64,000 bases of DNA from Candidatus Altimarinota bacterium (GTDB taxonomy: Bacteria; Patescibacteriota; Gracilibacteria; JBDHUY01). The translations under genes and the position numbers were made by a program. Below, piece by piece: positions 1 to 64,000 of the stretch; positions within the stretch are counted from its first letter, which is position 1, and the number at the start of each line of letters is the position of its first letter. Location of the stretch: positions 1-64,000 of the forward strand of contig JBDHUY010000002.1 in assembly GCA_039809385.1 (NCBI GenBank), given 5' to 3'. A model generated the notes under the pieces. That model was not told the DNA's origin, did not search any database, and was given only the letters and a program-made list of their open reading frames with translations.

Positions 1-280
1 CAAGGCAGGAATCAAGAAGGGAGAAATGGAGAGGGGAGTGGGGAGAACGGAGAGGAAGCAGGGAGCTAACAGTTTATAGCTAACAGCCTACAGCAAGGCA
101 GGAATCAAGAAGGGAGAAATGAGGAGGGAGGAGCAGGCAGGCAGTTCACAGCTAACAGCTGACAGCCAGACAGGAATTGAGAAAAGAGAAGAATTCTGCA
201 AGGGCCAACAAATTTCCATGAATTTCTACAAACTTCCGTTTCTCTCTTGACTTTGAATTCTATATTCTTGATTCCCTTGT
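1..280. repeat. Stack of short-repeat families (purine heptamers, GCTAACA/GCTGACA heptamers, AATCAAG, AATTTCTACAAA core)
   Basis: 28-bp direct repeat CAAGGCAGGAATCAAGAAGGGAGAAATG at 1-28 and 94-121; core shared with the pilin-cluster spacers. Confidence 0.75.
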
Positions 281-390
281 TTCTCCTTTGCGTTTCCTGA
301 CCGCAGACTCTTTTTCGTCCTCTTTTTCTGGTTGTCTTGTTGTTTTTATAGTATACTACGCGCAGTGTCTTGATTTTGTGGCTTATTTTC

Positions 391-2304
391 ATGGAAATAC
401 AGTCATTGCTGCGAAAATCCGGGACCTATCTGCATGAAAAAGAGATTCAGCTCGTAGCAAAATCTTTCGAATTTGCGCAACATGCTCACGACGGACAATT
501 TTTGCGTTCGGGCAAAAAGTTCATCGTTCATCCGCTGCAGACAGCCATGATTTTGGCAGATCTCCACAGCGATGCAACCACAATCTGCGTAGGATTGCTC
601 CATAACATCCCTCAGTATACTTCTCAGGGGACGGTATCAGTAAAACGAGCATTCGGTTCGGAAATTGCAAGCATGGTCGACGAAGTAGGAGCCTTATCTA
701 AAATCCGCTACTACGAGGGGATGAGCGAGGAACAGCTGGATCTCATGCGCAAGATAGCTCTTACCATGACAAGGGATTCCCGTCCGTTAATCGTAAAAAT
801 GGCTTCACGACTCCATCTCATGCAGAGTTGGGATTACGTTTCGGAAGAAGCCAGACATAGGATTGCACTTGAGTCTCTCGAAATTTATGCCGTTCTGGCA
901 CACCTCTTGGGGATATGGAACCTGCGCTGGCAACTCGAAGATATCAGTTTTTTATACCTGCATCCTCAAGAATATAAGGATATTCAGTCGCAATTTCTCG
1001 CGCTTAAGCAGATTCGCCACCAGTATATTCAGCAGGTTACCAGGAAGACCCAAAAAGAGCTTAAAAAACTTCAAATTCGCTGTCTGCTGGAGGGGCGTTT
1101 TAAACATTTCTACAGTATTTACAAAAAACTTCATACGAAACAGAAAGAGTTTGACGAAATCTACGATGTTTTCGCATTACGGGTTATCGTCGACTCTGTG
1201 GACGAATGTTATCGTGTGTTGGGGCTGATACACGGACTTTTTCGCCCGGTACTGGGGCGGCTCAAAGATTATATCGGCGCGCCGAAAGAAAACGGGTACC
1301 GCAGTATTCACACCACGGTTTACGGTCCGGAAAACCACCCTGTCGAGTTTCAAATCCGGACGCATCAGATGCATGAAGAGGCGATGTATGGTGCTGCCGC
1401 TCACTGGTTATATAAAAAAAACGTTTCCCGGTTGTCACCTTTGACCGTATGGGTAAAGGAGATTTTTCATTTTCGCAAAGACGAGGCTCAGCAGGAATTT
1501 GTCTGGAGCAAGCGTTTGAATATTTTACCCGGACGTATCTTCGTTTTTTCTCCCAAACGCGATATTCTCGAGCTACCGGAGGGATCTACTCCGCTCGACT
1601 TTGCCTATTCGGTTCATAGCAATCTGGGACATCAGTGTATGGGAGCGATTGTCAATCATAGAGAAGTGACGCTGGATTACCCGCTAAAAACCGGAGATAC
1701 GGTTAATATCGTACGAGGAGAATATGAAAATCCTAACCCGAAATGGCTGAGTATTGTCAGGACGACCAAAGCGAAAGAGTATATCCATGACTGGCTGGCT
1801 CTTAATCAAGAAGATCAGGAAATACGTCAGGGTAGACTTATATTGCAAAAAGAGATTAACCGCTATGTCGGACGGGACCTTCGGCATGCACTTGAGGCTA
1901 TACTTGACAGATTTCCTTCTTTTAAAACCGCTGAGGAATTGTACCGTGCGATTTTTCGTCAATCCGTTACCCCCTACATGTTGTTATCCCGATCGTATTC
2001 CGAAATGGTTTTGTTGGGATCCCACCATGTTCTGATGCGCTTTTCGGCCGATAAGCAGGGTTTTTACCGGCATTCTACCGCTCTCTCTTTGCGTTTGCGC
2101 GGTGATCGCGAAATCGTTTTCAAAGTATTTGCCGCGCTCGCCGATTTTCCTCTTACGATAGAAACGGTCAGCAAAACGCTCGAACATTCGATCAATCGTA
2201 CCCTACTCAAAATCTCTTTACACATCGGAAAATTTCAGTTGCTCCATGCGGTTTGTACCGAACTGGAAAAAATTCCGGAGGTAGAGTCGATTACCAAATT
2301 GTAA
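391..2304 (+). CDS. Long RelA/SpoT homolog (HD-SYNTH-TGS-ACT), hydrolase motifs degenerate
   Basis: GRxKHxYSIYKK, RLKDYI, NGYRSIHT, EFQIRT..MH, AAHW.YK, TGS (STPLDFAY); HDxxED reads HNIPQY; ATG at 391. Confidence 0.92.
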   Translation: MEIQSLLRKSGTYLHEKEIQLVAKSFEFAQHAHDGQFLRSGKKFIVHPLQTAMILADLHSDATTICVGLLHNIPQYTSQGTVSVKRAFGSEIASMVDEVGALSKIRYYEGMSEEQLDLMRKIALTMTRDSRPLIVKMASRLHLMQSWDYVSEEARHRIALESLEIYAVLAHLLGIWNLRWQLEDISFLYLHPQEYKDIQSQFLALKQIRHQYIQQVTRKTQKELKKLQIRCLLEGRFKHFYSIYKKLHTKQKEFDEIYDVFALRVIVDSVDECYRVLGLIHGLFRPVLGRLKDYIGAPKENGYRSIHTTVYGPENHPVEFQIRTHQMHEEAMYGAAAHWLYKKNVSRLSPLTVWVKEIFHFRKDEAQQEFVWSKRLNILPGRIFVFSPKRDILELPEGSTPLDFAYSVHSNLGHQCMGAIVNHREVTLDYPLKTGDTVNIVRGEYENPNPKWLSIVRTTKAKEYIHDWLALNQEDQEIRQGRLILQKEINRYVGRDLRHALEAILDRFPSFKTAEELYRAIFRQSVTPYMLLSRSYSEMVLLGSHHVLMRFSADKQGFYRHSTALSLRLRGDREIVFKVFAALADFPLTIETVSKTLEHSINRTLLKISLHIGKFQLLHAVCTELEKIPEVESITKL

Positions 2305-2314
2305 CTTTGTTTTT

Positions 2315-3301
2315 ATGGTGGCTCAGCGCCGCGTACAAAATATTGTATTGCATAACAAGATAAATGAGGATTCTCTTCAGCGGGAATTTTTGGCCTCTTT
2401 GCAGAATCGCAAAATCGATTCCAAATTTCTGTACTGGGGGCGGATTGGTACGGAGCGATGGCAGGCGTTGTGTCAGGATAAAAGTTATCTGTATTATCAG
2501 CGAGAGCTGGCACTCCTGAAAAAAGCTGCGGCTAAATTGTGTGACTCGGTTCATAGCGAACCGAATCGCCATTATAATCTGATTGCGCTCGGAATCGGCA
2601 ATGGCGATAAAGATCGGATAATTATTGAAAATTGCTATAAGAAAGGTCGTATCGGCTTTTTTCCGATCGATATCAGCGAAGATATGGTACGCGACGGTAT
2701 TGAGCAGATACCCATATCTTTGCTCGAAACTATGGAAGCGTACGTGGCCGATTTCTCGCAGCTCGATCTGGTGAATCAGGCTATCCGCTCAGCCAATTTT
2801 CCGAATAATTTTTTCCTTCTGCTCGGCAATTCGGTCATGAGTATTAACGAGCTCGACGTGTTTCGCCGCCTCAACAAAGGTATGAGCGCGGGCGATTATC
2901 TCCTGCTCGGGGTGCTGCTGCACGATCCAAACGACGTTCAGTCGATCAGCCGCCTTCTGGAAATGTATACTACGCCGGTTTTTCAAAACTTTATACTTTC
3001 GCCGCTCGAACGAATCGGTATCTCTTCTGCCGACGGAAACATCGAGGCCGAATACGGAACAAATCGTTTTTTCCCTCAGATCTATACGATCGAAGTATTT
3101 TTCTCCTGTAAAAAAAATATTACCTGTAACTACTTCCAGCAAGAGATCTCCTTACTCAAAGGCGAACGGATACGTCTTTTCCAGTCGCATCTTTATCCGG
3201 AGGGGAGTATGCAGGAAGTTTTGGAAGGCACCGGTTTTCGTATCGTGGATCATTTCTCTTCGACCGATAAACTGGCCGGCCTGTTTCTTTGCACCAAATA
3301 A
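2315..3301 (+). CDS. EgtD-like (L-histidine N-alpha) SAM methyltransferase
   Basis: SKFLYW, YYQRE..LL, ALGIGNGDK, PIDIS, ADF, LLGNS motifs parallel EgtD. Confidence 0.75.
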   Translation: MVAQRRVQNIVLHNKINEDSLQREFLASLQNRKIDSKFLYWGRIGTERWQALCQDKSYLYYQRELALLKKAAAKLCDSVHSEPNRHYNLIALGIGNGDKDRIIIENCYKKGRIGFFPIDISEDMVRDGIEQIPISLLETMEAYVADFSQLDLVNQAIRSANFPNNFFLLLGNSVMSINELDVFRRLNKGMSAGDYLLLGVLLHDPNDVQSISRLLEMYTTPVFQNFILSPLERIGISSADGNIEAEYGTNRFFPQIYTIEVFFSCKKNITCNYFQQEISLLKGERIRLFQSHLYPEGSMQEVLEGTGFRIVDHFSSTDKLAGLFLCTK

Positions 3302-3392
3302 TTCATTTATTACTAACGTCATAGATGCCGAATATTGCTTTTTACAATACTCTGATCATACAGGTTCGTTTGTTTGCTTGAGAAGAAGTTTG

Positions 3393-4112
3393 TTATGCCG
3401 ATACAAGAGTAGTTATGAAAAGCTTTGTCTCCGGCCCCCGAGAGTTATTTTTGTACGCCGCGACATGTTCAAGCGCGGTGCTGGCTTGTAAAAAACGGCG
3501 TAGCGAAAAACCATGAGGCAGTTTTGGATGAGCGACAGGCGTATGTCCGCAGTGGCGTAGTTGTTCTACTAAATCAAGAAAAAGTTGGCGGTATTTTTTC
3601 GGTATGCGCAGTTCCTGTTGCAGACAGATCGGCAGTAAGAAACCTGATGTGTCCTGTTTCAGTCGTTCCTGCCTTTCGGAAGGCAGCGTCTTCATCGTTG
3701 TCAAATTATGCAGTCGATCGAAAAGCTTGATAAAAATAAGCAGGGGATCGCGCTGTACCGCCTGATCGAATTCGCTATAATAACGGATTTTGCGGTCGGT
3801 ACGTGTCAGATCGCTGGTTTTATGATAATCGGTCATGGCATTTACCAGAAAAGCTACTTTTCTGCCAAAGCGTTCTTCCAGATCGATTACTCTAAAAACG
3901 GTGTCTTCTACCACGTCGTGTAAGACCGCCGCGATGCAGTAAGCCAAGGGAAAACCATGTCCGCATAATTGCTGCATGACCCAGATCGGATGTGAGACGT
4001 AGGTCTCGCCGCTGTGACGTTTTTGACCACGGTGGGCCCGGATGGCAAATTCAACCGCCCGCGCGAGTCGGATATGTTTTCCCTGTAAAAGGGTGCGTAG
4101 TTCTTTTTCCAT
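3393..4112 (-). CDS. Stand-alone HD-domain (p)ppGpp hydrolase-like protein (SAH)
   Basis: AHRGQKR.SGETY..HP, LHDVVEDT, IKLFDRLHN intact; start MEKEL inferred. Confidence 0.85.
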   Translation of the reverse strand: MEKELRTLLQGKHIRLARAVEFAIRAHRGQKRHSGETYVSHPIWVMQQLCGHGFPLAYCIAAVLHDVVEDTVFRVIDLEERFGRKVAFLVNAMTDYHKTSDLTRTDRKIRYYSEFDQAVQRDPLLIFIKLFDRLHNLTTMKTLPSERQERLKQDTSGFLLPICLQQELRIPKKYRQLFLDLVEQLRHCGHTPVAHPKLPHGFSLRRFLQASTALEHVAAYKNNSRGPETKLFITTLVSA

Positions 4113-4331
4113 AGAAGATTGTACGAAGTAAAACATCCGCACTCTAAAAGAAGCCCTTGCGGACAACTACTGAAAAAAATAAGACAACCATTGATTGAGA
4201 TGGCTAAATCGCCAAAAATGCATGTCAAATCTTCACCGCATTCGTACAGATGTGTCTGTTCACAAAAAGAGCTACCGCCGATACCGTGGATAACTCTTTT
4301 TGTACAATACCTCTTCCAGTGTATATGGGCT

Positions 4332-7001
4332 TTAACTTCGATTGGAACGGCTCCTCAGAATCTGATAGATGGCTACGACAACTTCTTTACGCGTCATTAG
4401 CCGGGAAGGATCCAATTGGGTCAAACTTCTCTCGGGCAATAGATTATATTTTTGTGCGATTCCCGCATAGCGGGCAAACCATATGTTTCCTGGTACATCC
4501 GTATAGGAGTACGAGAGGTTTTGTTCCAGATCGAATGTTATTGTCAGCATTTTCAGGAATTCGGCCGTATTGATATTTTTTTCGGGGCCAAAGGTTCCAT
4601 CCGGGTATCCGGTGACCAGTCCGTTCCCATAGGCAGCCATGACATACTTTGCATACCACGTTCCCGCTACGATGTCTTTAAATTTCGAAATATTGTACTG
4701 AAATATCAAGCCGGTTCGTCCCACCAGGATTTTTGCGACTTCGGCCCGATTGATCTTTTTCGATCCGTCGAACATGTTTCCGGCGTACCCCTGGAGAATA
4801 CCGCGTCGAAAAAGTTCCAATGCCCCGTCTCCTTCCAGCGTTCCCAGCGTTGTATCGGTGAAAGGATTGGTATAATGGTATGAGTCTAAAACCGGAGTAG
4901 CATAATCCCGGGCCGGGGGGACATCCGATAAGGGACTATACACCTGCACGATCTTTTCATATTCTTCACTCAGGTTGCCGGAGCTATCCTGTATGATAAA
5001 TCGCAGATGATACGAGCCGACGTTTGCAAAACTATGAGATACCTGATTCGATGTCCCGGAAAAAAATTCCCGACGTTCCTCAATATTCAATTCCAGATTA
5101 GTTCGGTATGAATCTTCCCAGAACACTTCGTATATATAGCCATTGGTTCCGCCGCCGGCTGATGCTGGAACGATGGTCCAGCTTCCTGTTTCGCCGAGGA
5201 GGAGTTTATCCGGTCCTTCCACTGTCTGAATGACCGGTTTTAAAGCACTATTCTCGTTGCTGTTGAGATTTGCATTACTGTTTTGTCCGGAAGAATTGGT
5301 ATTGCCATTTCCGTTACTGTTGTTGTTTCCATTGGCGTTATTGTTTGCCGGCGCGGTTTGATTCGGATCAAAGGAGAGCGAGCGTCCGGTTATCGGAAAA
5401 TTACCGGTAGTATCCGAAGCAGTTGAACGGCTGGAATTTTTGTCTTCCAGCTCAAAGGTATATGTTACTGGTGTGACTTCTCGATCTTTGAAAGATGCAA
5501 CCAATTGAATGGACTGCGTATTTATGATACTCAGGGGGGACAACAACGGAAACGTATATACTCCCGCACCGTTGAATCTAACGCCATCGCTGAGTATTTC
5601 TCCGTTTTCGCTTTCCAGACGTAAACTGTCTAACAGCTGCGGTGAAGCGCTTGATTGTACCCGGAAACTGAGTTGGTAAAGGTTCACGTTTTTCGAGCCC
5701 GCCGAGCTCAATAGTCCTTTCCAAACGACCGCTTTTCCGCTGTCTGTATTGGCCAGGATCAAGTTTTCCAAGGCGACCCTCTGAAAGTCCAGTATGGTCG
5801 TATTGGAAAAGGCATCATTGGATAATCCAACTGTGGACCCGGGAAGTTCCGAAAAAAGAGCGCCGTTCATCCAGTCATTGCTCGCGGGCGAGGTAAGACC
5901 GTGAGGAACAGCGCCGTTATCCGACCAGATGATCTTGGTTGTACCGGGAAATGCGCCGAACGGCTGCCGGATAAATCCGTTGGTTGCTTCTCCCGCCAAA
6001 CGGGTACTGATACTTTTGGCTGTCGAGTTCAATTCTTTGACATCGGCCTTGAGCACAAACCATTTTATGTCGTTCTGACCGATTGTTTCTCCGTTCTGCG
6101 GTGCGTTACGGTCCAGGTTCAGCGAGACAGTTCCGCTGGAAGCGAGTGCCGGCTGGGTCAGGTTCAATGGGGTCGAAGAACGATTCTGGTCGTAGAGCGT
6201 AATGTTGGAGAGCTGGGTATTATTCAAATGTATATCGAAACTCAAACGGGCTATTTCGCTATCGTCGCACCCCTGGTTGAGAATGCCGAAACGGAATATT
6301 TCCAGCTGCGAAGCCGGAATAACGGTATTGGAAGCGAGATCTTGTTCCAGAAAGAGCAACCGGTTTCCTACGAGCGCGAAATCATCCGATTCTCCCCGTA
6401 CCAAACCCGGTACGATCTCCTGGCCGTTCACAACAAAGATCGCCCGAATCCCCTGAGTGGTTCCGGAAACAAAATTGCCTGGATTATTGGGATCGATGGT
6501 TCCTCCGGCTGCTGCTTCGGGAATAGTTGCCAGATGGAGTCTTGCTCCCAGTTGATCGCGATCATAAGTTTCATGAAAACGTACCGAGACGGTCGCGGTA
6601 ATCGATCCGTCACGGGGTACGATGAAAGCTCCCTCTCCCATACTGAAATGAACCAGACCGTTGCTTAACGTAGCGGTGGTTTTTCCGTTCCCGTAGTCCA
6701 AGACCAGCGCTTCGATCAGGCTGTCGGCTTCTCCGCTGACACGGTTTGTAGCTGGATCGATATTTACCAGGTAAAGATCTCGCACCTCTATATCCGAAAG
6801 ATCGGCTGACAGTTTCAGTCGGAAAACCGGAGATTCGGCACTGCAAACGGAAATTGTCCGGTCGGAAGGCGTGCCGTTGTCACGGTCAACTACCAAACGG
6901 GTTGCGGCATGTACCACCGGAATTCCCGAATAAGCCCCAAAAAACGAAGTAGCAGCTATTGTCAGAGCCGTCAATCCTGTCCAAAATTTTCTTGATCGCA
7001 T
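4332..7001 (-). CDS. Large secreted S-layer homology (SLH) protein
   Basis: Signal peptide, Ig-like beta-rich body, Asn-rich linker, three C-terminal SLH repeats (INRAE, GYPDGTF.P, MTRKE). Confidence 0.85.
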   Translation of the reverse strand: MRSRKFWTGLTALTIAATSFFGAYSGIPVVHAATRLVVDRDNGTPSDRTISVCSAESPVFRLKLSADLSDIEVRDLYLVNIDPATNRVSGEADSLIEALVLDYGNGKTTATLSNGLVHFSMGEGAFIVPRDGSITATVSVRFHETYDRDQLGARLHLATIPEAAAGGTIDPNNPGNFVSGTTQGIRAIFVVNGQEIVPGLVRGESDDFALVGNRLLFLEQDLASNTVIPASQLEIFRFGILNQGCDDSEIARLSFDIHLNNTQLSNITLYDQNRSSTPLNLTQPALASSGTVSLNLDRNAPQNGETIGQNDIKWFVLKADVKELNSTAKSISTRLAGEATNGFIRQPFGAFPGTTKIIWSDNGAVPHGLTSPASNDWMNGALFSELPGSTVGLSNDAFSNTTILDFQRVALENLILANTDSGKAVVWKGLLSSAGSKNVNLYQLSFRVQSSASPQLLDSLRLESENGEILSDGVRFNGAGVYTFPLLSPLSIINTQSIQLVASFKDREVTPVTYTFELEDKNSSRSTASDTTGNFPITGRSLSFDPNQTAPANNNANGNNNSNGNGNTNSSGQNSNANLNSNENSALKPVIQTVEGPDKLLLGETGSWTIVPASAGGGTNGYIYEVFWEDSYRTNLELNIEERREFFSGTSNQVSHSFANVGSYHLRFIIQDSSGNLSEEYEKIVQVYSPLSDVPPARDYATPVLDSYHYTNPFTDTTLGTLEGDGALELFRRGILQGYAGNMFDGSKKINRAEVAKILVGRTGLIFQYNISKFKDIVAGTWYAKYVMAAYGNGLVTGYPDGTFGPEKNINTAEFLKMLTITFDLEQNLSYSYTDVPGNIWFARYAGIAQKYNLLPERSLTQLDPSRLMTRKEVVVAIYQILRSRSNRS

Positions 7002-7306
7002 AGGATAAAAAGATGAAGTAATAAAGTTGAAAGTTTGTATCGGAGCTTTCTATATGAAAACAATGCGGTAAGCATAGTTGGAGTTTCTTCTATGTTGTCT
7101 ATTCTTTTGCAGATACGAAGATATCTTTTGTAAAACTGATTTTACATTACTCTGTTTTGAAAAAAAATCAATTCTGCGCTAGACTCTTTTTCAGCTATGC
7201 GTATTTCACCAGTCTGCAGGTATACTCTATAACGCTTTCACCATCGCTCATGTTACAAATCCTGTAAAAGAGAGCGCACATCTTATTTGTTCTGAATCTC
7301 CTTGCA

Positions 7307-8386
7307 ATGGATTATATCTGGATTTTTCTTCTGGCATTTCTGACGAGTTTTCTGCTTTCCAAGCTGGTTATCTTTCTTTTTCCGCGGATCGGTTTGATGG
7401 ATCGTCCGCAAAAATACGGACACAACCGTCCGCCTATCCCGTATCCTGCCGGAGCGGTTCTGTATGCTACGTTTGTTATTTTTTTGCTGATTTTGTCGGC
7501 GTGGGATGCTAAGACGATCGCTTTTGTTAGTGCGGTTACTCTGTTGTTTGTCGTGAGTTTTTGGGATGACCGCCGGGGAATCTCTCCGCTAGTACGACTC
7601 TCCATCCAGATATGCGCCGCGCTTATTATGGTTTTGGCAGGCGTCTCTGTTATTGGCGTGAGCAACCCTTTTGGTACCGGAAGTCTCTTACTAGAACAGT
7701 GGAACTGGGATATCGTTTTTCCGTTTTTTTCTCAAAATATTTCCCTTCTGTCTACGATTATTACCGTTGTGTGGATCGTTCTGTTTATCAATACGCTCAA
7801 CTGGCTGGACGAACCCGGTATCGTAGGCGGGGTGGCCGGGATCAGTTTTTTTATCATTTTTTTACTGAGTCTCACGCTGGCTTTGAGGACGAATGTCGGG
7901 GTAGACGAGATTCGCAATGCCGATATGATCGCGCGGCTCGCTATCGTGGGAGTGGGTATGTGTGCGGCTTTCTTGCTCTTTAATTTTCCGCCAGCCAAGG
8001 TTCTGATGGGTGACAGCGGCAGTATTGTACTCGGATTTATTCTGGCCATTCTGGCGATTTATTCGGGAAGTAAAATCGCGACCACGTTTCTGGTGCTGGG
8101 CTTTCCGGTGCTCGATGCTGTCGTCGTCATCGGACGGAGGATATTGCAGGGAAAATCGCCGCTCAAAGGCGATTTCAGTCATTTTCACCACCGGCTGGTG
8201 CGGATCGGTTTTTCCGAACGCGGTATGGTCATGACAATTTACCTTATTTGTCTGATTTTCGGGATGCTGGCGCTTTTTCTGGGAACACAGGGAAAGATTG
8301 TGGCGATTATTCTGATGATTCTGGTTTCGATCCTGATCGAATATCTGGTCTTTTATCAGGAAAAGAGAAATCAGAAGCCGCTTTGA
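7307..8386 (+). CDS. WecA/TagO/MraY-family polyprenyl-phosphate GlcNAc-1-P transferase
   Basis: WDD, NTLNWLD, FNFPPAKVLMGDSGS, DFSHFHH; multi-TM. Confidence 0.9.
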   Translation: MDYIWIFLLAFLTSFLLSKLVIFLFPRIGLMDRPQKYGHNRPPIPYPAGAVLYATFVIFLLILSAWDAKTIAFVSAVTLLFVVSFWDDRRGISPLVRLSIQICAALIMVLAGVSVIGVSNPFGTGSLLLEQWNWDIVFPFFSQNISLLSTIITVVWIVLFINTLNWLDEPGIVGGVAGISFFIIFLLSLTLALRTNVGVDEIRNADMIARLAIVGVGMCAAFLLFNFPPAKVLMGDSGSIVLGFILAILAIYSGSKIATTFLVLGFPVLDAVVVIGRRILQGKSPLKGDFSHFHHRLVRIGFSERGMVMTIYLICLIFGMLALFLGTQGKIVAIILMILVSILIEYLVFYQEKRNQKPL

Positions 8387-8433
8387 TTGTTTGGCCCCCG
8401 GCCATATGGTATACTATACAGAATAGCTTTTTT

Positions 8434-9147
8434 ATGGTGCTAAAAAAATACCTGCTTTCGGGAATGTTGCTGTCGGCTTTCTTTCTGGCGAACCTGTCCT
8501 GGATTCATCCCGCCTTTGCAGAGACATCGGGTACGCCCGGGGCTGCTTCCTCAGGCACAACCGACAACTCTTCCAATCAGGAGTTGAGGGAAAAACTTCT
8601 CAAACCGATCAATACCTGTACTGTGTTACCGGGAAGTCTGGGATGTCCGGTGAAGAATGCCAATGGTTCCAGCAATACTACCAATGCCGCGAAGCCCAAG
8701 TCTTTGGATGATTTTGTCAGTACGATCATTGGAATTATGTTGAAATTTCTGGCTTCGGTCGGTATCGCCGTGGCGATGTACGGCGGGGTTCGCGCCATGA
8801 CTGGCGGGGGCGATGTGGCTATGAAAAAGGGGGTCAGTGCTCTGACCAGCGCGGTGATCGGTATTATTTTGGTGTTGATCTCCTATACGGCGATTACGTT
8901 TGTGCAGAGCGTGATCAGCGGGGTAGGAGGCGAATCCGTTTCTTCTTCCTCGAATGCTTCATCCGGTTCCGGAAAGGCTCCGGCCGAGGGAACATCACCA
9001 ACCGCTACCCCCTCCACGTCTAATCCGAATTCTCCTTCAAATACTCTTCCTCCCGATATTATTGATTCTCCGACTCCCGGACGTCCCAATCCTTTCCCGA
9101 GCCCTAATCCCAATGATAGCGGTGTGCCAGGGACACAAAATGGTTGA
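8434..9147 (+). CDS. CPR pilin-like (VirB2/T4SS_pilin) protein with Pro/Ser-rich tail
   Basis: Signal peptide, Cys pair, TM-GG...K.K-TM hairpin; start ATG 8434. Confidence 0.7.
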   Translation: MVLKKYLLSGMLLSAFFLANLSWIHPAFAETSGTPGAASSGTTDNSSNQELREKLLKPINTCTVLPGSLGCPVKNANGSSNTTNAAKPKSLDDFVSTIIGIMLKFLASVGIAVAMYGGVRAMTGGGDVAMKKGVSALTSAVIGIILVLISYTAITFVQSVISGVGGESVSSSSNASSGSGKAPAEGTSPTATPSTSNPNSPSNTLPPDIIDSPTPGRPNPFPSPNPNDSGVPGTQNG

Positions 9148-9206
9148 TGCTGTTATAATTGTGTATATATAAACTTTTTTATCTTTCTTGTGAATCCAGT
9201 GACATT

Positions 9207-9920
9207 ATGAGGCGTCATCATTCTTCTATCATAAATGCCTATTTGAAAGCTTTGTTGTTAAAAAACATGCTCCCGCGGAAGGTAAGTATTATGAGATTTT
9301 ATCAATATTCTATCATAAATGGCTATTTCAAAACCTTCTTGTTGAAAGTTATGGTTATTGTTTTCATTATCTCATTGAGTGTTCCCATATCTTTTGTTTT
9401 TGCCGATACTGCTTCTCCTACGAAAAAAACCGGCCTTGATCCACGTTCCTCTACATCTTCTGTCTCTGCCAAAACCCCCTGCGAGATATGGAGTCAGTCT
9501 TTGCCCAAAGATAAGAAAGAGACGCGTGTGTGTACCGATTTGTACGAGGGGTTGCCTTTGGCTGTTTTGGAAAAAGAGGACGATTGTGTCAAAGAAGGGA
9601 TAGGAAGACGCAATCCTCAAACCGGCAAAATCGAGGAAGCTGGCGAAAAAGACCGAATTTGTTATGCGCTCTTAACCAGCAGCGGTATCAGCGGATTCCA
9701 GGCCTTTATCGGTACGATCTACCGATTTGCTTCCTTGGCTATCGGGATCGTGGGAGTTTTGATGATTATTGTCGCCGGTATCCAGATAACCATCGGCGGC
9801 GCGAGTCCCGATCAGGTAGCCAGCGGCAAAAAGCGTATTATCCAAATCATTGCCGGCATGGTGTTATTCTATTTGATCGGAGCTATTTTACGGGCGCTCA
9901 ACCCGAGCTTCTTTACGTAA
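9207..9920 (+). CDS. CPR pilin-like protein
   Basis: IIVAGIQITIGG...GKKRI.Q.IAG hairpin; Cys-rich N-domain; start 9207 or 9291. Confidence 0.75.
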   Translation: MRRHHSSIINAYLKALLLKNMLPRKVSIMRFYQYSIINGYFKTFLLKVMVIVFIISLSVPISFVFADTASPTKKTGLDPRSSTSSVSAKTPCEIWSQSLPKDKKETRVCTDLYEGLPLAVLEKEDDCVKEGIGRRNPQTGKIEEAGEKDRICYALLTSSGISGFQAFIGTIYRFASLAIGIVGVLMIIVAGIQITIGGASPDQVASGKKRIIQIIAGMVLFYLIGAILRALNPSFFT

Positions 9921-9929
9921 GAGCGGAGG

Positions 9930-10200
9930 GCTCTTCCTCTTCGCTATCGCTCAGAGTCAGAGTGACGGTACAAGTAGCTAACAGCCGACAGCTTACGGCT
10001 TACAGTAAAATAAGAATATGGAATTTAGACGCTAGAATCGAGAAGTGAGAGATCGTATGCTGAGAAACGAAAAACATCTGTCAGTGACAATAAATTTCTC
10101 CCGATATCCACCAATTTCTACAAATTTCACCTCTTTCCTTGATTCCACATTCCATATTCTTGGTTCCAAGCTTTACGCACTTTTCACTTTGCATTTACCG
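9930..10200. repeat. Composite intergenic repeat element
   Basis: GCTAACA-type heptamers; 13-bp IR AAGAATATGGAAT/ATTCCATATTCTT; core ACAATAAATTTC...AATTTCTACAAATTTC. Confidence 0.7.
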
Positions 10201-10232
10201 ACCGCTTCACAGATTGTACGAACCTTTATACT

Positions 10233-10655
10233 ATGAACTTCTACTTCGCTTTCTCTCGGCTCAAAATAATACTGCTATTCAGCCTCTTTTCGAGCATAGC
10301 ATTGTATTCCCAAGTGTTTGCGCAGAGTAGCGGAAAGACAGCTCCAAAACCTAATTGCGGCGATACCGGTGGGACATACTTACCGGGGTGTAATAGCGGT
10401 ACGACGGATTTTGAGGGCATCAAAAACGATTTTATCCCCCGGGTTATAACGTACCTGGTCGGTATTATCGGCGTCGTGGCCGTCATCATGATTATGTATG
10501 GAGGCGTCGTGTATTTAACTTCTATGGGGGATGAAGCCAAGACGAAGAAAGCCAACAAGATTCTCTTTTATGCCATATTTGGTATTATTATATCGCTGCT
10601 TTCTTATATTGCCGTCCAGATCGTCGTGAATCTCCGGTTCGACAATTTAGGGTAA
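10233..10655 (+). CDS. CPR pilin-like protein
   Basis: IMYGGVVYLTSMGDEAKTKKANKILFYAIFG. Confidence 0.85.
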   Translation: MNFYFAFSRLKIILLFSLFSSIALYSQVFAQSSGKTAPKPNCGDTGGTYLPGCNSGTTDFEGIKNDFIPRVITYLVGIIGVVAVIMIMYGGVVYLTSMGDEAKTKKANKILFYAIFGIIISLLSYIAVQIVVNLRFDNLG

Positions 10656-10682
10656 AATTCGTAACTCCAAGTATCTTACATT

Positions 10683-11021
10683 ATGAATCTTGTACACTGG
10701 CTTATCGGAACAGCTTTTGCTCAGGGGGGGAGCGTTCCCGACGGGATATTACCCGGCAAACCACCCCAAACCATTCCTGCTGGCACAAACGGATTACCGG
10801 GATTAGCTCAAGATATCGTGAATATCGGGTTTACGCTCGCCGGAGGAATTACCCTGATTGTGATCGTTGTCTTGGGATATACCATGTTTACCTCCAAGGG
10901 CAACGATGCTGAATTTAAAAAAGCACTTACCGGTGTTTCGTATGCGGCTATCGGATTGCTCGTGATGGGGATTTCCTATTTGTTGGTTAGAACGTTGTTG
11001 ACGCTGCAGTTTAATAATTGA
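10683..11021 (+). CDS. CPR pilin-like protein
   Basis: LGYTMFTSKGNDAEFKKA...YAAIG. Confidence 0.8.
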   Translation: MNLVHWLIGTAFAQGGSVPDGILPGKPPQTIPAGTNGLPGLAQDIVNIGFTLAGGITLIVIVVLGYTMFTSKGNDAEFKKALTGVSYAAIGLLVMGISYLLVRTLLTLQFNN

Positions 11022-11029
11022 GTCGTGCG

Positions 11030-11280
11030 CGGAGAAGGGAGTCTGGAGCTTACAGCAAGGCAAGAACAAAGAATCAGGAATCAAGAAATAGGAGCTGGTT
11101 GTTAGGACTTTATGCGATACGAGAGCGGAAAAACATCTACCTGTGGCAATAAATTTCTGCCAATTTCACTTTCTTCCCGGGTATCAGATGCTATATTCTT
11201 GATTCTAAGATTACTCTGCATTTTCGTTGCTTTACAACTTTATTGAGCCCCTTTTGGGACTGTAAGAACTTTATAAACTG
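11030..11280. repeat. Composite intergenic repeat element
   Basis: GAATCAGGAATCAAGAA ... AAAACATCT..GCAATAAATTTC ... TATTCTTGATTC. Confidence 0.7.
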
Positions 11281-11288
11281 AATACGGC

Positions 11289-11777
11289 ATGAACCTTCGG
11301 CTTTCTCTCAAATCATTCATTCTGCGCTTGTTATTGCTGATATTCTTGACAGGTTATTTAGGATCTGCCGTTTCGCTCTTTGCGCAGGTTCACGCCCAGA
11401 CCGGAGACAAACCGCCCTGTACGTATGAAGATTTCAAAAATCTTCAACCCGGTCAGGCTTTTCCGGATAAATGCCGTCCCAACGGCCTGATCGGTTTTCC
11501 AGGCGGGAATAATAAGGAAAACCCTTCGTATAAAAGCGAAGATGTTCAAAATGCGTTAACCCGTATCATCGATATCGTTATGCCTTTTCTGGGCATTCTG
11601 GCGGTTCTCATGATTGTCATCAACGGTGTCCGCATGGTGGCAAATGCCAGTAACGAGACCAAAGCCAAGGAAGCTCAAAAAAACGCCATCTGGGCTGCGG
11701 GCGGGCTGTTAATGATTATTCTCTCCTACGCGATTATTACCGGCGTTATCCGGCTGGTGTATTTTTTATTGCCGTGA
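11289..11777 (+). CDS. CPR pilin-like protein
   Basis: INGVRMVANASNETKAKEAQKNAIWAAGG. Confidence 0.8.
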   Translation: MNLRLSLKSFILRLLLLIFLTGYLGSAVSLFAQVHAQTGDKPPCTYEDFKNLQPGQAFPDKCRPNGLIGFPGGNNKENPSYKSEDVQNALTRIIDIVMPFLGILAVLMIVINGVRMVANASNETKAKEAQKNAIWAAGGLLMIILSYAIITGVIRLVYFLLP

Positions 11778-11779
11778 TA

Positions 11780-11942
11780 AAGAGGGGAGTTGGGAGAAGG
11801 GAGTGAGGAGCTAGAAGGTAGAGATTGAATCTCGAAAAGTGAAGAACACCTAGAGTTGACAATAAATTTCCAGCAATCCCGATTAATTTCTGCAAATTTC
11901 AATTCCTCTCTTGATTCGAGATTCTCTATTCTTGATTCTTTG
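11780..11942. repeat. Composite intergenic repeat element
   Basis: Purine heptamers, GACAATAAATTTC...AATTTCTGCAAATTTC, CTTGATTC x2. Confidence 0.7.
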
Positions 11943-11979
11943 TCTTTGCCGAACGTTGATCGCTTGTCGCTAACAACTA

Positions 11980-12075
11980 TCACTGTACTCCCACGCTGAA
12001 AATGGGTGCCAGCACGCTTAAGAGCAGAATAATAATGACGACGATTACCACGATCCGAATAGTACTGCGTTTCAT
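11980..12075 (-). CDS. 31-aa single-TM small protein
   Basis: MKRSTIRIVVIVVIIILLLSVLAPIFSVGVQ; ATGA overlap with the DUF167 stop. Confidence 0.65.
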   Translation of the reverse strand: MKRSTIRIVVIVVIIILLLSVLAPIFSVGVQ

Positions 12076-12344
12076 GGAGAGATTTGGATGATTTTAAGCT
12101 GCGAAGTTGTTCCGTACAAAACGCTGATAGCTTGTTTTTTACAACCGAATGTGGCGGATAAAAGCCTGATCAGATGCTCATTCGCTTTGCCTCCGGTCGG
12201 GGCAGTCGTCAGATGTATCTTTAAGGCTTCGGTCCCTGCAACCTCCTCAATCCGGTTATACGACGATTTCGGTAAAACCTTACATGAAAAACGAACCGGT
12301 TTGTGAGCTGCTATACGCTCTTTGATGCGTTCGATCATAGCCAT
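12072..12344 (-). CDS. DUF167/YggU family protein
   Basis: VLPKS, AP.GGKAN..LIRLL, G.TS..K. Confidence 0.85.
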   Translation of the reverse strand: MAMIERIKERIAAHKPVRFSCKVLPKSSYNRIEEVAGTEALKIHLTTAPTGGKANEHLIRLLSATFGCKKQAISVLYGTTSQLKIIQISP

Positions 12345-12356
12345 GGAAATGACTCG

Positions 12357-12737
12357 CTATTCGGCTTTCTTCTTTACCATACGGGTTTTCTTGGGGCTGG
12401 CCTCCGCCGTGGTCTTTGTCTTTTTTGTAGCCTTGGGTGCTTTTTCGGTTACATCTGTACCGGCCGGATCGACGTTGACAAATATATCTTTGTAAACGCG
12501 CCGGTTGAATTTGAGCAATTTACGCTCCTGAAAAGAAACCAAGCCATCGGTAAGGGCGAACAGGGTGAAATCTTTTCCTTGCGATACGTTTCGTCCCGGG
12601 TAAAATTTATTGCCTTTCTGGCGAACCAGAATATTTCCGGCAATGACCGACTGTCCGGCGAACCGTTTTACCCCTAACCGTTTACTGGTAGAGTCGCGAC
12701 CGAGTCTGGTAGAACCACCCGCTTTTGTGTGAGCCAT
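12357..12737 (-). CDS. rpmA: 50S ribosomal protein L27 with Lys-rich C-extension
   Basis: [30 protein letters not shown]. Confidence 0.97.
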
Positions 12738-12890
12738 AGAATCAATGAAAAAGAAACGATTAAATCTTTTCCATAGTAGCGATTTTCCTCGACTTTGCAA
12801 GCTTTTCTAGCCGTTTTCCAGTTGCTTTTTGCTTCTACCCATTTACAATGAAAAATGTGTATGTTTTCTGGAACTTCCGTTACATCTTCT

Positions 12891-14027
12891 ATGCAATCTG
12901 ATTTTTTCAAAGACAAGAAAGTGGCGATTGTCTGTGACTGGCTCACCAATCAGGGCGGAGCCGAGCACGTGGTGTATACGCTGCATACGATGTTTCCGGA
13001 CGCGCCTATCTATACCTCGATCTATACGCCCGAGAAGATGCCGCAATTTCTCTCGGCTCAGATCCATACCTCGTTCATTCAGAAATTTCCGTTCAGCAAA
13101 AAAAAACACCAGCTTTTTTTAAACTTTATGCCGTTGGCGTTCGAAGAGTTTGATCTCAATCGTTTCGATATCGTTCTATCTTCTTGTCACTCCTGCGCCA
13201 AAGGAGTGATTACCCGACCCGAAACGGTACATATCTGCTACTGTCACACCCCGATGCGGTATCTGTGGGACGAGAGTCAGGCATATATCCGCTCCTCTCC
13301 TTTTCCGGGTATTTTCAAATGGTGGTACATTCCGCATTCGATCAAAAAGTTGCGTCTGTGGGACCGTCTGGCGGCCGACCGCGTCGATTACTATATTGCC
13401 AATTCGCGCCATGTGGCCCAGCGTATCAAAAAATACTACGAGCGCGAAAGCACGGTTATTTATCCTCCCGTGGAAACCAGTCTGTTTTCGGTCTCTTCCA
13501 ACCGACAGGATTATTTCCTGGCAGTCGGACGGCTGATCCGCTATAAACGCTTCGATCTCATTGTCGAAACATTTAATCGGTTGGGATTGCCACTCAAAGT
13601 TGTCGGCGAAGGACCGAGTTATAAAGAATTGAAGCAGATAGCGCGGAGTAATATCGAATTTCTCGGATATGTTTCCGACGAAGAAAAGGCAAAATTGTAT
13701 GCCGAGGCCCAGGCGTTCATTTTTCCGCAGGTTGAAGACTTCGGCATTACGCCGGTGGAAAGTATGGCCAGCGGCCTGCCGGTCATTGCGTTAGGGCAGG
13801 GCGGGGCTTTGGAAACTGTGCTGGATAAAAAGACCGGTATTCTCTTTGATGAGCAAACCGTTGAGAGTCTGACCGGGGCTGTCGAAACATTTCAGAAAAC
13901 GAAGTTCTCGCCGGCGAAAATACGCGAACATGCGACGCAGTTCGATACCGCGAATTTTAAGAAAAGTATGTATGAGTATATAGAATCTTCTTACAATGCC
14001 TGGCAAGTAACGATGACTACTCTTTAA
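12891..14027 (+). CDS. GT4 glycosyltransferase
   Basis: DWLT..GGAE, YCHTPMRY.W, EDFGITPVESMASG. Confidence 0.92.
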   Translation: MQSDFFKDKKVAIVCDWLTNQGGAEHVVYTLHTMFPDAPIYTSIYTPEKMPQFLSAQIHTSFIQKFPFSKKKHQLFLNFMPLAFEEFDLNRFDIVLSSCHSCAKGVITRPETVHICYCHTPMRYLWDESQAYIRSSPFPGIFKWWYIPHSIKKLRLWDRLAADRVDYYIANSRHVAQRIKKYYERESTVIYPPVETSLFSVSSNRQDYFLAVGRLIRYKRFDLIVETFNRLGLPLKVVGEGPSYKELKQIARSNIEFLGYVSDEEKAKLYAEAQAFIFPQVEDFGITPVESMASGLPVIALGQGGALETVLDKKTGILFDEQTVESLTGAVETFQKTKFSPAKIREHATQFDTANFKKSMYEYIESSYNAWQVTMTTL

Positions 14028-14039
14028 CTTCTTGTTTTC

Positions 14040-14636
14040 ATGACAACGCTCAACGATGCTTTTCTGTTTTTTCGAAAAGTACGAACTCGTTTTTTGCTTC
14101 TATGGCTGATCCTTTTTTTGATTGCCGGTTTTCTGGTCTTGGGGCATCAAAAAATCGAGTACAAAACCTATGTTTTCTTTACCGTTTCCCCTAAAGAATA
14201 TGCGTTCGAGCAGCGCGAGCAGGAATCGATCAATTCGTTCTATCTGGTATCGGCGGCGGATATTTTTGCCGAAACGATGGTGGGATGGTTTAAAAGTCTG
14301 GAACTGCTCGACAATATCCAAACAGATGCCGGAATTACTCCGTTGCCTAAAATAAATGCGCGCAAAGAGACTCGCCAGAATGTGGTACTCTTCTTTTCGA
14401 CCGATACGAGAGAGCAGGCAGACCGTCTCTCCGAAGCCTTGACAGCAAACCTAAAAAAATATATTGCTAATTACAATGCCGAAACCAACACCACCTTTTC
14501 TTTGGTAAATTTGTCTTCTACGACGCAAACGATCGAGCCGCAGCCGGTCCGCGACGTACTGGTGGCTTTCGCGGGGGCACTGCTTGTAGCGGCGTTGATT
14601 TTCTTTTTCGTTTATACCCTGCGTCTGAAACAATAA
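14040..14636 (+). CDS. Wzz/CapA-like polysaccharide chain-length protein
   Basis: N- and C-terminal TM with extracytoplasmic middle; follows the GT4 gene. Confidence 0.55.
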   Translation: MTTLNDAFLFFRKVRTRFLLLWLILFLIAGFLVLGHQKIEYKTYVFFTVSPKEYAFEQREQESINSFYLVSAADIFAETMVGWFKSLELLDNIQTDAGITPLPKINARKETRQNVVLFFSTDTREQADRLSEALTANLKKYIANYNAETNTTFSLVNLSSTTQTIEPQPVRDVLVAFAGALLVAALIFFFVYTLRLKQ

Positions 14637-14732
14637 GCTTGTTGTTATAGATTTTCGAATGTGACTGGATATATTTGTTGACAGAAAATAAAAAATATCT
14701 AAAACCCACAGGCATTCCTTAGACGTTTTTTT

Positions 14733-15542
14733 ATGAATTCTCTTAAATATAATCAGTTGATCGATACCATGGTTGATCGACTGGCTTTACAGAACTTTCG
14801 GTTGGGCATGGATACTGTTCAGGCGATCTGTCGAGCGCTACTCCTGGTCGTTCTCGTGTCGATGACTGGGTGTACTGAATCATCTTCTCCTGTTGAGAAT
14901 AAAAAAGAAAATATCAATACGACGGCTTCTGGTAATGAAAATGCAACACCGGTACCGGTTTCTCCCGGAATTCCCAAAGTAATATTTCCAGATAATACTC
15001 CGCAGGATGTTATTGATGTTCACCTCAAAGTATTAGACACAGCAACGTATGTCTTAGGTAGCATTGATAAAAACTGCGAAACCCTTTTACAAGAAGAACC
15101 CATTGATTTTGAAATTACTCTCAACCTGGAAGATTCCATCAGAAATTCTCCTTGGCTCGATAATGACAAAAAAAAACTTCTAATCAATCAACCCAATAAA
15201 CTGGATAGTATGACTATCTTTTATGAAGATGATAGTCAAACAAGACGCCACCTGATTATTATAGAAGAAACTGTTTTTCGGCGGCTGGGTTCTCTGATTA
15301 GTAACCTGGCGCATGAATTATGCCATATCCATATTTTCTATCAGAAAAAAAAACAGGAAGAAACTATGGATTGGAGAGATGAAGAGATTCGTACTATTGC
15401 TATGAGTGTTGAAATATTGAATCGAGTAAAAGAGGATCTTCGTAAAAAAGGTGCTCCCCCAAGTGTTGTGGAAGCTATAGAGACGAGCATAGATTTGGAT
15501 CTAAAAATGTCACAGTCATATCGGGCACAACAAAAAAAATAG
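14733..15542 (+). CDS. Hypothetical lipoprotein with HExxH motif
   Basis: MTGC lipobox-like, AHELCH, downstream EE; start uncertain. Confidence 0.55.
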   Translation: MNSLKYNQLIDTMVDRLALQNFRLGMDTVQAICRALLLVVLVSMTGCTESSSPVENKKENINTTASGNENATPVPVSPGIPKVIFPDNTPQDVIDVHLKVLDTATYVLGSIDKNCETLLQEEPIDFEITLNLEDSIRNSPWLDNDKKKLLINQPNKLDSMTIFYEDDSQTRRHLIIIEETVFRRLGSLISNLAHELCHIHIFYQKKKQEETMDWRDEEIRTIAMSVEILNRVKEDLRKKGAPPSVVEAIETSIDLDLKMSQSYRAQQKK

Positions 15543-15598
15543 GAGGTATCATCATCTTCCAGAGAATAAAAATGCTAACTGTGTCGTATTCCTGGAGT

Positions 15599-17689
15599 CT
15601 ATGGCATCCTCCAATCCAGTTCAAACAACTTCTGCTGCCGCATTAGGTCGATGAGCTTCACCGCATAATCGGGAGCTGTGGCATAGCCGCTCTCGTAGAG
15701 CCCCCAGGCGCCCCGTACGGGATCCTGCATGGTTGCCCGAAAGGGAGCATACCAGCTGCGCGTGAGCAGCAGGTCGGCATGATCCTGCCACGATTCCGAA
15801 ACGTCTTTGTATGCTCTAAAAAGAGCTTCGATCCGGTATCTTAGCCCTCCGTAGACTTCGGAAGTATTTGAGATAACCGAACCGGCTGAACCGGTTCCTT
15901 TTATCCCAAACAGATTGTTCGAAACTTGACCGGTATATTTATCGGTTGGCACGTATTGCCCCCAACCCGATTCCAGAATCGCCTGTGCCATCTGGATAGA
16001 AGCAGCCATGCCTGTTTCATCCTGCGTCTTTTTTGCCAGGGGCTCAATTAAGGCCCGGAATTTTGATTTTTCCACCAAGGGAGTCGCGCCAAAGGTTTTG
16101 GTCGTGACCACCGAAAACGATACCCTGTCCGTTTGATAGGTCTTACCGTCGGTCCCGGTGGCACGGGCAAACATTTCATAGGTTTTCTTCGTATTCGCCG
16201 GAGGGGTATAGGTAATCGACCCATACGGATCGACATTTGTTCCCAGTACAACCTCTTTTCCTCCGTCCAGTAACACGTAATCGACAGATTGCAAAGATAC
16301 ATACGACGTTACGTATATTTCGGTGGAGTCGCTGACAACCTGATTTTTTCCCAAACTCAACAAAACTACCGGTTCGACTGCGATGTCCATCGAAAAGCCT
16401 GCGGTGTCATACACTGCGCCATTTTCATCATAGATCCGCAGCAAAAGCGTATGATGGCCGTTTTGATGAACCTTGGGGCGGAAGCTGAGCGTCGTCACAT
16501 ATTGAGGAGATATGTTGGAGAGGCTCACCTTATCCGGGCGTCCCCATTCTTTGACGACCTCGTTATCAGAGAGAAGCTCGCTCTTTTTTATGGGAAAATT
16601 TGCATACAGACGGATGGACAATGTTTGAGCAATATTTTTGCCGTCGGCCAGACCTTCCTGCGAGAAAGAATGTTCCGGTCGCAGAAGTATTTTTACCTTC
16701 TCTGTCTCATATTTAGTGTTATTGCGGTCGAAAACGCTTGCCTGGAGGAATTTTGTACCCGCTTGCTCGGTCAATGGCACTAAGCGAAAAGGCTTTTCCG
16801 GATTAGCCAGGCCTAAAAATGTTTCCTCACCGCTAAAAGCATCGAATAACCGGTATTCTACTTTTGAAGCTGCGAAATCGTGATCCACTGTTATATTGGT
16901 ATCGCTACGTACCTCCGCTCCTTCCGTTATTCCGCTTAATTTCACCGTCGGATGCACGTCTATCTCTACTTCCCTGCTTTCGGTATAGAGCGGTTTTTTC
17001 TCTATATCATATCCTACGCCGATCAGATACCACTTACCGTTCAGGGCAGGATCGGGTTTCCAGACCAATTCCCCGGTCTCCTGATCCGCCGTACCCAGCA
17101 GGGGACCTGTTTTTGTATCGCGGTTCAGAAGATAAAATTGAACGTTGGTCGGATGAAAGTCGAAAGTACTGACTTTTAACGTCGTCGATCCGCTTATGAT
17201 AGCGGGAGGGGCGGAAAGTGCAATTGACGGACTGATCGGGCCGGTAGCCGGATCGGTAATCGTGACAGTCTGGGTTGCGTCGTCCCAGGCAACTTGCGCT
17301 CCGAGCGCATTGGAGACAAACCGGAGCGGAACAAATGTTCGCGTATCGGTCAATTGAGCCGGAACATCCATTAGGGCACCGCGCCGGCAATCGCGTTCCA
17401 GACAGGCAAATCTTCCTCCGATCTGGAAACGGACAAACCGATCTCCCCGTTGTGCGGTAACTGTTTGAGTGGGGCCTTCCCATTCTACCGTCGCCTGGAG
17501 TGATTCGAACAGGGCGCGTAATGGAATTAATGTCCGTCCGTCTTTGATAAACGGCTTAGGATTGAGTGACAGTTCGGTTCCGTTCACCACGACCCGGATA
17601 CCGGCTGCCTGGCCGGAAACGGAACTTGTCATTATATAGGTTAGCAGAATAAGCAAACTTCCCAAAAACGGGAACAAAATTTTTTTCAT
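15599..17689 (-). CDS. GH73 glucosaminidase with N-terminal copper-amine-oxidase-like (stalk) domain
   Basis: PFIKDGRTLIPLR, TFVPLRFVS; AQAILESGWG, NNLFGIK, FRAY, GYAT.PDY. Confidence 0.9.
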   Translation of the reverse strand: MKKILFPFLGSLLILLTYIMTSSVSGQAAGIRVVVNGTELSLNPKPFIKDGRTLIPLRALFESLQATVEWEGPTQTVTAQRGDRFVRFQIGGRFACLERDCRRGALMDVPAQLTDTRTFVPLRFVSNALGAQVAWDDATQTVTITDPATGPISPSIALSAPPAIISGSTTLKVSTFDFHPTNVQFYLLNRDTKTGPLLGTADQETGELVWKPDPALNGKWYLIGVGYDIEKKPLYTESREVEIDVHPTVKLSGITEGAEVRSDTNITVDHDFAASKVEYRLFDAFSGEETFLGLANPEKPFRLVPLTEQAGTKFLQASVFDRNNTKYETEKVKILLRPEHSFSQEGLADGKNIAQTLSIRLYANFPIKKSELLSDNEVVKEWGRPDKVSLSNISPQYVTTLSFRPKVHQNGHHTLLLRIYDENGAVYDTAGFSMDIAVEPVVLLSLGKNQVVSDSTEIYVTSYVSLQSVDYVLLDGGKEVVLGTNVDPYGSITYTPPANTKKTYEMFARATGTDGKTYQTDRVSFSVVTTKTFGATPLVEKSKFRALIEPLAKKTQDETGMAASIQMAQAILESGWGQYVPTDKYTGQVSNNLFGIKGTGSAGSVISNTSEVYGGLRYRIEALFRAYKDVSESWQDHADLLLTRSWYAPFRATMQDPVRGAWGLYESGYATAPDYAVKLIDLMRQQKLFELDWRMP

Positions 17690-17908
17690 AGATATGTTGG
17701 AGTAGAGCTTGATATAAATGGTCTAAAATCTAAGGATCTAAAAAATGGTGATAGTATTTCTACTGCAATATTGTAATGTATTTGCAATGATGAATATTTG
17801 TAATGCCAAAAACAAAAAGCTAAAAACTTCAAATCACAAAATATATCCTCTATCTACTATAAACGAGAAATCGGAAAAAATGTAACAGGAATTTTTACTA
17901 TGACATTA

Positions 17909-18460
17909 TTACGAGGCCTTGCAGGTTTCTACTAGATGATCCCAGTCATAGGGGAATCTATGCGCTTCGCGGGCCTGGATAAGTGTAGCGAACACATTCC
18001 ATATATCCTCTTTGGTATAAAAAAAAGCGTTCCCTGTTTCCTTGACCGGATCAAACGGAGCGACAACACCTTTTAATTTCTTCATAACCGGGACTATCGG
18101 GACACAACCTGCGCGTAAACTGTTTATCAAAGGTTTGATCGATGTATCCAACTGTTTTGATAAAAAAAGTTGAACAGTATGGATCTCTTGCTGCTGATCT
18201 TTATTCGCTTTCGTGTGTTCCGAGAATATGTCTTCGTCCGCCAGTACAAGCCGCATATCAGGAAGGGCAGATATGGCCTGAAAGATAGTATCTCCCAAGG
18301 CGATAATAGAAGCTCTGTCGGCTACAATCACAAACTCATGCTTACTTTTTTTCCCGATAAATGCGGTTTGTGAAACAGCGGAATCGCTTTTTCGTGTATC
18401 ATCAGAATATATAACGGTTTCAAACTGTAACGAAGGTTTCTGCGCGGCTGGTTTTGCCAT
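17909..18460 (-). CDS. Hypothetical, resembles glycogen synthase (GT5) C-terminal fragment
   Basis: GCVPIV...FDP..ETGNAF.Y...W. Confidence 0.5.
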   Translation of the reverse strand: MAKPAAQKPSLQFETVIYSDDTRKSDSAVSQTAFIGKKSKHEFVIVADRASIIALGDTIFQAISALPDMRLVLADEDIFSEHTKANKDQQQEIHTVQLFLSKQLDTSIKPLINSLRAGCVPIVPVMKKLKGVVAPFDPVKETGNAFFYTKEDIWNVFATLIQAREAHRFPYDWDHLVETCKAS

Positions 18461-18862
18461 ATGAGTAGTTGTTGAATCGATAGATAATGTATCTTTTCAC
18501 TATACCAGATTTTTAATTTTCAATGTACTACTTAGCGTTGACATACGACGAATACTGTATCTCGTAGTAAACTTGCAGACTGCTTGCTTTTTTAGAAGCT
18601 TTTTTCACAACGAGTATAAAAATATTGATCATCTACAAACCGTAAAAAGCGAAGATGATTTTAAAAAAATCGCTATACTTTTTTGAATGACCAGTTCAAT
18701 AATTACAAGGAATATAAAAATAAAATTTGAATAAAAAAGTAAAACAGAATAAAAGTTGTATCCAAGTATTTTGGAAAAACGTTTGTAAAAGAATTTTAAG
18801 TTATTTATACTCACCAGCGAGCACTAAAAAAGAGCTTATTATTTTAAGTTTTTGTTTCATCT

Positions 18863-20095
18863 ATGGCAAAAGAACAGTTTATCGCCAGTCTGGACGTAGG
18901 GAACTCCAAAATACGCACTCTCATCGGAGTACTGGAGGAAGGAAAGCAAACCCCCACCATTATCGGTGTCGGTGTTGCTCCTTCTAATGGTCTGCGTAAA
19001 GGGCAGGTAATTGATGTCGAAGAGACCGTTAACAGTATCAGCCTCTCTCTGGAAGATGCCGAGCGTATGGCAGGAGAACCGATTAACCACGTTATCGTGG
19101 GGATTTCCGGCTCGCACGTTTCCGGAGTGGAAAGCAAAGGGGTTATTGCCATTGGCGCCGAGGAAATAAACGACGACGATGTCGAACGCGTGCTTGATAC
19201 GGCCCAGGCTATCGCTATTCCCAGTAATAAACGCGTTTTAAAGATTGTTCCCAAGTCCTTTATTATCGACGGACAGAGAGGTATCCGCTATCCGGTTGGT
19301 ATGGTCGGCAAAAAACTCGAAGTAGAGGCTTTGATTGTCACAGGCTCGATTCCCGCGATTAAGAATATCGAGAAATGTATACACGAAGCCGGCGTCGATA
19401 TCGACGATATTATCCCGGCATCGTTGGCGATTCCCGAGGCGGTTTTGTCCAAACGACAGAAGGAGCTTGGTGTCGTAGTGATCGATATCGGTTGCGGCGG
19501 TAGCTCTTTGACCGTTTTTGAAGAGGGAACTATGCTACATACGGCAGTCCTCCCGGTAGGCGGAGAAAATATTACCAACGATATCGCTATCGGTTTACGT
19601 ACTTCGATCGACGTAGCCGAAAAAGTAAAAATCGAATACGGATCCTGCAGTTTCGAAGGAATTTCGGATAAAGACGAGATCGACCTTTCCTCTATCAGTA
19701 AGATCGAAGATCAGCGAATTTCAAAACTGCATCTGATCGAGATTATAGAAGCCCGCTATCACGAGATCTTTACTATGGCTAAACAGGAGCTTAAAAATGT
19801 GGGGCGAGACGGTATGCTGCCTGCCGGGGTCATTTTAACAGGTGCAGCAGTAAAATTGCCCGGTATCGTCGATCTGGCCCGTAACGTGCTGAACCTGCCG
19901 GTACAGATCGGTTTTCCCCTTGAGGCTAACGGAGTCGTCGAAAAAATAGACGATCCTTCATATGCTACCGTTTACGGTCTGTTATTGTGGGGTACTCGTT
20001 TTGAAGCCGTATCGGGGGGCAGAAAAATGCGCGGACTCAATATTGGTAAGGGACTTAAAAGCGTTACTGGTTTTTTCAAGAAGATGTTACCTTAA
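18863..20095 (+). CDS. ftsA: Cell division protein FtsA
   Basis: LDVGNSKI, VIDIG.G, GG.NITNDIA, LTG. Confidence 0.97.
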   Translation: MAKEQFIASLDVGNSKIRTLIGVLEEGKQTPTIIGVGVAPSNGLRKGQVIDVEETVNSISLSLEDAERMAGEPINHVIVGISGSHVSGVESKGVIAIGAEEINDDDVERVLDTAQAIAIPSNKRVLKIVPKSFIIDGQRGIRYPVGMVGKKLEVEALIVTGSIPAIKNIEKCIHEAGVDIDDIIPASLAIPEAVLSKRQKELGVVVIDIGCGGSSLTVFEEGTMLHTAVLPVGGENITNDIAIGLRTSIDVAEKVKIEYGSCSFEGISDKDEIDLSSISKIEDQRISKLHLIEIIEARYHEIFTMAKQELKNVGRDGMLPAGVILTGAAVKLPGIVDLARNVLNLPVQIGFPLEANGVVEKIDDPSYATVYGLLLWGTRFEAVSGGRKMRGLNIGKGLKSVTGFFKKMLP

Positions 20096-20160
20096 AGAAG
20101 CGCGATTTAATTACGCATTATCCGAAATTCGTCATTCATAATTCATAATTCCTGCTTCCT

Positions 20161-21312
20161 ATGTCTCAAGTAAAAAGCATGTCCCAGCTCTTCTCCATGC
20201 AATCGGTGCCACGTAAAAAAACGATCGAGGTTAATCCTGACATAGCTCCGATCGCCAAGATCAAAGTCATCGGTATCGGGGGCGGCGGAAGCAATGCGGT
20301 GGACCGCATGGTCAAATCCGACTTCGAGGGCGTAGAATTTATTACCATCAATACGGATGCTCAGGCTCTTTTCCATTCCAGCGCTCATCAAAAGATCAAT
20401 ATCGGGAAAGGTGTAACCCGTGGTTTGGGAGCCGGAGCCAATCCCGAAATCGGAGAACGCGCCGCTAAAGAGAGCAGTGAAGAGATCAAGAGCGCGCTAC
20501 AGGGAGCTGACATGGTGTTTATTACTGCTGGTATGGGAGGCGGAACCGGTACCGGAGCCGCTCCGGTAGTTGCCGAAATCGCCAAGGAGCTCGGTGCGCT
20601 GACGGTTGGCGTAGTGACAAAACCGTTTGCGTTCGAAGGCCACCGCCGCGGAAATCTGGCACTCGACGGATTGGAAAATCTGAAATCTCACGTCGATACA
20701 CTCATTACTATTCCCAATGACCGGATCCTTTCGATTATCGATAAAAAAACGCCGCTTACCGAGGCTTTCTCGGTCGTGGACGAGATTTTGAAGCAGGGTG
20801 TCCAGGGGATTGCCGACCTGATTACGGTCAACGGTCTTATCAACGTCGACTTTGCCGACGTCAAGACTATTATGCATAATGCCGGTACCGCGCTGATGGG
20901 AATCGGCTACGGAACAGGAGAGAATAGAGCCGTGGAAGCTGCCCGGGCCGCCATTGACAGTCCGTTGCTGGAACTCTCGATCAGCGGTGCTCGCGGTCTC
21001 TTGTTCAATATTACCGGAGGTACCGATCTCTCGATGTACGAAGTTGACGAAGCTGCCAAGATCATTACCGAGGCTTCCGACCCCGAAGCCAATATCATTT
21101 TTGGCGCCGTTATCAACGATTCTTACACCGGCGAGATCAAAATCACGGTCATCGCTACCGGCTTTACCGAAGATGCGCTCCAGAGTGCCAAACAACAATC
21201 TTCTTCGCTCAAGGATAAATTGTTCGGTGCCAGTCCGGTCAAACCGGTTACCGAGAAATCGATCGAAGAAGAACTCGATATTCCGGCATTTATTCGCAAC
21301 AAGGTTCGTTAA
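20161..21312 (+). CDS. ftsZ: Cell division protein FtsZ
   Basis: [30 protein letters not shown] tail; start may be 20179/20197. Confidence 0.98.
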
Positions 21313-21340
21313 TATTTCTTGGAAGGCAACTCTCCTTTTT

Positions 21341-22213
21341 ATGGATCTGTTCGTTGCCGTCAATAAGCCAAAAGGCTGGACTTCTTTTGACGTAGTCAAC
21401 AAAGCCAGGTCAATTTTTAAAGTAAAAAAAGCCGGACACAGTGGGACACTTGACCCTCTTGCCAGTGGGGTTTTGATTGTAGCACTCGGCAAGATGACCC
21501 GGCTTTTGCGCTATATGGTTTCGCATACCAAGTCCTATGAAGCTGTCATTGAACTAGGAAAGGTCAGTTCTAGTTACGATCTGGAAACGCAAGCCCAAAC
21601 AGTAGGCGTTTCTTCGATTCCGCTTATGTCAGAAGTAAATAAGGTTCTTCATCGCTTTGAAGGCAAAATCTTGCAGCAGCCTCCACCTTTTTCGGCTATT
21701 AAAGTTAATGGTCAGCGCTCATACCTTCTAACTCGACAAAATCAGACTCCGGTATTGCATCCGCGTCCGGTGGAAATTTCCCGACTGGTCTGTACGCGCT
21801 ACGAGTATCCTTTTTTAGAACTGGAAATAGATTGTGGGAGCGGTACGTATATCCGGTCGCTTGCCCACGATATTGGTCAAAATCTCTGCACAGGAGGACT
21901 GTTGTATCGGCTTACCCGTTCCCGTGTCGATACGATTTCTCTACAGCGGTGCGTTACTGTGGAAGAACTGCAGACCTTACCGATTGCGCAAACCGCTCTT
22001 TCTACGCAGGAGATACTTGATATGCTGGGGCTGCCAGTGGTGTCGGTGTCCGAGCAGCAGCATAAGGATTTGGGATACGGGAAAAAAATAGGTATCGAAC
22101 CTGTTTGCGAAGATTCCCGTAAGATCGTATGTCTTTTTGAAGGGGCAATCGTCGCGGTAGGGGAGGTCGCGAGTCGCGACAATCTGCTTCGGCCTGAAAC
22201 GGTCTTATTGTAA
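21341..22213 (+). CDS. truB: tRNA pseudouridine(55) synthase
   Basis: KP.GWTSFDVV, GHSGTLDPLASG, SGTYIRSL. Confidence 0.95.
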   Translation: MDLFVAVNKPKGWTSFDVVNKARSIFKVKKAGHSGTLDPLASGVLIVALGKMTRLLRYMVSHTKSYEAVIELGKVSSSYDLETQAQTVGVSSIPLMSEVNKVLHRFEGKILQQPPPFSAIKVNGQRSYLLTRQNQTPVLHPRPVEISRLVCTRYEYPFLELEIDCGSGTYIRSLAHDIGQNLCTGGLLYRLTRSRVDTISLQRCVTVEELQTLPIAQTALSTQEILDMLGLPVVSVSEQQHKDLGYGKKIGIEPVCEDSRKIVCLFEGAIVAVGEVASRDNLLRPETVLL

Positions 22214-22234
22214 AAAGAGAGATCTTGATCTCTT

Positions 22235-23593
22235 TCAGCCTTGTGCCCCGGTTCCCGTAAATCCGGCTGCCAGTTTTTTTCTGATAATTAAAACCTGAAT
22301 GATATTTTGAGCCAGCATGCCGATACTAAAACTGACCGGGATGGCGATAATTCCGATCGAATAGAACAGGAACGAGAGAAGCAAATAAGTTACGACGAGG
22401 CAAACTCCCTGCGAGATCATTTGCCAGAAGGTGTCGCGCATGGCGTGAAGCACGCGGGCGAGCAATTGCATTAAACTTTCGAACAGAATCACTAATCCAA
22501 AATACGAGAGCAGCGTGCCGCTAAAGGTAACCGCTTCTTCGGAGAACTTTCCGCCTTTGATCAGCAAATGCAGGAAGAGCGGCGAGAGAAAAAAGTAGAG
22601 TATGCCAAAACCGATTCCGGCACACAAAATCAAAACGAAGTACTGTTTTAATGTCTTGATAAAGGATGCCATATCGTTTTCTCCGAACGATTTGGAGAGG
22701 CTTGCAAAAGCGTCGGTAGCTAAAGAAAGAACGATGACGCTGATCGGAACGTTATAAAAGTTTCTGGCAAGATTGAGCGCAAAAATGCTGCCTTCAACTC
22801 CCGAGCGCGAGGCGTAGTTCGTAAAAAGCCAATAGTTGATATGCAAAACCGTTAACGAAATCATTTTGGGCCAGGCCAGATACCAAAAGGAAAGTAACTG
22901 CGATTTGTACGTTCTCAATTCCTGTGACCTTTTGGTAAGGTTAAAAGTCTCGTTGCGGTTTCTCCAAATTCCGGCGAAGCGAATTGTTCCATGGAGCAGC
23001 GCACCTGTCAGAGCCCCGATCACCATGCCGGTTACGCCGCTATCGTGTCCGATGACCGCCCCGATGATGATTCCGCCGTTATACATGATCGGTGCCAGGC
23101 CGTAGAAAAGAAGGTTTCTTTTTGCGACCAGAACTCCTCCCAGAAAATTGCTGACCAGAAAGATCAGGGGAGATATGAGCAGGAAACGCGAATAAAAAAG
23201 AACTTCTGACTGAAGCTGTTCGGCCGGAGTCACACTCCCGATTATCCACGGCATCAGGAAGAATACTACAACGCATACGATGATATTGATGATCAATGCC
23301 GCGGAAAGTACGATTGTAAGTACTTCATTTCTTTCTTTTTTCTGTTCGGGTTTGAACGTATGAAAAAATGGTACCAAGACCGATACCATTGCTCCAGCCA
23401 GAAACAGGTTCATGATGGTATCCGGAATAATGAATGAGGCATGATAAACATCAATCGTACTGCTTAGGCCGTAGTAATGGGCAAATACTTTGTCCCGCAC
23501 AAAACCGAGCAGGTAACTGCCCATGGTGAGTGCCGACAGATAGATGCTCTGCCGGTATAGTAAAACTTTTTTCAGCACGGTCGAAAGATGCAT
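22235..23593 (-). CDS. murJ: Lipid II flippase MurJ
   Basis: SYLLGFVRD, F.IPD, multi-TM, DT. Confidence 0.85.
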   Translation of the reverse strand: MHLSTVLKKVLLYRQSIYLSALTMGSYLLGFVRDKVFAHYYGLSSTIDVYHASFIIPDTIMNLFLAGAMVSVLVPFFHTFKPEQKKERNEVLTIVLSAALIINIIVCVVVFFLMPWIIGSVTPAEQLQSEVLFYSRFLLISPLIFLVSNFLGGVLVAKRNLLFYGLAPIMYNGGIIIGAVIGHDSGVTGMVIGALTGALLHGTIRFAGIWRNRNETFNLTKRSQELRTYKSQLLSFWYLAWPKMISLTVLHINYWLFTNYASRSGVEGSIFALNLARNFYNVPISVIVLSLATDAFASLSKSFGENDMASFIKTLKQYFVLILCAGIGFGILYFFLSPLFLHLLIKGGKFSEEAVTFSGTLLSYFGLVILFESLMQLLARVLHAMRDTFWQMISQGVCLVVTYLLLSFLFYSIGIIAIPVSFSIGMLAQNIIQVLIIRKKLAAGFTGTGAQG

Positions 23594-24414
23594 TATTTTT
23601 TCGGAAAGATTACCAACGCCCGTTTTTCGCCTTTGCCGATATCCGTGACATTCCAATCATGAATACTGCTCATCAGTTTGTCTTTTTTATAATAGAAGTC
23701 TTTGCCGCGTTTGGTACCGACATCGTTTGTGATGAAGTGGGTTTTGGTGTATCCTTTTACCACGAGCATATGATAGACCGGTCCCGGCTGTTGGTAGAAA
23801 GGATTACCTATTTCGCGGCCGGCAAGCGGTAATATGACCGGTATTTTGCTGGCGATATATCTTTGGATATCCTGTTCGGTCGGGTTTTCCAGAATCTGGA
23901 CGTTATAGCCCGGCCAGTTTTTTTCGATCACTGCTTTCATTTGAGCTACCGTAGTTGATTCCCAAGTTCCGTTGAGTATCTCCTGTTCTTTTTTTTGAAT
24001 GTTGAGGAGTTCTTTGTCGAACTCTTCGTCGGTTTGCTGACGTTTCTCAAAGTAATTAAGGACCAGCTGGACGCTGGCTTCTTCGCAAAATTCTTCGTGA
24101 GATTGGTCCCATACCCCGCCCGGTGCCTGGGGGTGAAATTCCATCTTGAGGTCGTATTTTTCAGGAATATTGTTTAGCAAAATCGCTCCTGTCGCCGTGA
24201 CCGGGGTAGTCGCGTTACGATTCCCCTGGGAAGGGGAGCCGTATTCTGCCTGCTCGACTCTCTCATTCTTTTGGAGTCCGGCCTGATTCTGTTCTTCAAA
24301 AAGAATTGCTAAACGTTGACGAAACGCAAAAGCCGTGCCTCCGGCGATCACTACAACGGCCAGAGCTACCCCGATTACTAACACGATCGGTTTTCTTTGC
24401 GGCTTTCGATGCAT
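23593..24414 (-). CDS. Membrane-anchored C39-like peptidase
   Basis: QAP...CEEAS, YHMLVVKGY, ITND. Confidence 0.8.
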   Translation of the reverse strand: MHRKPQRKPIVLVIGVALAVVVIAGGTAFAFRQRLAILFEEQNQAGLQKNERVEQAEYGSPSQGNRNATTPVTATGAILLNNIPEKYDLKMEFHPQAPGGVWDQSHEEFCEEASVQLVLNYFEKRQQTDEEFDKELLNIQKKEQEILNGTWESTTVAQMKAVIEKNWPGYNVQILENPTEQDIQRYIASKIPVILPLAGREIGNPFYQQPGPVYHMLVVKGYTKTHFITNDVGTKRGKDFYYKKDKLMSSIHDWNVTDIGKGEKRALVIFPKK

Positions 24415-24429
24415 TGTGCGAAAAATAGT

Positions 24430-25164
24430 TTACTGAATAGGATCGGCAGTATTTTTCTCCTGTACTTGACGGGAACTCCATTCTTTCCGGATCTGCTGAC
24501 CGATGCCGTTTAGTATAAATTCCGAGAAGGCTTTGACTCGCTCGTATTCGCCCTGAATTTTGACGAAGTTCAAATATTTTTCCAGTACTTTCGTGCTGAG
24601 CTGCGTCGGGGTAAGGTGCGCTTTCTGATTCTCGTAAACCGTATCGAGCACCCGCCGCATCTCTTCCAGACAGAGGAGCATAATATCTTTGACCCATTCG
24701 TTGATACGTGCCTTTACATGGGCGGGCAAATGCTGTTCGTGAAATTCCTGCGGGTTTTCCAGCGCGGTAGTTTCTTGCCGTTCGAGAGTGTCCAAGAATT
24801 CTTTTTCTTTTTGCTCCAGCGATGCGAGGTCTTCTTTTTTAAATTGTAAGGCGAGTTCTTTATAAATGTCAAAGTAGAAAAGCGAAAGCACCGCCACGAT
24901 AAAATTTACCGGAATATTCATATTCAGACAAAAGACGATCAGCTGCAAAATATCCATGTCTTTATTGCTTTTTACGAATTTGCTCAAGAGCCCGGCCAGG
25001 CTTCCGTCCCGCTTCTTGGCTTTTTCTTCTTGTTTTTGTAAAGCTTGCAGCGCGGCCTGAGCCGCCCTCATCTGTTCCTGAAATTGTTCCGCCTGTTCTT
25101 TTGTGACTTCCTGGACTTTCCCCAGGCCACCGTCAATTTCGGGATTATCGCCTAACCCGGCCAT
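24430..25164 (-). CDS. Hypothetical protein
   Basis: 244-aa ORF with coiled-coil N-terminus, co-oriented with neighbours. Confidence 0.75.
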   Translation of the reverse strand: MAGLGDNPEIDGGLGKVQEVTKEQAEQFQEQMRAAQAALQALQKQEEKAKKRDGSLAGLLSKFVKSNKDMDILQLIVFCLNMNIPVNFIVAVLSLFYFDIYKELALQFKKEDLASLEQKEKEFLDTLERQETTALENPQEFHEQHLPAHVKARINEWVKDIMLLCLEEMRRVLDTVYENQKAHLTPTQLSTKVLEKYLNFVKIQGEYERVKAFSEFILNGIGQQIRKEWSSRQVQEKNTADPIQ

Positions 25165-25555
25165 AGAAAATACATGAAAAGAAAAATTTATACCAACAGC
25201 ATACTAAATTGTTGTGCGAAAGCAACGAGAGCTTGTAAAAAATATTAGAATTTCTTTCAACATAAAAAGGATTTTATCGAGTACCTCGTTTTTACGATCG
25301 TTCATGAGAAGACAGCCGATGTTTAAAAAATACCTGGTATGGAGTGTTACAAAAATACTTTTTTGTTCGGAGAGAATTCATAGCCGAAATTTTTTAAAAT
25401 CCTTATTTCTACGATCTTCATAGATGGTTTTGATCAGCCTATTGGCAGTTTTGAGGCGAAGTATTTCAATAAAGTGTGCCAAAGAGTGTGCAGATAATCT
25501 TTGGATGTGTTTAAATGGAATCTCAATTTCATAGCCATATTTTTATAGTACAGGA

Positions 25556-26635
25556 TTATCTTGGACCAATCGTTACCAATTTATTGCCGCGCGGCTTCAC
25601 CTGGGTTTCCTGATTCTTTTTGGCTAACTGTCCGCAAGCGGCTGCGATATCGTCCCCCAGACTGACCCGGATCGTGCTTGGAATTCCGTAGCGTTCCAGA
25701 ATTTCCTGAAATTTTTTCATCCCTGCCGACTCGCTTCGTCCGTAAGGAATACCCGGAACCGGATTCCACGGAATCAGGTTGACATGCGCCAGCCGACCTT
25801 TCAGCAGTTTGCCCAAGGTCTCGGCCTGAAAAGGCGTATCGTTGACTCCTTGCAGCATCACGTATTCGTAAAAAATGCGCTTATTCGTGGATTCGGTGTA
25901 TTTGTCCAAGGTTTTCATCAATGTTTCGAGCGGATATTTCAGTTCAATCGGCATGATCTGCTTCCTGAGCTCGTCACTGGGAGCATGGAGCGAGATGGCG
26001 AGTTTGACCTGTAAGCCTGCATTGATCAATTGCTCGATCCCCGGCACGATGCCGCAGGTTGAAATCGTAATATGACGAGCGCCCTTTTCCAGTTTTTTGG
26101 GAGCGTTGATGATATGGACGGCTTCTATGACATTTTGATAGTTAAGCATTGGTTCGCCCATGCCCATAAACACGATGTTGCGAACCTGTTGCCCTTGTGC
26201 TTTGAGCAGTCGGTCAAAATGCAGTACCTGGTCGACGATTTCGTAAAAATGCAAGTTACGAAAAAAACCGAGTTTGCCCGTGGCACAAAATGTACAGCCC
26301 ATGGCGCATCCGACCTGGGAAGAAACACACAGAGTTATACGCCCTTTCAGGTGGCGCATCAGTACCGATTCGATAAACATATTGTCGCTGGTTTTAAATA
26401 CCACTTTGGTCGTGGCGTCTTTTTGGGAATCTTCGGACTTCACCAGTTCCAGACTGGTTAGAAATGTTTCTTTCTCTAATGACTCGCGTAAAGCGGTCGG
26501 AATTGTGGTTATCTGATCGATGGCTCCTGCCAGATCTTTAAAAAGCGCCTGGTGAATCTGGTTCAGTCGGTATTTTTTTTCGCCAATGGAAAGCAAAAAA
26601 TCCGTTAATTTTTTGTCGTCGAGGATCGAAAACAT
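25556..26635 (-). CDS. rlmN: Dual-specificity RNA methyltransferase RlmN
   Basis: SSQVGCAMGCTFC, MGMGEP, AACGQL. Confidence 0.96.
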   Translation of the reverse strand: MFSILDDKKLTDFLLSIGEKKYRLNQIHQALFKDLAGAIDQITTIPTALRESLEKETFLTSLELVKSEDSQKDATTKVVFKTSDNMFIESVLMRHLKGRITLCVSSQVGCAMGCTFCATGKLGFFRNLHFYEIVDQVLHFDRLLKAQGQQVRNIVFMGMGEPMLNYQNVIEAVHIINAPKKLEKGARHITISTCGIVPGIEQLINAGLQVKLAISLHAPSDELRKQIMPIELKYPLETLMKTLDKYTESTNKRIFYEYVMLQGVNDTPFQAETLGKLLKGRLAHVNLIPWNPVPGIPYGRSESAGMKKFQEILERYGIPSTIRVSLGDDIAAACGQLAKKNQETQVKPRGNKLVTIGPR

Positions 26636-26709
26636 AGTCTTTCGTAAAAAAGCATGGCTGATACTACCGGATCACTGCTCATTGAGCAAGGATATCGCTT
26701 AAGTCTGAA

Positions 26710-26860
26710 GCAGGAATCAAGAAGCATGCATCATTCCGTCTTTGCGAGGAAGCACAGCAATGTCTTGAAAGTAACACTATTTCTAGACGAAGCAATCTCT
26801 GTACTACCGTCATACATCGAAGATTGCTTCGTCTCCCACCTAATTCATCATTAATAATTC
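26710..26860. repeat. Palindromic element (GTC.TTGCGAG..GACGAAGCAATCT..AGATTGCTTCGTC type) with flanking heptamers
   Basis: Perfect 14-bp IR AGACGAAGCAATCT (26785-26798) / AGATTGCTTCGTCT (26821-26834). Confidence 0.75.
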
Positions 26861-26864
26861 TCTT

Positions 26865-28037
26865 CTATATTTCCTTACTTTTGCGCAGCTTGAGATAAGT
26901 TTCTCTATATGTAGCGTAGATGGCGCCTATATTCATCATGCCAAAGATCGTTCCCGCTATCCACCCGAAGACCGGAATCATGGTTACAAGCGAGTAAGCG
27001 GCTGTGCCGAGGGCCAGGAGTCCAATCATTTTGAGGGTAGAGGGATCTTTTTTACCGTCCCGGTGCAGCCAAAAGGCGGTGCTGAATCCGTTAAAGGCGC
27101 CCGTCACCAACAGCAGGACGATAAAGATAAACAGGAATACTAGACCCAGGTATATTCCAACTACGGTGATAAAGCTGACAATGGTAAGAGCGATCAGACT
27201 GACAATCGTTAAAAAGCCTTTTCCCAAAGATGCCGCCGGTTCCTGATAGAGCCGCCGGGTGGTTCGGATAAGTTTGTAAGGGAAGAACCAGACGAGCATA
27301 AGACCGACGATGAACGTCGAAGCAAAGGTAAACAGAAACCAGTTCAAAATTAACCAAATCCAGGCAGTTTGCCGCTGGGCCTGCCAGGCGGCATCGTGCG
27401 GTTTATATTCGAAGTTTCCCCGAACGAAATCAGTACCAAACGCGGGTTCGCGGTCAGCACTGTATTGAAGATTTCCCATAATTGCCGCACTTGTGCCCAG
27501 TGTGAATCGTTCGTCAGCTGCAATTTTGGCGTTTCCAGTTACGTTGCCGTTAAATGTAATTTCTCCGCCATTGAGTTCCATATCTTCTGACACTGTTCCG
27601 GCAAAATCGGCTACTCCTCCCGATACAAAGGAGCTTCCGGCAATACGGGTATTTTTGTCGACCCGGATGGTTCCTCCGGCGGCTAGCAGGTCGTCTCCGA
27701 TCTGCGCGCCGTCGATTTTTATATTTCCGCCGGCTACGCGCACGTCGTCGGTGATAGTTCCTTGAATATCCACGTTCCCGCCTGCCACGATCAGATCGCC
27801 GTTCACAGTGCCTTTGACCGTGATATTTCCTCCCGCGAGTACCAGGTCGCCGTTGATCGTGTTTTCAAATATGAGCGTGCCGCCGGCCGCATAGGTGTCA
27901 TCGTCGAGGCTCTCCTGCGGGGTGATCGTTTCGTCTCCGGCAAAGTGGGGCATGGCCTGGGTACTGGCCGGTATACTTAAACCGAAAAATAAACCGAGGA
28001 GCAATATCGGAAGGGATTTTCTCATGAAAAACGACAA
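26865..28037 (-). CDS. Bactofilin-like beta-helix membrane protein
   Basis: Repeated GD..AGG.I.I.G motifs followed by TM helices. Confidence 0.8.
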   Translation of the reverse strand: MSFFMRKSLPILLLGLFFGLSIPASTQAMPHFAGDETITPQESLDDDTYAAGGTLIFENTINGDLVLAGGNITVKGTVNGDLIVAGGNVDIQGTITDDVRVAGGNIKIDGAQIGDDLLAAGGTIRVDKNTRIAGSSFVSGGVADFAGTVSEDMELNGGEITFNGNVTGNAKIAADERFTLGTSAAIMGNLQYSADREPAFGTDFVRGNFEYKPHDAAWQAQRQTAWIWLILNWFLFTFASTFIVGLMLVWFFPYKLIRTTRRLYQEPAASLGKGFLTIVSLIALTIVSFITVVGIYLGLVFLFIFIVLLLVTGAFNGFSTAFWLHRDGKKDPSTLKMIGLLALGTAAYSLVTMIPVFGWIAGTIFGMMNIGAIYATYRETYLKLRKSKEI

Positions 28038-28104
28038 AATGAGATAAAGTAATTTTATCTTAGGGTGAATAAAGCATCATTGCAACTTTCAACTATTATA
28101 CCGC

Positions 28105-29130
28105 TTACTTTTCCGGGATGATCGTGCTGATGATCTTAATCGCGTCTATAGGCTTAATCCCATTAGTATTAGTATTTAATCTCCTTGAATCTTTTAATGC
28201 TTTCACTAATGCTGGTATGATCTTTTCCAAATCTCCCTGCATATTGGCATTGACCATTATATTGATGAGAAATGGTTGACTTTCCCCTAAAATGAATCTG
28301 TCCTCTTTTTTTAGAAAATCCTGTAGCCCGCCAATACCATGATCGGTAAATACGATTTTTTCGAGTGCGAATAATAATTCTGTGATGCTCATGTCAATAT
28401 CCCCTGTAGCACGCAGGCTGGAAACAAAACCGGTAGGATATTCTCTATTTTTGCTTAAATCGATAGATGTCCCGTTAATGGTAAAAACTGCGGTGTGATG
28501 AAAGTGTGGGGCTCGAACCATATCGTTACGGGGAATTTTTTGAAACTTCAATATGCTGTTAGACCCAGCTTTTACTAAAGCAGCTTGAGCTTTCGGTAGG
28601 AAAACTTCTTCAAAAAATTGATACTGATCAGTATACAAAGGAAGATTGGTGCCATTTACTCTGTTTTGTTCAACAGTTCTCTCGTTATAGAGATCCATGG
28701 CTGCCTTCTTCGCACCGCAGTTATCGTGAGGATAGAGGGTAAAGACGTTGTTCCTGATCAAGATTTTAGCAAATTCATCCATCCGATCCTGCATCCAGTA
28801 TAAAACTCCATTTCCGGCCAGAGCGTAGGTTCCTTCTTTTACTTGAGCCCCTTCGTCAATACAACCAATGCAGAGAAATGTAGATTCCGGAGTCTTCTTT
28901 TGTAAGTTGGCTGCATATGTATCACTCACGCTACCGTTTTTCCTGGTACTTGCTAATAATGTATCGTATTTTGGAGACTCAAGTTTAATATATTCAGCTA
29001 CTTGTATCGAGTCTGGAGTATCTGCCTTTTCTGGAGCTAGTGCTGTCGCTGTCGCCATAGGCGTAGCCGCTAATGCATTAACATTATCTGTAAGTGGAAA
29101 CGATTCTATTTGTGCAGTCTGGTTTTCCAT
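28105..29130 (-). CDS. Hypothetical with CxD...HxxC (beta-carbonic-anhydrase-like) motif
   Basis: CIDEG...PHDNCGA. Confidence 0.55.
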   Translation of the reverse strand: MENQTAQIESFPLTDNVNALAATPMATATALAPEKADTPDSIQVAEYIKLESPKYDTLLASTRKNGSVSDTYAANLQKKTPESTFLCIGCIDEGAQVKEGTYALAGNGVLYWMQDRMDEFAKILIRNNVFTLYPHDNCGAKKAAMDLYNERTVEQNRVNGTNLPLYTDQYQFFEEVFLPKAQAALVKAGSNSILKFQKIPRNDMVRAPHFHHTAVFTINGTSIDLSKNREYPTGFVSSLRATGDIDMSITELLFALEKIVFTDHGIGGLQDFLKKEDRFILGESQPFLINIMVNANMQGDLEKIIPALVKALKDSRRLNTNTNGIKPIDAIKIISTIIPEK

Positions 29131-29321
29131 AGTTTAGGTATAATAAATTTTACAGGCTTCGATCTTATACCTCTTTGTGATAAAGTCAACTGGTTGTCAG
29201 TTCCTTCTAAGAAAAACTAATTGACTTGTCCTTTCTTTCATCTTTTTAGTATAATAAAAAGATCACTGATTTACCAGAACTTCCTGATTCCTTGAAATTT
29301 TACCCAGTTGTTTATTATTTT

Positions 29322-29555
29322 ATGAAAAATATCTACCTAAGTATCTTCATTGTTTGCGTGGTATTCATTTTGATTGTGGGGTTTCAGAATATCATCTTCG
29401 GTCAATCCGGGTATGCCCTTACATTTCTGGTTAGCAACGGAGTTCTTATATTTATGTCGGCTATCGTCGGCGCCGTAGGGGGAGCCGCTTTCGTCATGTA
29501 TTATAATACCCGCGTAGCCGAAAATAGTCAGGACACGGAAGATGGTATTGAATAA
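29322..29555 (+). CDS. Small two-TM protein (LapA-like)
   Basis: TM-FQN-TM pattern. Confidence 0.55.
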   Translation: MKNIYLSIFIVCVVFILIVGFQNIIFGQSGYALTFLVSNGVLIFMSAIVGAVGGAAFVMYYNTRVAENSQDTEDGIE

Positions 29556-29741
29556 TAAAAGTATTCGATATCATGTACCAAAAACGCAAACATTGTAAGG
29601 ATACTATTAATAAATAGCTTTTACTGTAAATAAAAAGCTTAAATTTATATCGTATACTTTTTTTAGTCATTTTCTCTTGCATCTGTTTGGATAATGTATA
29701 AAATATGTGAACGAAGGGTGGTATCCAAATGAATAATTTTT

Positions 29742-30329
29742 ATGCTCAAAGCTCTTTTCGGTTCCCAAACCCGGGTAAAATTATTACAGATATTTTTGCT
29801 CAATCCGGACAACGAATACTTTGTGCGCGAGCTTACCCGTAAGCTTAGCGAACAGATTAACTCCGTACGCCGCGAACTTATCAACCTCAAAAAAATAGGT
29901 CTTCTCAAATTCCATTCGCGCAATCGTAAGAAATATTATTTCCTGGATAAAAGTTTTGTTCTATACCCGGAACTTAAAACGATTATCATGAAAAGCCAGG
30001 ATTCCAAGTACGATCTGGTGAAAAATCTCGGAAAATTCGGCGAGATCGATCTGTTACTTCTTTCCGGCATCTTTATCGATCAGCCTCAAAAGGACGCCGA
30101 AGTCGATCTCCTCATCGTTGGTGAAGTTCAAAAACAAAAACTGGAAAATTACCTCGAACAAAACGTAGCGAGAGACGTTAAATATACGATCATGGACAAG
30201 GATAATTTTCTCTATCGCCTGGAATATAACGACAAATTCATCATCAATATCCTCAAAGACCCCCGCAACAGCATTCCGGTCAATCATCTCAAAAAACAAA
30301 TCGACAAAGCGGTAGGGCAGTCTGCCTAG
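29742..30329 (+). CDS. wHTH + nucleotidyltransferase-like regulator
   Basis: LFGS.TRVKLL..F, YFVREL.R, NSVRREL, VDLLIVG. Confidence 0.8.
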   Translation: MLKALFGSQTRVKLLQIFLLNPDNEYFVRELTRKLSEQINSVRRELINLKKIGLLKFHSRNRKKYYFLDKSFVLYPELKTIIMKSQDSKYDLVKNLGKFGEIDLLLLSGIFIDQPQKDAEVDLLIVGEVQKQKLENYLEQNVARDVKYTIMDKDNFLYRLEYNDKFIINILKDPRNSIPVNHLKKQIDKAVGQSA

Positions 30330-30433
30330 CTTTTTTGTGCCGTTCCTCTTGCATTTTGCCCACGCCTCCTATACTATACTTTGCGCTTACTCGATATAAA
30401 GCAACCGCTTATTTTTTATTGTCTTCTTTCCCC

Positions 30434-31000
30434 ATGAATGCAAAGAAAAGCCCCACTGCTACGAAAAAAAACAATTCTGCTCCCGCAACGGTAGATACCC
30501 TTAAACCGGGGCAAGTCGTAAAAATTCACCAGCGTATCAAAGAAGGTAATAAAGAGCGTATCCAGATTTTTGAAGGTATTATCATCGATACCAAAGGGAA
30601 AAACGCCGCAACGCAGATGTTTACGGTCAGAAAAGTCGTGGACGGAGTGGGAGTTGAAAAGATTTTCCCTACAGCTTCGGCCTTTATTCAAAAAATCGAA
30701 GTCGTCAAGGTAGCCAAAGTACGCCGTTCAAACCTGGGATATCTGAGAACCCGTACCGGTAAATCGGCTCGAATGAAAGACGAACGTATTACCAGTTTGC
30801 TCTTCGGCCAGTCTTCGGTTTCCGAGACGCCAATTGAAGAGTCGATTCCCGAAGAAGCAGTTGTCGTAGAAAACGCCAACAGCGAAGGTATGCCCACTTC
30901 TTCCGAAGCGGAGGGCGTAAATGCTATGGAGGGCACCGATAGTTCCGCAAATCCGCAGGAAGAAACAGCCGAATCTGTCGAGCAGAAGGCAGATGCTTAA
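30434..31000 (+). CDS. rplS: 50S ribosomal protein L19 with acidic C-extension
   Basis: IKEGNKERIQIFEG, FTVRK, GVEKIFP, VRR..L.YLR. Confidence 0.95.
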   Translation: MNAKKSPTATKKNNSAPATVDTLKPGQVVKIHQRIKEGNKERIQIFEGIIIDTKGKNAATQMFTVRKVVDGVGVEKIFPTASAFIQKIEVVKVAKVRRSNLGYLRTRTGKSARMKDERITSLLFGQSSVSETPIEESIPEEAVVVENANSEGMPTSSEAEGVNAMEGTDSSANPQEETAESVEQKADA

Positions 31001-31057
31001 GAAATCGAGCAATTTTTTAAAATGGAGAAGAGCGGATATCCCTCTCTTTTTTATGGT

Positions 31058-32158
31058 ATGAACGAATCTCTGAAAATAATTGTGACGGGTAACTACGGCG
31101 CCCGCAATATGGGTGACGAAGCCTTGCTTGCCGGGATGCAGAGGCTCTTGAAACATACCTTTGCAAATCCGGTTATTACCGTTTTGAGTTACGATCCGGA
31201 GGATACGAAAAGACGTCACCATTGTAACTCCGTATATCAGTTCCCGTTCGGTATCCGCTCTTTTTTACGCGGAACTTTTCGGGCTACATGGAACAGAGTA
31301 CGCATATCCGATCTGGTAATTCTGGGCGGGGGAGGACTTCTCACCGACGAAAAGATCAAGGCCATGCTTCTGTGGGGGTATCATATTCTGCTTTTCTCTC
31401 TGCTCAGGAAAAAGATCGTACTTTTGGGTAACAGCATCGGTCCGGTCAAAACATTTTTTGGTAAAATGATCCTGAATTTCATTCTAAAAAGAGCGGTTCA
31501 TATCAATTTGCGCGATAATATTTCTCGAAATGCGCTAGGATCAAAAGTCCCATCCGAGAAAATAAGCGTTTCGGCAGACCTGGCCTTTTGTAACGAGACG
31601 CCACTGCATATTCCCATCAAGAAAAGGCAGGTAGCGATCTCGCTCAGACCGTGGATATCGGACGAAACTCCCATACTCGCCACGATAGCGGATTTTTGTA
31701 ATAAAACGCTCATTCCCGCCGGGTATTCGATAGTACTCCTTCCGTTTCAGACCTTTCAGGATAATGACCGTGTCGTATTGCATAAGCTCTACGATCGTAT
31801 TTTGAATAAAAGAAATGTTCAATATGTGGCTGGTGAACTGGAACTTCAGGAAATACTCGATATCTTGAGCGAATCAGAAGTTGTGTTGGGGATGCGCTTA
31901 CATGCGCTGATCCTGGCTACCATGACGGGAACTCCTTTTATAGGTCTAGGATACAGCCAAAAAGTGCGTGGGTTCACAGAAGAAGCGGGACAGGATTCTT
32001 ATTATGTAGAGCTTGCAAACCTGAATTTTAAAGAATTATTACTTCGCTGGAATCTATTGCAGGAGAATTCGGAGCAGATCAGGAACGCTCTTATGATGAA
32101 AAGAGACGCATTTCGGGAGAAAAATAGGGAATTGGAAAATATCCTGGCTTCTTTATAA
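31058..32158 (+). CDS. Polysaccharide pyruvyl transferase (CsaB-like)
   Basis: GNYG..NMGDEA, GGGGL, GP, LRD, ADLAF, GMRLHA. Confidence 0.88.
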   Translation: MNESLKIIVTGNYGARNMGDEALLAGMQRLLKHTFANPVITVLSYDPEDTKRRHHCNSVYQFPFGIRSFLRGTFRATWNRVRISDLVILGGGGLLTDEKIKAMLLWGYHILLFSLLRKKIVLLGNSIGPVKTFFGKMILNFILKRAVHINLRDNISRNALGSKVPSEKISVSADLAFCNETPLHIPIKKRQVAISLRPWISDETPILATIADFCNKTLIPAGYSIVLLPFQTFQDNDRVVLHKLYDRILNKRNVQYVAGELELQEILDILSESEVVLGMRLHALILATMTGTPFIGLGYSQKVRGFTEEAGQDSYYVELANLNFKELLLRWNLLQENSEQIRNALMMKRDAFREKNRELENILASL

Positions 32159-32499
32159 GTTTAAACCAATTCCATTACTAATTCCAAATCTGCATGATAG
32201 CAAAATCCATTGTTACAATGATGGAAAGCCCAAATCACAACAAATGACAAAATAATACCAATATTGTCAAAAATCCCCTCTGGCTTGCCTGTCTGTTTGT
32301 TGTATTGAATCTGTGTGTCGAGTATCATTGCTCGCAATAAAAATGTCCCGAACGTTTACAGATTCCGGGCGAGTTTGAACAACTTTCATCATTGCTATCT
32401 GCTCTCGTAACAGTTTGATTGGGGATGTGAACTTTGTGATTTGAACGTACTTGTTCTTCACATGCCGAGCTGGAGGCTTGGAAATCGGTAGAAATTACC

Positions 32500-33186
32500 C
32501 TATTTTTTCTTGATTTTGGCGAGTGCTTTCTGGGCGGCGGCTTCTTCGGCTTTGCGTTTGGAAGATCCTGTGCCCTTGCCTATCAAATCGTCTTTAACAT
32601 AGACTCCGACGATGAAAACTTTATCGTGATCGGGGCCCTGATCCATGATGACCTTATAAGCAGGAGTGCATTTCAGATATTCCTGGGTATATTCCTGCAA
32701 GGCCGATTTGGCATCGATATAGAGTTTCTTCTTGATGATAGTCTTGAGAGTAGGGAACAGGTGAGTCTGAATGAACGACTGGGCGGTTACCAGTCCCTGA
32801 TCCAAAAAGATTCCGCCGATCAAGGCTTCGAATGTGTTGGCCAGAATATAATCTTTTTCCCGTCCGCCTGATTTTTCTTCACCGCGGCTGAGCTTCAGGT
32901 GTGCTCCCAGATCAAGTTTTCTGGCGACTAAAGCCAGATTCTCTTTTCGTACCAGCGCCGAGCGGATACTGGTAAGTTCGCCTTCTTCGGCTTTGGGATA
33001 GGTATGAAATAAATACTCGGTTACCATTAGTTCCAGTACTGCGTCTCCCAAAAATTCTAGCCGCTCGTTATTTTGCAGATCTTTATTCCCGGCTTCGTTC
33101 AACAAAGACCGATGCGTAAAAATCTGCTCCAGGATCGCAGCCTGCTTAAAGGTGAATCCGATAGTTTTTTCAACGTCTTTTAACAT
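32500..33186 (-). CDS. rnc: Ribonuclease III
   Basis: NERLEFLGDAVL, dsRBD K..LQE, GPDH. Confidence 0.97.
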   Translation of the reverse strand: MLKDVEKTIGFTFKQAAILEQIFTHRSLLNEAGNKDLQNNERLEFLGDAVLELMVTEYLFHTYPKAEEGELTSIRSALVRKENLALVARKLDLGAHLKLSRGEEKSGGREKDYILANTFEALIGGIFLDQGLVTAQSFIQTHLFPTLKTIIKKKLYIDAKSALQEYTQEYLKCTPAYKVIMDQGPDHDKVFIVGVYVKDDLIGKGTGSSKRKAEEAAAQKALAKIKKK

Positions 33187-33196
33187 GGGATCGTCT

Positions 33197-33634
33197 TTAC
33201 TTATTCAGAATAGTCTCTTTATGTTGCATAACCGTGTTCAATACCCCATTTACAAACTTGCCGCTGTTTTCGTTGCCGAATTTTTTGCCTAACTCGATCG
33301 CTTCGTCGATAGCTACCACGCCGGGGACCTGTGTGGCAAAGATAATCTCGTAAATACCGATCAACAAAATGACCCGGTCTACCGGATTTACTTTTTCCAG
33401 AGGCCACTCGGGCGCGTATGTAACCAGAATCTCCCGGATATGCGGCGTGTAATTCAGTATCCCGTACAGGATCTCTTCCAAAAAAGAGGGAATTGATGGT
33501 TCTTTATACAATTCACTGATATAGCTTTCGGTTTCTTGCACGACAAAATCGAGATCCTCGCTTTTGTTTTGAGCTTCGGCGGCAAACAGAATCTGAAATG
33601 CCACTTCCCGGCACAGGTGACGTGACAGGGCCAT
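33197..33634 (-). CDS. nusB: Transcription antitermination factor NusB
   Basis: R...RE.AFQ.LF, VDR.IL, AIDEAIEL.K.F, FVNGVL. Confidence 0.95.
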   Translation of the reverse strand: MALSRHLCREVAFQILFAAEAQNKSEDLDFVVQETESYISELYKEPSIPSFLEEILYGILNYTPHIREILVTYAPEWPLEKVNPVDRVILLIGIYEIIFATQVPGVVAIDEAIELGKKFGNENSGKFVNGVLNTVMQHKETILNK

Positions 33635-33641
33635 ACTAAAA

Positions 33642-33881
33642 TTATGCTTTTACGGTTCGTACGGTTCGGCGCTTCGGTTGATCCATTTTGATAACTTGTC
33701 TGCCGTTGTATGTACCGCAGGTAGGGCAGGCATGATGCTGCAACTTCATCTCGCGGCACTGCGGGCAGGCGGTCAGATTGGTCATTCCGGCCAGTTGGGT
33801 TTTTACCCGGCGGGCAAAAGCTCCGTATTGCTGTTTACTGCGAATGACCGATTTTTTTTGCTTGGGTACGGGATGTTTCAT
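33642..33881 (-). CDS. rpmF: 50S ribosomal protein L32
   Basis: PVPK.K.S, CPQC...HHACPTCG.YNGR. Confidence 0.92.
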   Translation of the reverse strand: MKHPVPKQKKSVIRSKQQYGAFARRVKTQLAGMTNLTACPQCREMKLQHHACPTCGTYNGRQVIKMDQPKRRTVRTVKA

Positions 33882-34026
33882 GAAAAAACGAAGAATGAAG
33901 CGATTAAAGAAACGTTCTTATTGTAGCGAGTTGTGCCAGAAAGTCAAAGAAACCGGGAAATAGTTCTATATAGCACACAAAATGAGGCGCCAAATCTTAC
34001 ATTGGACAGTGTTACAAAGCGCATAA

Positions 34027-35988
34027 TTATTTTTTCAGTTCCTCGATCTGATCCCGGATGATCGCGGCTTTTTCGAACTCCAGATTGATGGCGTACATAT
34101 CCATCTCGAGTTCCAGTTTGGCAATCATGTCGCGCTTGTCGTTGCTGGAAAGTTTCTTCTTGCTCTTGGACCGACGTTCGCTGTCTGGAACATCGCTTTT
34201 GGTCATGCCGATATCTTTGATTTTGGACACGATCGTTTTGGGCACGATGCCATGCTCTTCGTTATATTGTTCCTGAATCTTCCGGCGCCGACGGGTCTCC
34301 TGAATAGCCCGTTTCATACTGTCGGTCTCTTTGTCGGCGTAGAGCACGACCATGCCGTTGGCATTGCGCGCCGCCCGCCCGATCGTTTGGATCAGCGCCG
34401 TTTCGGAGCGCAAAAAACCTTCTTTGTCAGCATCCAGGATGAGAATGAGAGAGACTTCGGGAATATCCAGACCTTCGCGCAGCAGATTGATGCCGACCAG
34501 CACGTCGAACTTGCCCAGACGGAGGTCTTTGATAATGTCGATCCGTTCTAGCGTATCGATATCCGAATGCAGGTAGCGTACCAAGATACCCTGGTCGTTA
34601 AGATAGTCGGTCAGATCTTCGGCCGATTTTTTGGTCAGCGTCGTGATCAGTACACGTTCCTTGTTTTTCACGCGCTGCTGGATTTCGTAGAGAATATCGT
34701 CGATCTGATGCTGGGTGGGACGTACTTCAACGATCGGATCGAGCAATCCGGTCGGACGGATAATCTGCTCAGCGCGATGCTCCTGACTATGTTCGAGCTC
34801 GAATTTGGCCGGAGTAGCCGATACAAAAATGACCTGGTTCAGTTTTTTTTCGAATTCGTTAAACTGTAACGGCCGGTTGTCCAGAGCTGAGGGAAGCCGG
34901 AAGCCGTGCTCGATCAGCATGGTTTTGCGGGCCCGGTCGCCGTTATACATGCCGCCGATCTGCGGTACGGTCATGTGCGACTCGTCGATCATCATCAGAT
35001 AATCCTTGGGGAAATAATCGATCAGGGTGGTCGGTGGCTCTCCGGCTTTGCGACCATCGAAATACCGCGAATAATTTTCGATCCCGTTGACCGTTCCGGT
35101 CTCCTGCAGCAATTCCATGTCGTACTCCGTGCGCTGTTTTAGGCGGTAGGCTTCTACGATCTTTCCCATTTCGTTTAGCTGGGTGAGTCTTTCTTCCAGG
35201 TCTTTTTCAATAATGGGGACGACCGCCTTGATCTTTTCCATGGGCGTTACATAGTGTTTTGCCGGGGTCAGAATATACTCGCTTCGTTCTTCGAAAACCT
35301 CGCCCGTGATCGGATCAGCCAGAGAGATTTTTTCAATCTCGTCGTCAAACATTTCCAAGCGGACTACGAAATTTTCGGAGGCCGGATAGATTTCGATCAC
35401 GTCTCCCAGCACTTCGAACATGCCGTGTTTGAAATCCATGGTACTGCGCACATATTGCATCTCAACCAGCTTCTTAAACAGCTCCTCGCGGGGAATTTTG
35501 TTGCCGGCTTTCAGATATACGAAAAAACTTTGGTAGTCTTCGATCGGTCCCAAACCATAGATACATGACACTGAAGCCACTATAATAACATCCCGGCGGG
35601 TGAGAAGCGAAGAGGTGGCGGCGAGGCGATATTTGTCGATCTCTTCGTTGATCATGGTCTGCTTTTCGATGAAAGTATCGGTTTTTGGAATATAGGCTTC
35701 GGGCTGGTAGTAGTCGTAGTAGCTCACGAAATAGTGGACTGCATTTTTAGGAAAAAACTCTTTGAGCTCGGCAGCCAGCTGCGCGGCCAGCGTTTTGTTG
35801 TGTGAAATGACCAGAGTGGGACGCTGGATGGTCTGGATGACATTGGCCATGGTAAACGTTTTACCGCTGCCGGTAATCCCCATCAGTGTCTGGTAGGCGA
35901 CCCCGTCGGTAATTCCGCGTACCAGCTTGTCGATCGCCTGTGGCTGGTCGCCCATGGGCTTAAAAGGGGAGGTGAGTTGAAAATGCAT
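34027..35988 (-). CDS. uvrB: Excinuclease ABC subunit B
   Basis: [36 protein letters not shown]. Confidence 0.98.
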
Positions 35989-36190
35989 AGCTTAAAAAAA
36001 AGCGTATAACTAAACGATTATAAACTCTTTGAATGAGAAAGCAAAAAGAAGACAGCTTACTAGCAGCTGACAGGGAAAAACCTAACAAATTGAATGAGGA
36101 TATCGGGTAATGTTTTCTACCGGGTAACGTTGGGTTTGTATCTGGAAAATGGATAAAATTATCCTGTAGCAGCGTATTCTATAGATCTGC

Positions 36191-36219
36191 TTGTCTGCTC
36201 ATCTAAAACTCTGTACAAT
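36191..36219 (+). promoter_or_regulatory. sigma70-type promoter for the T-box leader
   Basis: TTGTCT-N17-TACAAT. Confidence 0.55.
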
Positions 36220-36231
36220 GAAATCAGGAAA

Positions 36232-36453
36232 AGCGCTACGATTCTTGCAATCACAAGAACATTCGTTCCAGTCGGAACGAAGCGCCGGGAAAAGAAAGCT
36301 TGCCTATTGTAAGCAATTAGACTTCCCCGGAAGAACAACCTCCCGTGACGAAAAAGGGCATGAAGCGGTCCGACGAAATGTCGGACAATCAAGGTGGTAC
36401 CTTCCGCCGGATGGCGGAACCTTGAGCACAAAATATTTTTTATGCTCTTTTTT
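36232..36453 (+). promoter_or_regulatory. T-box riboswitch, Ile (AUC) specifier, ultrashort Stem I
   Basis: UUCUUG-CAAUCA-CAAGAA stem I; stem II with AGAA/UUAGA internal loop; CCCGUGAC; stem III; antiterminator UCAAGG-UGGUACC-UUCCGCC..GGCGGAA-CCUUGA; upstream of ileS. Confidence 0.9.
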
Positions 36454-36711
36454 GTGAAGAATAAAGTCTTTGAGATTGTTGGCTGGTGCGGATTCATAAC
36501 CGCATTGTCGGGGTTGTATTTTTTAGAATCTGACTATTGGGACGCTGTCAGTCTGGATTTTGAATATACTCTCTTGTTTCTGGGTAGCTTTGCGATGTCT
36601 ATTCCGACATTCAGACGCAAAGCATATCCCGCTGGATTATTTATGGCGGTTCTTGGGATTTATTTTCTATGGCGTGTATATATTCTATTTCTTGAGAGAG
36701 ATTTTGTGTAG
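36442..36711 (+). CDS. Small membrane protein
   Basis: Three hydrophobic segments; ATG directly after the T-box. Confidence 0.55.
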   Translation: MLFFVKNKVFEIVGWCGFITALSGLYFLESDYWDAVSLDFEYTLLFLGSFAMSIPTFRRKAYPAGLFMAVLGIYFLWRVYILFLERDFV

Positions 36712-36716
36712 ATATT

Positions 36717-37004
36717 ATGAAAAACTCTTTATCTCAACTGCGTCTTTTCTTCTCGGGCTATGTGCAGGGAGTGGGTTTCCGTTCCTTCATTGCCAAGACG
36801 GTACGAAACCATCCGAATGTCTGCGGATTTACCCGGAACCTCGATGACGGCCGAGTTGAAACTGTGTTGGAAGGAGAGAAAGAGATATTGAATAAAATAT
36901 TTGAACAAATAGAAAAAGGCTGTCCCGGCTCTACCGTGGAAAACATCAAAACACTATGGGGGAAGAAGGAGCAACGGGAATTCTTTCAGTTTACAGTGTA
37001 CTGA
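36717..37004 (+). CDS. acyP: Acylphosphatase
   Basis: GYVQGVGFR, G..RNL.DGRVE. Confidence 0.93.
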   Translation: MKNSLSQLRLFFSGYVQGVGFRSFIAKTVRNHPNVCGFTRNLDDGRVETVLEGEKEILNKIFEQIEKGCPGSTVENIKTLWGKKEQREFFQFTVY

Positions 37005-37013
37005 AGGGCAATT

Positions 37014-37245
37014 GTATCTAGTATTAAGTATCAGGTATCTTGCAATTGATTTTTCTCTGGTTTCTTGTATTTCTACCCGCTGCCCATTCATTTCTTTATA
37101 GACTTTAGGAACTTTATGGACTTTCACCTGTTTCCCGGGCAGACATATGGGTCTGCAGCTACATTTGTCGATGCCTGAAGGATAAATGACGACCTACCCC
37201 CCTCCGCTTTACAAACTTTACGGACTTTATCATTTTATAGACTCT
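37014..37245. repeat. Stack of repeats (GTATCTA heptamers, ACTTTATGG nonamers, degenerate GTAG-type REP)
   Basis: GTATCTAGTATTAAGTATCAGGTATC; GACTTTAGGAACTTTATGGACTTT; GGGCAGAC..GTCTGC..CTAC at 37137-37162. Confidence 0.65.
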
Positions 37246-37248
37246 CCT

Positions 37249-40200
37249 ATGTTCAAACCCGTTAATCCCAAGGTCAGTTTTTCCGAAATCGAGAAAGAGA
37301 TTCTCTCATATTGGAAAAATAACCGGATTTTTGAACGTTCAATAAAACAGCGCACTCAGAAAGAGTTTACTTTTTACGACGGGCCGCCGTTTGCCACGGG
37401 ACTTCCTCACTATGGCCATTTGCTGGCCGGAACATTAAAGGATGTCATTCCGCGTTACTGGACGATGAAAGGGTATCGCGTCGAGCGTCGTTTCGGCTGG
37501 GACTGTCACGGCCTCCCGGTAGAAAACGAAAAGGAAAAAGAACTCGGGATAACCGGTAAAAAAGATATCGAAGCGATGGGGGTCGGCGCTTTTAACGAAG
37601 CCTGCCGCTCGATCGTGCAGCGCTATGCAGGTGAGTGGCGCCAGACCGTGGAACGCACGGGCCGCTGGGTCGATATGGATAACGACTACAAGACCATGGA
37701 TACCAGCTATATGGAATCGATCTGGTGGGTCTTTAAACAGTTGTGGGATAAAGGATATGTGTATGAGGGAAAGAAAGCGATGCAGATCTGTCCGCGCTGC
37801 GTGACCCCCCTATCGAACTTTGAAGTGACGCAAGGGTATAAAGATATTACCGACTGGTCAGTGATTGCTAAATTTCCTATTACAGATCCAGATTTCTTGA
37901 AAAAGTACGGGAACGGAATAAAGACCAGCTTTATCGCCTGGACCACCACACCGTGGAGTATTCCAACCACGATGGGACTGGCGATTGGTCCAGACTTTGA
38001 CTATGTGTTGGTGCGTACCGGCGAGGAACAGATTATTGTTGCCAAAAATCGTCTTGAATATGCGGTAAAATCCCTAGAAGAGGGGAGTTGGGAGGTCGTG
38101 GAAGAATTGAAAGGCAAGGAACTGACCGGTCTTGCGTACGAACATCCATATGCATTTATTTATGGACAGAACGAAGAGGTGAAGAATAATGCCAACGTTT
38201 ACAAAACCTACGCTACAGATTATGTCAGTATCGAAGACGGTACCGGTATTGTTACTATCAATGGTGCTTTCGGTGAAATCGATATGGAGGCGGCCAACCG
38301 TTTGGAATTACCGATCGTGATTAACGTCAAAATGGACGGAACGTATACTGACGACATGGGTGAACTGGCCGGGCATCACGTCAAACCCAAAGAGGATCCG
38401 ACCAAGATGGATCAGAAAATCGCCGAAGATCTTGAAAGCCGCGGGTTTCTGTTTCGCCGCGAAAAGTATTTGCACAGTTATCCGCACTGCTGGCGCTGTG
38501 ATACTCCTCTTTTAAATTACGCTACCACCAGCTGGTTTGTATCAGTGACCAAATTAAAGGAGAAGTTGTTGAAAAATAACGATAAAACATCCTGGGTGCC
38601 GGATAATATCAAGTACGGCCGTTTCGGAAAATGGCTTGAGAATGCGCGCGACTGGGCTATTTCGCGCAACCGTTACTGGGGATCGGTTATGCCGGTATGG
38701 AAATGCGATAGTTGTGAAAAAGTCGAGGTTCTCGGCAGTCTGGAGGATCTGCGTGCTAAAGTTCCGGAACGAATGACCAAGCTTATTCTGATGCGTCACG
38801 GCGAAAGCGAAACCAATGTCAAAACCGAAGTCTGGTCAAAAGACGATCGCTATCCTCTCACTGAAAATGGACAAAAAGAGATTCATACGCTTGCCGCCGA
38901 CCTGGAACACTATGATGTCATGCTTGTTTCGCCCGTACTGCGAGCCCGTCAGAGTGCCGATATTCTCAAACAAAAGTATGGTACTGATTATGCGGTCGTT
39001 GAGCAGTTACGCGAAAATAATATGGGTACGTGGGAGGGACTACCTGCGGCAGAACATCTGGAACAGCTCAAAAAATATCATGAACTGCCTTTGCAAGAAC
39101 GCTATCAAGCCCGGATGGGTGGCGGAGAGAATTGGGTCGACATTGAAGCGCGGGTCTCCGAATTTCTCAAAAACACACTCTCGCAGTATCGCGGCAAAAC
39201 CGTAGCGATCGTGACACACAAATCGATCATCGTTACGCTACACAAACAGTTAAGCGACTGGACGCTGAATCGTTTCTTTGCGATCGACGAGGGCGCCGAG
39301 TGGCTCAATAAAAGCGTTATCTATGTCGATAACGAGACCGGCAAAGAATTCGATCTGCATAAGCATGTGGTTGATGAAATCACGTTTAAATGCTCTCCCC
39401 CTGATAAGGGGGAGTTGGAGGGGGGTTCTCACTGTTCAGGTACTATGAGACGCATTCCCGAAGTGCTCGACTGCTGGTTCGAATCGGGCAGTATGCCCTA
39501 TGCTCAGGTGCATTATCCGTTTGAAAATAAAGAAAAGTTTGAACAAAACTTCCCGGCCGATTTTATCGCCGAAGGGCAGGATCAGACCCGCGGCTGGTTC
39601 TATACGCTGATGGTGCTTTCGACCGCCTTGTTTGACCAGCCGGCATTTAAAAACGTGATCGTCAATGGCGTGATCCTCGCCGAGGACGGCAAAAAGATGA
39701 GCAAGCGTCTGAAAAACTATCCCGATCCGGCCTATATGCTGGATACGTATGGTGCCGACGCGATGCGTTTTTATCTTATGAATTCTCCGGCAGTGCAGGC
39801 CCAGGATCTGCGCTTCTCCGAAAAGGGAGTGGATGAAGTTGTTAAGTCGATTCTCCTGCCGTTCTGGAATGCGTACAGCTTTTTCGTGACGTATGCGAAT
39901 ATTGACGGGTGGGATTCAAACGGTCAGCGGTCAGTAATCAGCAAGCAGCAAGGAAAGGCCGACAGCCGACAGCTGACAGCTGACAGCTATGACCCCCAAC
40001 TTTTTTCCAACAAACTTGACCAGTGGATTCTGTCCGAACTTCAGGCCACGGTGGAGCTGGTGACCCAGCGACTGGACAAGTACGATCTTTCCGGTGCGAC
40101 CGAGCCCCTGGCAGCCTTTATCGATGGACTTACCAACTGGTATATCCGTCGTTCGCGTCGGCGTTTCTGGAAATCGGAAAACGATACAGATAAAAACGAA

Positions 40201-41202
40201 GCATATACGGCACTCTACACAGTGCTGGTGACTTTTTCCCAATTATTAGCGCCATTTGTGCCGTTTATTTCCGAGGAAATCTATCGCAGTCTGACGGGCG
40301 AGGATTCGGTACATCTCACCGATTGGCCGCAAGTAAATCGAAATCTGCTGAATGTCTCTCTCAATACCGAGATCGATCTGGTGCGGACGGTGGTGACACT
40401 GGGATTGTCGTTACGGGCCAAAAACAAGGCCAAGGTGCGCCAGCCTTTGAGCAAACTACAGGTTGTGGTACCTGAACATCTTCGTGGTGTTGTAACAGCC
40501 TATCATGATGTGATTGCCGAAGAGTTGAATGTGAAAGTGGTCGACTTGTTGCACGATTCGAGCGAGATCTCGGTCAAAATGATTAAGCCGATCGGGGCGC
40601 TGGTGGGACCGAAGTTTGGCAAAGACGCTCAAGCAGTGATTACCAATGCTAAGACTGGCAACTTCCGGGAAGCAAGCGGCCAGCGGTCAGCGATCAGTGA
40701 TCAGGAGGGGCCAGAAAAATCCCCTCTTGAGAGGGGTGGCCCGGAGGGCCGGGGTGTGAGCCTCGAAGGCACGAATGATTCTTCACAAGATACTTCTCGA
40801 AATCCCGGTTTGATCGTCTTTGACGGCCAAGGCAAGGAATGGGAGCTACTATCGAATGAATATGAAGTGGTCTACTCGGGTAAGGAGGGCTTTGACGCGG
40901 CCTCGAATCAAGGCGTGGTGGTCTCTCTGGATCTGCATGTTACCGAAGAACTGCGGCTGGAAGGGCTTGCCCGCGATCTGGTGCGCGCGATTCAGGATAT
41001 GCGCAAAGAGACCAACTATCAGGTTTCCGACCGTATTCGGATTTCTTTGCAAGGAGTTGATCCGCAGGTTTTGGCTCAATTTCAGGAGTATATTGTGAGT
41101 GAGACGCTGTGTTCGAAGTTGGAAGAAAAGTTGGAGAATCCGGATCTGGAAAGGGAGATTGAGCTGGAAGGGGAGAAGGTACTGGTAGGTATAAAGCGCT
41201 AG
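37249..41202 (+). CDS. ileS: Isoleucine--tRNA ligase (type 2) with inserted histidine phosphatase domain and repeat-derived insertions
   Basis: DGPPFATGLPHYGH, GWDCHGLP, WTTTPW, DWAISRNRYWG, EGQDQTRGWF, KMSKR. Confidence 0.97.
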   Translation: MFKPVNPKVSFSEIEKEILSYWKNNRIFERSIKQRTQKEFTFYDGPPFATGLPHYGHLLAGTLKDVIPRYWTMKGYRVERRFGWDCHGLPVENEKEKELGITGKKDIEAMGVGAFNEACRSIVQRYAGEWRQTVERTGRWVDMDNDYKTMDTSYMESIWWVFKQLWDKGYVYEGKKAMQICPRCVTPLSNFEVTQGYKDITDWSVIAKFPITDPDFLKKYGNGIKTSFIAWTTTPWSIPTTMGLAIGPDFDYVLVRTGEEQIIVAKNRLEYAVKSLEEGSWEVVEELKGKELTGLAYEHPYAFIYGQNEEVKNNANVYKTYATDYVSIEDGTGIVTINGAFGEIDMEAANRLELPIVINVKMDGTYTDDMGELAGHHVKPKEDPTKMDQKIAEDLESRGFLFRREKYLHSYPHCWRCDTPLLNYATTSWFVSVTKLKEKLLKNNDKTSWVPDNIKYGRFGKWLENARDWAISRNRYWGSVMPVWKCDSCEKVEVLGSLEDLRAKVPERMTKLILMRHGESETNVKTEVWSKDDRYPLTENGQKEIHTLAADLEHYDVMLVSPVLRARQSADILKQKYGTDYAVVEQLRENNMGTWEGLPAAEHLEQLKKYHELPLQERYQARMGGGENWVDIEARVSEFLKNTLSQYRGKTVAIVTHKSIIVTLHKQLSDWTLNRFFAIDEGAEWLNKSVIYVDNETGKEFDLHKHVVDEITFKCSPPDKGELEGGSHCSGTMRRIPEVLDCWFESGSMPYAQVHYPFENKEKFEQNFPADFIAEGQDQTRGWFYTLMVLSTALFDQPAFKNVIVNGVILAEDGKKMSKRLKNYPDPAYMLDTYGADAMRFYLMNSPAVQAQDLRFSEKGVDEVVKSILLPFWNAYSFFVTYANIDGWDSNGQRSVISKQQGKADSRQLTADSYDPQLFSNKLDQWILSELQATVELVTQRLDKYDLSGATEPLAAFIDGLTNWYIRRSRRRFWKSENDTDKNEAYTALYTVLVTFSQLLAPFVPFISEEIYRSLTGEDSVHLTDWPQVNRNLLNVSLNTEIDLVRTVVTLGLSLRAKNKAKVRQPLSKLQVVVPEHLRGVVTAYHDVIAEELNVKVVDLLHDSSEISVKMIKPIGALVGPKFGKDAQAVITNAKTGNFREASGQRSAISDQEGPEKSPLERGGPEGRGVSLEGTNDSSQDTSRNPGLIVFDGQGKEWELLSNEYEVVYSGKEGFDAASNQGVVVSLDLHVTEELRLEGLARDLVRAIQDMRKETNYQVSDRIRISLQGVDPQVLAQFQEYIVSETLCSKLEEKLENPDLEREIELEGEKVLVGIKR

Positions 41203-41214
41203 ATGGAGAATGCA

Positions 41215-41239
41215 GTCGTCCCGCCACGGCGGGGCGATT
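41215..41239. repeat. Short GC-rich palindrome CCCGCCACGGCGGG
   Basis: Hairpin just after the ileS stop. Confidence 0.5.
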
Positions 41240-41443
41240 TGCACGAAAAAAACTTTAACTTTTTTCTGCATTGTCGGAAGTATGTTTTCAAAATACGGTT
41301 CTCCGGTTTCCTAAATTGGTATGGTCTGTCTTTTTTGCTTCGTTCTAAGAAAGAGATTTTCCATCATTCAAAAAACGCATCATTCTGATTCTCAAAAGCT
41401 AAATCCGCAAGAGATCGAGTCGGACTATACATAATTATCCCAT

Positions 41444-41842
41444 ATGTTTTTCAAACTCTATGCCATAGCGTTTCCCATTTTCCTGGCTGTTGATATGATT
41501 TGGTTGGGATTTCTTGCCAAAGACTTGTATCGTCAACAGATCGGTTTCTTGATGAAAGGTGATATCAATTGGTTGGCGGTCATAATTTTTTACTTTTTGT
41601 TTATAGCGGGACTGGTGTTGTTTGTCATTCTGCCCGCATTTGAAAAACAATCATGGATCAACGCGCTGCTCTTTGGAGCGCTCTTTGGACTGGTAACCTA
41701 TGCTACCTATGATCTGACAAACCTCGCTGTGCTCAAAGACTGGCCCCTGCTGGTGACAATCGTTGACCTGGCGTGGGGAACGATACTCGCAGCTATTGTC
41801 TCAACTGCAACGTATTTTATTGCCGTAACTATCAGGTTATAA
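41444..41842 (+). CDS. DUF2177 family membrane protein
   Basis: DMIWLG, YATYDLTNLA...W...VDLAWG. Confidence 0.88.
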   Translation: MFFKLYAIAFPIFLAVDMIWLGFLAKDLYRQQIGFLMKGDINWLAVIIFYFLFIAGLVLFVILPAFEKQSWINALLFGALFGLVTYATYDLTNLAVLKDWPLLVTIVDLAWGTILAAIVSTATYFIAVTIRL

Positions 41843-41900
41843 AATCATACAACTATTGCTTCGGTTCTTCAAAACCAAAACCGATGCTGGTATAGGTATA

Positions 41901-42605
41901 CTAATTCATTTTGTATTCTTCCAACCACTTCCGTATAACTCGCGTATCAGGTATTCCACTTCGTACATTATAATATCGCAGCACCGGAACCCCTTCCTCA
42001 GCATTTGGCGGTTCATATTCTGTCATTGAGCGCACCAGGAGTGCTTCATTTCCCTCCCAGGTAATCATCAAAGGATTCGAGTGATCCCGTTGACGCAATC
42101 TCAGTCGTTGAAGAAGCATTGATTTCTTTGTATGTATTTCCAGAATCCGGATATCCGCCTCGTCTGAAAACTGTGCAATAATTTCACGACGGTAGATTTT
42201 TTTACCGTAAATCCCTTCCAAGATAACGCAGTATCCTTGTTCTAAAAGATCTTGAATGCGCAAATACATCAAATAATAGGTCGTATGGGTTTGTTGTGTA
42301 TCGAAGAGAATTACATTTTTGAAAAGTGCTTTGCGGATATTGTCAACTGATACATAGACAGCTGGAATATCCCCGATCAGTGCGCGGCTTACAGTGGATT
42401 TTCCAGAACCGGGAAGTCCGCAAACGATTAAAAAAAGAGGATTCTTACTCCTGCCGACGTCATCTGTAGGCGTAACTGCGCAGACTTTTTTCCACTCGGA
42501 TCTAGCCGGTTTTTTGTGCGAAAAGACACACCCGCAGAGCGATTTATGAATGTACACCATAGCATCCGGTACAATATGAAAATAAATAAACAACGTTTTT
42601 TGCAA
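41901..42605 (-). CDS. AAA_33-type P-loop kinase
   Basis: GLPGSGKST, D.IRK.L, VILEG, RL..R, EPP; start uncertain. Confidence 0.8.
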   Translation of the reverse strand: MQKTLFIYFHIVPDAMVYIHKSLCGCVFSHKKPARSEWKKVCAVTPTDDVGRSKNPLFLIVCGLPGSGKSTVSRALIGDIPAVYVSVDNIRKALFKNVILFDTQQTHTTYYLMYLRIQDLLEQGYCVILEGIYGKKIYRREIIAQFSDEADIRILEIHTKKSMLLQRLRLRQRDHSNPLMITWEGNEALLVRSMTEYEPPNAEEGVPVLRYYNVRSGIPDTRVIRKWLEEYKMN

Positions 42606-42847
42606 ACGTTCTTACAAATACGTATGAAAAGAAAAAACTCGATAGACAATATCAGGATAAATCACGACATTATTTCACAGTTACCAGTCCTATGCAATCA
42701 AATTTATCTCTTCGGCTGTTCCGTAGTAGCATACTTCAAGCTCGATCTTCAGATAACTTTCTGCTTAAAAAGCACGTCGGATATCTTGATAAAATCCACG
42801 GTTTCGGTATAACCGGAAATATCGAATAGTCTTTTTTCCGATATCCT

Positions 42848-43708
42848 ATGTCCGAACCGATTTCAAAATTTATTTTTACCACGTTTCGCGAACTCTTTGG
42901 ATTTATCAATCCTTTTTTATCGAACTATCATGATTTTTCAAAAAATCTTTCCCGCGAGATACGTGTCAAAGCACACAATAATATCCAGTATCAATTCGAC
43001 GTCGTTCTGGATAACATGATCAAAAAAAAATTAGACGACTTCGGTATAACGGGAAAAATATTCTCGGAAGAAAGCGGTTTTTTTCAAACCGGAAACCCTC
43101 TGTATCGCGTCGTGTTTGATCCTTTCTGCAACAGTTCACTGGCTTCCAGAACATTTCATGAAGCAGCCGTAGGTATAACTATCTTCAGCTATCAATACGA
43201 CTATATAACTTCTGCGATCATGGATTACCAGACCGGACTCGTGGCGTTGGTCGAAGACTCGGAAACCAACTTCTACCAGATCCAGACGGGTGAAAGGATT
43301 ACTCCGTCTCGGGAAGTGCCGCCCGCGGCGCTGAAAGATGCCTGGGTGGTCTTTACACTGGAAAACAGCGAAGAGCGCAAACATCTTTCGAAAGTTATTC
43401 CGCTTGTTCAATCTCCCAAAAGAATCATACTGAGCAGCGGACACATTTACTGGCTTAAACTGGCTCTGGGGGCGGTCGATGCCTACTTGGATCCTTTCGG
43501 CGGCGAACGTCTGTACGAGATGTTTGCCGCGACCGTGGCCCAGGCTGCGGGGTGTGTCGTCACCTCTATCTTCGGAGAACCATTTGATCCGGTTGTTTAT
43601 CTGAAGATTTTTGAGGCAAATCCGGATTTTATTTTTTATCCCGTAGCGGCAAGAAATAGACACCTGCACCGGCGTATATCTGACGGTCTTTTCTTGTCTA
43701 AAACATAA
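42848..43708 (+). CDS. Inositol monophosphatase/FBPase-superfamily protein
   Basis: FD, SEESG, DPFCNS, G.VDAYLD, AG.VVT..G. Confidence 0.75.
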   Translation: MSEPISKFIFTTFRELFGFINPFLSNYHDFSKNLSREIRVKAHNNIQYQFDVVLDNMIKKKLDDFGITGKIFSEESGFFQTGNPLYRVVFDPFCNSSLASRTFHEAAVGITIFSYQYDYITSAIMDYQTGLVALVEDSETNFYQIQTGERITPSREVPPAALKDAWVVFTLENSEERKHLSKVIPLVQSPKRIILSSGHIYWLKLALGAVDAYLDPFGGERLYEMFAATVAQAAGCVVTSIFGEPFDPVVYLKIFEANPDFIFYPVAARNRHLHRRISDGLFLSKT

Positions 43709-43724
43709 TCTTACTTCAAGTAGT

Positions 43725-44234
43725 ATGCAACTCTTCTCAAATATCTCTTCCCACGCAGAAGTGGAAGGAAAGAAGGTAATCACCGTTTGCGAGTCCAAAG
43801 TCACTGCCTTTCTATCCTACCTGGCCGGTTTCCTGGTATTTGCGGCTGTTGGGGCGATTACTATTCTGGTCTTGGTCGGAATGTTCCCGCCGCCAACGCT
43901 TTTTTCGGCTCTTCCTCCCCTTCTGCTCGGATTCATTCTGATCCGCTCGGCTAAAAAGCGCACTGCGCAGGGCGGGCATTTCGTGATCGACGGAGACCGT
44001 AAAAAGATTATCCAGAAACAAAAAAAGATCACCCGTGAGTGGGACTTCGACGACGTCGTTACTATAGACAAAGTGCTTAATATCTCCGACGGCATGCGGC
44101 CGCCGCACTTCGTTTTTTGGCTCAGGGCTACTATGTCCAACCATACCACATTGAATTTGGCCAAAGGCATAGAGAGCGAAGTAGTATCATTGCAGGAAGT
44201 ATTAGAAAAGATTGGCGTACATGAGAAAAAATAA
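43725..44234 (+). CDS. Hypothetical membrane protein
   Basis: Two TM helices plus beta-rich tail. Confidence 0.6.
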   Translation: MQLFSNISSHAEVEGKKVITVCESKVTAFLSYLAGFLVFAAVGAITILVLVGMFPPPTLFSALPPLLLGFILIRSAKKRTAQGGHFVIDGDRKKIIQKQKKITREWDFDDVVTIDKVLNISDGMRPPHFVFWLRATMSNHTTLNLAKGIESEVVSLQEVLEKIGVHEKK

Positions 44235-44308
44235 TCCAAACCGATTCCCGTCTAATGTAAACGGCAAATAGAGCAAAGTATCTATTCGGTCAAGCCTATA
44301 AATATCTC

Positions 44309-44734
44309 ATGCCTTTCACCGAATCCCGTTTGCGTTCCATTCTCAAAGCTGTTTCGTGGCGTGTCATTGCTACGCTTATCACGTTTTCCTATGCCTATCT
44401 GTTCACCGGACAATTCCCGGCAGCCGGTCTTATTACCGTTTTGGCTACACTCTTGAGTATGGTGCTTCATTATTATTTTGAACGGATCTGGAATGGCTTT
44501 TATTGGGATAAAGTCAATTTGCAGGAAACACGCAAACGTACGTTTTTAAAGAGTATTCTCTGGCAGCTGGTGGCTATCGGTATCAATTTGGGAACCTCTT
44601 GGTTTTTTACCGCCAGTTTGAATCAGTCGGTCTTCTTTGCCCTAGTCTCCGGTGCCACCGGCTTTGTCCTGTTTTACGTACACGAAAGACTCTGGAACGT
44701 TTTTTTGTGGCACAAAAAGTCGCTGTTTCGGTAA
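44309..44734 (+). CDS. Tandem DUF2061 membrane protein
   Basis: E...RS..KA.SWR...ERIWN repeated as ET..RT..KS..WQ...ERLWN. Confidence 0.85.
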   Translation: MPFTESRLRSILKAVSWRVIATLITFSYAYLFTGQFPAAGLITVLATLLSMVLHYYFERIWNGFYWDKVNLQETRKRTFLKSILWQLVAIGINLGTSWFFTASLNQSVFFALVSGATGFVLFYVHERLWNVFLWHKKSLFR

Positions 44735-44815
44735 GTTGTATAATCTTTTCTTTGTCGCTATACTTTCCTGACAAGACTCCCTTTATTATAATTTCCAATC
44801 CTTTCTTACGATTCC

Positions 44816-46198
44816 ATGCCTCTCAAAATTGAAAAAATAGTATACCCCGGCATTTCGCTCGCCCGCGACAACGGGCTTACCACGTTCCTCAATGGCGGTC
44901 TACCCGGTGAAGAAGTCGAGGTAGAGATCGTCAAAAAGAAAAAGAGTTTTCAGGAAGGGCGCGTATTGCGAGTTGTAGAGCCTTCCCCAGAACGTATCAC
45001 GCCCCGTTGTCCCTCCTTCGGTCGTTGCGGTGGTTGTTCGTTTCAGCATACCGCTTATGAAAATCAGCTTCGTATCAAGGACGAGTATGTCAGAGAATTG
45101 TTGCAAAACTTTTCTATACCCCAATTTTTACCAATTCTGCCGAGTCCCGAAATATGGAATTACCGCAATAAAATGGAGTTCAGTTTCTTCGAAACACCCT
45201 CCGGTCCCGCTGAAGCCAAAGGAGAGGTGACGATCGGGCTGCACGAAAAGGGAGCGTATAACCGCTACTTTCCGGTTCCCCCGTGTTTTATTGCCGATCA
45301 GGATTTTTTGAAGATCGTCGAAGAGATTCAGGCTTTTGCGCGGCGGTCGGGCTTGCAAGTTTACAATCCTACCACGCATCAAGGCTTTTATCGTCATTTG
45401 GTTTTGCGCAAAAGCAAACGGACCGGGCAAGTCCTGGTAAATCTGGTGACAACCCCCCTACACCCCCCTTATCAGGGGGGACAATCCAATACATCTTTTT
45501 TCGATGGTCTGGTTCAGGTTTTGAAAGACCATGTCTCTAGTTTTCACTGGACTGTTAACAATTCGGTGTCGGATGCGGTCAAGGCAGAAGAGGTACATCT
45601 GTTATCAGGTGAACCCATGATTCAAGAACAGATGCAGATAGGGGAACGTTTATACCGCTTTTTTGTTTCGCCTTTCTCTTTTTTTCAGACTAACACGTTT
45701 GGTGCTGAAAAATTATACGAAACAACCTTGAATTTTCTTGATCCAAAAGCGGACGACAAGGTGCTTGATCTCTATTGTGGAACAGGCACAATTGGTTTAA
45801 CGCTTGCTCCCTACGTAAAACAGGTTTTAGGGGTAGAGCAGGTTCCGGATGCGATTCTAGATGCCAAACGAAACAAGGAGATCAATGCGATTTCCAATAT
45901 CGATTTTGAAGTTGGCTCAGTCGAGAAGTGGATCAAGCATGGTACGATTCCCGAATTTAACGCGCTCGTGATTGATCCGCCCCGCGGCGGGGTTTCAAAT
46001 AAGGTTATTGATTTTATCCTCAGAACCAAACCTACTAAAATCGTTTATGTCTCCTGTAATCCTTCCACACTGGCCCGCGACTTGGCTCTTATACTTCGAG
46101 ACACTGATTATAAGATTGATCTGGTGCAGGCGGTGGATATGTTTCCCCAGACGTATCATGTGGAGGTGGTGGTGCGGTTGACAAGAATAAAAAAATAG
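44816..46198 (+). CDS. rlmD: 23S rRNA m5U1939 methyltransferase
   Basis: TRAM, C...CGGC, YRNKMEF, SFFQTN, DLYCGTG, DPPR.G, YVSCNP.TLARD, DMFP.T.HVE. Confidence 0.95.
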   Translation: MPLKIEKIVYPGISLARDNGLTTFLNGGLPGEEVEVEIVKKKKSFQEGRVLRVVEPSPERITPRCPSFGRCGGCSFQHTAYENQLRIKDEYVRELLQNFSIPQFLPILPSPEIWNYRNKMEFSFFETPSGPAEAKGEVTIGLHEKGAYNRYFPVPPCFIADQDFLKIVEEIQAFARRSGLQVYNPTTHQGFYRHLVLRKSKRTGQVLVNLVTTPLHPPYQGGQSNTSFFDGLVQVLKDHVSSFHWTVNNSVSDAVKAEEVHLLSGEPMIQEQMQIGERLYRFFVSPFSFFQTNTFGAEKLYETTLNFLDPKADDKVLDLYCGTGTIGLTLAPYVKQVLGVEQVPDAILDAKRNKEINAISNIDFEVGSVEKWIKHGTIPEFNALVIDPPRGGVSNKVIDFILRTKPTKIVYVSCNPSTLARDLALILRDTDYKIDLVQAVDMFPQTYHVEVVVRLTRIKK

Positions 46199-46313
46199 CT
46201 AGTATACAAATACTTTTTTGAGTGAATTACTCATGTAAATAAATCAAATTTGTCCCATACTTTGAAGAACTTTTTGCTCCAGATATGTATATTGTCTGAC
46301 TTTTAAATTCTGT

Positions 46314-47981
46314 TTGTCTATGTCATTCATTCGTCTAGATGCTGGCTTGGCAATGAAATCAGAGATCCAACAAAAACTCACTGTCTCTGAAAGCGAAGTC
46401 TATCGTTCAGCTCTAAATTATTGGGAAAATAAACCGCATCAATCGTTATCGATATCGCTCCAACAACTTAGCGCTATTCTGGGTGGTGGGAAAAAAAGTC
46501 CGGGAAGTCAGGAAGGTGCTGATTCCTCACGGCCAATCAATCGAGTCAATAGCACACAGTATGCCGAAAGATGGGTTACCGGAGACCATATGACTCAGGG
46601 GGTGGCGTACGAAAATCCTGACCGTATGGTTCACACCGAAGCTGAGGCTGAGGAACCAGAAACTCATTTTCTCGAAGAAGATTTTGTGTTGCTTACTCCT
46701 GAAGAACTGAAAAGTCTGGATCCGGCAGAACAAGTGGGTATTGTCATGGGACCCTGCCTATTTATTGCCAGTGACACACCGCGCGAATGTATTCCGCTCG
46801 TGGTTACTAATTTGGCTATGTTGCGACGTATGTCTGAGGATTCCCAGATGGTCAGTTTTTTTAACAAACTTGGTATCACTGTTGAAGTTTCACAGCATTG
46901 GACCGCTAACATTATTGATCTGATTCTGGCTGAAGCACAGTTTGGCAAGGATCATCAAAAGTTTCTGCAGTATTTACAGTGGCGGAAAAAACTGGAACGA
47001 ACCGACTTTTTTCACAATGAAGCAGTTTCAGAAGTTCTTCAAAATAAAATCAGAACTCTTACATATCGTCGTACTACTCACCCTCTACACCGCGGAAGGT
47101 ATACAAGGGATTCATGGCAAATCAGTGGAACATTACAAAGTTTAGGGAGAGATAGTTTTATAAAAATGCGTGGGATGGTCAATGTCAGCAGGGTAGATAG
47201 TATTTTTCGTCAGATTAGCGGGCGCTCTGATTTCCACCCCGAATTCATGATGTGTCTGATGCGTCTTATTTGTGAAAGATGTCAGAATGAGAAAAATATG
47301 GAGAAAGTTGATGTCTATCAAGACAGTATTACTGGAATAGCCGAAAAGAGACGCGTGAATCGGTATGTTTTACGATTGGATGACTGGAGTCTGATCCAGC
47401 AGGCAGATCTTTTGACCAAGCAGGTACTTTTGGACCAGGATTTTTTGCTTACTCAGACTAAGGACAACGGAGCATATATTATCTCGAACCACGCCTTAAA
47501 AACAGCCGAAGCTTTTATTGATCGGTTGGCTTATTTTGCGAGAGCATGGTTTGACCGCTTAAATACTACTACTGATGCGACCGGTATGGGAAGCACACTC
47601 TTAAAACTTATGAAAACAAGTTGTCAGGTGGTTATTCCCATAGCTGAGAAGTTTACCGTTAATATCACCGTATCGGAAGAGACTGCATATAGGCAGGAGA
47701 TGGATCGAATCTCTTTAAAAATCAAGGAACTTGAGCGTGCTATTGCTCAAATCGATGAGCTTTATGGTAATTTGCGAAAAAGTCAGAATGAGCTTTCGGC
47801 TATGGTTAACATTGAGTATTTGCCCGGGAGTCTGGAATCCGATATGAAAGTTTTAGGTGAAAGGCGATTAGAGCTTTCTGCTTTACTGGATGAACTTTGT
47901 AAGGCCGCATCCGTTATCGAACAGCTGAAGAACGCTCGCGATAAATCCCGGCATCTTTTGGCGAGTATCGTTGAACTATAG
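46314..47981 (+). CDS. Hypothetical protein with C-terminal coiled coil
   Basis: 555-aa ORF, no recognised motif; start uncertain. Confidence 0.6.
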   Translation: MSMSFIRLDAGLAMKSEIQQKLTVSESEVYRSALNYWENKPHQSLSISLQQLSAILGGGKKSPGSQEGADSSRPINRVNSTQYAERWVTGDHMTQGVAYENPDRMVHTEAEAEEPETHFLEEDFVLLTPEELKSLDPAEQVGIVMGPCLFIASDTPRECIPLVVTNLAMLRRMSEDSQMVSFFNKLGITVEVSQHWTANIIDLILAEAQFGKDHQKFLQYLQWRKKLERTDFFHNEAVSEVLQNKIRTLTYRRTTHPLHRGRYTRDSWQISGTLQSLGRDSFIKMRGMVNVSRVDSIFRQISGRSDFHPEFMMCLMRLICERCQNEKNMEKVDVYQDSITGIAEKRRVNRYVLRLDDWSLIQQADLLTKQVLLDQDFLLTQTKDNGAYIISNHALKTAEAFIDRLAYFARAWFDRLNTTTDATGMGSTLLKLMKTSCQVVIPIAEKFTVNITVSEETAYRQEMDRISLKIKELERAIAQIDELYGNLRKSQNELSAMVNIEYLPGSLESDMKVLGERRLELSALLDELCKAASVIEQLKNARDKSRHLLASIVEL

Positions 47982-48152
47982 CCCATGTACCAAACACATA
48001 AAAGCCCTATGCGGGATCATGTTTTCGAAACATGATCCTTTTATTTTCTTGATTGCTCCGATACCTCTTTTCTCAAGTTATTTCTCTCAAAACACATATT
48101 CTTCTCAGTCGCGAAATGGAATGGTTCCGTTTTTTTGGAAACCCGCAAAAAA

Positions 48153-48413
48153 TCAGTATAACTGATTATGACTTCCGACTGCCAGCATAATGATCAACGC
48201 ATACCCGTCCTGTTCTTCAAAAATAATTCTGAGATCGAATCCGGCCGATATACTTCTTTTCCCTTTTAAAATTCCTTTCAGAGCATGATTTCTGAGTTGA
48301 GGATCAAACGGATCTTTTTCAAACAACTCGATCGTTTTCTCGATCTTTTTTTGCGATTGTATATCCAGTTTCCCGTATTGCCGAACAAACGTTTTCTTGA
48401 AAACGATCTTCAT
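48153..48413 (-). CDS. RelE/YafQ-family toxin
   Basis: F..DPF...LRNH.LKG, DLRIIF, VG.H..LY. Confidence 0.88.
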   Translation of the reverse strand: MKIVFKKTFVRQYGKLDIQSQKKIEKTIELFEKDPFDPQLRNHALKGILKGKRSISAGFDLRIIFEEQDGYALIIMLAVGSHNQLY

Positions 48414-48700
48414 TGTTTTATACTTTTGCGAAGTGCTTTCACGCCTTCTTTTGCCGATTTGAACGGACCCATAAAATCCTTCTCTTTGGCCGCTTGCAAT
48501 ATCTCCTCTTCAAACTCTCGGGTAAAACCATTTTCTGTTACAATCGGACTTTTGAGTTCGAACGGAATACCACGAGACGAGGCGACTTTTGTCAAAAAAA
48601 TACGGACCGCGGTAGGCGTATCGATGCCGATATCTTCAAATACTTTTTCAACTTTTCGTTTGAGTTTTGCATCTAAGCGTACTTGGATAGTAGATGTCAT
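48410..48700 (-). CDS. RelB/DinJ antitoxin
   Basis: IQVRLD..LK......GI....AVRIFL......GIPF. Confidence 0.9.
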   Translation of the reverse strand: MTSTIQVRLDAKLKRKVEKVFEDIGIDTPTAVRIFLTKVASSRGIPFELKSPIVTENGFTREFEEEILQAAKEKDFMGPFKSAKEGVKALRKSIKQ

Positions 48701-48755
48701 GGTACTATATGTAAAGTTACTTTTATTGTAATGATTCTGCTATAGCTTTGCAAAC

Positions 48756-49526
48756 TTACCACGAAAACTCGACTTCCAGCGGCAGATGGTCCGATACTTC
48801 TTCCGGTAATGCCCGGCAGTTTATGACCCGAATCTCCGGCGAAGCAAAGATATAGTCGACCGGATAGGATCCGTGTTTCGTATCCAGATTGCTCCAGGTT
48901 GTTCGAATCGCATAATCCTTTACCAGATTTCTGAATCCATCCTCGATGAGCCCTATACTTTTGGTATCGGGACGGAGATTGAAGTCTCCGCATAGAATTT
49001 TCGGTCCCGCAATGCCGGCCGTAAAATTCAGTATTTTCTCGCATTGAACCAGTCGTTTATCGCTATCTTCTTTGTGCGCCGGGTGGGGGAGTCCGTGGAA
49101 GTTGAAGACTGTCAGATTTTTTTCTGCGCAGGATACTTGTGCAAACTGTAGGATACGCGCTTTGTTTTTGGGATCGGTAGCATCGAACTCATTTCTGTTC
49201 TGATAGATAAATCTGTCCCCGCACCCGAGGAGCTGCAGGTCTTTTTTGACAAACATGGCCAGGCCATAGGAAAGCGGGAAATCCACTTCTCCGCTTGGCA
49301 GTTTGTTATCGTACAATGCATGAAAGAAACCCCGGTGCTCAGGAAGCCGACGCGCAATTTCTGTAAAAAGATTCACCCGGCAGCCATCTTGGCTTGTCCG
49401 ATCAGCCGGTGTGTTTAGTATTTCCTGCAGACAAAATATATCCGCACTGTCTCTGTTGCGAACAAAGAAATCCATGAGCGGATCGAATGCTTTGCCTTTC
49501 CAGGTATTGAGAGTAATTAGTTTCAT
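48756..49526 (-). CDS. Endonuclease/exonuclease/phosphatase family protein
   Basis: TLN, LQE, GDFN, DY.F, SDH.PL. Confidence 0.9.
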   Translation of the reverse strand: MKLITLNTWKGKAFDPLMDFFVRNRDSADIFCLQEILNTPADRTSQDGCRVNLFTEIARRLPEHRGFFHALYDNKLPSGEVDFPLSYGLAMFVKKDLQLLGCGDRFIYQNRNEFDATDPKNKARILQFAQVSCAEKNLTVFNFHGLPHPAHKEDSDKRLVQCEKILNFTAGIAGPKILCGDFNLRPDTKSIGLIEDGFRNLVKDYAIRTTWSNLDTKHGSYPVDYIFASPEIRVINCRALPEEVSDHLPLEVEFSW

Positions 49527-49565
49527 TTCTAGTTTTAAAAGATTGAATGCGAATCTTTCCAAGCC

Positions 49566-49949
49566 TTATCTTTGTTTAATGGACTTTTCCAATTTTTTAT
49601 CAAATGTTAGTACTGTATAGCTTTTTGACAAGTACAAAAGGGCCGTATCTACAAACGAAAAGTTATTCCGGGGTTTCGTCTTTGTAAAAAGATCACTTGT
49701 TTCATATAATAGTTCTTTACTGGAGACAAGCAGATGAATATCGGTATTATTGGCCGTGCTTTGAATAAAATACTGGGCTACCGATTTTTTGGCCCGTATC
49801 ATGAGAACGTTTGCTGTTTCGATCAAGACATATTCCGGTAAAAGGATATGCTCTTTTTCTATTTGTGAAAAGAGATCTAATGCTTTTTTGTGCAGAGAAT
49901 CGGTACTGTGGAAAGCCGCGATCCAGATATTGGAGTCAAGAACAATCAT
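49566..49949 (-). CDS. PIN-domain (VapC) toxin
   Basis: VLDSN, E..N, SFVD, LTFD. Confidence 0.9.
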   Translation of the reverse strand: MIVLDSNIWIAAFHSTDSLHKKALDLFSQIEKEHILLPEYVLIETANVLMIRAKKSVAQYFIQSTANNTDIHLLVSSKELLYETSDLFTKTKPRNNFSFVDTALLYLSKSYTVLTFDKKLEKSIKQR

Positions 49950-50185
49950 ATATCGTAAACAATTTTATCTATATTTTTACTGAGATTCTTGTCTTTCGAA
50001 CGGAATCGGATTTTCAATACATCTTTAAGTGTATATTTTTTGCCCGGCACCCTTTCCAGCGGTACAATTTGAAATACCGCTTTCGAATTTTTTACGACGG
50101 TGAAGGACTGCCCGCGACGGGTAGCTTCGGTTACCTTTCTCATATTACGATGAAGTTCTTTAATACCGATAATTTGCGGATTCAT
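49946..50185 (-). CDS. Phd/YefM-like antitoxin
   Basis: IGIKEL, GQSF.V.KNSK.VF.IVP; ATGA coupling to vapC. Confidence 0.85.
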   Translation of the reverse strand: MNPQIIGIKELHRNMRKVTEATRRGQSFTVVKNSKAVFQIVPLERVPGKKYTLKDVLKIRFRSKDKNLSKNIDKIVYDI

Positions 50186-50199
50186 AGGAAAAATGATAA

Positions 50200-50236
50200 A
50201 AAGGTACAACAAAAGTTTAACTTTCGTTGTACCTTT
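50200..50236. promoter_or_regulatory. Palindromic operator (or terminator) upstream of the phd-vapC pair
   Basis: AAAGGTACAAC.AAAGTT.AACTTT.GTTGTACCTTT. Confidence 0.6.
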
Positions 50237-50259
50237 AGTCAATCCGATCTGATTGCTGA

Positions 50260-50634
50260 TCAGACGGAAGGCTTTCTTTTGGAAAAGAAATATCTGGCAT
50301 CTTCGATATCTTTTTCAATTGCTTCCACCAGTTTTTCCACACGCTCAAACTTTTTGTTATTTCGTAATTTTTCTACAATCTCGACTTCCAGTTTTTGGTC
50401 ATAGAGATTTTGATCAAAATCGAGAATATGGACCTCGCACGTCCAGCCCACATCGTCGAACGTGTCGGCGACCCCGTTGAAAATAAGGGCGGGCAGTTTA
50501 CGATCACCCACAAAGGCGTATCCCAAAAACGTGCCGTTTTCGGTCCATGGCGTTTCAAGCGCCAGGTTGGCGGTGGCAAAGCCCAGTCCTTTGCCGCGCC
50601 CCTTGCCATGAATGACAGTACCGGAGAGATACAT
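50260..50634 (-). CDS. Stand-alone riboflavin kinase
   Basis: G.V.HG.GRG..LGFATAN, EVHILDF...LY, LR...KF. Confidence 0.92.
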   Translation of the reverse strand: MYLSGTVIHGKGRGKGLGFATANLALETPWTENGTFLGYAFVGDRKLPALIFNGVADTFDDVGWTCEVHILDFDQNLYDQKLEVEIVEKLRNNKKFERVEKLVEAIEKDIEDARYFFSKRKPSV

Positions 50635-50787
50635 GGGAGTTTATAAAGTTTGTAAAGTTATAAAGTTCATAAAGCGTAATCGACCTCGGGTTCTCATGAA
50701 GACGGGAGGATAGAAGACAGCAGTCCAATACTAGATACTAAATACTCTTCCAAAGTTGTTTTTCTTCAACATTACCGTTATACTGTA

Positions 50788-50947
50788 CCCTGTCTGAGAT
50801 ACTCGTTATCTTTGAATACATTTTCCTCTACATTCTGTTCTTACGGGATCCTCATATCTGTTTAGACCGTGGTCTAGGCGTGCGGGAACCCACCTGGTTT
50901 CTTTCCGGGGAATATTATTCAATCTCGTAACGGTATTTTGGACGTGG
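50788..50947 (+). ncRNA. ssrS: 6S RNA
   Basis: Closing stem GUCUGAGAUACUCGUUA/UAACGGUAUUUUGGAC (G-U pairs fix the strand); GGGAACCCACCUG motif; TATACT -10 box at 50779; T-run after. Confidence 0.8.
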
Positions 50948-50952
50948 TTTTT

Positions 50953-51399
50953 TTATACGTCGAAGCTGGCTTCCAGGAGTGTTTTTACCAAATTGCCGTC
51001 GGCTTTTCCGCGCAGTTCGTTCATGAGGAGTCCCATAAGTTTTCCCATGTCATTTTTGGCAGTCATACCGCTTTGCGTTTTTTTCTCGGCGATGATTCTG
51101 GTAATCTCCTCTGCGCTGAGCAGTGTGGGCAGGTAAGAGCTCAGGATATTCAATTCCCGTTCTTCTTTGGTGACCAAATCGCTCCGGTTCCCGAGTAGGT
51201 ACTCTCGTATGGAATCCTGATGCTGTTTTACCTGCTTTTGCAGGATCTTCAGGACTTCTCCGTCTTCTAGTGTATCTTTGCGCAGATTGATCTTTTCGTT
51301 TTTGAGCGCCGAGATCAAAAAACGCAGCGTATCTGTCCGTACCGGATCTTTCTCCTTCATAGCCGCGACCAGATCTTTTTGCAGTGTATCAAAGAGCAT
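50953..51399 (-). CDS. GatB/YqeY domain protein
   Basis: AMKEKD..R..TLR, K.VKQ..DSI.EY, YLP, MG.LMG, GKADG. Confidence 0.92.
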   Translation of the reverse strand: MLFDTLQKDLVAAMKEKDPVRTDTLRFLISALKNEKINLRKDTLEDGEVLKILQKQVKQHQDSIREYLLGNRSDLVTKEERELNILSSYLPTLLSAEEITRIIAEKKTQSGMTAKNDMGKLMGLLMNELRGKADGNLVKTLLEASFDV

Positions 51400-51668
51400 A
51401 CAGTGAGAGAAATACATCTAAATCGGTTTATATTCTATGTCATATGGTATGGAAGCACAAGAAAGGCAGGATTTGATGTATAAATGATGAATGATTAATT
51501 ATGAATGGGGAAAAGGGACATCTTTGAAATCGGGAATATTACCCATGAATTTCTATTAATGCCCCTTACTTTCTACAAATTTCTTTGCTTCCATATTCTT
51601 CGTGCATGCAGTTGCTGTTTTTTGCCCTACGCTGTAAGCTGTAGGCTGTTAACTTCTTACTTTCCCTC

Positions 51669-52178
51669 ATGTTGTCTCGTCGTGAAGAGAAGATCAAGGC
51701 GGTTGTTGATAAGCGCGATCCCGCGCTGACGCTGGTATTTGAGAATATTCACGATCCCCATAACCTCAGTGCCATCTTACGGACCTGCGATGCGGTTGGC
51801 ATAGGGGATGTGCATTTGTTGTATACGATTGAGAAATTTCCACGACTTGGTATAAAAAGTTCCAGTAGTGCTAAAAAATGGGTTGCAACGCATAAATGGC
51901 AAAAAGAAGACGAGTGTTTTGGTTCGTTAAAAAAAGCCGGTTTCACGATTGTGGCGACACACCTTGCGGCTGAATCTCAATCTCTTTACCAAAGTGACCT
52001 TCGCGGTAGGATCGCGCTTGTGGTAGGGAATGAGCACCGCGGTATTTCCGAAAAGACTCTCTCGTTGTGCGATCAAAATATTTTTATTCCCATGGTCGGC
52101 ATGGTCCAAAGTCTCAACGTGTCGGTGGCAACGGCGGTCATTCTGTATGAAGCATTCCGGCAGAGAAGGGAGACGTAG
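51669..52178 (+). CDS. trmH: tRNA Gm18 2'-O-methyltransferase (SpoU/TrmH)
   Basis: HDPHNLSAILRTCDA, GNEH.G, IPM.GMVQSLNVSVA. Confidence 0.88.
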   Translation: MLSRREEKIKAVVDKRDPALTLVFENIHDPHNLSAILRTCDAVGIGDVHLLYTIEKFPRLGIKSSSSAKKWVATHKWQKEDECFGSLKKAGFTIVATHLAAESQSLYQSDLRGRIALVVGNEHRGISEKTLSLCDQNIFIPMVGMVQSLNVSVATAVILYEAFRQRRET

Positions 52179-52305
52179 CTGACAGCCGACAGCGGTCAGC
52201 TATCAGCAGTCTACAATTATTAATTATAAATGATGAATTATTAATCATGAATTTCGGAATACGAAAGACTTAATACATAATACTTCATACCTCCCTCCTG
52301 TCCCC

Positions 52306-53946
52306 ATGGAAACTCTCCGCTTTGTCTTTAAAAATCTGGATCAGTTTCGCCTCCGCTTCGGTGTAGTCTTTGTGATTGCGGTCGCGGATGCCTGCGTGGT
52401 ATTCGGGATACCGTTTCTGTTATCCGAATTCACCAAGGAGAGTTTTTCTTTCTCGGCGTTCGGCTATCTGATGGGACTTGTGGGATTGCTCTACGGGACA
52501 TCACTTATTCTGCAATGGATCATCCGGCGTTTTGGCGAATCACTGGGTGCTCAGCTTGAGCATCATATTCGTTTAAAGTACTTTTATCGGCTGGAGCATA
52601 TTTCGCTCGATCGGATGGTCGAGCATCATTCCGGGTATGTTTTATCGCTTTTGAATCGGATCTGTCAGGGTGTGCCGGCACTGATATTTAATTCTTTTTG
52701 GGATATCGCACGCGGATTCACCACGCTTCTGCTTTTTTTTCTGGTGACGGCGCGCGAGTCGGTTCTTCTGGCATTGGGAAATACTCTCATCCTTTTATTT
52801 TTTGTGACACTGAGTATCTATCTTTCCGGAAAAATGGTACCGATCATCGATGCGGTGAATAAAAAACGGGCCGGAATGCTTTCGTCCTATGCCGACTTTA
52901 TGAGTAATTTGCCGACAGTACAAAAGCTGGGAATTTATGATTTTGTAGAACAACGTTTAGATGGACATAACCGTGATAATTTCGTTCAGATTCAACGTTT
53001 GCAAAACTTTCATGCCAATCGCTGGTTTATGCTTCATACGCTGCTGGGAGCGTTTTTGCTGGGTACGATCGCTTTTTTGCTATTTCAGATAAGTCAGGGA
53101 GCTGTATCCGTAGCTATTTTAATTTTGTTTATTACGAGCCTCCAAGTGGTGCGGGGAAATGTGGAACGCCTATCGGAGATGATCAAAATGATGCTGGAGT
53201 TGAAAACCTATGTGAAAAATCTGGAGGAGATCTTGGAGCAGCCGGTGCTTTATGGAAACGTCACTCCGAAAACTTGGAAAACGATTCGTTTGTCGAATAT
53301 CGTTTTTCAGTACCCGAAGACCGAAAAGCAGATTCTGCTGCCTGAGTTTGTGCTGGAACGCGGGACAAAAGTGTTGTTGACCGGAAAATCGGGGAGCGGC
53401 AAAACGACCTTGCTCCATCTGCTGAGCCGCTACCTGGTTCCGCAGGCGGGAGATCGGTTCGTTGATAAGCATTCGTTCAATACGCTTTCGCGAAACTTTT
53501 TTGATGCGAACTTTGCGTTTGTGTCGCAGGAGGTTGAACTGTTTAATCTTTCGTTGCGGGATAATATTACGTTTGATCGTGATCTGACCGAAGCGCAGAT
53601 TCTGAAGTTGCTGAAAGATCTTGATCTGGACGAATGGGTGAAGGGCTTGGAAAATGGTTTGGAAACCGTGGTGGGGGAGAAGGGATTGCGTCTTTCATCG
53701 GGGCAGAAGCAGCGGATTAATCTCTTGCGGGCTGTGCTGCTTGACCGGGAAATCTATTTGCTCGACGAACCGACGTCGCATCTGGATAGCAAGACCGAAG
53801 AAAAAGTGATCGCATTCTTAAAAAAGCGGCTGGCCAAAAAGACGGTCGTGATCGTGTCGCATCGAGAAAAATTGAAAGCACTTTGTAACAAAGCTTATAC
53901 TTTTCGTCAATCCGAACTCTTTAGCAGTATGATTGAAGCAGGCTGA
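52306..53946 (+). CDS. ABC exporter, fused TMD-ATPase
   Basis: GKSGSGKT, VSQE, LSSGQKQR, LLDEPT, SH. Confidence 0.92.
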   Translation: METLRFVFKNLDQFRLRFGVVFVIAVADACVVFGIPFLLSEFTKESFSFSAFGYLMGLVGLLYGTSLILQWIIRRFGESLGAQLEHHIRLKYFYRLEHISLDRMVEHHSGYVLSLLNRICQGVPALIFNSFWDIARGFTTLLLFFLVTARESVLLALGNTLILLFFVTLSIYLSGKMVPIIDAVNKKRAGMLSSYADFMSNLPTVQKLGIYDFVEQRLDGHNRDNFVQIQRLQNFHANRWFMLHTLLGAFLLGTIAFLLFQISQGAVSVAILILFITSLQVVRGNVERLSEMIKMMLELKTYVKNLEEILEQPVLYGNVTPKTWKTIRLSNIVFQYPKTEKQILLPEFVLERGTKVLLTGKSGSGKTTLLHLLSRYLVPQAGDRFVDKHSFNTLSRNFFDANFAFVSQEVELFNLSLRDNITFDRDLTEAQILKLLKDLDLDEWVKGLENGLETVVGEKGLRLSSGQKQRINLLRAVLLDREIYLLDEPTSHLDSKTEEKVIAFLKKRLAKKTVVIVSHREKLKALCNKAYTFRQSELFSSMIEAG

Positions 53947-54787
53947 TTAGTTCAGACAAATTGGCAAACACATTCAGAATATTTCCTAATAGTGGTAATC
54001 CTTTTTTTATTTCCAACTTTCCAGATTTTATACCGTTTATAACAGTAAACATAGATTGGCGAATCTGGGGAATGTCTGCAAGGACTTCTAAATGCTGCGA
54101 TATATTTATTCCCCTGCTTTGTTGGATAATCTCATTAATACTGTTAGCCATTAGGGTAAGATCTTCAGGCAACTGCTTTATTAATTTTTCTAACGGTTCC
54201 AACGAATTCTGATTAATAGTATCAGCTATGGATTTTAATCCTTCGACATAGCATACTATCTGTTGGCGTAGTTCATTTAATTGGTTCAGCTCGTTGAGAT
54301 ATGTTCCAAGATTCTCAATTTCTATTTCTTGAGTTATCTTTAATTTTATATCTGAAAGCTTTCCGGTTGTGGTTCCCCCTAATACATTTTCCCGAAGATT
54401 CACATAGTTAAGTGTATTCATATACCCATCAGGAAGTGTATCACCCTTGGGCCAATTCAGTTGTACCTCTCTCTTAATAAACTCTTCGACATTGCCAAGT
54501 CGCGGATCATTGAAGTTATCTCGAAATTGGACGAATTCTTCTGTTTGGGGTATTTCTTCAGCCCAATGAGGATATTTGAGGAGCAGTTCTCGAACCCCTT
54601 TCCGCGATGAATCATATTGGGTTATATCAAATTTTATTCCGGTCGGAGAAATGTGTTCTCTCCCAAGCTGCCGTAAACGAAAAAGGTATAGTTGCAATAC
54701 ATATTCTGCGGCATCTGTCCTGTATTCTGGCGGGAGTTCCCTGACTCGTTCCGGTGATCTATCGGTTTTTCCAAATTCAGTACTCAT
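53921..54787 (-). CDS. Hypothetical AT-rich protein
   Basis: 288-aa ORF, 26-bp convergent overlap. Confidence 0.6.
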   Translation of the reverse strand: MSTEFGKTDRSPERVRELPPEYRTDAAEYVLQLYLFRLRQLGREHISPTGIKFDITQYDSSRKGVRELLLKYPHWAEEIPQTEEFVQFRDNFNDPRLGNVEEFIKREVQLNWPKGDTLPDGYMNTLNYVNLRENVLGGTTTGKLSDIKLKITQEIEIENLGTYLNELNQLNELRQQIVCYVEGLKSIADTINQNSLEPLEKLIKQLPEDLTLMANSINEIIQQSRGINISQHLEVLADIPQIRQSMFTVINGIKSGKLEIKKGLPLLGNILNVFANLSELISLLQSYC

Positions 54788-54889
54788 ACAACATTAAAAA
54801 TATATAAGAAATTTAGCTAAAAAGCGCCAGTATTTTACTGATACCTATTTATTTGTCAAAGATAAATTGTTGGCTTTTTTCTATTTTTT

Positions 54890-56026
54890 TCACGAAACCA
54901 TTCGGTAGATCCAGCGCGAAATGAGTCGTCGCGTAACCGGGAGGTTGGGATCGAATTTGGAGCTATGATCGATGATATTTCGTTCGTAGGCCGTATTGAT
55001 AAACGGCGTATACCAGGCATCCACCGCCACATCGCTGAAATAGCTGTTCGTTACGCTGGTTGGTACCGCAATCTTTTTGGTATTGAGCAACACTTTGAGC
55101 GCTTCAGCTTTGGTAATATTATTCCCGGGTTTAAACGTGCCATCTCCGTAGCCGCGGATAATCCCATCCTGAAACGCCGTTTCGGTGTAGCCGAAAAACC
55201 AGTCGTTGGTCTTCACGTCCGAAAATGACGAGGCGTTGAAGGTTCGAACCGGATAAGCAAAAGCTACAAACGCCATTTTGAGCAGCTCGGCCCGGTTGAT
55301 CGGATTTTCGGGTTTGAACGAACCGTCCGGATACCCCTGGATCACATTGTGCTCTTTGAGATATTTGATCGCCGCATAGTCGGCATCGTCGTTGGCGATA
55401 TCGGTAAACAGCGTCCCACCGGCAGTACCGAGATAGGTTTGAATGTACGTCATGGGCGAAATAGTGTACTGGCGAGCCCGGTCGATATTGAGGCTTCCGT
55501 TAACCGCGTCGGTGTACGAAGAATACCCGGCGGCTACCATTTCGGCGTTACTGAACGGCCAGTAGGGATGAAACGGCGCATCGTGGGTATCGATTTGAAA
55601 ATGCAGGTGCGCCGCGGTCGAGTTGCCGGTCGAACCGCTTACTCCGATCTTCGCTCCTGTGGTGACGGTTTGTCCCTGCGCCACGGCAAGACTACTGAGG
55701 TGCAGGTAACAGGAATAGTAGGTAACCAGCGTGTTGGGATTTTGAAATGATGGACAGTTCTCATGTTTAAGCACCAAATAATTTCCGTAGGACGGATCGT
55801 TGGTTTTGGCGATGAAGACCGACCCGTCTATCACGGCAAACACATCCGTTTGCCCATTGGGATATTTCGTAGCATCTATGTCAACGCCGCAATGCGAACC
55901 TACGTTTTCGCGATAATCGTTCTCGATGTAATTCCCTAAATTCACGGTGGTGTAATAGAGTACCTGGACATTTGCAGGGTCATAGCGGGGAATACCGGCG
56001 ATCGGCAGGGAAGTCTTCATAGGCAT
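54890..56026 (-). CDS. M23 peptidase with SLH repeats
   Basis: HCGVD, YGNY, HL, G.SG.TG.S...HLHF; GYPDGSFKP..INRAE. Confidence 0.9.
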   Translation of the reverse strand: MPMKTSLPIAGIPRYDPANVQVLYYTTVNLGNYIENDYRENVGSHCGVDIDATKYPNGQTDVFAVIDGSVFIAKTNDPSYGNYLVLKHENCPSFQNPNTLVTYYSCYLHLSSLAVAQGQTVTTGAKIGVSGSTGNSTAAHLHFQIDTHDAPFHPYWPFSNAEMVAAGYSSYTDAVNGSLNIDRARQYTISPMTYIQTYLGTAGGTLFTDIANDDADYAAIKYLKEHNVIQGYPDGSFKPENPINRAELLKMAFVAFAYPVRTFNASSFSDVKTNDWFFGYTETAFQDGIIRGYGDGTFKPGNNITKAEALKVLLNTKKIAVPTSVTNSYFSDVAVDAWYTPFINTAYERNIIDHSSKFDPNLPVTRRLISRWIYRMVS

Positions 56027-56059
56027 GTATTTTTAAGATACTGGTTTTAGTATAGCACA

Positions 56060-56223
56060 AGAGTTGGGAGAGGGGAGATCGGAGTTAGGAGAAAGAGCAG
56101 GCGTACAGCTGACAGCGTACAGCTATCAGCAGCCTGTGGTCAGGTAAGACAAAATGAAATTACTTGTCCCCGTTCCCCCTGATAAGGCTTGCACTGAACG
56201 GAGTGAAGTGGGGCTAGGGGGTT
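56060..56223. repeat. Repeat stack ending in a nested CCCCCTGATAAGG element
   Basis: Purine heptamers, CAGCTGA heptamers, CCCCCTGATAAGG[CTTGCACTGAACGGAGTGAAGT]GGGGCTAGGGGGTT. Confidence 0.7.
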
Positions 56224-56291
56224 CAGGATTGCTCGTAATATTGCTTTGCTTCTAAACAAAAATCCCAAACCTAAATTCTTCTAAAAAAATA

Positions 56292-56515
56292 TTGACATTC
56301 CAGAAAAACGAAATAAAATGCTCATAACCGTTTTTGGCCTCGACGCTCGCAGCAATGCGATGCACCTGCCACGGTAATAAGGTGATCTTTGAAAGATGAG
56401 AGTGAGAGAAATATATTTTTGTACGAGAGTACGGTTGTGGAAATTTATCTAAGTTTCCAGAGCCCTGCTCTCGTATGAGGCAGGATAAATACAATCTTCG
56501 AAAGGATCCAAAAAT
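56292..56515 (+). promoter_or_regulatory. Promoter plus structured leader with boxA-like motif
   Basis: TTGACA-N16-TAAAAT; GCAA-tetraloop hairpin; TGATCTTTGAAA; long hairpin 56422-56475. Confidence 0.5.
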
Positions 56516-56659
56516 ATGACTTCTACCGCTACACAAAAAGCGAAACAATCAACCTCTGCACAACCAGTAAATCAACAGATCAATCAAAAAACAGAACTAG
56601 CAAAGAAGCAACCTAAACCGCGGTATAGAAACCGTCAATCCTACAATCGAAGGAAATAA
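56516..56659 (+). CDS. 47-aa basic small protein
   Basis: MTSTATQKAK...PKPRYRNRQSYNRRK; AAAGGA 9 nt upstream of ATG. Confidence 0.5.
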   Translation: MTSTATQKAKQSTSAQPVNQQINQKTELAKKQPKPRYRNRQSYNRRK

Positions 56660-57033
56660 AATAACCTTCATTCTCTTTCTCTCACCTCCACATCTCCCCA
56701 CAAAATCACCTCCAATCCGCTTCGGCCGGCCGTAACATACACGCCGGTCGAAGCACTCCACTCGTCTCCCATTTGCCAAAAATAATCGGATTGGTATTAT
56801 TCCCTATGGTTGTTTCTTTTTGATGTGGTATGACCAGCCAAGAATCATATGAGGCGGTTCTCTGTACTGACACGACGAAAGTTCCCATTCAACCGACTCC
56901 ATCGTCATTTTTTACTGTGAGCGATGGACTCGGGACAGTTTTTGGCACGGCTACGAGGAGGAAGGACTTGGAGAGACTTTTACAATCTTGTCAGAGTAAA
57001 ACAGGCGTTATTTTTATCGACTGAGTTATTTGC

Positions 57034-58185
57034 ATGAAAGAACAACAATCAGAACCTTTACGCGTTATCATTATTCAAATCATTGACCCCGCCGAGAACC
57101 GTTTTCAAGCTGAGCAGGAAGGAGCCGAACTGGTACGTCTGATAGACACCCTGCGCGGGATGGTCGTGGTCAAAATTTTACAAAAAAGAGGACGACCTTC
57201 CGCCAATATGTACTTAGGCAGCGGGAAAGCGCACGAAGTCGCCGGGCTCGCCAAACACCTGCGCGCCGATGTGGTCATCGCCAACGCGATGCTCAAACCA
57301 ACCCAGTTACACAATTTGAGACGCATTATTCCCGTACCAGTCTGGGATCGTGTCGACGTGATCCTGAAAATATTCGAACACCACGCCCAAACCCAGGAAG
57401 CCAAATGGCAGGTCGAACTGGCCCGTCTGAGGCACGAGTTTCCCCGACTGTACGGAAAAGGCATTGATCTGTCCCAGATCGTCGGCGGGAAAAAAGGGTA
57501 TACCCGCGGTCCGGGTGAAAAACTGCTGGAATTGCAAAAACGACACCTGCGGCGACGCATCGATACGCTGGAGAAAAAACTGGAGAATCTCAAAAAGGTC
57601 CGCGCAACCCAGCGCGAAGCGCGTACCCGCCAGAACTTTTTCAATGTGGCCATCGTCGGCTATACCAATGCCGGCAAAAGCTCCCTACTGGTAGCGCTCA
57701 CCAAAAAGAGAAACGTCTACGTCGCCGACGAACTGTTTGCGACGCTCGATACGCGTATCGGAACGTTGTATCTGGGCGACTGGCGCCAGAAGGTCATAGT
57801 GTCGGATACGATCGGTTTTTTACGTGCTCTCCCTCCGCACTTGATCTCTTCCTTTCTGGCAACGCTCGAAGAAGCCGTACAGGCTGACTTACTAGTACAT
57901 GTAGTGGATGCCAGCGATCCTGAAGCAATCGAAAAAGCCGAAGTGGTCGGACAAATTCTGGCGACCCTCGGGATAGGGGAGAAGCCGACGCTCTATGTGT
58001 TGAACAAAATCGATGTAGCTCATCCGGATCATCTGCAGTCGCTGCGAAACTTTTTTGTCGAACACAAATTATTTGCCGTCTCGACCCGTACGGGTGAAGG
58101 GCTGGAACCTTTGAAAGAAGAAATTCGCAAGATGGTTGAAAAACGGGATCAAAAGACTTTTTTGCTCAAGCCGGCTGTTTCATAA
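57034..58185 (+). CDS. hflX: GTPase HflX
   Basis: G.GK, RGPGE, GYTNAGKS, LFATLD, DTIGF, NKID. Confidence 0.96.
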   Translation: MKEQQSEPLRVIIIQIIDPAENRFQAEQEGAELVRLIDTLRGMVVVKILQKRGRPSANMYLGSGKAHEVAGLAKHLRADVVIANAMLKPTQLHNLRRIIPVPVWDRVDVILKIFEHHAQTQEAKWQVELARLRHEFPRLYGKGIDLSQIVGGKKGYTRGPGEKLLELQKRHLRRRIDTLEKKLENLKKVRATQREARTRQNFFNVAIVGYTNAGKSSLLVALTKKRNVYVADELFATLDTRIGTLYLGDWRQKVIVSDTIGFLRALPPHLISSFLATLEEAVQADLLVHVVDASDPEAIEKAEVVGQILATLGIGEKPTLYVLNKIDVAHPDHLQSLRNFFVEHKLFAVSTRTGEGLEPLKEEIRKMVEKRDQKTFLLKPAVS

Positions 58186-58330
58186 CAATATTCTTATACC
58201 ATTTCTAAATCGAACTGTTACAAAATTTGAGATATCAGTTTGAAATGGAATTGGTATTACTTGATCCTCTCACGAAGGTAGTTCGTTTTCTATTCGCGTA
58301 AACAGTGTGTGAATATCGTTACCTCATATT

Positions 58331-58373
58331 CTCCCTGATATTTCACTGAGTGAAATCGAAGTGGGACTAGGGG
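58331..58373. repeat. Second, degenerate copy of the nested element
   Basis: CTCCCTGATA[TTTCACTGAGTGAAATCGAAGT]GGGACTAGGGG. Confidence 0.6.
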
Positions 58374-58451
58374 CAAGACGCTTTCATATATCTTGTTTAT
58401 ATATTGCAACGCTGTATCCCGTCGTGGCAGGGAGAGATTTGTACTATTGAT

Positions 58452-59294
58452 TTAAAACAGGCCGACTACCAGATTCGTGATCAGATAGGCAGAGAGGGAT
58501 AGTACCAGACCGATCACGGCGTATAGCATACTTTTGCGGGCTTTCAGGATTTTTTCCTCGTCTCCGGCTGCCATAGCATAACTGACTCCGCCGTATACGA
58601 GGTAGATGCCGGTTAATCCGGCTACAAAAGAAAACAGACCTTTGGCGATATTACCGCTAATATCGCTGATCGACGTTTCGGTTTTTACCACACCGCCGGG
58701 AGCGTTATAGTCGTAGCGGTCTCCTTTTTCCAGAAAAGCGAAACTGCCCGGCGCTGGGCTGTTTTCAACGGCGAGACGTATAAATTCGGCTGCCGGGAGA
58801 GGATAGGTTTTATACGATTGCCCGGAATCGTCCAGCTCGTCGGTCCCGGATATTTCGCTTACTTTCAACGAACCGCTTTCATAGATGGTATTGATACTGG
58901 TAGCTTTGGGCTGATCTTTTACAATAAAATTCAACCGGGCCAAGTCCTGATCTTTGGGAACATCCATGCCATACAGCAATATGACCGTCGTACCTTCGGA
59001 TTGCCTGATTTGAGCGCTGTTTACCCCTGTTAATGGATGTATAGTAGGACTTTCCAGAAACTCAGGCCAGTTGGAAAGCGTCAGCTTGACTCCCTGGAGC
59101 GGACTTGTTTGACTAGCTCCTACGCTTTTGATAATGACGGTGACTGTATCGCCTGTTTTTATTGAATAAAAGGATTTGTCGGTTTCGATGCGTACTGGAT
59201 AACCAGAAGCAGTAAGCGTCCCCGCCAAAATCAGAGTAATATTTACCTGAAAAAACGTAATTCCTATAATGGCGAAGAGAATCAAACGTTTCAT
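58452..59294 (-). CDS. Cohesin-like domain + C-terminal pilin-like hairpin
   Basis: GDTVTV.I, LARL.F; YGGVSYAMAAGDEEKILKARKSMLYAVIG. Confidence 0.7.
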   Translation of the reverse strand: MKRLILFAIIGITFFQVNITLILAGTLTASGYPVRIETDKSFYSIKTGDTVTVIIKSVGASQTSPLQGVKLTLSNWPEFLESPTIHPLTGVNSAQIRQSEGTTVILLYGMDVPKDQDLARLNFIVKDQPKATSINTIYESGSLKVSEISGTDELDDSGQSYKTYPLPAAEFIRLAVENSPAPGSFAFLEKGDRYDYNAPGGVVKTETSISDISGNIAKGLFSFVAGLTGIYLVYGGVSYAMAAGDEEKILKARKSMLYAVIGLVLSLSAYLITNLVVGLF

Positions 59295-59297
59295 AGA

Positions 59298-60704
59298 TTA
59301 TTGCAACAGGCTGGTAATCGCTTGGACAATCAAGGTAGCGATAAGCGCCACCGAGAACCCGATGATCGTAAAAAGAAGTGTTTTTTTTGCTCGGGCGATT
59401 TTTATTTCGTCTCCCATGGCCAGCGCGAATTGCAACCCATCGACAATCACTGCCGGAATCAAGAGAAAACCGATCCAGGTCAGCAATGACCCGGCTAAAT
59501 TGTTACTGATTGCGGGAATGGACGTATCGGCATTGATTGGGGCTGCGCTGTGGTATTGGAAATTATCGCTGCTGTCGGGTAGTACCGTCAAGGGAAGGGG
59601 AGCGGAAGTCCCCTTCGAACTGTTCCTATTGGTATTGGCACTGGCAATCACATTGCTGTTCGTATTCTGTACGGGATTACTGTTATTTTGATTATCGGCA
59701 CAACTGCCGACCGCAGCGCTTACGGTCTTCGTTGTTTCTTTACCCGAGGCACTGTCTTTGACGGTCACCGTCGCAGTATAACTGCCAGGTGCGGAGTAGG
59801 TATGATTGGCCGTCTGACCAGTACCGTTTGTGCCGTCGCCAAAGTTCCAAGTATAGATCAGATTACAACTGCCGCTTATTTCAGCTATAGCCGAGAATGT
59901 ACGGGGAGTGGCGCGGCAGTCGTTGATCGATTGAACCTCGGCGGTCAGGCTGTCAAGCGAACACTCGACTCCTTTTACCAGCAAAGTCGTATAGCACGCG
60001 CTGACCGAAATACGATTATTTTTCCAGCAGTCCAGCACATAGGTATACGATCTGGCCGGCGTAAAAGGACCGAGCGTTTCGCTGCCATTGGCAGGTTTTG
60101 GATTCCCGTTGGGCCAAAACGGGGCACCGGTGCTGTCTGGAATTTCGCAACGGTCGGCATCCGAAATCCAGGAAATGGTACTGCCGCCTTTGTCCTCAAT
60201 TTGCCACGGTTCGAACGACATCGCGCACGTAACTCGCTCGGGGTTTGGCGAATCTGCCGCGAGATCTGCCGGAGAAAAATGAACATTCAGGAAATTTGCC
60301 AATGAGGCACTCTGATCAAAAGCCCCGAACGGCTTTATTTTACGAAGTTCGCGTAATGCAGCTTTGATTAGATCGTTGCTTTTGGCGTTTAACAAAATTC
60401 GATTACGTTCAAATGACGGACAATTATTCTGTGCGCATGAGATCAGATCCTGCAAAATACTGCGAGCGGCGCTATCGTTTAAAACCGCTTCGAGAGCCGT
60501 TTTAAATGCCTGGTTGGACGGTGCGGCCGGATCGAGACCCAAGCGTTGAAATATAATCTCAAGATATTGCTCATTACTTTGTCCGTATACATACGGAACC
60601 GCTTGCAGATTTTCAAAAGCAAACGAATGCAAAAGACCTATCCCGGGCAAAAGCAGACCGAGTAGTACGATGCGAACGAGGAGCTTTTTGCAAGATGCGG
60701 CCAT
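59298..60704 (-). CDS. PKD domain + C-terminal pilin-like hairpin
   Basis: YTWNFGDG...HTY..PG.YT.TVTV; GLQFALAMGDE.KIARAKK. Confidence 0.8.
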   Translation of the reverse strand: MAASCKKLLVRIVLLGLLLPGIGLLHSFAFENLQAVPYVYGQSNEQYLEIIFQRLGLDPAAPSNQAFKTALEAVLNDSAARSILQDLISCAQNNCPSFERNRILLNAKSNDLIKAALRELRKIKPFGAFDQSASLANFLNVHFSPADLAADSPNPERVTCAMSFEPWQIEDKGGSTISWISDADRCEIPDSTGAPFWPNGNPKPANGSETLGPFTPARSYTYVLDCWKNNRISVSACYTTLLVKGVECSLDSLTAEVQSINDCRATPRTFSAIAEISGSCNLIYTWNFGDGTNGTGQTANHTYSAPGSYTATVTVKDSASGKETTKTVSAAVGSCADNQNNSNPVQNTNSNVIASANTNRNSSKGTSAPLPLTVLPDSSDNFQYHSAAPINADTSIPAISNNLAGSLLTWIGFLLIPAVIVDGLQFALAMGDEIKIARAKKTLLFTIIGFSVALIATLIVQAITSLLQ

Positions 60705-60729
60705 ATTGAGAGTGTGTAAAAATCGTGAG

Positions 60730-61308
60730 TTATCCTTGAAAGAATCCGATAAACGTATTCATGATGACAAAAGCTCCGACCGAAACTCCCAGCCCCAGAA
60801 TAGAGTAGGTGAGTCCTTTTTTGGCTTTGTCGATCTTATCGCTGTCTCCGCGCGCGATCACATACTGATACGACGACATGATCAGCATGATCACTGCAAA
60901 ACCGCCAGCCATCGCCAGCAGAATATTGGTTGCATTCTTGATCGCATCCGGGAGCTGGGTAATCTTGACGACCTCGTTCTCTTTATCCAGATTTTCGGTT
61001 GTTTGCGAAATGAGACGCTGCAAGACTCCCGAAAACAAGACGATGGCGGTTGAAATGAGTGAACCGTTGACGATCTGTTTGGCCAGATCGACCCGGTCGT
61101 CGCTTCCGCCCGAAGCCATGTACATAAATCCTCCTACGACGATCATCATCACCGACAGCGCCAGAATCACGACGAAACCGAATCCCCATATTTTGGAGAT
61201 GAGTTCGCCAAAATCCTCAACCTGTCCCAGCTCGGTAGTTTCCTGAGCAAAGGCGAGGGAGGGGAAGCAGGCCAGAATCGCGATCATCGGAAGAAGCGCT
61301 TTTCGCAT
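60730..61308 (-). CDS. Tandem two-unit pilin-like protein
   Basis: GGFMYMASGG.DDRV..AK and YQYVIARGD.DKIDKAKK. Confidence 0.8.
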   Translation of the reverse strand: MRKALLPMIAILACFPSLAFAQETTELGQVEDFGELISKIWGFGFVVILALSVMMIVVGGFMYMASGGSDDRVDLAKQIVNGSLISTAIVLFSGVLQRLISQTTENLDKENEVVKITQLPDAIKNATNILLAMAGGFAVIMLIMSSYQYVIARGDSDKIDKAKKGLTYSILGLGVSVGAFVIMNTFIGFFQG

Positions 61309-61351
61309 GGAGGAGAGATTGAAGAATCAAGAATTGAGAATAAAGTTTCTT

Positions 61352-64000
61352 TTATTGCGAAGTATTTTCGACTGTTACTTGGCTGTTTTTACGCGCATTC
61401 GTCATTTTATCCGCAGGAGCCGTTGTCCCGGTATCGGGAGCGGGGACAGATTCATCGGTTAGTCGAGTATCGGGTGCTTTTTCGGCTGGGGATGGCGTGG
61501 TTGTTCCTGCTAAACGATCATCAGCGGGAGTCTCCTCTTGAGAAGGCATAGCATTCTCGGGAGAATTGTTATTGGTTTGAGCCACAGCCTCTATTTCTTG
61601 CGGTGTTCCGAAACTCTCAACTTTTGTAAACGTAAACTTTTCTTTGATTACATCGCAAAATACTTTGTCGTTGTTCACAAATCTGCTGCCTAAGATCAGA
61701 TCGGAGAGCGGCGTATCGATCATCTGCTGAATCACGCGTTTAAGAGGTCTCGCTCCGAATTGCGGATCATAGCCCAGGTCGGCCAATTTGGCCTTGGCAG
61801 CGTCGCTTAGCTGAAGCAGTATCTCGTTTTCTTTCAAATTTTGAACCGTTTCGCGCATCATCACGTCGACGATGCTCATGATGTCTTTTTTCTGCAGCGG
61901 TTCGAACACGATCAGCTCATCAAACCGATTGATCATTTCAGGCCGCAGAAACTGTTTCAGATCTTCGATCAAGTCTTTCTTAAGCGATTCTATGAAAGCT
62001 TTTTTACGCAAATCTTCTGCCGGTTCCGTAGCAGTACCTTGTTGCGCTTCCGTCGTTGAAGCACTTTGTTCGGAAGAGCTATTTTCAGCCGAAGCAAAGA
62101 GCATAAGATCGGTCTCTTTTTCTTCAATAACCGCAGGGAGGTTCAGGTTGCGAGTGAGAAGAGGGGAGTCTGGAGAGAATGTATCTGGTATCTGGTATTT
62201 AGTATCTGGGATATTCTGGTCAGAACCCGGAGTTGAGAGTTGGTTGCTGGCTGGTTGATTCTTCGTGCCTTCAAGTTCCACACCCCGCTCCGACGCTGCG
62301 GTCGGAGCACCCCTCTCGAGAGGGGATGCTTCAGGCTGTGAGCTGTTGGCTTCCTGCTGACCGCTGTTTGAAGCATAGAATTCCATCATTTTCTCCTGAA
62401 TCTTGGTAGACCCCACGTTGCTGGTACAAATGATGATCGTATTTTTGAAACTGGCGACCCGGCCTTTGCTGTCGGTCAGTCGACCGTCGTCGAACATTTG
62501 TAAAAACAGATTGAAGATGTCTTTGTGGGCTTTTTCGATCTCGTCGAACAGTACGACCGAAAAAGGGTGTTTGCGCACCGCTTCGGTAAGTTGTCCTCCC
62601 TCTTCGTAACCGACATATCCGGGCGGTGCTCCGACAAGCCGAAAGTAAGAGTGTTTCTCCATATATTCGCTCATGTCAAAACGGATCATGGCGTCCTCGG
62701 TTCCGAAAAGATATTCGGCCAGCGTCTTGGCTAGTTCGGTTTTTCCGACGCCGGTAGGGCCCATGAACAGAAACGTTCCGATCGGTTTGTTAGCCTTTTT
62801 CAAACCTGCTCGGCCACGCCGAATCGCCTGTGAAACCAGTTTTACTGCTTCATCTTGTCCGATCAAGCGCTTATGCAAGTAATCTTCCATCTTGAGCAAC
62901 CGCTCACTTTCGGATTCGCGGATATGCCGTAACGGAATTCCTGTCCATTTCGAGATAATTTCGCGTAACGTATCTTTTTGGATGGTATCGTGCTGTTTGG
63001 CCTTTTCTTGTTCGACTTCTTCTTTGGTCTCGTCCAGAACTTTTTGCTGCTGCTCTATCTGTCCGCTCAGTTTTTCGATCTCTTCGGTCAAGTTGTTGCG
63101 CTTGGCCGATTCCAGCTGTTTGTTGAGTAGTTCGATTTTTGCTTCCAGCGCTTGAATTTTACGCGGAGCCGAAAAAGAGGGGAGACGGGTGGCCGCGCCC
63201 GCTTCGTCGATCAGATCGATCGTTTTGTCGGGCTGAAAGCGGTCAGCGATATAACGACTGCTGAGTTTGATAGCTTCGACCAACACGTCGTCGGGAATCA
63301 TGACCCGATGATACGCTTCGTATTTGTCGCGCAGACCTTTGACGATCTCCAGCGTTTCGTCGAATCCTGGTTCGGGCACGACTACCGGCTGAAAACGACG
63401 TTCCAGGGCAGCGTCTTTTTCGATATATTTATGATATTCGTTTGTCGTGGTGGCTCCGATACACTGAATTTCGCCGCGTGCCAGCACGGGTTTTAAAATA
63501 TTGGCGGTATCGTTATTGCTATCTGATGAGATCAGTGTGTGAATTTCGTCGATAAATAGTATTACTTCGCCGTTGGTAGCTTTGGTCTCTTTGAGAATAT
63601 TTTGCAACCGTTCTTCGAATTCGCCGCGCTTACTCGCTCCGGCTAGCAAGGAATTAAACGACAATCCGACGATGCGTTTTCCTTTCAGAATATCGGGAAT
63701 ATCGCCGGTAACCATGCGATAGGCGAGACCTTCGACAATGGCGGTTTTTCCGACTCCGGCTTCGCCGACCAGTACGGGGTTGTTTTTGCGCCGGCGCGAC
63801 AGAATCTGTAAAACGCGTTCGATCTCGTCGCCGCGGCCGATTACGGGATCGAGCTTGCCTTCGCGGGCCCGGTTACTGAGGTCTTCGCCGAATTTGTCGA
63901 GCAGGGGGGTGGAAACCTGGATTGTGCCGACCTCCTCTTTGCCTTTCCCGACGATTTCCAGCACCGCGTTCACGGCATTTTCATACAAAACACCGAAGCG
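61352..64000 (-). CDS. ATP-dependent Clp chaperone ClpB/ClpC (5' end beyond the window)
   Basis: [42 protein letters not shown]. Confidence 0.95.

Follow-up and report, generated by a model that had tools for sequence, protein, structure and literature searches.

Gene layout and the long RSH

Near its start, the window (the whole 64,000-nt stretch of DNA analyzed here) carries three consecutive open reading frames: a long RSH on the forward strand (W_RSH, 391–2304), a methyltransferase-family ORF on the same strand (W_MT, 2315–3301), and a stand-alone HD-domain ORF on the reverse strand (W_SAH, 3393–4166). An alternative W_RSH start exists at 370; we take ATG 391 as the start because the ortholog on metagenome contig L101 is likewise 637 aa long and alignable from residue 1 (it covers W_RSH residues 1–636). 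The W_RSH stop codon ends at 2304 and the W_MT ATG lies at 2315, leaving a 10-nt spacer (2305–2314, forward strand) in which no Shine-Dalgarno-like purine run is visible. W_SAH is convergent to W_MT, with their stop codons 91 nt apart. Logan contigs from public runs match the window letter for letter and bridge both the RSH/MT junction (X1 record 6, X2 record 13) and the MT/SAH junction (X3 record 23); they are not independent support, since the runs may include the window's own source sample. The first-pass annotation had described the same three ORFs, their order, a methyltransferase starting 10 bp after the RSH, and the motif states taken up below, and ORFs, domain profiles and alignment agree with it on all of these. 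The neighboring genes include a putative surface SLH protein and a glycosyl-phosphate transferase-like gene, both named from their translations alone.

Pfam matches to W_RSH are, in order, HD_4 (1e-33), RelA_SpoT (PF04607, 6.5e-41) and TGS (PF02824, 9.7e-20), and its score of 535.7 bits against TIGR00691 (cutoff 499.2) places it in the long-RSH family. The HD_4 domain (aa 1–195; 391–975) appears to be a pseudo-hydrolase: in alignment with Bacillus subtilis Rel (6yxa), both hydrolase signatures are broken, with LLHNIPQYT for FLHDVVEDT and MASRLHLM for LADRLHNM, so that HN..QY stands for HD..ED and ASRLHL for DRLHN. All of the synthetase motifs reported at first pass (RLKD, YRSIH, EFQIRT, AAHW) are found, as GRLKDYI, NGYRSIHTT, VEFQIRT and AAHW; the first three are intact in the RelA_SpoT (SYNTH) domain (aa 196–345; 976–1425), and D259, E319, Q321 and R323 are invariant in a 26-sequence alignment (A6). 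The TGS domain (aa 377–445; 1519–1725), beta-rich in the AlphaFold model, is followed by a helical, AH/RIS-like region (aa 446–544; 1726–2022), seen in the model and in a sub-threshold RelA_AH_RIS match (E 0.062), and by a C-terminal domain of predicted ACT/RRM fold (aa 560–637; 2068–2301). Of the originally proposed TGS/ACT pair the TGS half thus stands on a Pfam match; the ACT half falls below the Pfam threshold (ACT_4, E 0.041, 15 bits vs. a cutoff of 27) and rests on the model, which has a beta-alpha-beta-beta-alpha-beta fold at residues 560–636. The C-terminal region differs from that of canonical long RSHs in one respect: TGS, helical and ACT folds are present, and where other RSHs of the class have a conserved-cysteine (zinc-finger) domain, after the helical region and before ACT, W_RSH has only a low-confidence linker (aa 545–559). 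W_RSH, the L101 protein and G017_L085 lack the CC motif, which 20 of the 26 aligned sequences have.

With its hydrolase residues lost and its synthetase residues kept, W_RSH has the RelA pattern claimed for it and would be classed as [hS] (pseudo-hydrolase plus active-looking synthetase). The subfamily profiles support the long-RSH family and neither of the equivalogs: scores are 355.4 bits against RelA (GTP diphosphokinase; NF008124, cutoff 728) and 416.3 against bifunctional Rel/SpoT (NF008303, cutoff 947), the latter also at odds with the broken hydrolase motifs. It is best read as a RelA-like, extra monofunctional alarmone synthetase paralog, its activities being those that the motifs predict. 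RelA has an EXDD motif, as distinct from the RxKD type found in W_RSH (GRLKDYI); further differences from RelA are the missing conserved-cysteine domain, the coupling to a methyltransferase gene, and an origin inside a CPR class, with whose Rel sequences W_RSH groups. The best solved match is the B. subtilis Rel (E 6e-128, residues 4–535), and the domain order is that of Rel[HS] as far as the helical region; the difference lies in the hydrolase catalytic residues, where HD has become HN, ED has become QY and DRLHN has become SRLHL. The likeness to RelA[hS] of beta- and gammaproteobacteria, as described by Atkinson et al. (2011; PMC3153485), lies in a dead but structurally retained HD domain, an intact synthetase, and the presence alongside it of another long RSH in which the hydrolase motifs survive. 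The RshA–D groups in the same source, especially Bacteroidetes RshB with its divergent HD, resemble W_RSH as lineage-specific Rel duplicates whose HD diverged faster than SYNTH; they belong to a different lineage and are labeled [HS], and the available part of that paper describes no methyltransferase partner for them.

The methyltransferase and the stand-alone hydrolase

W_MT (328 aa) scores 106.4 bits against Methyltransf_33 (MT33; PF10017, 2e-30, cutoff 23), over profile positions 3–303 of 304, and its L101 ortholog is 41% identical. The model (pLDDT 91.8) has a high-confidence EgtD-type two-domain enzyme fold, superposing on EgtD structures (M. smegmatis, 4pim, 4uy6 and others) at TM 0.80 and an rmsd of about 3 Å with 16–19% identity, and the SAM-binding motifs align. 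W_MT is not an EgtD equivalog (TIGR03438, 77.7 bits vs. a cutoff of 290.9), and its context is one of RSH/HD_4 genes, not ergothioneine genes: EgtB of the aerobic route (TIGR03440) has no match in the 95%-complete genome, and for the anaerobic route a rhodanese search, which is not specific to EanB, found a single 302-aa frame on C5 that adjoins no MT33 gene. The description of an EgtD-like methyltransferase outside the ergothioneine pathway is therefore borne out. E282 of EgtD (in "TEVSCKF"), which we take to be the residue of the pocket that specifies histidine, corresponds in the profile alignment to F289 of W_MT, and the family consensus there is hydrophobic; the substrate of W_MT is therefore presumably not histidine. 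The title of entry 4pip names E282A in a tryptophan-binding EgtD variant.

The SAM-motif residues G93, P117, D119, S121, D146, G171 and N172 are invariant in the seven closest W-type sequences, and C82, G83, D108, S110 and D134 are likewise invariant in nine sequences of a second branch, type A, a full-length homolog of the W type (hhalign probability 99.9, E 1.4e-36). The glycine-rich motif is variable in wider W-type relatives (P0011–P0021). W_MT looks able to bind SAM. Orthologs apart, its nearest relatives are MT33 domains that sit behind a TrmB HTH, caspase, TIR/SEFIR or CHAT domain in fusion proteins, and the C-terminal domain in such architectures is usually a ligand sensor; the conserved SAM motifs would suit a catalytically active methyltransferase, with the chemical role that this implies, just as well as a sensor.

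W_SAH (3393–4166, reverse strand; 257 aa from TTG 4166, or 239 aa from an internal ATG at 4112) has HD_4 (3.8e-21) as its only domain, with no SYNTH domain. Its LHDVVEDT and FDRLHN motifs are intact, as expected from the initial observation that a convergent HD protein carries the motifs lost by the RSH, and it is predicted to be a small alarmone hydrolase comparable to the SAH antitoxin ATfaRel. It matches Mesh1 (3nr1, 5vxa), Lmo0812 (4yf1) and a (p)ppApp hydrolase (7smg) at E 7e-13 to 1e-5; unlike those proteins, it matches HD domains of long RSHs best (E about 1e-23) and carries an additional C-terminal tail, about 75 aa long, that matches no Pfam family. W_SAH looks catalytically competent and could remove an alarmone product.

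Elsewhere in the genome, a search for a second, bifunctional Rel found a 704-aa Rel with HDVLED/ERLHN and intact synthetase motifs, which is probably bifunctional. There are also a hydrolase-only RSH-EamA fusion (an 1124-aa RSH with intact hydrolase motifs), a SAS and four further HD_4 proteins; at least six other proteins have intact HD..ED motifs. The locus is not the genome's sole stringent-response module, the predicted housekeeping Rel and hydrolase functions being encoded elsewhere, and the proposal that synthesis and hydrolysis are split here was overstated. Hydrolase-dead long RSH paralogs recur in the class.

Pairing of RSH and methyltransferase genes in relatives

The same RSH-MT pair occurs on L101, with the MT directly after the RSH. 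The RSH there is 45.5% identical to W_RSH and also has degenerate hydrolase motifs (HC, HDVPAR, ASRLNH); the two form a clade with FastTree support of 1.0. Identity between them is 64% in SYNTH, 47% in the pseudo-HD, 34% in the helical region and 27% in ACT.

The association is wider than this pair. In 16 of the 18 MT33 loci for which the upstream side could be read, the preceding gene on the same strand carries HD_4 (four in G000 and one each in G056, G006, G024, G036, G054, G029, G048, G020, G370, G129, G424 and L101), the exceptions being G004 and G000 C6:79438–80394. The window's own genome has three more such HD_4/RSH-MT33 pairs. The adjacency is found in two divergent branches of MT33, with RSHs of several architectures, and in two classes of the phylum, and most pairs are 3–10 nt apart. 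No RSH or HD_4 ORF was detectable by BLAST at any of 50 more distant metagenome MT33 loci, 39 of which have more than 1 kb of upstream sequence. W_MT belongs to a lineage-specific Methyltransf_33 branch whose genes nearly always come immediately downstream of one for an RSH-type HD_4 protein. No report linking RSH enzymes with EgtD-like methyltransferases was found in the literature, and the recurring pairing suggests a partner of stringent-response enzymes that has yet to be described.

W-type MT orthologs themselves are rare: in a sample of 401 genomes of the class, three (G000, G056 and G152) have one, and a search of G001 (86% complete), the one genome from the same family, yielded none. 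Gene context is available for three W-type loci, the metagenome orthologs P0003–P0010 not being among them, and the hydrolase-dead RSH is repeated only in L101. In G056 the MT follows, at about 0.5 kb, a 445-aa RSH with intact hydrolase motifs and a degenerate synthetase. The upstream partner is hydrolase-intact in the type-A pairs, G056 and G424, and hydrolase-dead in the window and L101; since either state is found, a partner that binds the HD_4 fold, or the RSH protein, fits better than one that depends on a single catalytic activity.

Possible roles of the pair

The reading that we favor, tentatively and as somewhat short of probable, is that W_RSH is a RelA-like synthetase with W_MT as its dedicated accessory or sensor subunit. 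W_RSH would have arisen as an extra monofunctional synthetase within the Peregrinibacteria/Gracilibacteria-class lineage, keeping its HD domain as a structural pseudo-enzyme together with the synthetase, TGS, helical and ACT-fold parts, and losing the conserved-cysteine/zinc-finger domain. W_MT may then bind W_RSH and couple a small-molecule cue to alarmone synthesis, the cue being SAM/SAH and/or an amino-acid-like ligand in its EgtD-type pocket, and W_SAH, as an opportunistic neighbor, could clear the product. We infer both the physical binding and the sensor role. The higher identity between orthologs of the pseudo-HD than of the helical and ACT regions is counted in favor of the accessory subunit.

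Complex prediction weakly supports binding. Full-length W_RSH and W_MT gave a complex score of 0.47 (runs 0.47, 0.50 and 0.43), against 0.00 for the best of three controls, with the runs agreeing in at least 86% of contacts and a partner pLDDT of at least 81. Of 80 solved complexes, 58 reached the mark for the complex score, as did 2 of 110 mismatched pairs; only seven of those 80, but both of the passing mismatches, did so at 0.60 or under. These counts hold only roughly because self-made alignments fed the prediction. A score of 0.47 falls in the tool's band in which predictions are wrong more often than right, except where the pairing was likely to begin with, and the output gives no interface.

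The first-pass annotation went further, proposing a three-gene system, taken here as an obligate module in which W_RSH only synthesizes, W_SAH is the dedicated hydrolase, and W_MT modifies or executes the signal. The RSH-MT pair at its core survives, its adjacency being evolutionarily conserved; the larger system, with W_SAH as third member, does not fare as well and is in our estimate unlikely. The residues lost by W_RSH are exactly those present in W_SAH, other assemblies also have the three genes side by side, and the G056 pair also has a small HD_4 gene, a 169-aa SAH, directly upstream. However, that SAH is only 32% identical to W_SAH, no closer than to other HD domains, and the RSH beside the MT in G056 is itself hydrolase-intact; no HD_4 ORF flanks the L101 pair over 6 kb in either direction; among 60 relatives W_SAH lacks a close ortholog (a 195-aa frame at 41% is the top match, followed by HD domains of long RSHs); and at least six other proteins of the genome have intact HD..ED motifs. 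W_SAH is better regarded as an opportunistic neighbor than as a fixed third component.

Just as unlikely, in our view, is a chemical coupling in which W_MT methylates a substrate or product of the RSH, such as an alarmone or another 3'-phosphorylated nucleotide, and HD_4 partners encoded elsewhere in the genome hydrolyze the compound. The invariant SAM-motif residues in both branches, the enzyme-like fold of the W_MT model, the hydrophobic residue (F or another) at the E282 position in the W family, and the placement of MT33 genes after HD_4 genes are all consistent with it. To our knowledge, however, the Methyltransf_33 enzymes characterized so far methylate amino-acid amines, not nucleotides, and a hydrolase-dead RSH partner in two orthologs is unexpected if HD_4 activity is needed. 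In its most specific form, which we consider very unlikely, the lineage's MT33 proteins and their RSH/HD_4 partners would make and break a methylated alarmone-type nucleotide, W_RSH-W_MT being the synthesis arm and the three HD_4-MT33 operons plus W_SAH the turnover arms; a methylated alarmone would be second-messenger chemistry so far undescribed.

It is also rather improbable that the functions are unrelated, W_MT being an ordinary small-molecule methyltransferase of the amino-acid betaine type that happens to be encoded in one operon with RSH/HD_4 genes. Its complete EgtD fold, the rarity of W-type orthologs and the two MT33 loci without an HD_4 neighbor would suit such an enzyme; adjacency at 16 loci across two branches and two classes, as opposed to none of the 50 distant loci, argues against it, as do the tight spacing and, weakly, the predicted complex.

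According to Jimmy et al. (2020; PMC7229694), SAH enzymes neutralize toxSAS toxins, which are single-domain SAS proteins encoded in a conserved bicistron with an adjacent, co-oriented antitoxin. That W_RSH might be such a growth-arresting toxin and W_SAH its type IV antitoxin is highly improbable, since W_RSH is a multidomain long RSH (pseudo-HD, TGS, helical, ACT), W_SAH is convergent, not co-transcribed and not conserved, the neighboring genes (as named from translations) form no defense island, and the match of W_RSH to the PADLOC candidate PDC-S33 (66.9 bits), which together with the TIR/SEFIR, caspase and CHAT effector fusions of MT33 relatives would favor the idea, is limited to the shared SYNTH domain.

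A RelA-like long RSH with an adjacent methyltransferase-fold gene

The window is the leading 64 kb of contig C2 in a 1.87-Mb, 26-contig, 95%-complete genome (G000), and coordinates 370-4166 are occupied by three ORFs. The long RSH (W_RSH; + strand, from the ATG at 391 to the stop at 2304) encodes 637 aa with HD_4, RelA_SpoT and TGS domains; 10 nt past its stop codon is a full-length Methyltransf_33 (MT33) ORF (W_MT; 2315-3301, +; 2e-30); and 91 nt separate the stop codon of the latter from that of a convergent ORF (W_SAH; 3393-4112/4166, -), whose product is a stand-alone HD_4 protein bearing LHDVVEDT and FDRLHN motifs. On the best reading, W_RSH is a RelA-like synthetase paralog specific to its lineage, W_MT is its dedicated EgtD-fold partner, and the pair belongs to a wider, apparently undescribed, association of RSH-type HD_4 and MT33 genes in Peregrinibacteria-class CPR bacteria: an RSH enzyme with a new partner, not a new system.

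W_RSH scores above cutoff on the RelA/SpoT family model TIGR00691 (535.7 bits, cutoff 499.2) and below it on the equivalog models for RelA and for SpoT. In its alignment to Bacillus subtilis Rel (6yxa; E 6e-128), both hydrolase sites are altered (FLHDVVEDT to LLHNIPQYT; LADRLHNM to MASRLHLM), and the synthetase stretch matches closely (GRLKDYI, NGYRSIHTT, VEFQIRT, AAHW). The ORFs, domains and motifs described here by the first-pass annotation were correct in every particular that could be checked; the ACT domain it also named is sub-threshold in Pfam, but a beta-alpha-beta-beta-alpha-beta unit is present at residues 560-636 of the AlphaFold model (mean pLDDT 83.9). It had missed that W_RSH lacks the conserved-cysteine domain, which in most long RSHs of the class separates the helical region from ACT.

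Hydrolase-dead long RSHs are not confined to this locus. Among the 40 best-scoring long-RSH matches from 34 relatives, a non-random set picked by similarity to W_RSH, the HD..ED and/or DRLHN motifs are broken in nine ORFs from as many genomes (one more, N-terminally truncated, was left out of the count), and both synthetase motif patterns are present in six of the nine. In a FastTree tree of 46 sequences and 707 columns these ORFs are scattered over several places; W_RSH is sister to its metagenome ortholog (support 1.0), followed by the hydrolase-dead RSHs of two relatives, G017 (0.86) and G056 (0.855). Judged from these sequences, the RelA-like state has evidently arisen repeatedly in this class. 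It is a known kind of outcome: Atkinson et al. 2011 (PMC3153485) describe both RelA[hS], hydrolase-dead and synthetase-intact, and second copies of Rel whose HD domains have diverged, which the state of W_RSH resembles. In-frame TGA codons occur in several relatives within the class, and a CPR assignment is reasonable.

A whole-window Rfam scan gave no matches at gathering score and ARAGORN no tRNAs, and promoter-like and terminator-like signals in 1-4500 were near expectation (8 vs 7.3 and 4 vs 5.3 expected). About 120 bases at the window start (1-121) are covered by separate, higher-depth Logan contigs, with one loose end before position 25 (sequencing run X2); a repeat here may have stopped the assembly directly upstream of the RSH gene, whose true upstream neighbor may then lie beyond the contig. 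On the other side, the translation of an 889-aa ORF (4332-7001, -), read by eye, has an N-terminus resembling a signal sequence, a low-complexity stretch rich in Asn, Ser and Gly, and, toward the C-terminus, what look like S-layer-homology repeats.

Recurrence of the gene pair

What proved robust, and unexpected, is the METHYLTRANSFERASE link. The pairing recurs: the next upstream gene bears HD_4 in 16 of 18 MT33 loci with context, the two exceptions being in G004 and at a fourth MT33 gene of G000, on contig C6. The commoner kind we call type-A pairs. G000 has three (C6:55214-57065, C3:58848-60792 and C1:173654-171794), in each of which an HD_4 gene (293-319 aa, catalytic motifs intact) is followed 4-8 nt on by an MT33-like gene (320-326 aa); the pair is also found in the relatives G006, G024, G036, G054, G029, G048, G020, G370 and G129, and G424, which belongs to a different class of the phylum, has an MT33 gene preceded by the gene for a 591-aa HD_4 protein.

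The branch to which W_MT belongs (W-type) is rarer: of the 401 class genomes sampled, 3 have it, and it was not found in the sole same-family genome (G001, 86% complete). An exhaustive HMMER search of 1.84 billion proteins returned about 10 clear W_MT-orthologous cluster representatives, with 44 matches below 1e-30; the metagenome orthologs (P0003-P0010) each form a singleton cluster, and their contigs are 1.6-8 kb long. W-type and type-A proteins are homologous over their full length (hhalign probability 99.9, E 1.4e-36). Three W-type loci have context (a fourth, in G152, is at a contig edge): the window; L101, a metagenome contig, where a 637-aa RSH (45.5% identity to W_RSH) with degenerate motifs (HC, HDVPAR, ASRLNH) is followed directly by the MT gene (41% identity to W_MT); and G056, with a row of a 169-aa SAH, a 445-aa RSH (hydrolase intact, synthetase degenerate) and the MT gene. 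A scan of genome contigs found only the G056 locus, already in the set, and among 50 distant metagenome MT33 loci, 39 of them with more than 1 kb upstream, none had a BLAST-detectable RSH or HD_4 neighbor.

Several minor features of these loci may be recorded. In G006 (L037, 5286-8402) and G054 (L041, 4708-7540) two MT33 genes stand in tandem behind a single HD_4 gene, and one MT33 protein of the G006 tandem is 420 aa long, with an N-terminal extension. Each of the three HD_4-MT33 pairs of G000 is flanked by a copy of a paralog family (549-616 aa, no Pfam match) with at least eight copies in the genome (C3:56993-58831, C3:60841-62691, C1:169874-171724, C6:53452-55101 and C2:66981-68735, also on C1 and C18); none was found beside the pairs at the nine relatives' loci searched. 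On L101, an ORF 1.1 kb downstream of the RSH-MT pair and on the opposite strand (8125-8700, -) begins with a P-loop that, by its motif, may be of the guanylate kinase kind; in some bacteria that enzyme is known to be targeted by (p)ppGpp.

Possible roles of the MT33 protein

Long RSHs are known to be regulated mainly via ribosomes with deacylated tRNA, together with a few protein and metabolite inputs. W_RSH, which has lost the conserved-cysteine domain, is genetically tied instead to a predicted SAM-binding protein of EgtD fold; proteins of this kind trail RSH-type hydrolases throughout the lineage. The role that we favor for the MT33 protein, tentatively, is that of a regulatory or sensor subunit of the RSH. 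Were it to act as a bound regulator, alarmone signaling would gain a new input module, in organisms unable to make most of their building blocks.

The resemblance to EgtD is one of fold. The W_MT model (pLDDT 91.8) matches EgtD structures at TM 0.80 with 16-19% identity, and no other fold is near, generic Rossmann methyltransferases coming next with a TM of about 0.4; a phmmer search of PDB sequences gave no matches, although the profile and fold searches did, and a word-indexed protein search returned only the query itself. In the profile alignment with EgtD the SAM-binding motifs line up, and E282 of EgtD (a residue with a catalytic role, changed in the tryptophan-accepting variant 4pip) corresponds to a hydrophobic residue in W_MT. 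Across the seven closest W-type and nine type-A sequences the SAM-motif residues do not vary, and the glycine motif drifts among more distant W-type relatives.

Physical association with the RSH has weak support from structure prediction. For full-length W_RSH with W_MT, a single prediction made with custom alignments scored 0.47 (runs 0.47, 0.50, 0.43; best of three controls 0.00), where 58 of 80 solved complexes and 2 of 110 mismatched pairs attain the complex-score mark, and only 7 of the 80, along with both of the passing mismatches, do so at 0.60 or under. The runs share at least 86% of contacts, with partner pLDDT at least 81 and no interface reported; we count this as mild support for a complex given the prior from the conserved, tightly spaced gene order. 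Between W_RSH and its ortholog the pseudo-HD domain has 47% identity, against 34% in the helical region and 27% in ACT, and the RSH or HD_4 partner of MT33 may be hydrolase-intact or hydrolase-dead: conservation of the one and variability of the other would fit RSH binding rather than dependence on hydrolase chemistry. The next-nearest relatives of W_MT in the global search (P0015, P0024, P0028, P0040, P0082) are fusions in which a C-terminal MT33 domain follows a TrmB HTH, caspase (Peptidase_C14), TIR/SEFIR or CHAT domain, the TIR/SEFIR fusion being a PADLOC bSEFIR match (220 bits). The C-terminal module in such architectures is typically a ligand sensor, and by analogy this suggests that the EgtD-like module has been reused as a sensor in immune-type proteins; a role as bound regulator would explain its position behind all of these domains.

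The main rival to a regulatory or sensor subunit is that the MT33 protein acts chemically, within the same nucleotide pathway, which would point to modified alarmones. Ergothioneine synthesis was rejected: W_MT is far below cutoff on the EgtD equivalog model (77.7 bits vs 290.9), the only rhodanese protein in the genome is unlinked, and EgtB was not found in the genome. Toxin-antitoxin or defence as the main reading of the locus was likewise rejected, the PADLOC match being confined to the SYNTH domain of W_RSH, with none for W_MT or W_SAH.

No link between RSH enzymes and an EgtD-like methyltransferase, and no Peregrinibacteria RSH repertoires, were found in the literature searched, though the neighborhood supplements of Jimmy et al. 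2020 (PMC7229694) could list methyltransferases conserved next to SAH or long-RSH groups; "methyltransferase" and "Peregrinibacteria" have no occurrences in Jimmy et al. and "methyltransferase" none in Kaur et al. 2020 (PMC7159879).

The small hydrolase and other RSH-superfamily genes

W_SAH looks catalytically competent from its sequence. The fixed three-gene system proposed in the first-pass annotation is unsupported: the orthologous pair on L101 lacks W_SAH beside it, no close ortholog of W_SAH turned up in 60 relatives (the top match, 41%, is to a 195-aa frame, and HD domains of long RSHs come next), and W_SAH is convergent with the RSH-MT pair, not co-transcribed. There is some tendency for hydrolases to cluster with W-type modules (two of three W-type loci), because a different small HD_4 gene lies upstream at G056.

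A split between alarmone synthesis and hydrolysis, also proposed, says too much: this locus is not the cell's sole route for making or breaking alarmones, since G000 is unusually rich in RSH-superfamily genes. A 704-aa long RSH on contig C6, with HDVLED and ERLHN and intact synthetase motifs, probably serves as the bifunctional Rel. Also outside the window are a SAS of 365 aa (C2:168622-169719; L003) with RelA_SpoT synthetase and TGS domains and without HD, an unusual SAS architecture, and a 1124-aa RSH-EamA fusion (C3:159023-162397; L049:4024-7398) with intact HDTIED and DRLHN, a degenerate synthetase, TGS, AH/RIS and a C-terminal EamA-type membrane transporter. HD_4-only proteins number five, W_SAH among them. 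Frames of 920-1160 aa matching RSH are also present in eight more genomes (G008, G017, G018, G023, G035, G038, G039, G059), and membrane-anchored hydrolase-type RSHs may therefore be common in this class.

Follow-up and report, generated by a model that had tools for sequence, protein, structure and literature searches.

The ileS operon is headed by an isoleucine T-box leader

In the window (the whole 64,000-nucleotide stretch of DNA that was analyzed), ileS is preceded by an acylphosphatase gene and, before that, by an ORF for a small membrane protein. Upstream of these, we found that positions 36228 to 36425 are a real Ile-specific T-box leader in a small-genome, Peribacteria-like host of the Candidate Phyla Radiation (CPR), as seen in its anatomy, its conservation and covariation, the fit of its specifier and bulge to the cognate tRNA, and its gene context (Table 1). 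The element is very probably a tRNA-Ile T-box riboswitch that heads an operon of the three genes, and ileS, whose start is separated from the element by 760 nt and two ORFs, is presumed to be the main regulated gene. Because relatives of the first ORF were limited to weak matches in 3 of 400 other genomes of the class, its status as a gene is neither confirmed nor rejected. In the 181-nt spacer between the acylphosphatase gene and ileS, no terminator-like structure was found (z-score of +0.76, no better than shuffles). The nearest IleS loci belong to Peribacteria, Gracilibacteria, and Patescibacteria metagenome-assembled genomes (MAGs), in agreement with the CPR host proposed in an earlier note on this DNA. 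The amino acid auxotrophy that it suspected was also borne out, as the genome, which is 95% complete, yielded neither ilvC nor ilvD when searched, and all 14 control genomes have both.

Table 1. Positions of the T-box leader elements and neighboring genes in the window
Feature	Position	Strand	Description
Promoter-like site	36191-36219	+	TTGTCT-17 nt-TACAAT; 9/12 consensus matches
Three-way-junction decoding domain	36233-36285	+	Closing helix P0 (GCGCU 36233-36237/AGCGC 36281-36285) encloses Stem I and a second hairpin
Ultrashort Stem I	36242-36259	+	6 bp, UUCUUG 36242-36247/CAAGAA 36254-36259; terminal loop CAAUCA 36248-36253
Specifier	36250-36252	+	AUC (Ile codon) in Stem I terminal loop; A36253 next
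Extra hairpin (hairpin 2)	36262-36281	+	8 bp, 36262-36269/36274-36281, loop AGUC; on 3' strand between Stem I and closing helix
Stem II	36287-36327	+	Base GGGAA 36287-36291/UUCCC 36323-36327; distal helix 36298-36302/36310-36314
Stem II S-turn strands	36292-36297; 36315-36322	+	AAGAAA; AAUUAGAC
Stem IIA	36328-36348	+	36328-36332/36341-36345; F-box CCGUGA 36343-36348
RAG linker	36349-36367	+	RAG is A36363 A36364 G36365
Stem III	36368-36386	+	7 bp, 36368-36374/36380-36386, loop GAAAU
Antiterminator	36389-36425	+	A1, 6 bp, 36389-36394/36420-36425; A2, 7 bp, 36402-36408/36413-36419, loop GGAU
T-box bulge	36395-36401	+	UGGUACC, 7 nt, between A1 and A2
Weak terminator-like hairpin	36424-36447	+	5 bp, C.A mismatch, 4 A-U pairs, tetraloop; then U6 36448-36453
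Long-range helix	36348-36365/36438-36455	+	18 bp; 3' strand covers AUG 36442-36444 and the U6 tract
First ORF	36442-36711	+	89-aa hydrophobic protein; no Pfam family
Acylphosphatase gene	36717-37004	+	Pfam PF00708, 62.9 bits
ileS	37186-41202	+	1,338 aa; TIGR00392, 889 bits; Pfam tRNA-synt_1 and Anticodon_1

Direct reading of the sequence placed every motif of the earlier note where it had been reported. Stem I is a 6-bp hairpin, and the long Stem I, K-turn, specifier internal loop, AG bulge, and distal platform are absent; the reading of an ultrashort Stem I with a terminal-loop specifier is backed by both the family alignment and the fold. The three-way junction is the MFE structure of positions 36228 to 36291 (-20.4 kcal/mol; z-score of -3.1), and 11 of the 15 homologues with an insertion likewise have this topology as their MFE. 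The extra hairpin at the base of Stem I is present as described, but it is not a one-off, since 16 of 58 aligned members (15 of the 57 distinct sequences) carry an insertion at this site, with unrelated sequences. Stem II is also present; however, CGG at 36328 to 36330 does not extend it, as had been thought, but pairs with CCG (36343 to 36345) of the F-box to form Stem IIA. This boundary was refined by homology, using alignments of 27 and of 58 family members. Consensus blocks GAAGAAA and AGUAGAC are conserved in the S-turn region of the family alignments. At positions 36342 to 36349 the window has CCCGUGAC, and CCGUNA is conserved in the 27-sequence alignment; the accessible text of two papers gives the F-box as CCGUCA or CGUCA (PMC7583486, PMC11297988). 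Most relatives inspected by eye have a 3-bp complement between the Stem IIA loop and the linker, a putative IIB pseudoknot whose columns are unaligned inserts in the 58-member alignment. The decoding half has no distal platform for the tRNA elbow, and the extra hairpin elaborates the base of Stem I into a three-way junction. In the mechanism that we propose, the GAU anticodon would read AUC in the terminal loop of the 6-bp Stem I, and the Stem II S-turn and the IIA/F-box pseudoknot region would back up decoding.

The sensing half consists of the RAG linker, Stem III, and the antiterminator. Across the family, the S-turn Stem II, F-box, RAG, Stem III, and T-box bulge are conserved, with Stem III found in part of the family only. 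A36364 and G36365 of the RAG motif, to which the available part of one paper assigns a role in sensing the tRNA 3' end (PMC11297988), are invariant in 27 of 27 aligned sequences. The antiterminator folded alone has a free energy of -17.6 kcal/mol, and uncharged tRNA-Ile would pair through its free ACCA end with the UGGU of the bulge.

The specifier and bulge match the cognate tRNA

We found that the tRNA-Ile(GAU) of the genome, encoded at positions 18314 to 18390 of contig C23, has discriminator A73, which fits U36398 of the bulge, while its tRNA-Gly(GCC) and tRNA-Thr(GGU) have U73. Two further weak matches to the T-box model RF00230 were detected in the same genome, one before glyS (GGC, UGGA) and one in a leader with a long Stem I (ACC, UGGA), and all three bulges fit the discriminators of tRNA-Ile(GAU), tRNA-Gly(GCC), and tRNA-Thr(GGU). 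The same correspondence is seen across the family. Of the 58 members, 56 have AUC as their terminal-loop triplet; 48 of these 56 have A directly after it (hand count) and all 56 have a UGGU bulge. The two members with AAC and GAC have UGGC bulges (2/2), and both lie upstream of aspS. Thus, AUC followed by A, a UGGU bulge facing A73 of tRNA-Ile(GAU), and ileS downstream uphold the Ile identity given earlier.

The leader scores far below the Rfam cut-off

An Rfam cmscan of the whole window at gathering scores gave no matches, and a scan of positions 36000 to 36700 at E ≤ 10 gave no T-box and only three chance snoRNA or miRNA matches. These negative scans were set aside because a genome-wide RF00230 search, run with a looser first look than the Rfam scans, detected the element. 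This search returned a match to the full-length model with 25.9 bits (E of 6.4e-4), below the curated cut-off of 93. None of the relatives searched reaches this cut-off, the best having 56.7 bits. When RF00230 was run at E ≤ 0.01 on the 14 control genomes, matches were found in five bacteria only and in no archaea. The MFE z-score of positions 36225 to 36460 is -5.1.

Related leaders are common in Patescibacteria

A motif scan of ileS upstream regions found homologues in 6/20, 7/20, and 14/80 cases. From 27 ileS leaders of related genomes, the window included, we built a family model, R1, and a search with it added 31 non-seed members among the loci searched. At E ≤ 1e-5, R1 had matches in 65 of the 151 class-level genomes and in 50 of the 151 phylum-level genomes, which makes the family common in Patescibacteria and no rarity. 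Among 29 R1 matches for which the position of IleS is known, 23 lie at most 700 nt upstream on the same strand and 4 more lie within 2.3 kb (hand cross-check). The one same-family genome compared (86% complete) has no R1 match, including within about 2 kb upstream of its ileS.

The 58-member alignment contains 57 distinct sequences, in which 88.3% of cells are paired, compared to 62.7% in shuffles and at most 54% in slid controls. Double changes occur in 27 of 29 pairs, and none of 500 shuffles reaches any of these measures, a strong covariation signal. All 4 pairs of the Stem I helix (helix 1) have double changes, as do all 10 pairs of the two Stem II helices (helices 2 and 3, with 96.5% and 85.8% of cells paired); in Stem IIA (helix 4), 92.6% of cells are paired, and the antiterminator helices A1 and A2 (helices 5 and 6) covary. 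RNAalifold run on a MAFFT alignment found Stem II, Stem IIA, and A1 independently, with 17 of 21 pairs compensatory.

The expression platform of this copy is atypical

The earlier note had left out the expression platform, which proved to be the odd part of this copy. From its position, the promoter-like site would likely put the transcript start about 7 to 9 nt before the element, but it is weak evidence alone because three such sites were found in the region where 2.4 were expected. There is no canonical terminator here that is mutually exclusive with the antiterminator, and a consensus terminator scan of the + strand found nothing. The weak terminator-like hairpin has a free energy of -7.6 kcal/mol and overlaps A1 by only 2 nt; given the stability of the antiterminator and this overlap, the switch would be ON by thermodynamics alone. 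As far downstream as ileS, nothing convincing was found that could pair with the 5' strand of the T-box or the 3' strand of the antiterminator, and the best duplexes lie inside coding sequence. The region from 36346 to 36457 folds unusually well (-49.4 kcal/mol; z-score of -6.5, or -6.46 before rounding; 0 of 200 shuffles as stable), and both the MFE and the centroid contain the 18-bp long-range helix. Its 5' strand takes in the final base of the F-box, a run of five A residues, CAU, and the RAG motif, and in the fold the helix coexists with the antiterminator.

In the relatives, a hairpin and U-run follow the antiterminator in about 28 of 33 (by reading of the sequences), with clearer overlaps than in the window. 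One relative, L145, has the same layout as the window, with the terminator abutting the antiterminator. In a single fold of L145, the helix from linker to U tract is not the MFE; visual inspection suggests that the A-rich linker of L145 could pair with the U-run, which is uninformative for A/U tracts.

Because the window's expression platform is atypical, we can only infer how it switches. Binding of uncharged tRNA-Ile would raise operon expression, and the most likely mode, which we favor with some confidence, would be suppression of termination at the U6 tract. With termination as the controlled step, the terminating stem may be the local hairpin; that it is instead the 18-bp long-range helix, formed between the RAG linker and the sequence before and across the U tract, is possible, and we propose it with reservation. 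More speculative is a combined proposal in which the antiterminator would be constitutively stable and not the switching element, the long-range helix would be the OFF state, and the ultrashort T-box would be ancient and spread across the whole patescibacterial phylum, acting co-transcriptionally without tRNA-elbow contact and having been retargeted to aspS and glyS. With the long helix as the OFF state, uncharged tRNA-Ile would draw both the pseudoknot strand and the purines of the RAG motif into a tRNA-bound discriminator fold, and the 5' strand would thereby be pulled out of a terminator or sequestrator, turning the operon ON. If true, such a logic would be previously undescribed for T-boxes.

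The same helix could also bury the start codon. If the T-box controlled translation, the helix would be a sequestrator in which AUG pairs with CAU (36359 to 36361), and uncharged tRNA-Ile would free the AUG through the RAG linker. The helix does span the start codon and is the favored fold of the region, the available text on the published ultrashort class describes it as translational (bioRxiv 10.1101/2023.02.28.530422), and two relatives (L040 and L116) lack a U-run and have a complement of T-box sequence beside the start codon instead. We nevertheless consider translational control unlikely. No Shine-Dalgarno sequence was seen before position 36442, the 3' strand of the helix ends in U6 as in a terminator, and terminator-like hairpins with U-runs prevail among the relatives. 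The ORF whose AUG would be buried is poorly conserved, and ileS lies 740 nt further on, so that coupling would be needed. In the modeled fold, moreover, the helix and the antiterminator coexist, and their exclusivity would have to be a tertiary argument.

Another possibility, which we rate as improbable, is that the T-box is relaxed or decaying, so that tRNA may still bind while the platform has lost its ability to switch, leaving the operon in constitutive read-through. The antiterminator is indeed 10 kcal/mol more stable than the sole local terminator hairpin, the two share only 2 nt, a canonical terminator is lacking, and T-boxes before ileS are patchy in the class, down to their absence from the same-family genome mentioned above. 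Decay would, however, sit poorly with a leader in which AUC followed by A, the S-turn, F-box, RAG, UGGUACC, A1, and A2 are all intact, in which a hairpin and U6 still occupy the family's usual place, and whose abutting layout recurs in L145. Its R1 score of 88.8 bits is mid-range for the family, although the window belongs to the model's seed and its score is thus given by construction, and the 18-bp helix would make a strong OFF-state stem.

That the region is no T-box at all, and consists of chance hairpins or of a coding frame, has next to no probability: the Rfam gathering and E-value scans lacked a T-box and two mechanical ORFs overlap the region (36191 to 36457 on the + strand and 36159 to 36497 on the - strand), but 27 of 29 pairs are compensatory across 57 sequences, the T-box-defining sequence blocks are invariant, the location before ileS is repeated in many genomes, and the downstream synthetase covaries with the specifier and bulge.

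Comparison with known T-boxes and junctions

Few tRNA-sensing RNAs are as well understood as T-boxes. Like the class I members of family RF00230 (e.g., the Bacillus tyrS and glyQS leaders), the window's leader has a specifier followed by a purine, an S-turn Stem II, Stem IIA with an F-box, RAG, Stem III, and a 7-nt UGGNACC bulge between A1 and A2 whose fourth base fits the tRNA discriminator; it lies upstream of a gene for an aminoacyl-tRNA synthetase, and most relatives continue with a hairpin and U-run. Unlike them, it lacks a long Stem I, an AG bulge, and the distal double-T-loop platform for the tRNA elbow, it scores 25.9 bits against a cut-off of 93, and its terminator barely overlaps the antiterminator. 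In the accessible portion of one review-type source, transcriptional T-boxes are stated to generally need a long Stem I (PMC7583486), and the available text also argues that a long Stem I is necessary for fast tRNA capture in transcriptional T-boxes.

The nearest described counterparts in form are the ultrashort ileS T-boxes of Actinobacteria (Mycobacterium ileS leaders), which, as far as the available descriptions go, share the short Stem I, the terminal-loop specifier, the lack of elbow contact, the Ile specificity, and the ileS target. In the accessible text, the ultrashort form is described as actinobacterial, translational, and restricted to ileS (bioRxiv 10.1101/2023.02.28.530422, PMC7583486, PMC11297988), and all ultrashort T-boxes are said to regulate ileS (bioRxiv 10.1101/2023.02.28.530422). 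In contrast, the CPR family is hosted by Patescibacteria, a distinction from the actinobacterial leaders that is drawn from descriptions; it has terminator-like hairpins and U-runs and not a Shine-Dalgarno sequestrator; its architecture also occurs before aspS (GAC and AAC specifiers); and a quarter of its members have an extra hairpin that forms a three-way junction. Neither a Shine-Dalgarno sequence nor a sequestrator of the published kind was seen in the window, where the long helix can enclose AUG 36442.

We also compared the junction with the k-junction, described in the available part of one source as a k-turn that gains a third helix on its non-bulged strand, as in TPP riboswitches (PMC10573300). 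The leader has the same topology, its extra helix entering the 3' (non-bulged) strand between Stem I and the closing helix, and a conserved GA directly precedes Stem I on the 5' strand. This is no more than a likeness; the window shows no evident tandem G.A pairs, having C36260 at the place of an expected G, and the 5' linker is 4 nt and not 3 nt long.

Implications for Patescibacteria

The alignments and searches reveal a stripped-down T-box variant that is common across Patescibacteria, found in about a third to two fifths of the genomes sampled. A literature search of limited coverage found no account of T-boxes in the Candidate Phyla Radiation, Patescibacteria, Saccharibacteria, Parcubacteria, or Gracilibacteria. 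As judged from its sequences, the CPR family would contradict the generalizations that ultrashort T-boxes are actinobacterial only, translational, and confined to ileS and that a long Stem I is needed for transcriptional control. The Rfam cut-off and searches limited to Actinobacteria miss such leaders, which matters for the annotation of CPR genomes. The family also provides small natural RNAs (about 140 to 200 nt) for structural and kinetic study of a co-transcriptional decision made without elbow contact. For the organisms themselves, the leader suggests that cells without ilvC and ilvD may still monitor the charging of tRNA-Ile.

Results

Direct reading of the sequence at 35900-36800 found every element that an earlier note had named for the candidate Ile T-box leader at 36228-36425, each where it had been placed (see the table). 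Upstream, uvrB lies on the opposite strand. The closing helix, Stem I, and the extra hairpin form a three-way junction that is the minimum-free-energy (MFE) fold of 36228-36291.

Features of the ileS leader and its downstream genes
Feature	Position	Strand	Basis or remark
Promoter-like TTGTCT-17-TACAAT	ends 36219	+	9 of 12 consensus positions
Closing helix GCGCU/AGCGC	36233-36237 with 36281-36285	+	encloses Stem I and extra hairpin
Stem I, 6-bp hairpin	36242-36247 with 36254-36259	+	loop CAAUCA
AUC triplet in Stem I loop	36250-36252	+	sequence
Extra hairpin, 8 bp	36262-36281	+	sequence
Stem II, purine-rich internal-loop strands	3' of junction	+	sequence
CCGUGA	36343-36348	+	after Stem II
Stem III	36368-36386	+	sequence
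Antiterminator	36389-36425	+	7-base bulge UGGUACC, 36395-36401
Weak hairpin, then U6	36424-36447 (hairpin)	+	-7.6 kcal/mol; two bases in common with helix A1
89-aa hydrophobic ORF	36442-36711	+	downstream of element
Acylphosphatase gene	36717-37004	+	downstream of element
ileS	37186-41202	+	downstream of element

Rfam scans of the whole window at gathering scores, and of 36000-36700 at E ≤ 10, returned no T-box. A genome-wide search with RF00230, a model that the earlier note had proposed, gave a full-length match at 36229-36426 (E 6.4e-4), but its 25.9 bits are far below the curated cut-off of 93 bits. Two similarly weak matches were found elsewhere in this genome, on contigs C14 and C5. Among the control genomes, only five bacteria and no archaeon gave matches at E ≤ 0.01. 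The C14 match (L002, 626-765) has a UGGAACC bulge, a canonical terminator, and an ITPase-like ORF and glyS downstream; its 7-bp hairpin carries a 9-nt terminal loop ending in GGC-A, Stem III is short, and Stem II is not evident in this Gly T-box. Two relatives (L009 and L011) share the loop motif, and the L011 leader is about 91 nt in total. A Gly leader lacking both a long Stem I and Stem II would be smaller than any T-box known to us. The C5 match combines ACC and a UGGAACC bulge with a long Stem I of the conventional kind. After this Thr-type T-box (L003, 1501-1673, minus strand; UGGA bulge, terminator), the first ORFs encode 209-aa and 206-aa proteins, with no thrS within the 1.5 kb examined. 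ARAGORN identified discriminator A73 in tRNA-Ile(GAU) and U73 in both tRNA-Gly(GCC) and tRNA-Thr(GGU) of this genome, so the variable bulge base fits the cognate tRNA in all three leaders. We regard it as almost certain that the window element is both a T-box and specific for isoleucine.

With the IleS N terminus as the query, ileS was found in 380 of the 401 class genomes; 40 upstream regions and 80 named loci of the species collection were then examined. Scanning upstream of ileS for the T-box core gave leaders in 6/20, 7/20, and 14/80, every one with a 4- to 6-bp hairpin presenting AUC in its terminal loop. In a MAFFT alignment of 27 leaders, AUC and GGUGGUACC are invariant, and the F-box CCGUNA, the S-turn blocks GAAGAAA and AGUAGAC, and a AAAUNAAG block with an invariant terminal AG are conserved; this last block corresponds to the RAG motif described in PMC11297988. 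From this alignment RNAalifold predicted Stem II, IIA, and antiterminator helix A1, with 17 of 21 pairs compensatory. A covariance model built on it (R1), whose seed includes the window leader and so gives that leader its 88.8 bits by construction, found 31 additional members among the loci examined and matched 65/151 class and 50/151 phylum genomes (E ≤ 1e-5; the window's genome counted in both). The model-fitted alignment holds 58 sequences, 57 of them distinct, and is biased toward the structure by construction. In it, 88.3% of cells were paired, versus 62.7% after shuffling, and changes on both sides were seen in 27 of the 29 pairs; none of 500 shuffles reached any covariation measure, and slid registers were at most 54% paired. 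The MAFFT/RNAalifold result is free of that bias, and the covariation that the earlier note had proposed to look for across related ileS leaders is present in both. By a hand cross-check of the 29 R1 matches with a listed IleS position, 23 are on the ileS strand and no more than 700 nt upstream of the gene, 4 are 1.2 to 2.3 kb upstream, and 2 lie elsewhere. The element was absent from the only same-family genome examined (86% complete). In genome G014, where the IleS N-terminal query found no IleS, the ileS-leader model matches with 73 bits at L013 (1502-1751, minus strand), ahead of a pyridoxal-phosphate PALP-family enzyme.

AUC occupies the triplet position of the loop in 56 of the 58 alignment rows, and all 56 have a UGGU bulge. 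The two exceptional rows carry AAC and GAC, both with UGGC, and are followed by aspartate-tRNA ligase genes (NF001750, 601 and 594 bits, code 25); these ultrashort-Stem-I T-boxes stand before aspS at L162 (1501-1649, plus strand) and L165 (1501-1653, minus strand). Together with GGC and UGGA before glyS, these changes argue more strongly than any other evidence for the terminal-loop triplet as the specifier. Both aspS leaders are followed by a terminator-like hairpin with a U-run, and their genomes read TGA as a sense codon; reading of TGA in frame occurs in some members of the class.

The earlier note had singled out the extra hairpin at the base of Stem I as unusual. The hairpin is there, but an insertion between the Stem I 3' strand and the closing helix recurs in 16 of the 58 rows, or 15 of the 57 distinct sequences, and the inserted sequences are unrelated, so it is a recurrent variant rather than a peculiarity of the window. 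For 11 of 15 isolated 5' domains the MFE fold is the closing helix, the AUC hairpin, and a second hairpin; the other 4 fold differently or form only a partial junction. As in the k-junction described in PMC10573300, the non-bulged strand bears a third helix, here next to a conserved GA. The k-junction's G.A pairs are not evident in the window, so we treat the likeness as a resemblance only.

The mechanism is least secure at the expression platform. By our reading, an antiterminator followed by a hairpin and U-run is found in about 28 of 33 relatives, most of which include the A1 3' strand in the terminator 5' strand. In five ileS leaders from one family of the class (L022, L024, L026, L044, and L048), the T-box sequence (A1 5' strand and bulge) itself serves as the terminator 5' strand; its downstream complement covaries (CCACCU, ACCGCCU, ACCAUCUC, and others) and precedes a U-run, so the bulge would be directly sequestered in the OFF state. 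Two leaders (L040 and L116) have no U-run and place a complement of the T-box core directly before the ileS start codon, which suggests translational versions within the same leader family.

In the window, the antiterminator alone folds at -17.6 kcal/mol and abuts the weak hairpin, a layout also seen in L145. From what is established about intrinsic terminators, termination could nonetheless be weakened by loss of the hairpin's two lowest pairs, beside the U tract. Control via termination at the U6 tract is moderately probable. The most stable predicted fold of 36346-36457 (-49.4 kcal/mol, z -6.46) contains a helix of 18 bp, 36348-36365 with 36438-36455, which would set a strong stem immediately ahead of the U6 tract and extending over it, and would consume both the RAG purines (36363-36365) and the G run able to form the IIB pseudoknot. 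[quoted passage not shown] The helix may be the operative OFF stem, though this is less likely than not. It would also bury the AUG at 36442-36444 against CAU at 36359-36361; translational control of the first ORF is improbable. That this is a relaxed, constitutive leader copy is slightly less probable still.

Discussion

The published ultrashort class is described as translational, with a terminal-loop specifier, and as serving ileS only (bioRxiv 10.1101/2023.02.28.530422); it is reported to be mostly actinobacterial, and transcriptional T-boxes are reported generally to require a long Stem I (PMC7583486). TBDB applied its class II model to Actinobacteria only (PMC7778990). The family studied here has in common with that class, as described, the short Stem I, S-turn, F-box, RAG, and bulge. 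Unlike it, the family is patescibacterial, mostly has terminators downstream, also serves aspS, and sometimes carries a three-way junction. A full-text search, excluding subscription journals and supplements, returned no paper on T-boxes in named CPR groups. Although the mechanism belongs to a textbook class, neither this distribution nor this combination of features appears in the searchable literature.

The host is CPR-like, as had been proposed, with the closest IleS loci coming from MAGs of Peribacteria, Gracilibacteria, and other Patescibacteria. Its IleS contains a complete histidine-phosphatase domain (residues 533-700, window 38782-39285; Pfam His_Phos_1, 118 bits) inserted within the catalytic domain, and lengths of 1,200 to 1,600 aa are frequent among IleS open frames of the class, so large insertions seem common in the lineage. 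The earlier note had also called the host a probable amino-acid auxotroph. ilvC and ilvD were not found in the 1.87-Mb, 95% complete genome and are present in 14/14 controls, which is consistent with isoleucine auxotrophy, though not proof of it. Given that the decoding and sensing halves are T-box-like, uncharged tRNA-Ile would turn the ileS operon on.

Follow-up and report, generated by a model that had tools for sequence, protein, structure and literature searches.

The stretch analyzed here (the window) comprises 64,000 nt of G000, a gene-dense genome of 1.87 Mb in a 26-contig metagenome-type assembly. It encodes an isoleucyl-tRNA synthetase (IleRS), which contains an inserted histidine-phosphatase domain (Pfam His_Phos_1); a tRNA/rRNA (uracil-5)-methyltransferase-like protein; and a ClpB/ClpC-type ATPase, whose frame continues past the window to approximately G000:C2:64441 and encodes 1029 aa in full (Table 1).

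ileS and clp share a module of about 60 nt that is read in the same frame in both genes and differs in its inner hairpin, and the strings quoted in the original prediction lie at the places it gave. In ileS (40675-40775, plus strand) the string is CAGCGGTCAGC .. ATCCCCTCTTGAGAGGGGTG GCCCGGAGGGC CGGGGTGTG AGCCTCGAAGGCACGAA, and in clp (62263-62366, minus strand) it is CAGCGGTCAGC .. ATCCCCTCTCGAGAGGGGTG CTCCGACCGCAGCGTCGGAG CGGGGTGTG GAACTTGAAGGCACGAA. Across the 158 columns of a pairwise alignment of the two stretches, mean column identity was 77%, and the four named blocks did not differ. The palindrome CCCCTCTYGAGAGGGG, allowing up to two mismatches, occurs at two places in the window (four matches over both strands), compared to a mean of 0.01 in the shuffled window; none of 100 shuffles reached four. 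Both copies lie within long ORFs in one common register, with the ileS module translated as KSPLERGGPEGRGVSLEGTN and the clp module as a 23-letter peptide of the ATPase. In this type-1 module, a short loop joins the pyrimidine arm CCCCTCT to the purine arm AGAGGGG; next come a GC mini-hairpin, which varies, and a tail, GGGGTGT, in which the purine arm is mirrored. In G000, the module adds a family-specific segment of about 20 nt ending in GAAGGCACGAA; in the ileS copy, the genome-specific tail ..CTCGAAGGCACGAA comes after the mirror tail.

Table 1. Genes, inserts, and repeat features in the window
Feature	Position	Strand	Basis
ileS, 1338-aa isoleucyl-tRNA synthetase	37186..41202	+	Pfam tRNA-synt_1, His_Phos_1, Anticodon_1, DUF5915
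Type-2 module in ileS (CTCCCCCTGATAAGGGGGAG TT GGAGGGGGGT), read PPDKGELEGG	39395..39426	+	motif scan
Heptamer-array insert in IleRS (CAGCNNN units), ..GQRSVISKQQGKADSRQLTADS..	39917..39992	+	repeat families D3, D4, D6
Whole ileS insert, ~45 aa, ASGQRSAISDQEGPEKSPLERGGPEGRGVSLEGTNDSSQDTSRNP	40672..40806	+	orthologue alignments
AGCGGTC x3.3 tandem array	40675..40697	+	TRF
Type-1 module, ileS copy	40716..40777	+	nhmmer E=3e-16
ileS module: hairpin 1	40721-40736	+	sequence
ileS module: inner hairpin GCCCGGAGGGC	40739-40749	+	sequence
ileS module: mirror tail CGGGGTGTG	40750-40758	+	sequence
460-aa tRNA/rRNA (uracil-5)-methyltransferase-like ORF	44816..46198	+	Pfam tRNA_U5-meth_tr
Type-2 module in methyltransferase ORF (CCCCCCTGATAAGGGGGG TGTA GGGGGGT on - strand)	45452..45480	-	motif scan
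clp, ClpB/ClpC-type double AAA+ ATPase	61352..64000	-	Pfam AAA, AAA_lid_9, AAA_2, ClpB_D2-small
Clp insert in NBD2, residues 548-655 of P0002	62024..62347	-	orthologue alignment, AlphaFold2
CAGATAC array (GTATCTG x4.1 on + strand), within clp insert	62181..62209	-	TRF
Type-1 module, clp copy	62261..62329	-	nhmmer E=1e-13
clp module: hairpin 1	62310-62325	-	sequence
clp module: inner hairpin CTCCGACCGCAGCGTCGGAG		-	sequence
clp module: mirror tail CGGGGTGTG	62279-62287	-	sequence

ileS contains three repeat-derived inserts. The insert with the type-1 module was placed by computing its coordinates from residues 1163-1207 of IleRS (P0001). A module of a second type sits between the two cysteines of the IleRS KC..C knuckle and is missing from relatives G017, G036, and G013 in the alignment. 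The third is a heptamer array, which includes a TRF array at 39961-39988 and is likewise missing from the aligned IleRS of relatives. In Clp, the NBD2 insert that had been put at 130 aa is present but measures approximately 110-125 aa: orthologue matches end at query residues 531-547 and restart at 658-671. The ileS and clp inserts are both absent from the aligned orthologues. AlphaFold2 gave pLDDT below 50 at Clp residues 548-655 and 80-90 in the flanks, and the insert is thus predicted to lack structure, although low pLDDT is the default for an unaligned insert and hence weak evidence. The module appears to add extra loops to essential proteins.

The host genes are more numerous than originally claimed. 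Using nhmmer, we found nine type-1 copies in G000, four of them in frame in the conserved proteins IleRS, Clp, LepA, and a UvrD-like helicase. The type-2 module is in frame in IleRS, the TrmA-like methyltransferase, and a phosphoketolase; in the methyltransferase ORF it is read antisense, as TPLHPPYQG. The inner hairpin differs from copy to copy, as noted originally; the ileS and lepA copies share one. All four type-1 copies within ORFs read SPLERG..RG. The description of the module as frame-preserving was not borne out as a property of the element, as four to five of the six frames are open in each copy. Selection after insertion or gene-to-gene copying can therefore explain the shared frame, which remains only partly explained.

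The CAGCGGTCAGC prefix and the CAGATAC units, originally taken as parts of the module, belong instead to a separate and abundant family of period-7 tandem arrays. TRF detected 265 such arrays in the genome, where CAGCGGTCAGC occurs 11 times. The CAGATAC heptamers in clp are real and form a TRF array, whereas the "CTCCCC-type heptamers" proposed alongside them are not a TRF tandem array; that sequence, at 62151-62185, belongs, with 63% identity, to a loosely defined G/A-rich repeat family. A heptamer array lies within 100 nt of 11 of the 23 modules, compared to 2.3 for random placements. CAGCGGT and CAGATAC thus represent a tandem-repeat family that is distinct from the module and lies near modules more often than expected by chance.

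The prediction of a multi-part dispersed repeat held well beyond G000. Across many phyla, GTDB species genomes contain at least 120 stretches with a 20-nt core of the module, compared to about two by our own random-sequence estimate. The GGGGTRTG tail was present in 74 of the 86 copies examined, which contained 54 distinct inner segments. In 271 of 587 hairpin-orientations, the tail was a perfect mirror of the purine arm of its own hairpin; the mirrors of other arms matched in 7.5%, and the direct arm in 99 of 587. This rule was true for 26 of 34 arm types, and G000 contains 22 mirror-type motifs, compared to one when the sequence is read backwards. By analogy with TM_ECO motifs, single strands of the module may fold into a triplex.

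Intrastrand triplex motifs were reportedly the subject of earlier work by Maher and colleagues. The core architecture of what had been proposed as an undescribed element is already known, as it is that of the BoxC/PIT/TM_ECO intrastrand triplex motifs found in E. coli and further bacteria (Holder et al., 2015, PMC4666352). As described there, those motifs also consist of a C-rich pyrimidine arm, a loop, a purine arm, a loop, and a mirroring second purine-rich arm (class II C-G-G); like the present module, they occur in multiple copies, are strongly conserved, and have a patchy distribution among relatives. Differences lie in the second loop, which here carries an extra GC hairpin and spans 11-20 nt rather than the 1-6 nt of the TM definition, and in the tail, which has T opposite A. 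Roughly half of the present copies are inside ORFs, whereas that account describes TM_ECO as "always located intergenically" (PMC4666352).

The originally proposed search for a nuclease flanked by the palindrome was positive. On contig C6, four other type-1 copies bracket two DUF559 genes as inverted terminal repeats; the genes encode 126-aa proteins that are 87% identical (Pfam DUF559, E=1e-33; PDB 3hrl, E=2e-20); the right-hand module overlaps the 3′ end of the ORF. A third DUF559 gene, on contig C3, is flanked on both sides by a type-2 module of its own. The order module(+), DUF559, module(-) also occurs in deltaproteobacterial, Chitinophaga, and Lacunisphaera MAGs, and most of 13 DUF559 copies in five genomes of other phyla are arranged in this way. 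Among 30 DUF559 loci of the window's class, 15 shared an exact match of at least 10 nt between the upstream and the reverse-complemented downstream flank, compared to 2 of 29 in a far-flank control. Nine of the ten DUF559 genes with type-1 flanks fell in a single clade (support 96/96) that spans phyla, and flank type changed three times on the tree, compared to 9.3 times in shuffles, with none of 500 shuffles as low. As only 3 of 80 cross-phylum module loci contain a DUF559 gene, most copies stand alone, and the link to the enzyme rests on the nuclease-flanking minority.

Although the present motif flanks DUF559 genes as inverted terminal repeats, Holder et al. report finding no mobile-element link for TM motifs; we saw no mention of DUF559 in that paper, and "endonuclease" has no occurrences in its main text (PMC4666352). 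In E. coli, a TM_ECO motif lies approximately 170 nt downstream of ycjD, which encodes a DUF559 protein. TM copies number 1-12 in the nine chromosomes that lack ycjD and 17-28 in the six that have it, such that BoxC copy number fully separates these 15 related chromosomes by the presence of ycjD. E. coli O157:H7 has 12 copies, though it lacks ycjD. The association may stem from one or two events in the history of these lineages.

We lean, with moderate confidence, toward a selfish system of nuclease and repeat in which solo ends survive in protein loops that tolerate them, much as Rickettsia palindromic elements (RPEs) do. The repeat in ileS and clp would belong among DNA elements of the "intrastrand triplex motif" type and serve, here and in other phyla, as the inverted terminal repeats of small genes for DUF559, a Vsr-like PD-(D/E)XK nuclease. 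The organization would resemble that of REP/RAYT or IS/MITE, with solo ends dispersed in the genome. DUF559 may cut or mobilize the repeat, and solo copies could have arisen through transposition. Some copies would have landed in an open frame, in surface loops at which conserved proteins tolerate insertion, and then persisted, presumably being translated and tolerated as Pro/Gly/Arg/Glu-rich loops that are probably disordered. The CAGCNNN and CAGATAC heptamers represent another tandem-repeat family, one that accumulates at module sites. DUF559 is not known to be a transposase. The original term "mobile module" fits in that the repeat is dispersed, but mobility itself was not borne out: all contigs covering the ileS site have the insert, a metagenome scan for an empty-site allele returned only relatives of at most 45% identity, and no consistent target-site duplication was seen at five solo copies.

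Alternatively, whole DUF559 units may have entered ileS, clp, lepA, and the helicase gene in frame, followed by deletions that removed the ORF and one end, so that solo modules are relics rather than independently mobile units. We consider this explanation unlikely but worth serious weight. In other genomes, whole DUF559 units do lie in frame in conserved genes, with modules at both junctions: in riboflavin synthase (L042), a radical-SAM protein (L044), LeuRS (L170), and an Lhr helicase (L171). Solo copies also have about 20 nt beyond the triplex core in common with the C6 element ends. However, tblastn revealed no DUF559 remnant beside any solo copy, and recombination between inverted ends inverts a segment and does not delete it. 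Moreover, solo copies far exceed nuclease-linked ones (77 of the 80 cross-phylum loci lack DUF559), and tandem and short convergent module pairs occur without any ORF.

Somewhat less probable again is structure-driven instability with no dedicated enzyme, in which triplex or hairpin repeats stall replication and spread among "repeat islands" by template switching or gene conversion, with DUF559 genes merely gathering repeats or using them as terminators or insulators. TM motifs are described as tied to locally rearranged E. coli loci and not to transposons, phages, or plasmids (PMC4666352). Site-to-site copying would give the identical inner hairpin of ileS and lepA, and the excess of tandem arrays near modules points the same way, as does the antisense module, which ends as a hairpin followed by a T run. 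This explanation leaves unaccounted for the nuclease clade that tracks repeat type across phyla, the overlap of the right-hand repeat with the conserved DUF559 3′ end in distant phyla, and the identity of the 20-nt core across phyla.

We regard as very improbable that the insert is missing from the mature product, either through intron- or intein-like removal at the RNA or protein level or because the interrupted genes are non-functional. Nothing direct favors it, although the terminal inverted repeats of whole DUF559 units could pair in some other genomes. Frames are open through every insert, an Rfam search gave no family match, and the in-frame units show no Pfam family beyond host-gene and nuclease-related ones; scans made for other ends showed no second copy of ileS, clp, or lepA, and purine-motif triplexes are reported not to form in RNA (PMC4666352). 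Finally, although repeats in such metagenome-type assemblies are known places of misassembly, an artefact or chimeric join, an objection raised originally, was tested and can be dismissed: contigs from another sample (X3, 820 nt, 40547-41366) and another study (X6, 251 nt, 40722-40972) cross the ileS module and junction with no differences, no contig of other samples over this module has a joint that skips the insert, and the ileS and clp frames are intact.

A selfish nuclease-plus-repeat system would have partial parallels elsewhere. In-frame palindromic inserts had already been described: RPEs are likewise short palindromic repeats that lie in frame in unrelated housekeeping genes, adding a peptide while keeping the ORF (PMC10969869). 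As described there, RPEs are approximately 150 bp long, have a conserved peptide, are found in Rickettsia only, and have no known partner nuclease; by these descriptions, the ~60-nt, triplex-type, DUF559-linked module of many phyla is set apart. For the enzyme, a "VSR, DUF559, DUF2726" clade has been described (PMC3424549), as has the repair nuclease VsrA (PMC12907096). The DUF559 copies here share this clade with Vsr/VsrA and the Vsr-fold homing endonuclease I-Bth0305I (PMC3424549). As one member is a homing endonuclease, selfish use of the Vsr fold has precedent; unlike I-Bth0305I, the DUF559 copies here have no group I intron. Inteins with homing endonuclease domains are selfish nuclease-coding units in frame inside conserved, often essential proteins. 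The in-frame DUF559 units in aminoacyl-tRNA synthetases and helicases resemble them, but are bounded by DNA repeats and show no splicing motif.

REP/REPIN-RAYT systems similarly place a small enzyme gene within inverted short structured repeats (REP/REPIN, PMC3116915). The enzyme here is a Vsr-like nuclease, whereas RAYT is a Y1 HUH transposase, and the repeat combines a hairpin with a mirror tail, whereas REP is a plain hairpin. REP/REPIN repeats are also dispersed in the genome as solo or paired copies. A RAYT-like gene is also present in G000, separate from the DUF559 genes and associated with hairpin repeats of a different kind.

The original prediction held that a single composite repeat module is inserted in frame in both IleRS and the ClpB/C-type ATPase. 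A direct sequence check placed both of the strings on which it rested within ileS and clp, and the two copies of the repeat, a ~60-nt sequence that we call the type-1 module, align over 158 columns with 77% mean column identity. The identical blocks are CAGCGGTCAGC, ATCCCCTCT(T/C)GAGAGGGGTG, CGGGGTGTG, and GAAGGCACGAA. As predicted, the inner hairpins between the second and third blocks differ, with GCCCGGAGGGC in ileS and CTCCGACCGCAGCGTCGGAG in clp. The window holds two occurrences of the 16-nt palindrome, compared to 0.01 expected from shuffles. By Pfam, the host ORFs encode a 1338-aa IleRS and a ClpB/C-type ATPase whose frame extends past the window; both copies are read in the same register, giving KSPLERGGPEGRGVSLEGTN in IleRS and a 23-residue counterpart in Clp. 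The ileS insert is not an assembly artefact, since contigs from a second sample and a separate study run through the ileS copy with no mismatch, and none contains a joint that skips the insert. We found no allele lacking the insert among the sequencing-run reads examined. A metagenome search with the IleRS C terminus returned four loci at 35-45% identity, none of them a close relative in which an empty site could be sought.

The module extends beyond these two genes. A profile search identified nine type-1 copies in the genome (1.87 Mb, 26 contigs, 46% G+C; genomes of relatives span 0.7-2.0 Mb), and the four that lie within ORFs all read SPLERG..RG. A proteome search with IleRS residues 1166-1206 matched only IleRS itself among four candidates, proteins of 735-2342 aa that share 5-residue words, and so carries little weight. 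The 20-nt core, ATCCCCTCTYGAGAGGGGTG, was detected in none of the 40 relatives searched and so was confined, within this set, to the window's own genome. With four to five of six frames free of stops in every in-ORF copy, stop codons do not by themselves dictate the common frame, and we ruled them out as its full cause. When the module is antisense to a gene, a hairpin followed by a U run would stand in the message, and sense copies may be favoured for this reason. The common frame could also stem from copying between genes, as the ileS and lepA copies carry an identical inner hairpin. A second triplex-type repeat with a short second loop, the type-2 module, is also dispersed, with in-ORF cases in IleRS, the UvrD-like helicase, a phosphoketolase, and a TrmA-like methyltransferase.

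Coordinates of modules, nuclease units, and other repeats. Positions without a prefix are those of the window, which is C2:1-64000; C-numbers are contigs of the same genome, and L-numbers are loci of other genomes.
Feature	Location	Remarks
Type-1 module in ileS	40716-40777 (+)	
Type-1 module in clp	62261-62329 (-)	
Type-1 module in lepA		G domain
Type-1 module in UvrD-like helicase-nuclease		
Type-1 module	C1	One copy, outside long ORFs
Type-1 modules	C6	Four copies
DUF559 unit	C6:31354-31839	Terminal inverted repeats
DUF559 unit	C6:32659-33154	Terminal inverted repeats
Heptamer-coded insert in IleRS	39917-39992	Missing in G017, G036, G013, the relatives covering the region
Type-2 module in IleRS	39395-39426	Between two cysteines of a KC..C knuckle; missing in G017, G036, G013
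Type-2 module in TrmA-like methyltransferase gene	45452-45480	
Period-7 arrays of the window, including	28-55, 148-166, 11061-11087, 11909-11940, 39961-39988, 40675-40697, 52215-52253, 56101-56123, 62181-62209	
A/T-rich direct repeats, 40-64 nt	211-274, 10103-10166, 11142-11205, 11875-11938, 51545-51583	AATTTCTNCAAAYTTC..TATATTCTTGATTC; intergenic; unrelated to module
DUF559 in riboflavin synthase	L042	Same frame, with two lumazine-binding domains (Pfam)
DUF559 in radical-SAM protein	L044	Same frame (Pfam)
DUF559 in LeuRS	L170	Between catalytic and editing domains (Pfam)
DUF559 in Lhr helicase	L171	Between DEAD and Helicase_C (Pfam)

IleRS and Clp have orthologues, at 42-53% identity, in five relatives that belong to its family or class, and the matches to them are interrupted exactly at the inserts. 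The module-bearing insert of IleRS, which is ~45 aa long (window ~40672-40806), is missing in four relatives (G001, G017, G036, and G013). The Clp NBD2 insert is likewise extra sequence relative to orthologues, but the alignment gives it ~110-125 aa instead of the predicted ~130. AlphaFold2, run with a 5-row alignment, assigned Clp residues 548-655 a pLDDT below 50 between confidently folded flanks; this is weak evidence, since unaligned inserts score low by default. We found no consistent direct repeat at five solo copies, a weak test for target-site duplication because the element boundaries are uncertain. A palindromic repeat inserted in frame within conserved ORFs is the trait of the Rickettsia palindromic element (RPE), as far as the accessible description goes the closest precedent for such inserts (PMC10969869). 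Compared with that description, the module is shorter (~60 nt versus ~150 bp) and its host range is different.

The architecture of the module is that of a known kind of repeat. In both window copies, the pyrimidine arm CCCCTCT and the complementary purine arm AGAGGGG form a hairpin, and the GGGGTGT tail mirrors the purine arm, with T opposite A. Across all the sequence analysed, 271 of 587 hairpin-orientations are followed within 45 nt by a tail that perfectly mirrors their own purine arm; the ceiling is ~50%, because each hairpin was entered in both orientations. For comparison, other arms of equal A count had their mirrors in 7.5%, and the direct, unmirrored arm was present in 99 of 587. 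The mirror rule was seen in 26 of 34 arm types, and the genome contains 22 mirror-type motifs, compared to one when the sequence is read backwards. The main text of Holder et al. (2015; PMC4666352) defines the intrastrand triplex motif by these three parts, pyrimidine arm, purine arm, and mirrored purine arm, and the class includes BoxC/PIT/TM_ECO of E. coli. The same text describes folding of TM_ECO in vitro as a class II C-G-G triplex, demonstrated by CD/NMR, and reports TM_ECO as always intergenic, without a detected association with mobile elements, and as a marker of unstable loci; according to its introduction, RNA does not form purine-motif triplexes (PMC4666352). Loops were 1-6 nt in the ITxF search and N3-6 and N3 in TM_ECO, according to that text. 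The type-2 modules, whose second loop is CTA or TT, fall within this short-loop class, whereas the second loop of the window copies, TG plus an 11- or 20-nt hairpin plus C, is longer. Thus, of the prediction that this is an undescribed element system, the kind of repeat was already described; the long hairpin-bearing second loop, the in-frame intragenic copies, and the DUF559 link detailed below go beyond the main text of PMC4666352. The module sequence was not found in open-access papers. Rfam yielded no family at the gathering score in the window and none at E ≤ 1 at the module in eight cross-phylum loci, which rules out a described RNA family as its identity.

The predicted composite nature of the module was borne out only in that repeats do adjoin; what meets at these spots is two repeat systems, the triplex-type module and heptamer arrays. 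Tandem repeats of the genome most often have period 7, with 265 non-overlapping arrays of many different units; 60 of these fall within frames of 200 aa or more, and CAGCGGTCAGC by itself is present 11 times. The arrays recall the short tandemly repeated heptamers of cyanobacteria. An array lies within 100 nt of 11 of 23 modules, compared to 2.3 on average, and never more than 9, when placements were randomised 1000 times. Such clustering is in keeping with the instability described near triplex motifs.

We consider a selfish system of nuclease plus repeat, at slightly better than even confidence, the most likely reading of the type-1 modules. The prediction had called for a nuclease or transposase flanked by the palindrome, and such a nuclease exists: the copies on contig C6 form two inverted pairs, each enclosing a 126-aa ORF. 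The two ORFs, which are 87% identical and placed either side of sufC, belong to DUF559 (PF04480; 115.9 bits versus a Pfam gathering cut-off of 20.6) and match a solved "endonuclease-like protein" (PDB 3hrl, E = 2.2e-20). The left repeat stops just 5′ of the start codon, and the right repeat overlaps the final codons. No known transposase was found as partner; the enclosed ORF is of the Vsr-like DUF559 nuclease family, which is not a transposase family. PMC3424549 assigns DUF559 to the Vsr clade of PD-(D/E)XK nucleases, among whose members is a homing endonuclease of a group I intron. Contig C3 carries a third DUF559 gene, which is 41% identical and has the other module type at both ends (CCCCCTGATAAGGGGG CTA GGGGGT).

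Past the conserved core, a further ~20 nt (..GAAGGCACGAA) are common to the C6 ends and the solo copies in ileS, clp, and lepA, so that these solo copies are members of the same element family. A model in which solo modules are relics of whole DUF559 units would give them this origin, and the ileS and clp copies are single ends, not inverted pairs. Using tblastn (E ≤ 10), we detected no DUF559 remnant beside the solo copies, and we regard this model as unlikely. Judged by eye, the right flank of the ileS copy has some likeness to a DUF559 start, but this was unconvincing and was dropped. Weak tblastn matches to DUF559 (40%, 25 aa, E 3-10) were present at C4:143-337, C15:39126-39191, C5:126168-126233, and C25:18511-18576; the recurrence of one and the same match at these four contig ends points to an unresolved repeat at which the assembly broke.

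Outside this genome, genomes that represent other species contain the 20-nt core in at least 120 stretches; hosts among the matches listed are Verrucomicrobiota, Bacteroidota (including cultured Mucilaginibacter and Aliifodinibius), Gemmatimonadota, Cloacimonadota, Aminicenantes, Planctomycetota, Nitrospirae, Chlamydiota, several candidate phyla, and one archaeal MAG. In 80 loci of these matches, the GGGGTRTG tail is present in 74 of 86 copies, which contain 54 different inner segments, mostly small GC hairpins. Copies are arranged as solo, tandem, divergent, or short convergent (MITE-like) elements, and 11 of the 86 have 60 aa or more of open frame to either side, including antisense copies in very long Aminicenantes ORFs. 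In one Aminicenantes MAG, CS4-C025 (L077, L078, L091, and L094), type-1 modules are antisense and in frame (HTPPFGHPSQEG), with 329-1084 aa open on one side and 460-2324 aa on the other. Viral contigs gave a single match for the module and no sign of phage carriage.

DUF559 genes were present in only three of the 80 cross-phylum loci, in a deltaproteobacterial, a Chitinophaga, and a Lacunisphaera MAG. In all three (L074, L056, and L054), the order is module (+), DUF559, and module (-) overlapping the ORF end, as on C6. Most of 13 DUF559 copies from five genomes of other phyla are enclosed by inverted modules of the same grammar. Within the window's class, DUF559 is found in 55 of 121 genomes; comparing the upstream flank with the reverse-complemented downstream flank, we found an exact match of at least 10 nt at 15 of 30 loci, versus two of 29 for flanks farther out. 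Ten of the 45 DUF559 domains placed on a tree have type-1 flanks, and nine of these group in a single clade (support 96/96) whose members come from the window's organism, Deltaproteobacteria, Bacteroidota, and Verrucomicrobiota; the copy on C3 is placed elsewhere. Flank type changes three times on the tree, compared to 9.3 in shuffles, and none of 500 shuffles was as low. Since type-1 flanks track one cross-phylum DUF559 clade, nuclease and repeat were inherited, and apparently transferred, together. DUF559 matches in some class relatives (e.g., G078, G029, G088, and G046) contain one to six in-frame TGA codons and no other stops. In-frame TGA also occurs inside conserved genes of several class relatives, suggesting that TGA is read as sense in those organisms; the window's own genome has no need of it. 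Taken with the genome sizes of the relatives, the TGA codons in conserved genes suggest a class of the candidate-phyla-radiation type.

Entire nuclease units also occur in frame. Several DUF559 matches fall within very long open frames, and DUF559 lies directly upstream of, and in frame with, MiaA, HemF, HisF, and an LTD protein. The junctions of these units are modules, which are nearly free of stop codons because they are C/T- or G/A-rich.

E. coli allows a comparison within one species. ycjD is the only DUF559 gene of K-12, and a perfect TM_ECO match lies ~170 nt downstream (NC_000913.3:1351000-1351800, L169), with a partial duplicate of the ycjD 3′ end in between. ycjD is present in 3378 of 5426 complete E. 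coli genomes, and a 47-nt TM_ECO query matched 1-29 places per genome (median 16). We compared 15 chromosomes, 14 chosen by TM_ECO copy number alone and one (H6) that was in both listings. ycjD was scored with a ycjD DNA query; a PF04480 family search missed even the annotated ycjD control, and its negative was discarded. The nine chromosomes lacking ycjD contain 1, 2, 2, 3, 4, 4, 6, 10, and 12 TM_ECO copies and the six with ycjD contain 17, 21, 22, 23, 26, and 28, a complete separation that may reflect few independent events, as the strains are related to one another. TM_ECO copies persist in chromosomes lacking ycjD. For the type-1 modules, a spread driven by repeat structure with no enzyme is an explanation that we consider somewhat less likely still than the relic model.

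To our knowledge, BoxC/PIT/TM repeats, known since the 1990s, are without a function or a mechanism of spread, and DUF559, a very large family of Vsr-like nucleases, is without a role. These two orphans may explain each other. Extending the selfish nuclease-plus-repeat reading, we tentatively propose, as a possibility of somewhat less than even likelihood, that DUF559 is the partner nuclease of BoxC/PIT/TM-type repeats throughout bacteria. A Vsr-like nuclease gene and the putatively triplex-forming inverted repeats that bound it would then constitute a distinct class of selfish element that spreads across phyla, seeds solo repeats, and places units in frame in essential genes (aaRS, helicases, Clp, and LepA) as an unspliced domain or loop. 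If true, both the 30-year-old orphan repeat BoxC and a large orphan family, E. coli YcjD included, would gain a function. Because inverted repeats bracket DUF559, nuclease clade matches repeat type across phyla, and BoxC copy number is split by ycjD, the link is directly testable by E. coli genetics and simple biochemistry. In open-access full text, we found no report tying DUF559 or YcjD to these repeats, and no title or abstract opening on DUF559 concerned mobility or repeats. The in-frame copies extend the RPE phenomenon to free-living and candidate-phyla bacteria, with repeats in aminoacyl-tRNA synthetases, Clp, LepA, and helicases and, elsewhere, whole nuclease units. They would be a tangible origin for loops that set single lineages apart in proteins otherwise conserved, and they call for caution in annotation and alignment-based phylogenomics of small genomes.

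For the organisation of gene plus repeat, the closest precedent is REP/RAYT, as outlined in the portion of PMC3116915 consulted. A Y1 (HUH) transposase with module flanks is absent from the genome. Its sole Y1_Tnp-like ORF (216 aa, C2:~139916-140566, L187:1318-1968) scores a borderline 22.7 bits and has several copies of a different hairpin, GGTTCCAAGTTGYACTTGGAACC, on both sides; this looks like a separate REP/RAYT-type system.

IleRS and Clp have other notable features. The Clp C terminus carries a low-complexity tail of ~85 aa rich in Pro/Thr/Ala/Glu (residues 794-878, window 61352-61609) that is missing in relatives and predicted to be unstructured. IleRS residues 533-700 (window ~38782-39288) form a complete His_Phos_1 histidine-phosphatase domain inside the catalytic body. 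The IleRS frames of class relatives are equally long (1244-1415 aa), and in the G001 protein a second His_Phos_1 domain appears, from the alignment, to be present at the site that the type-2 module occupies in the window's genome.
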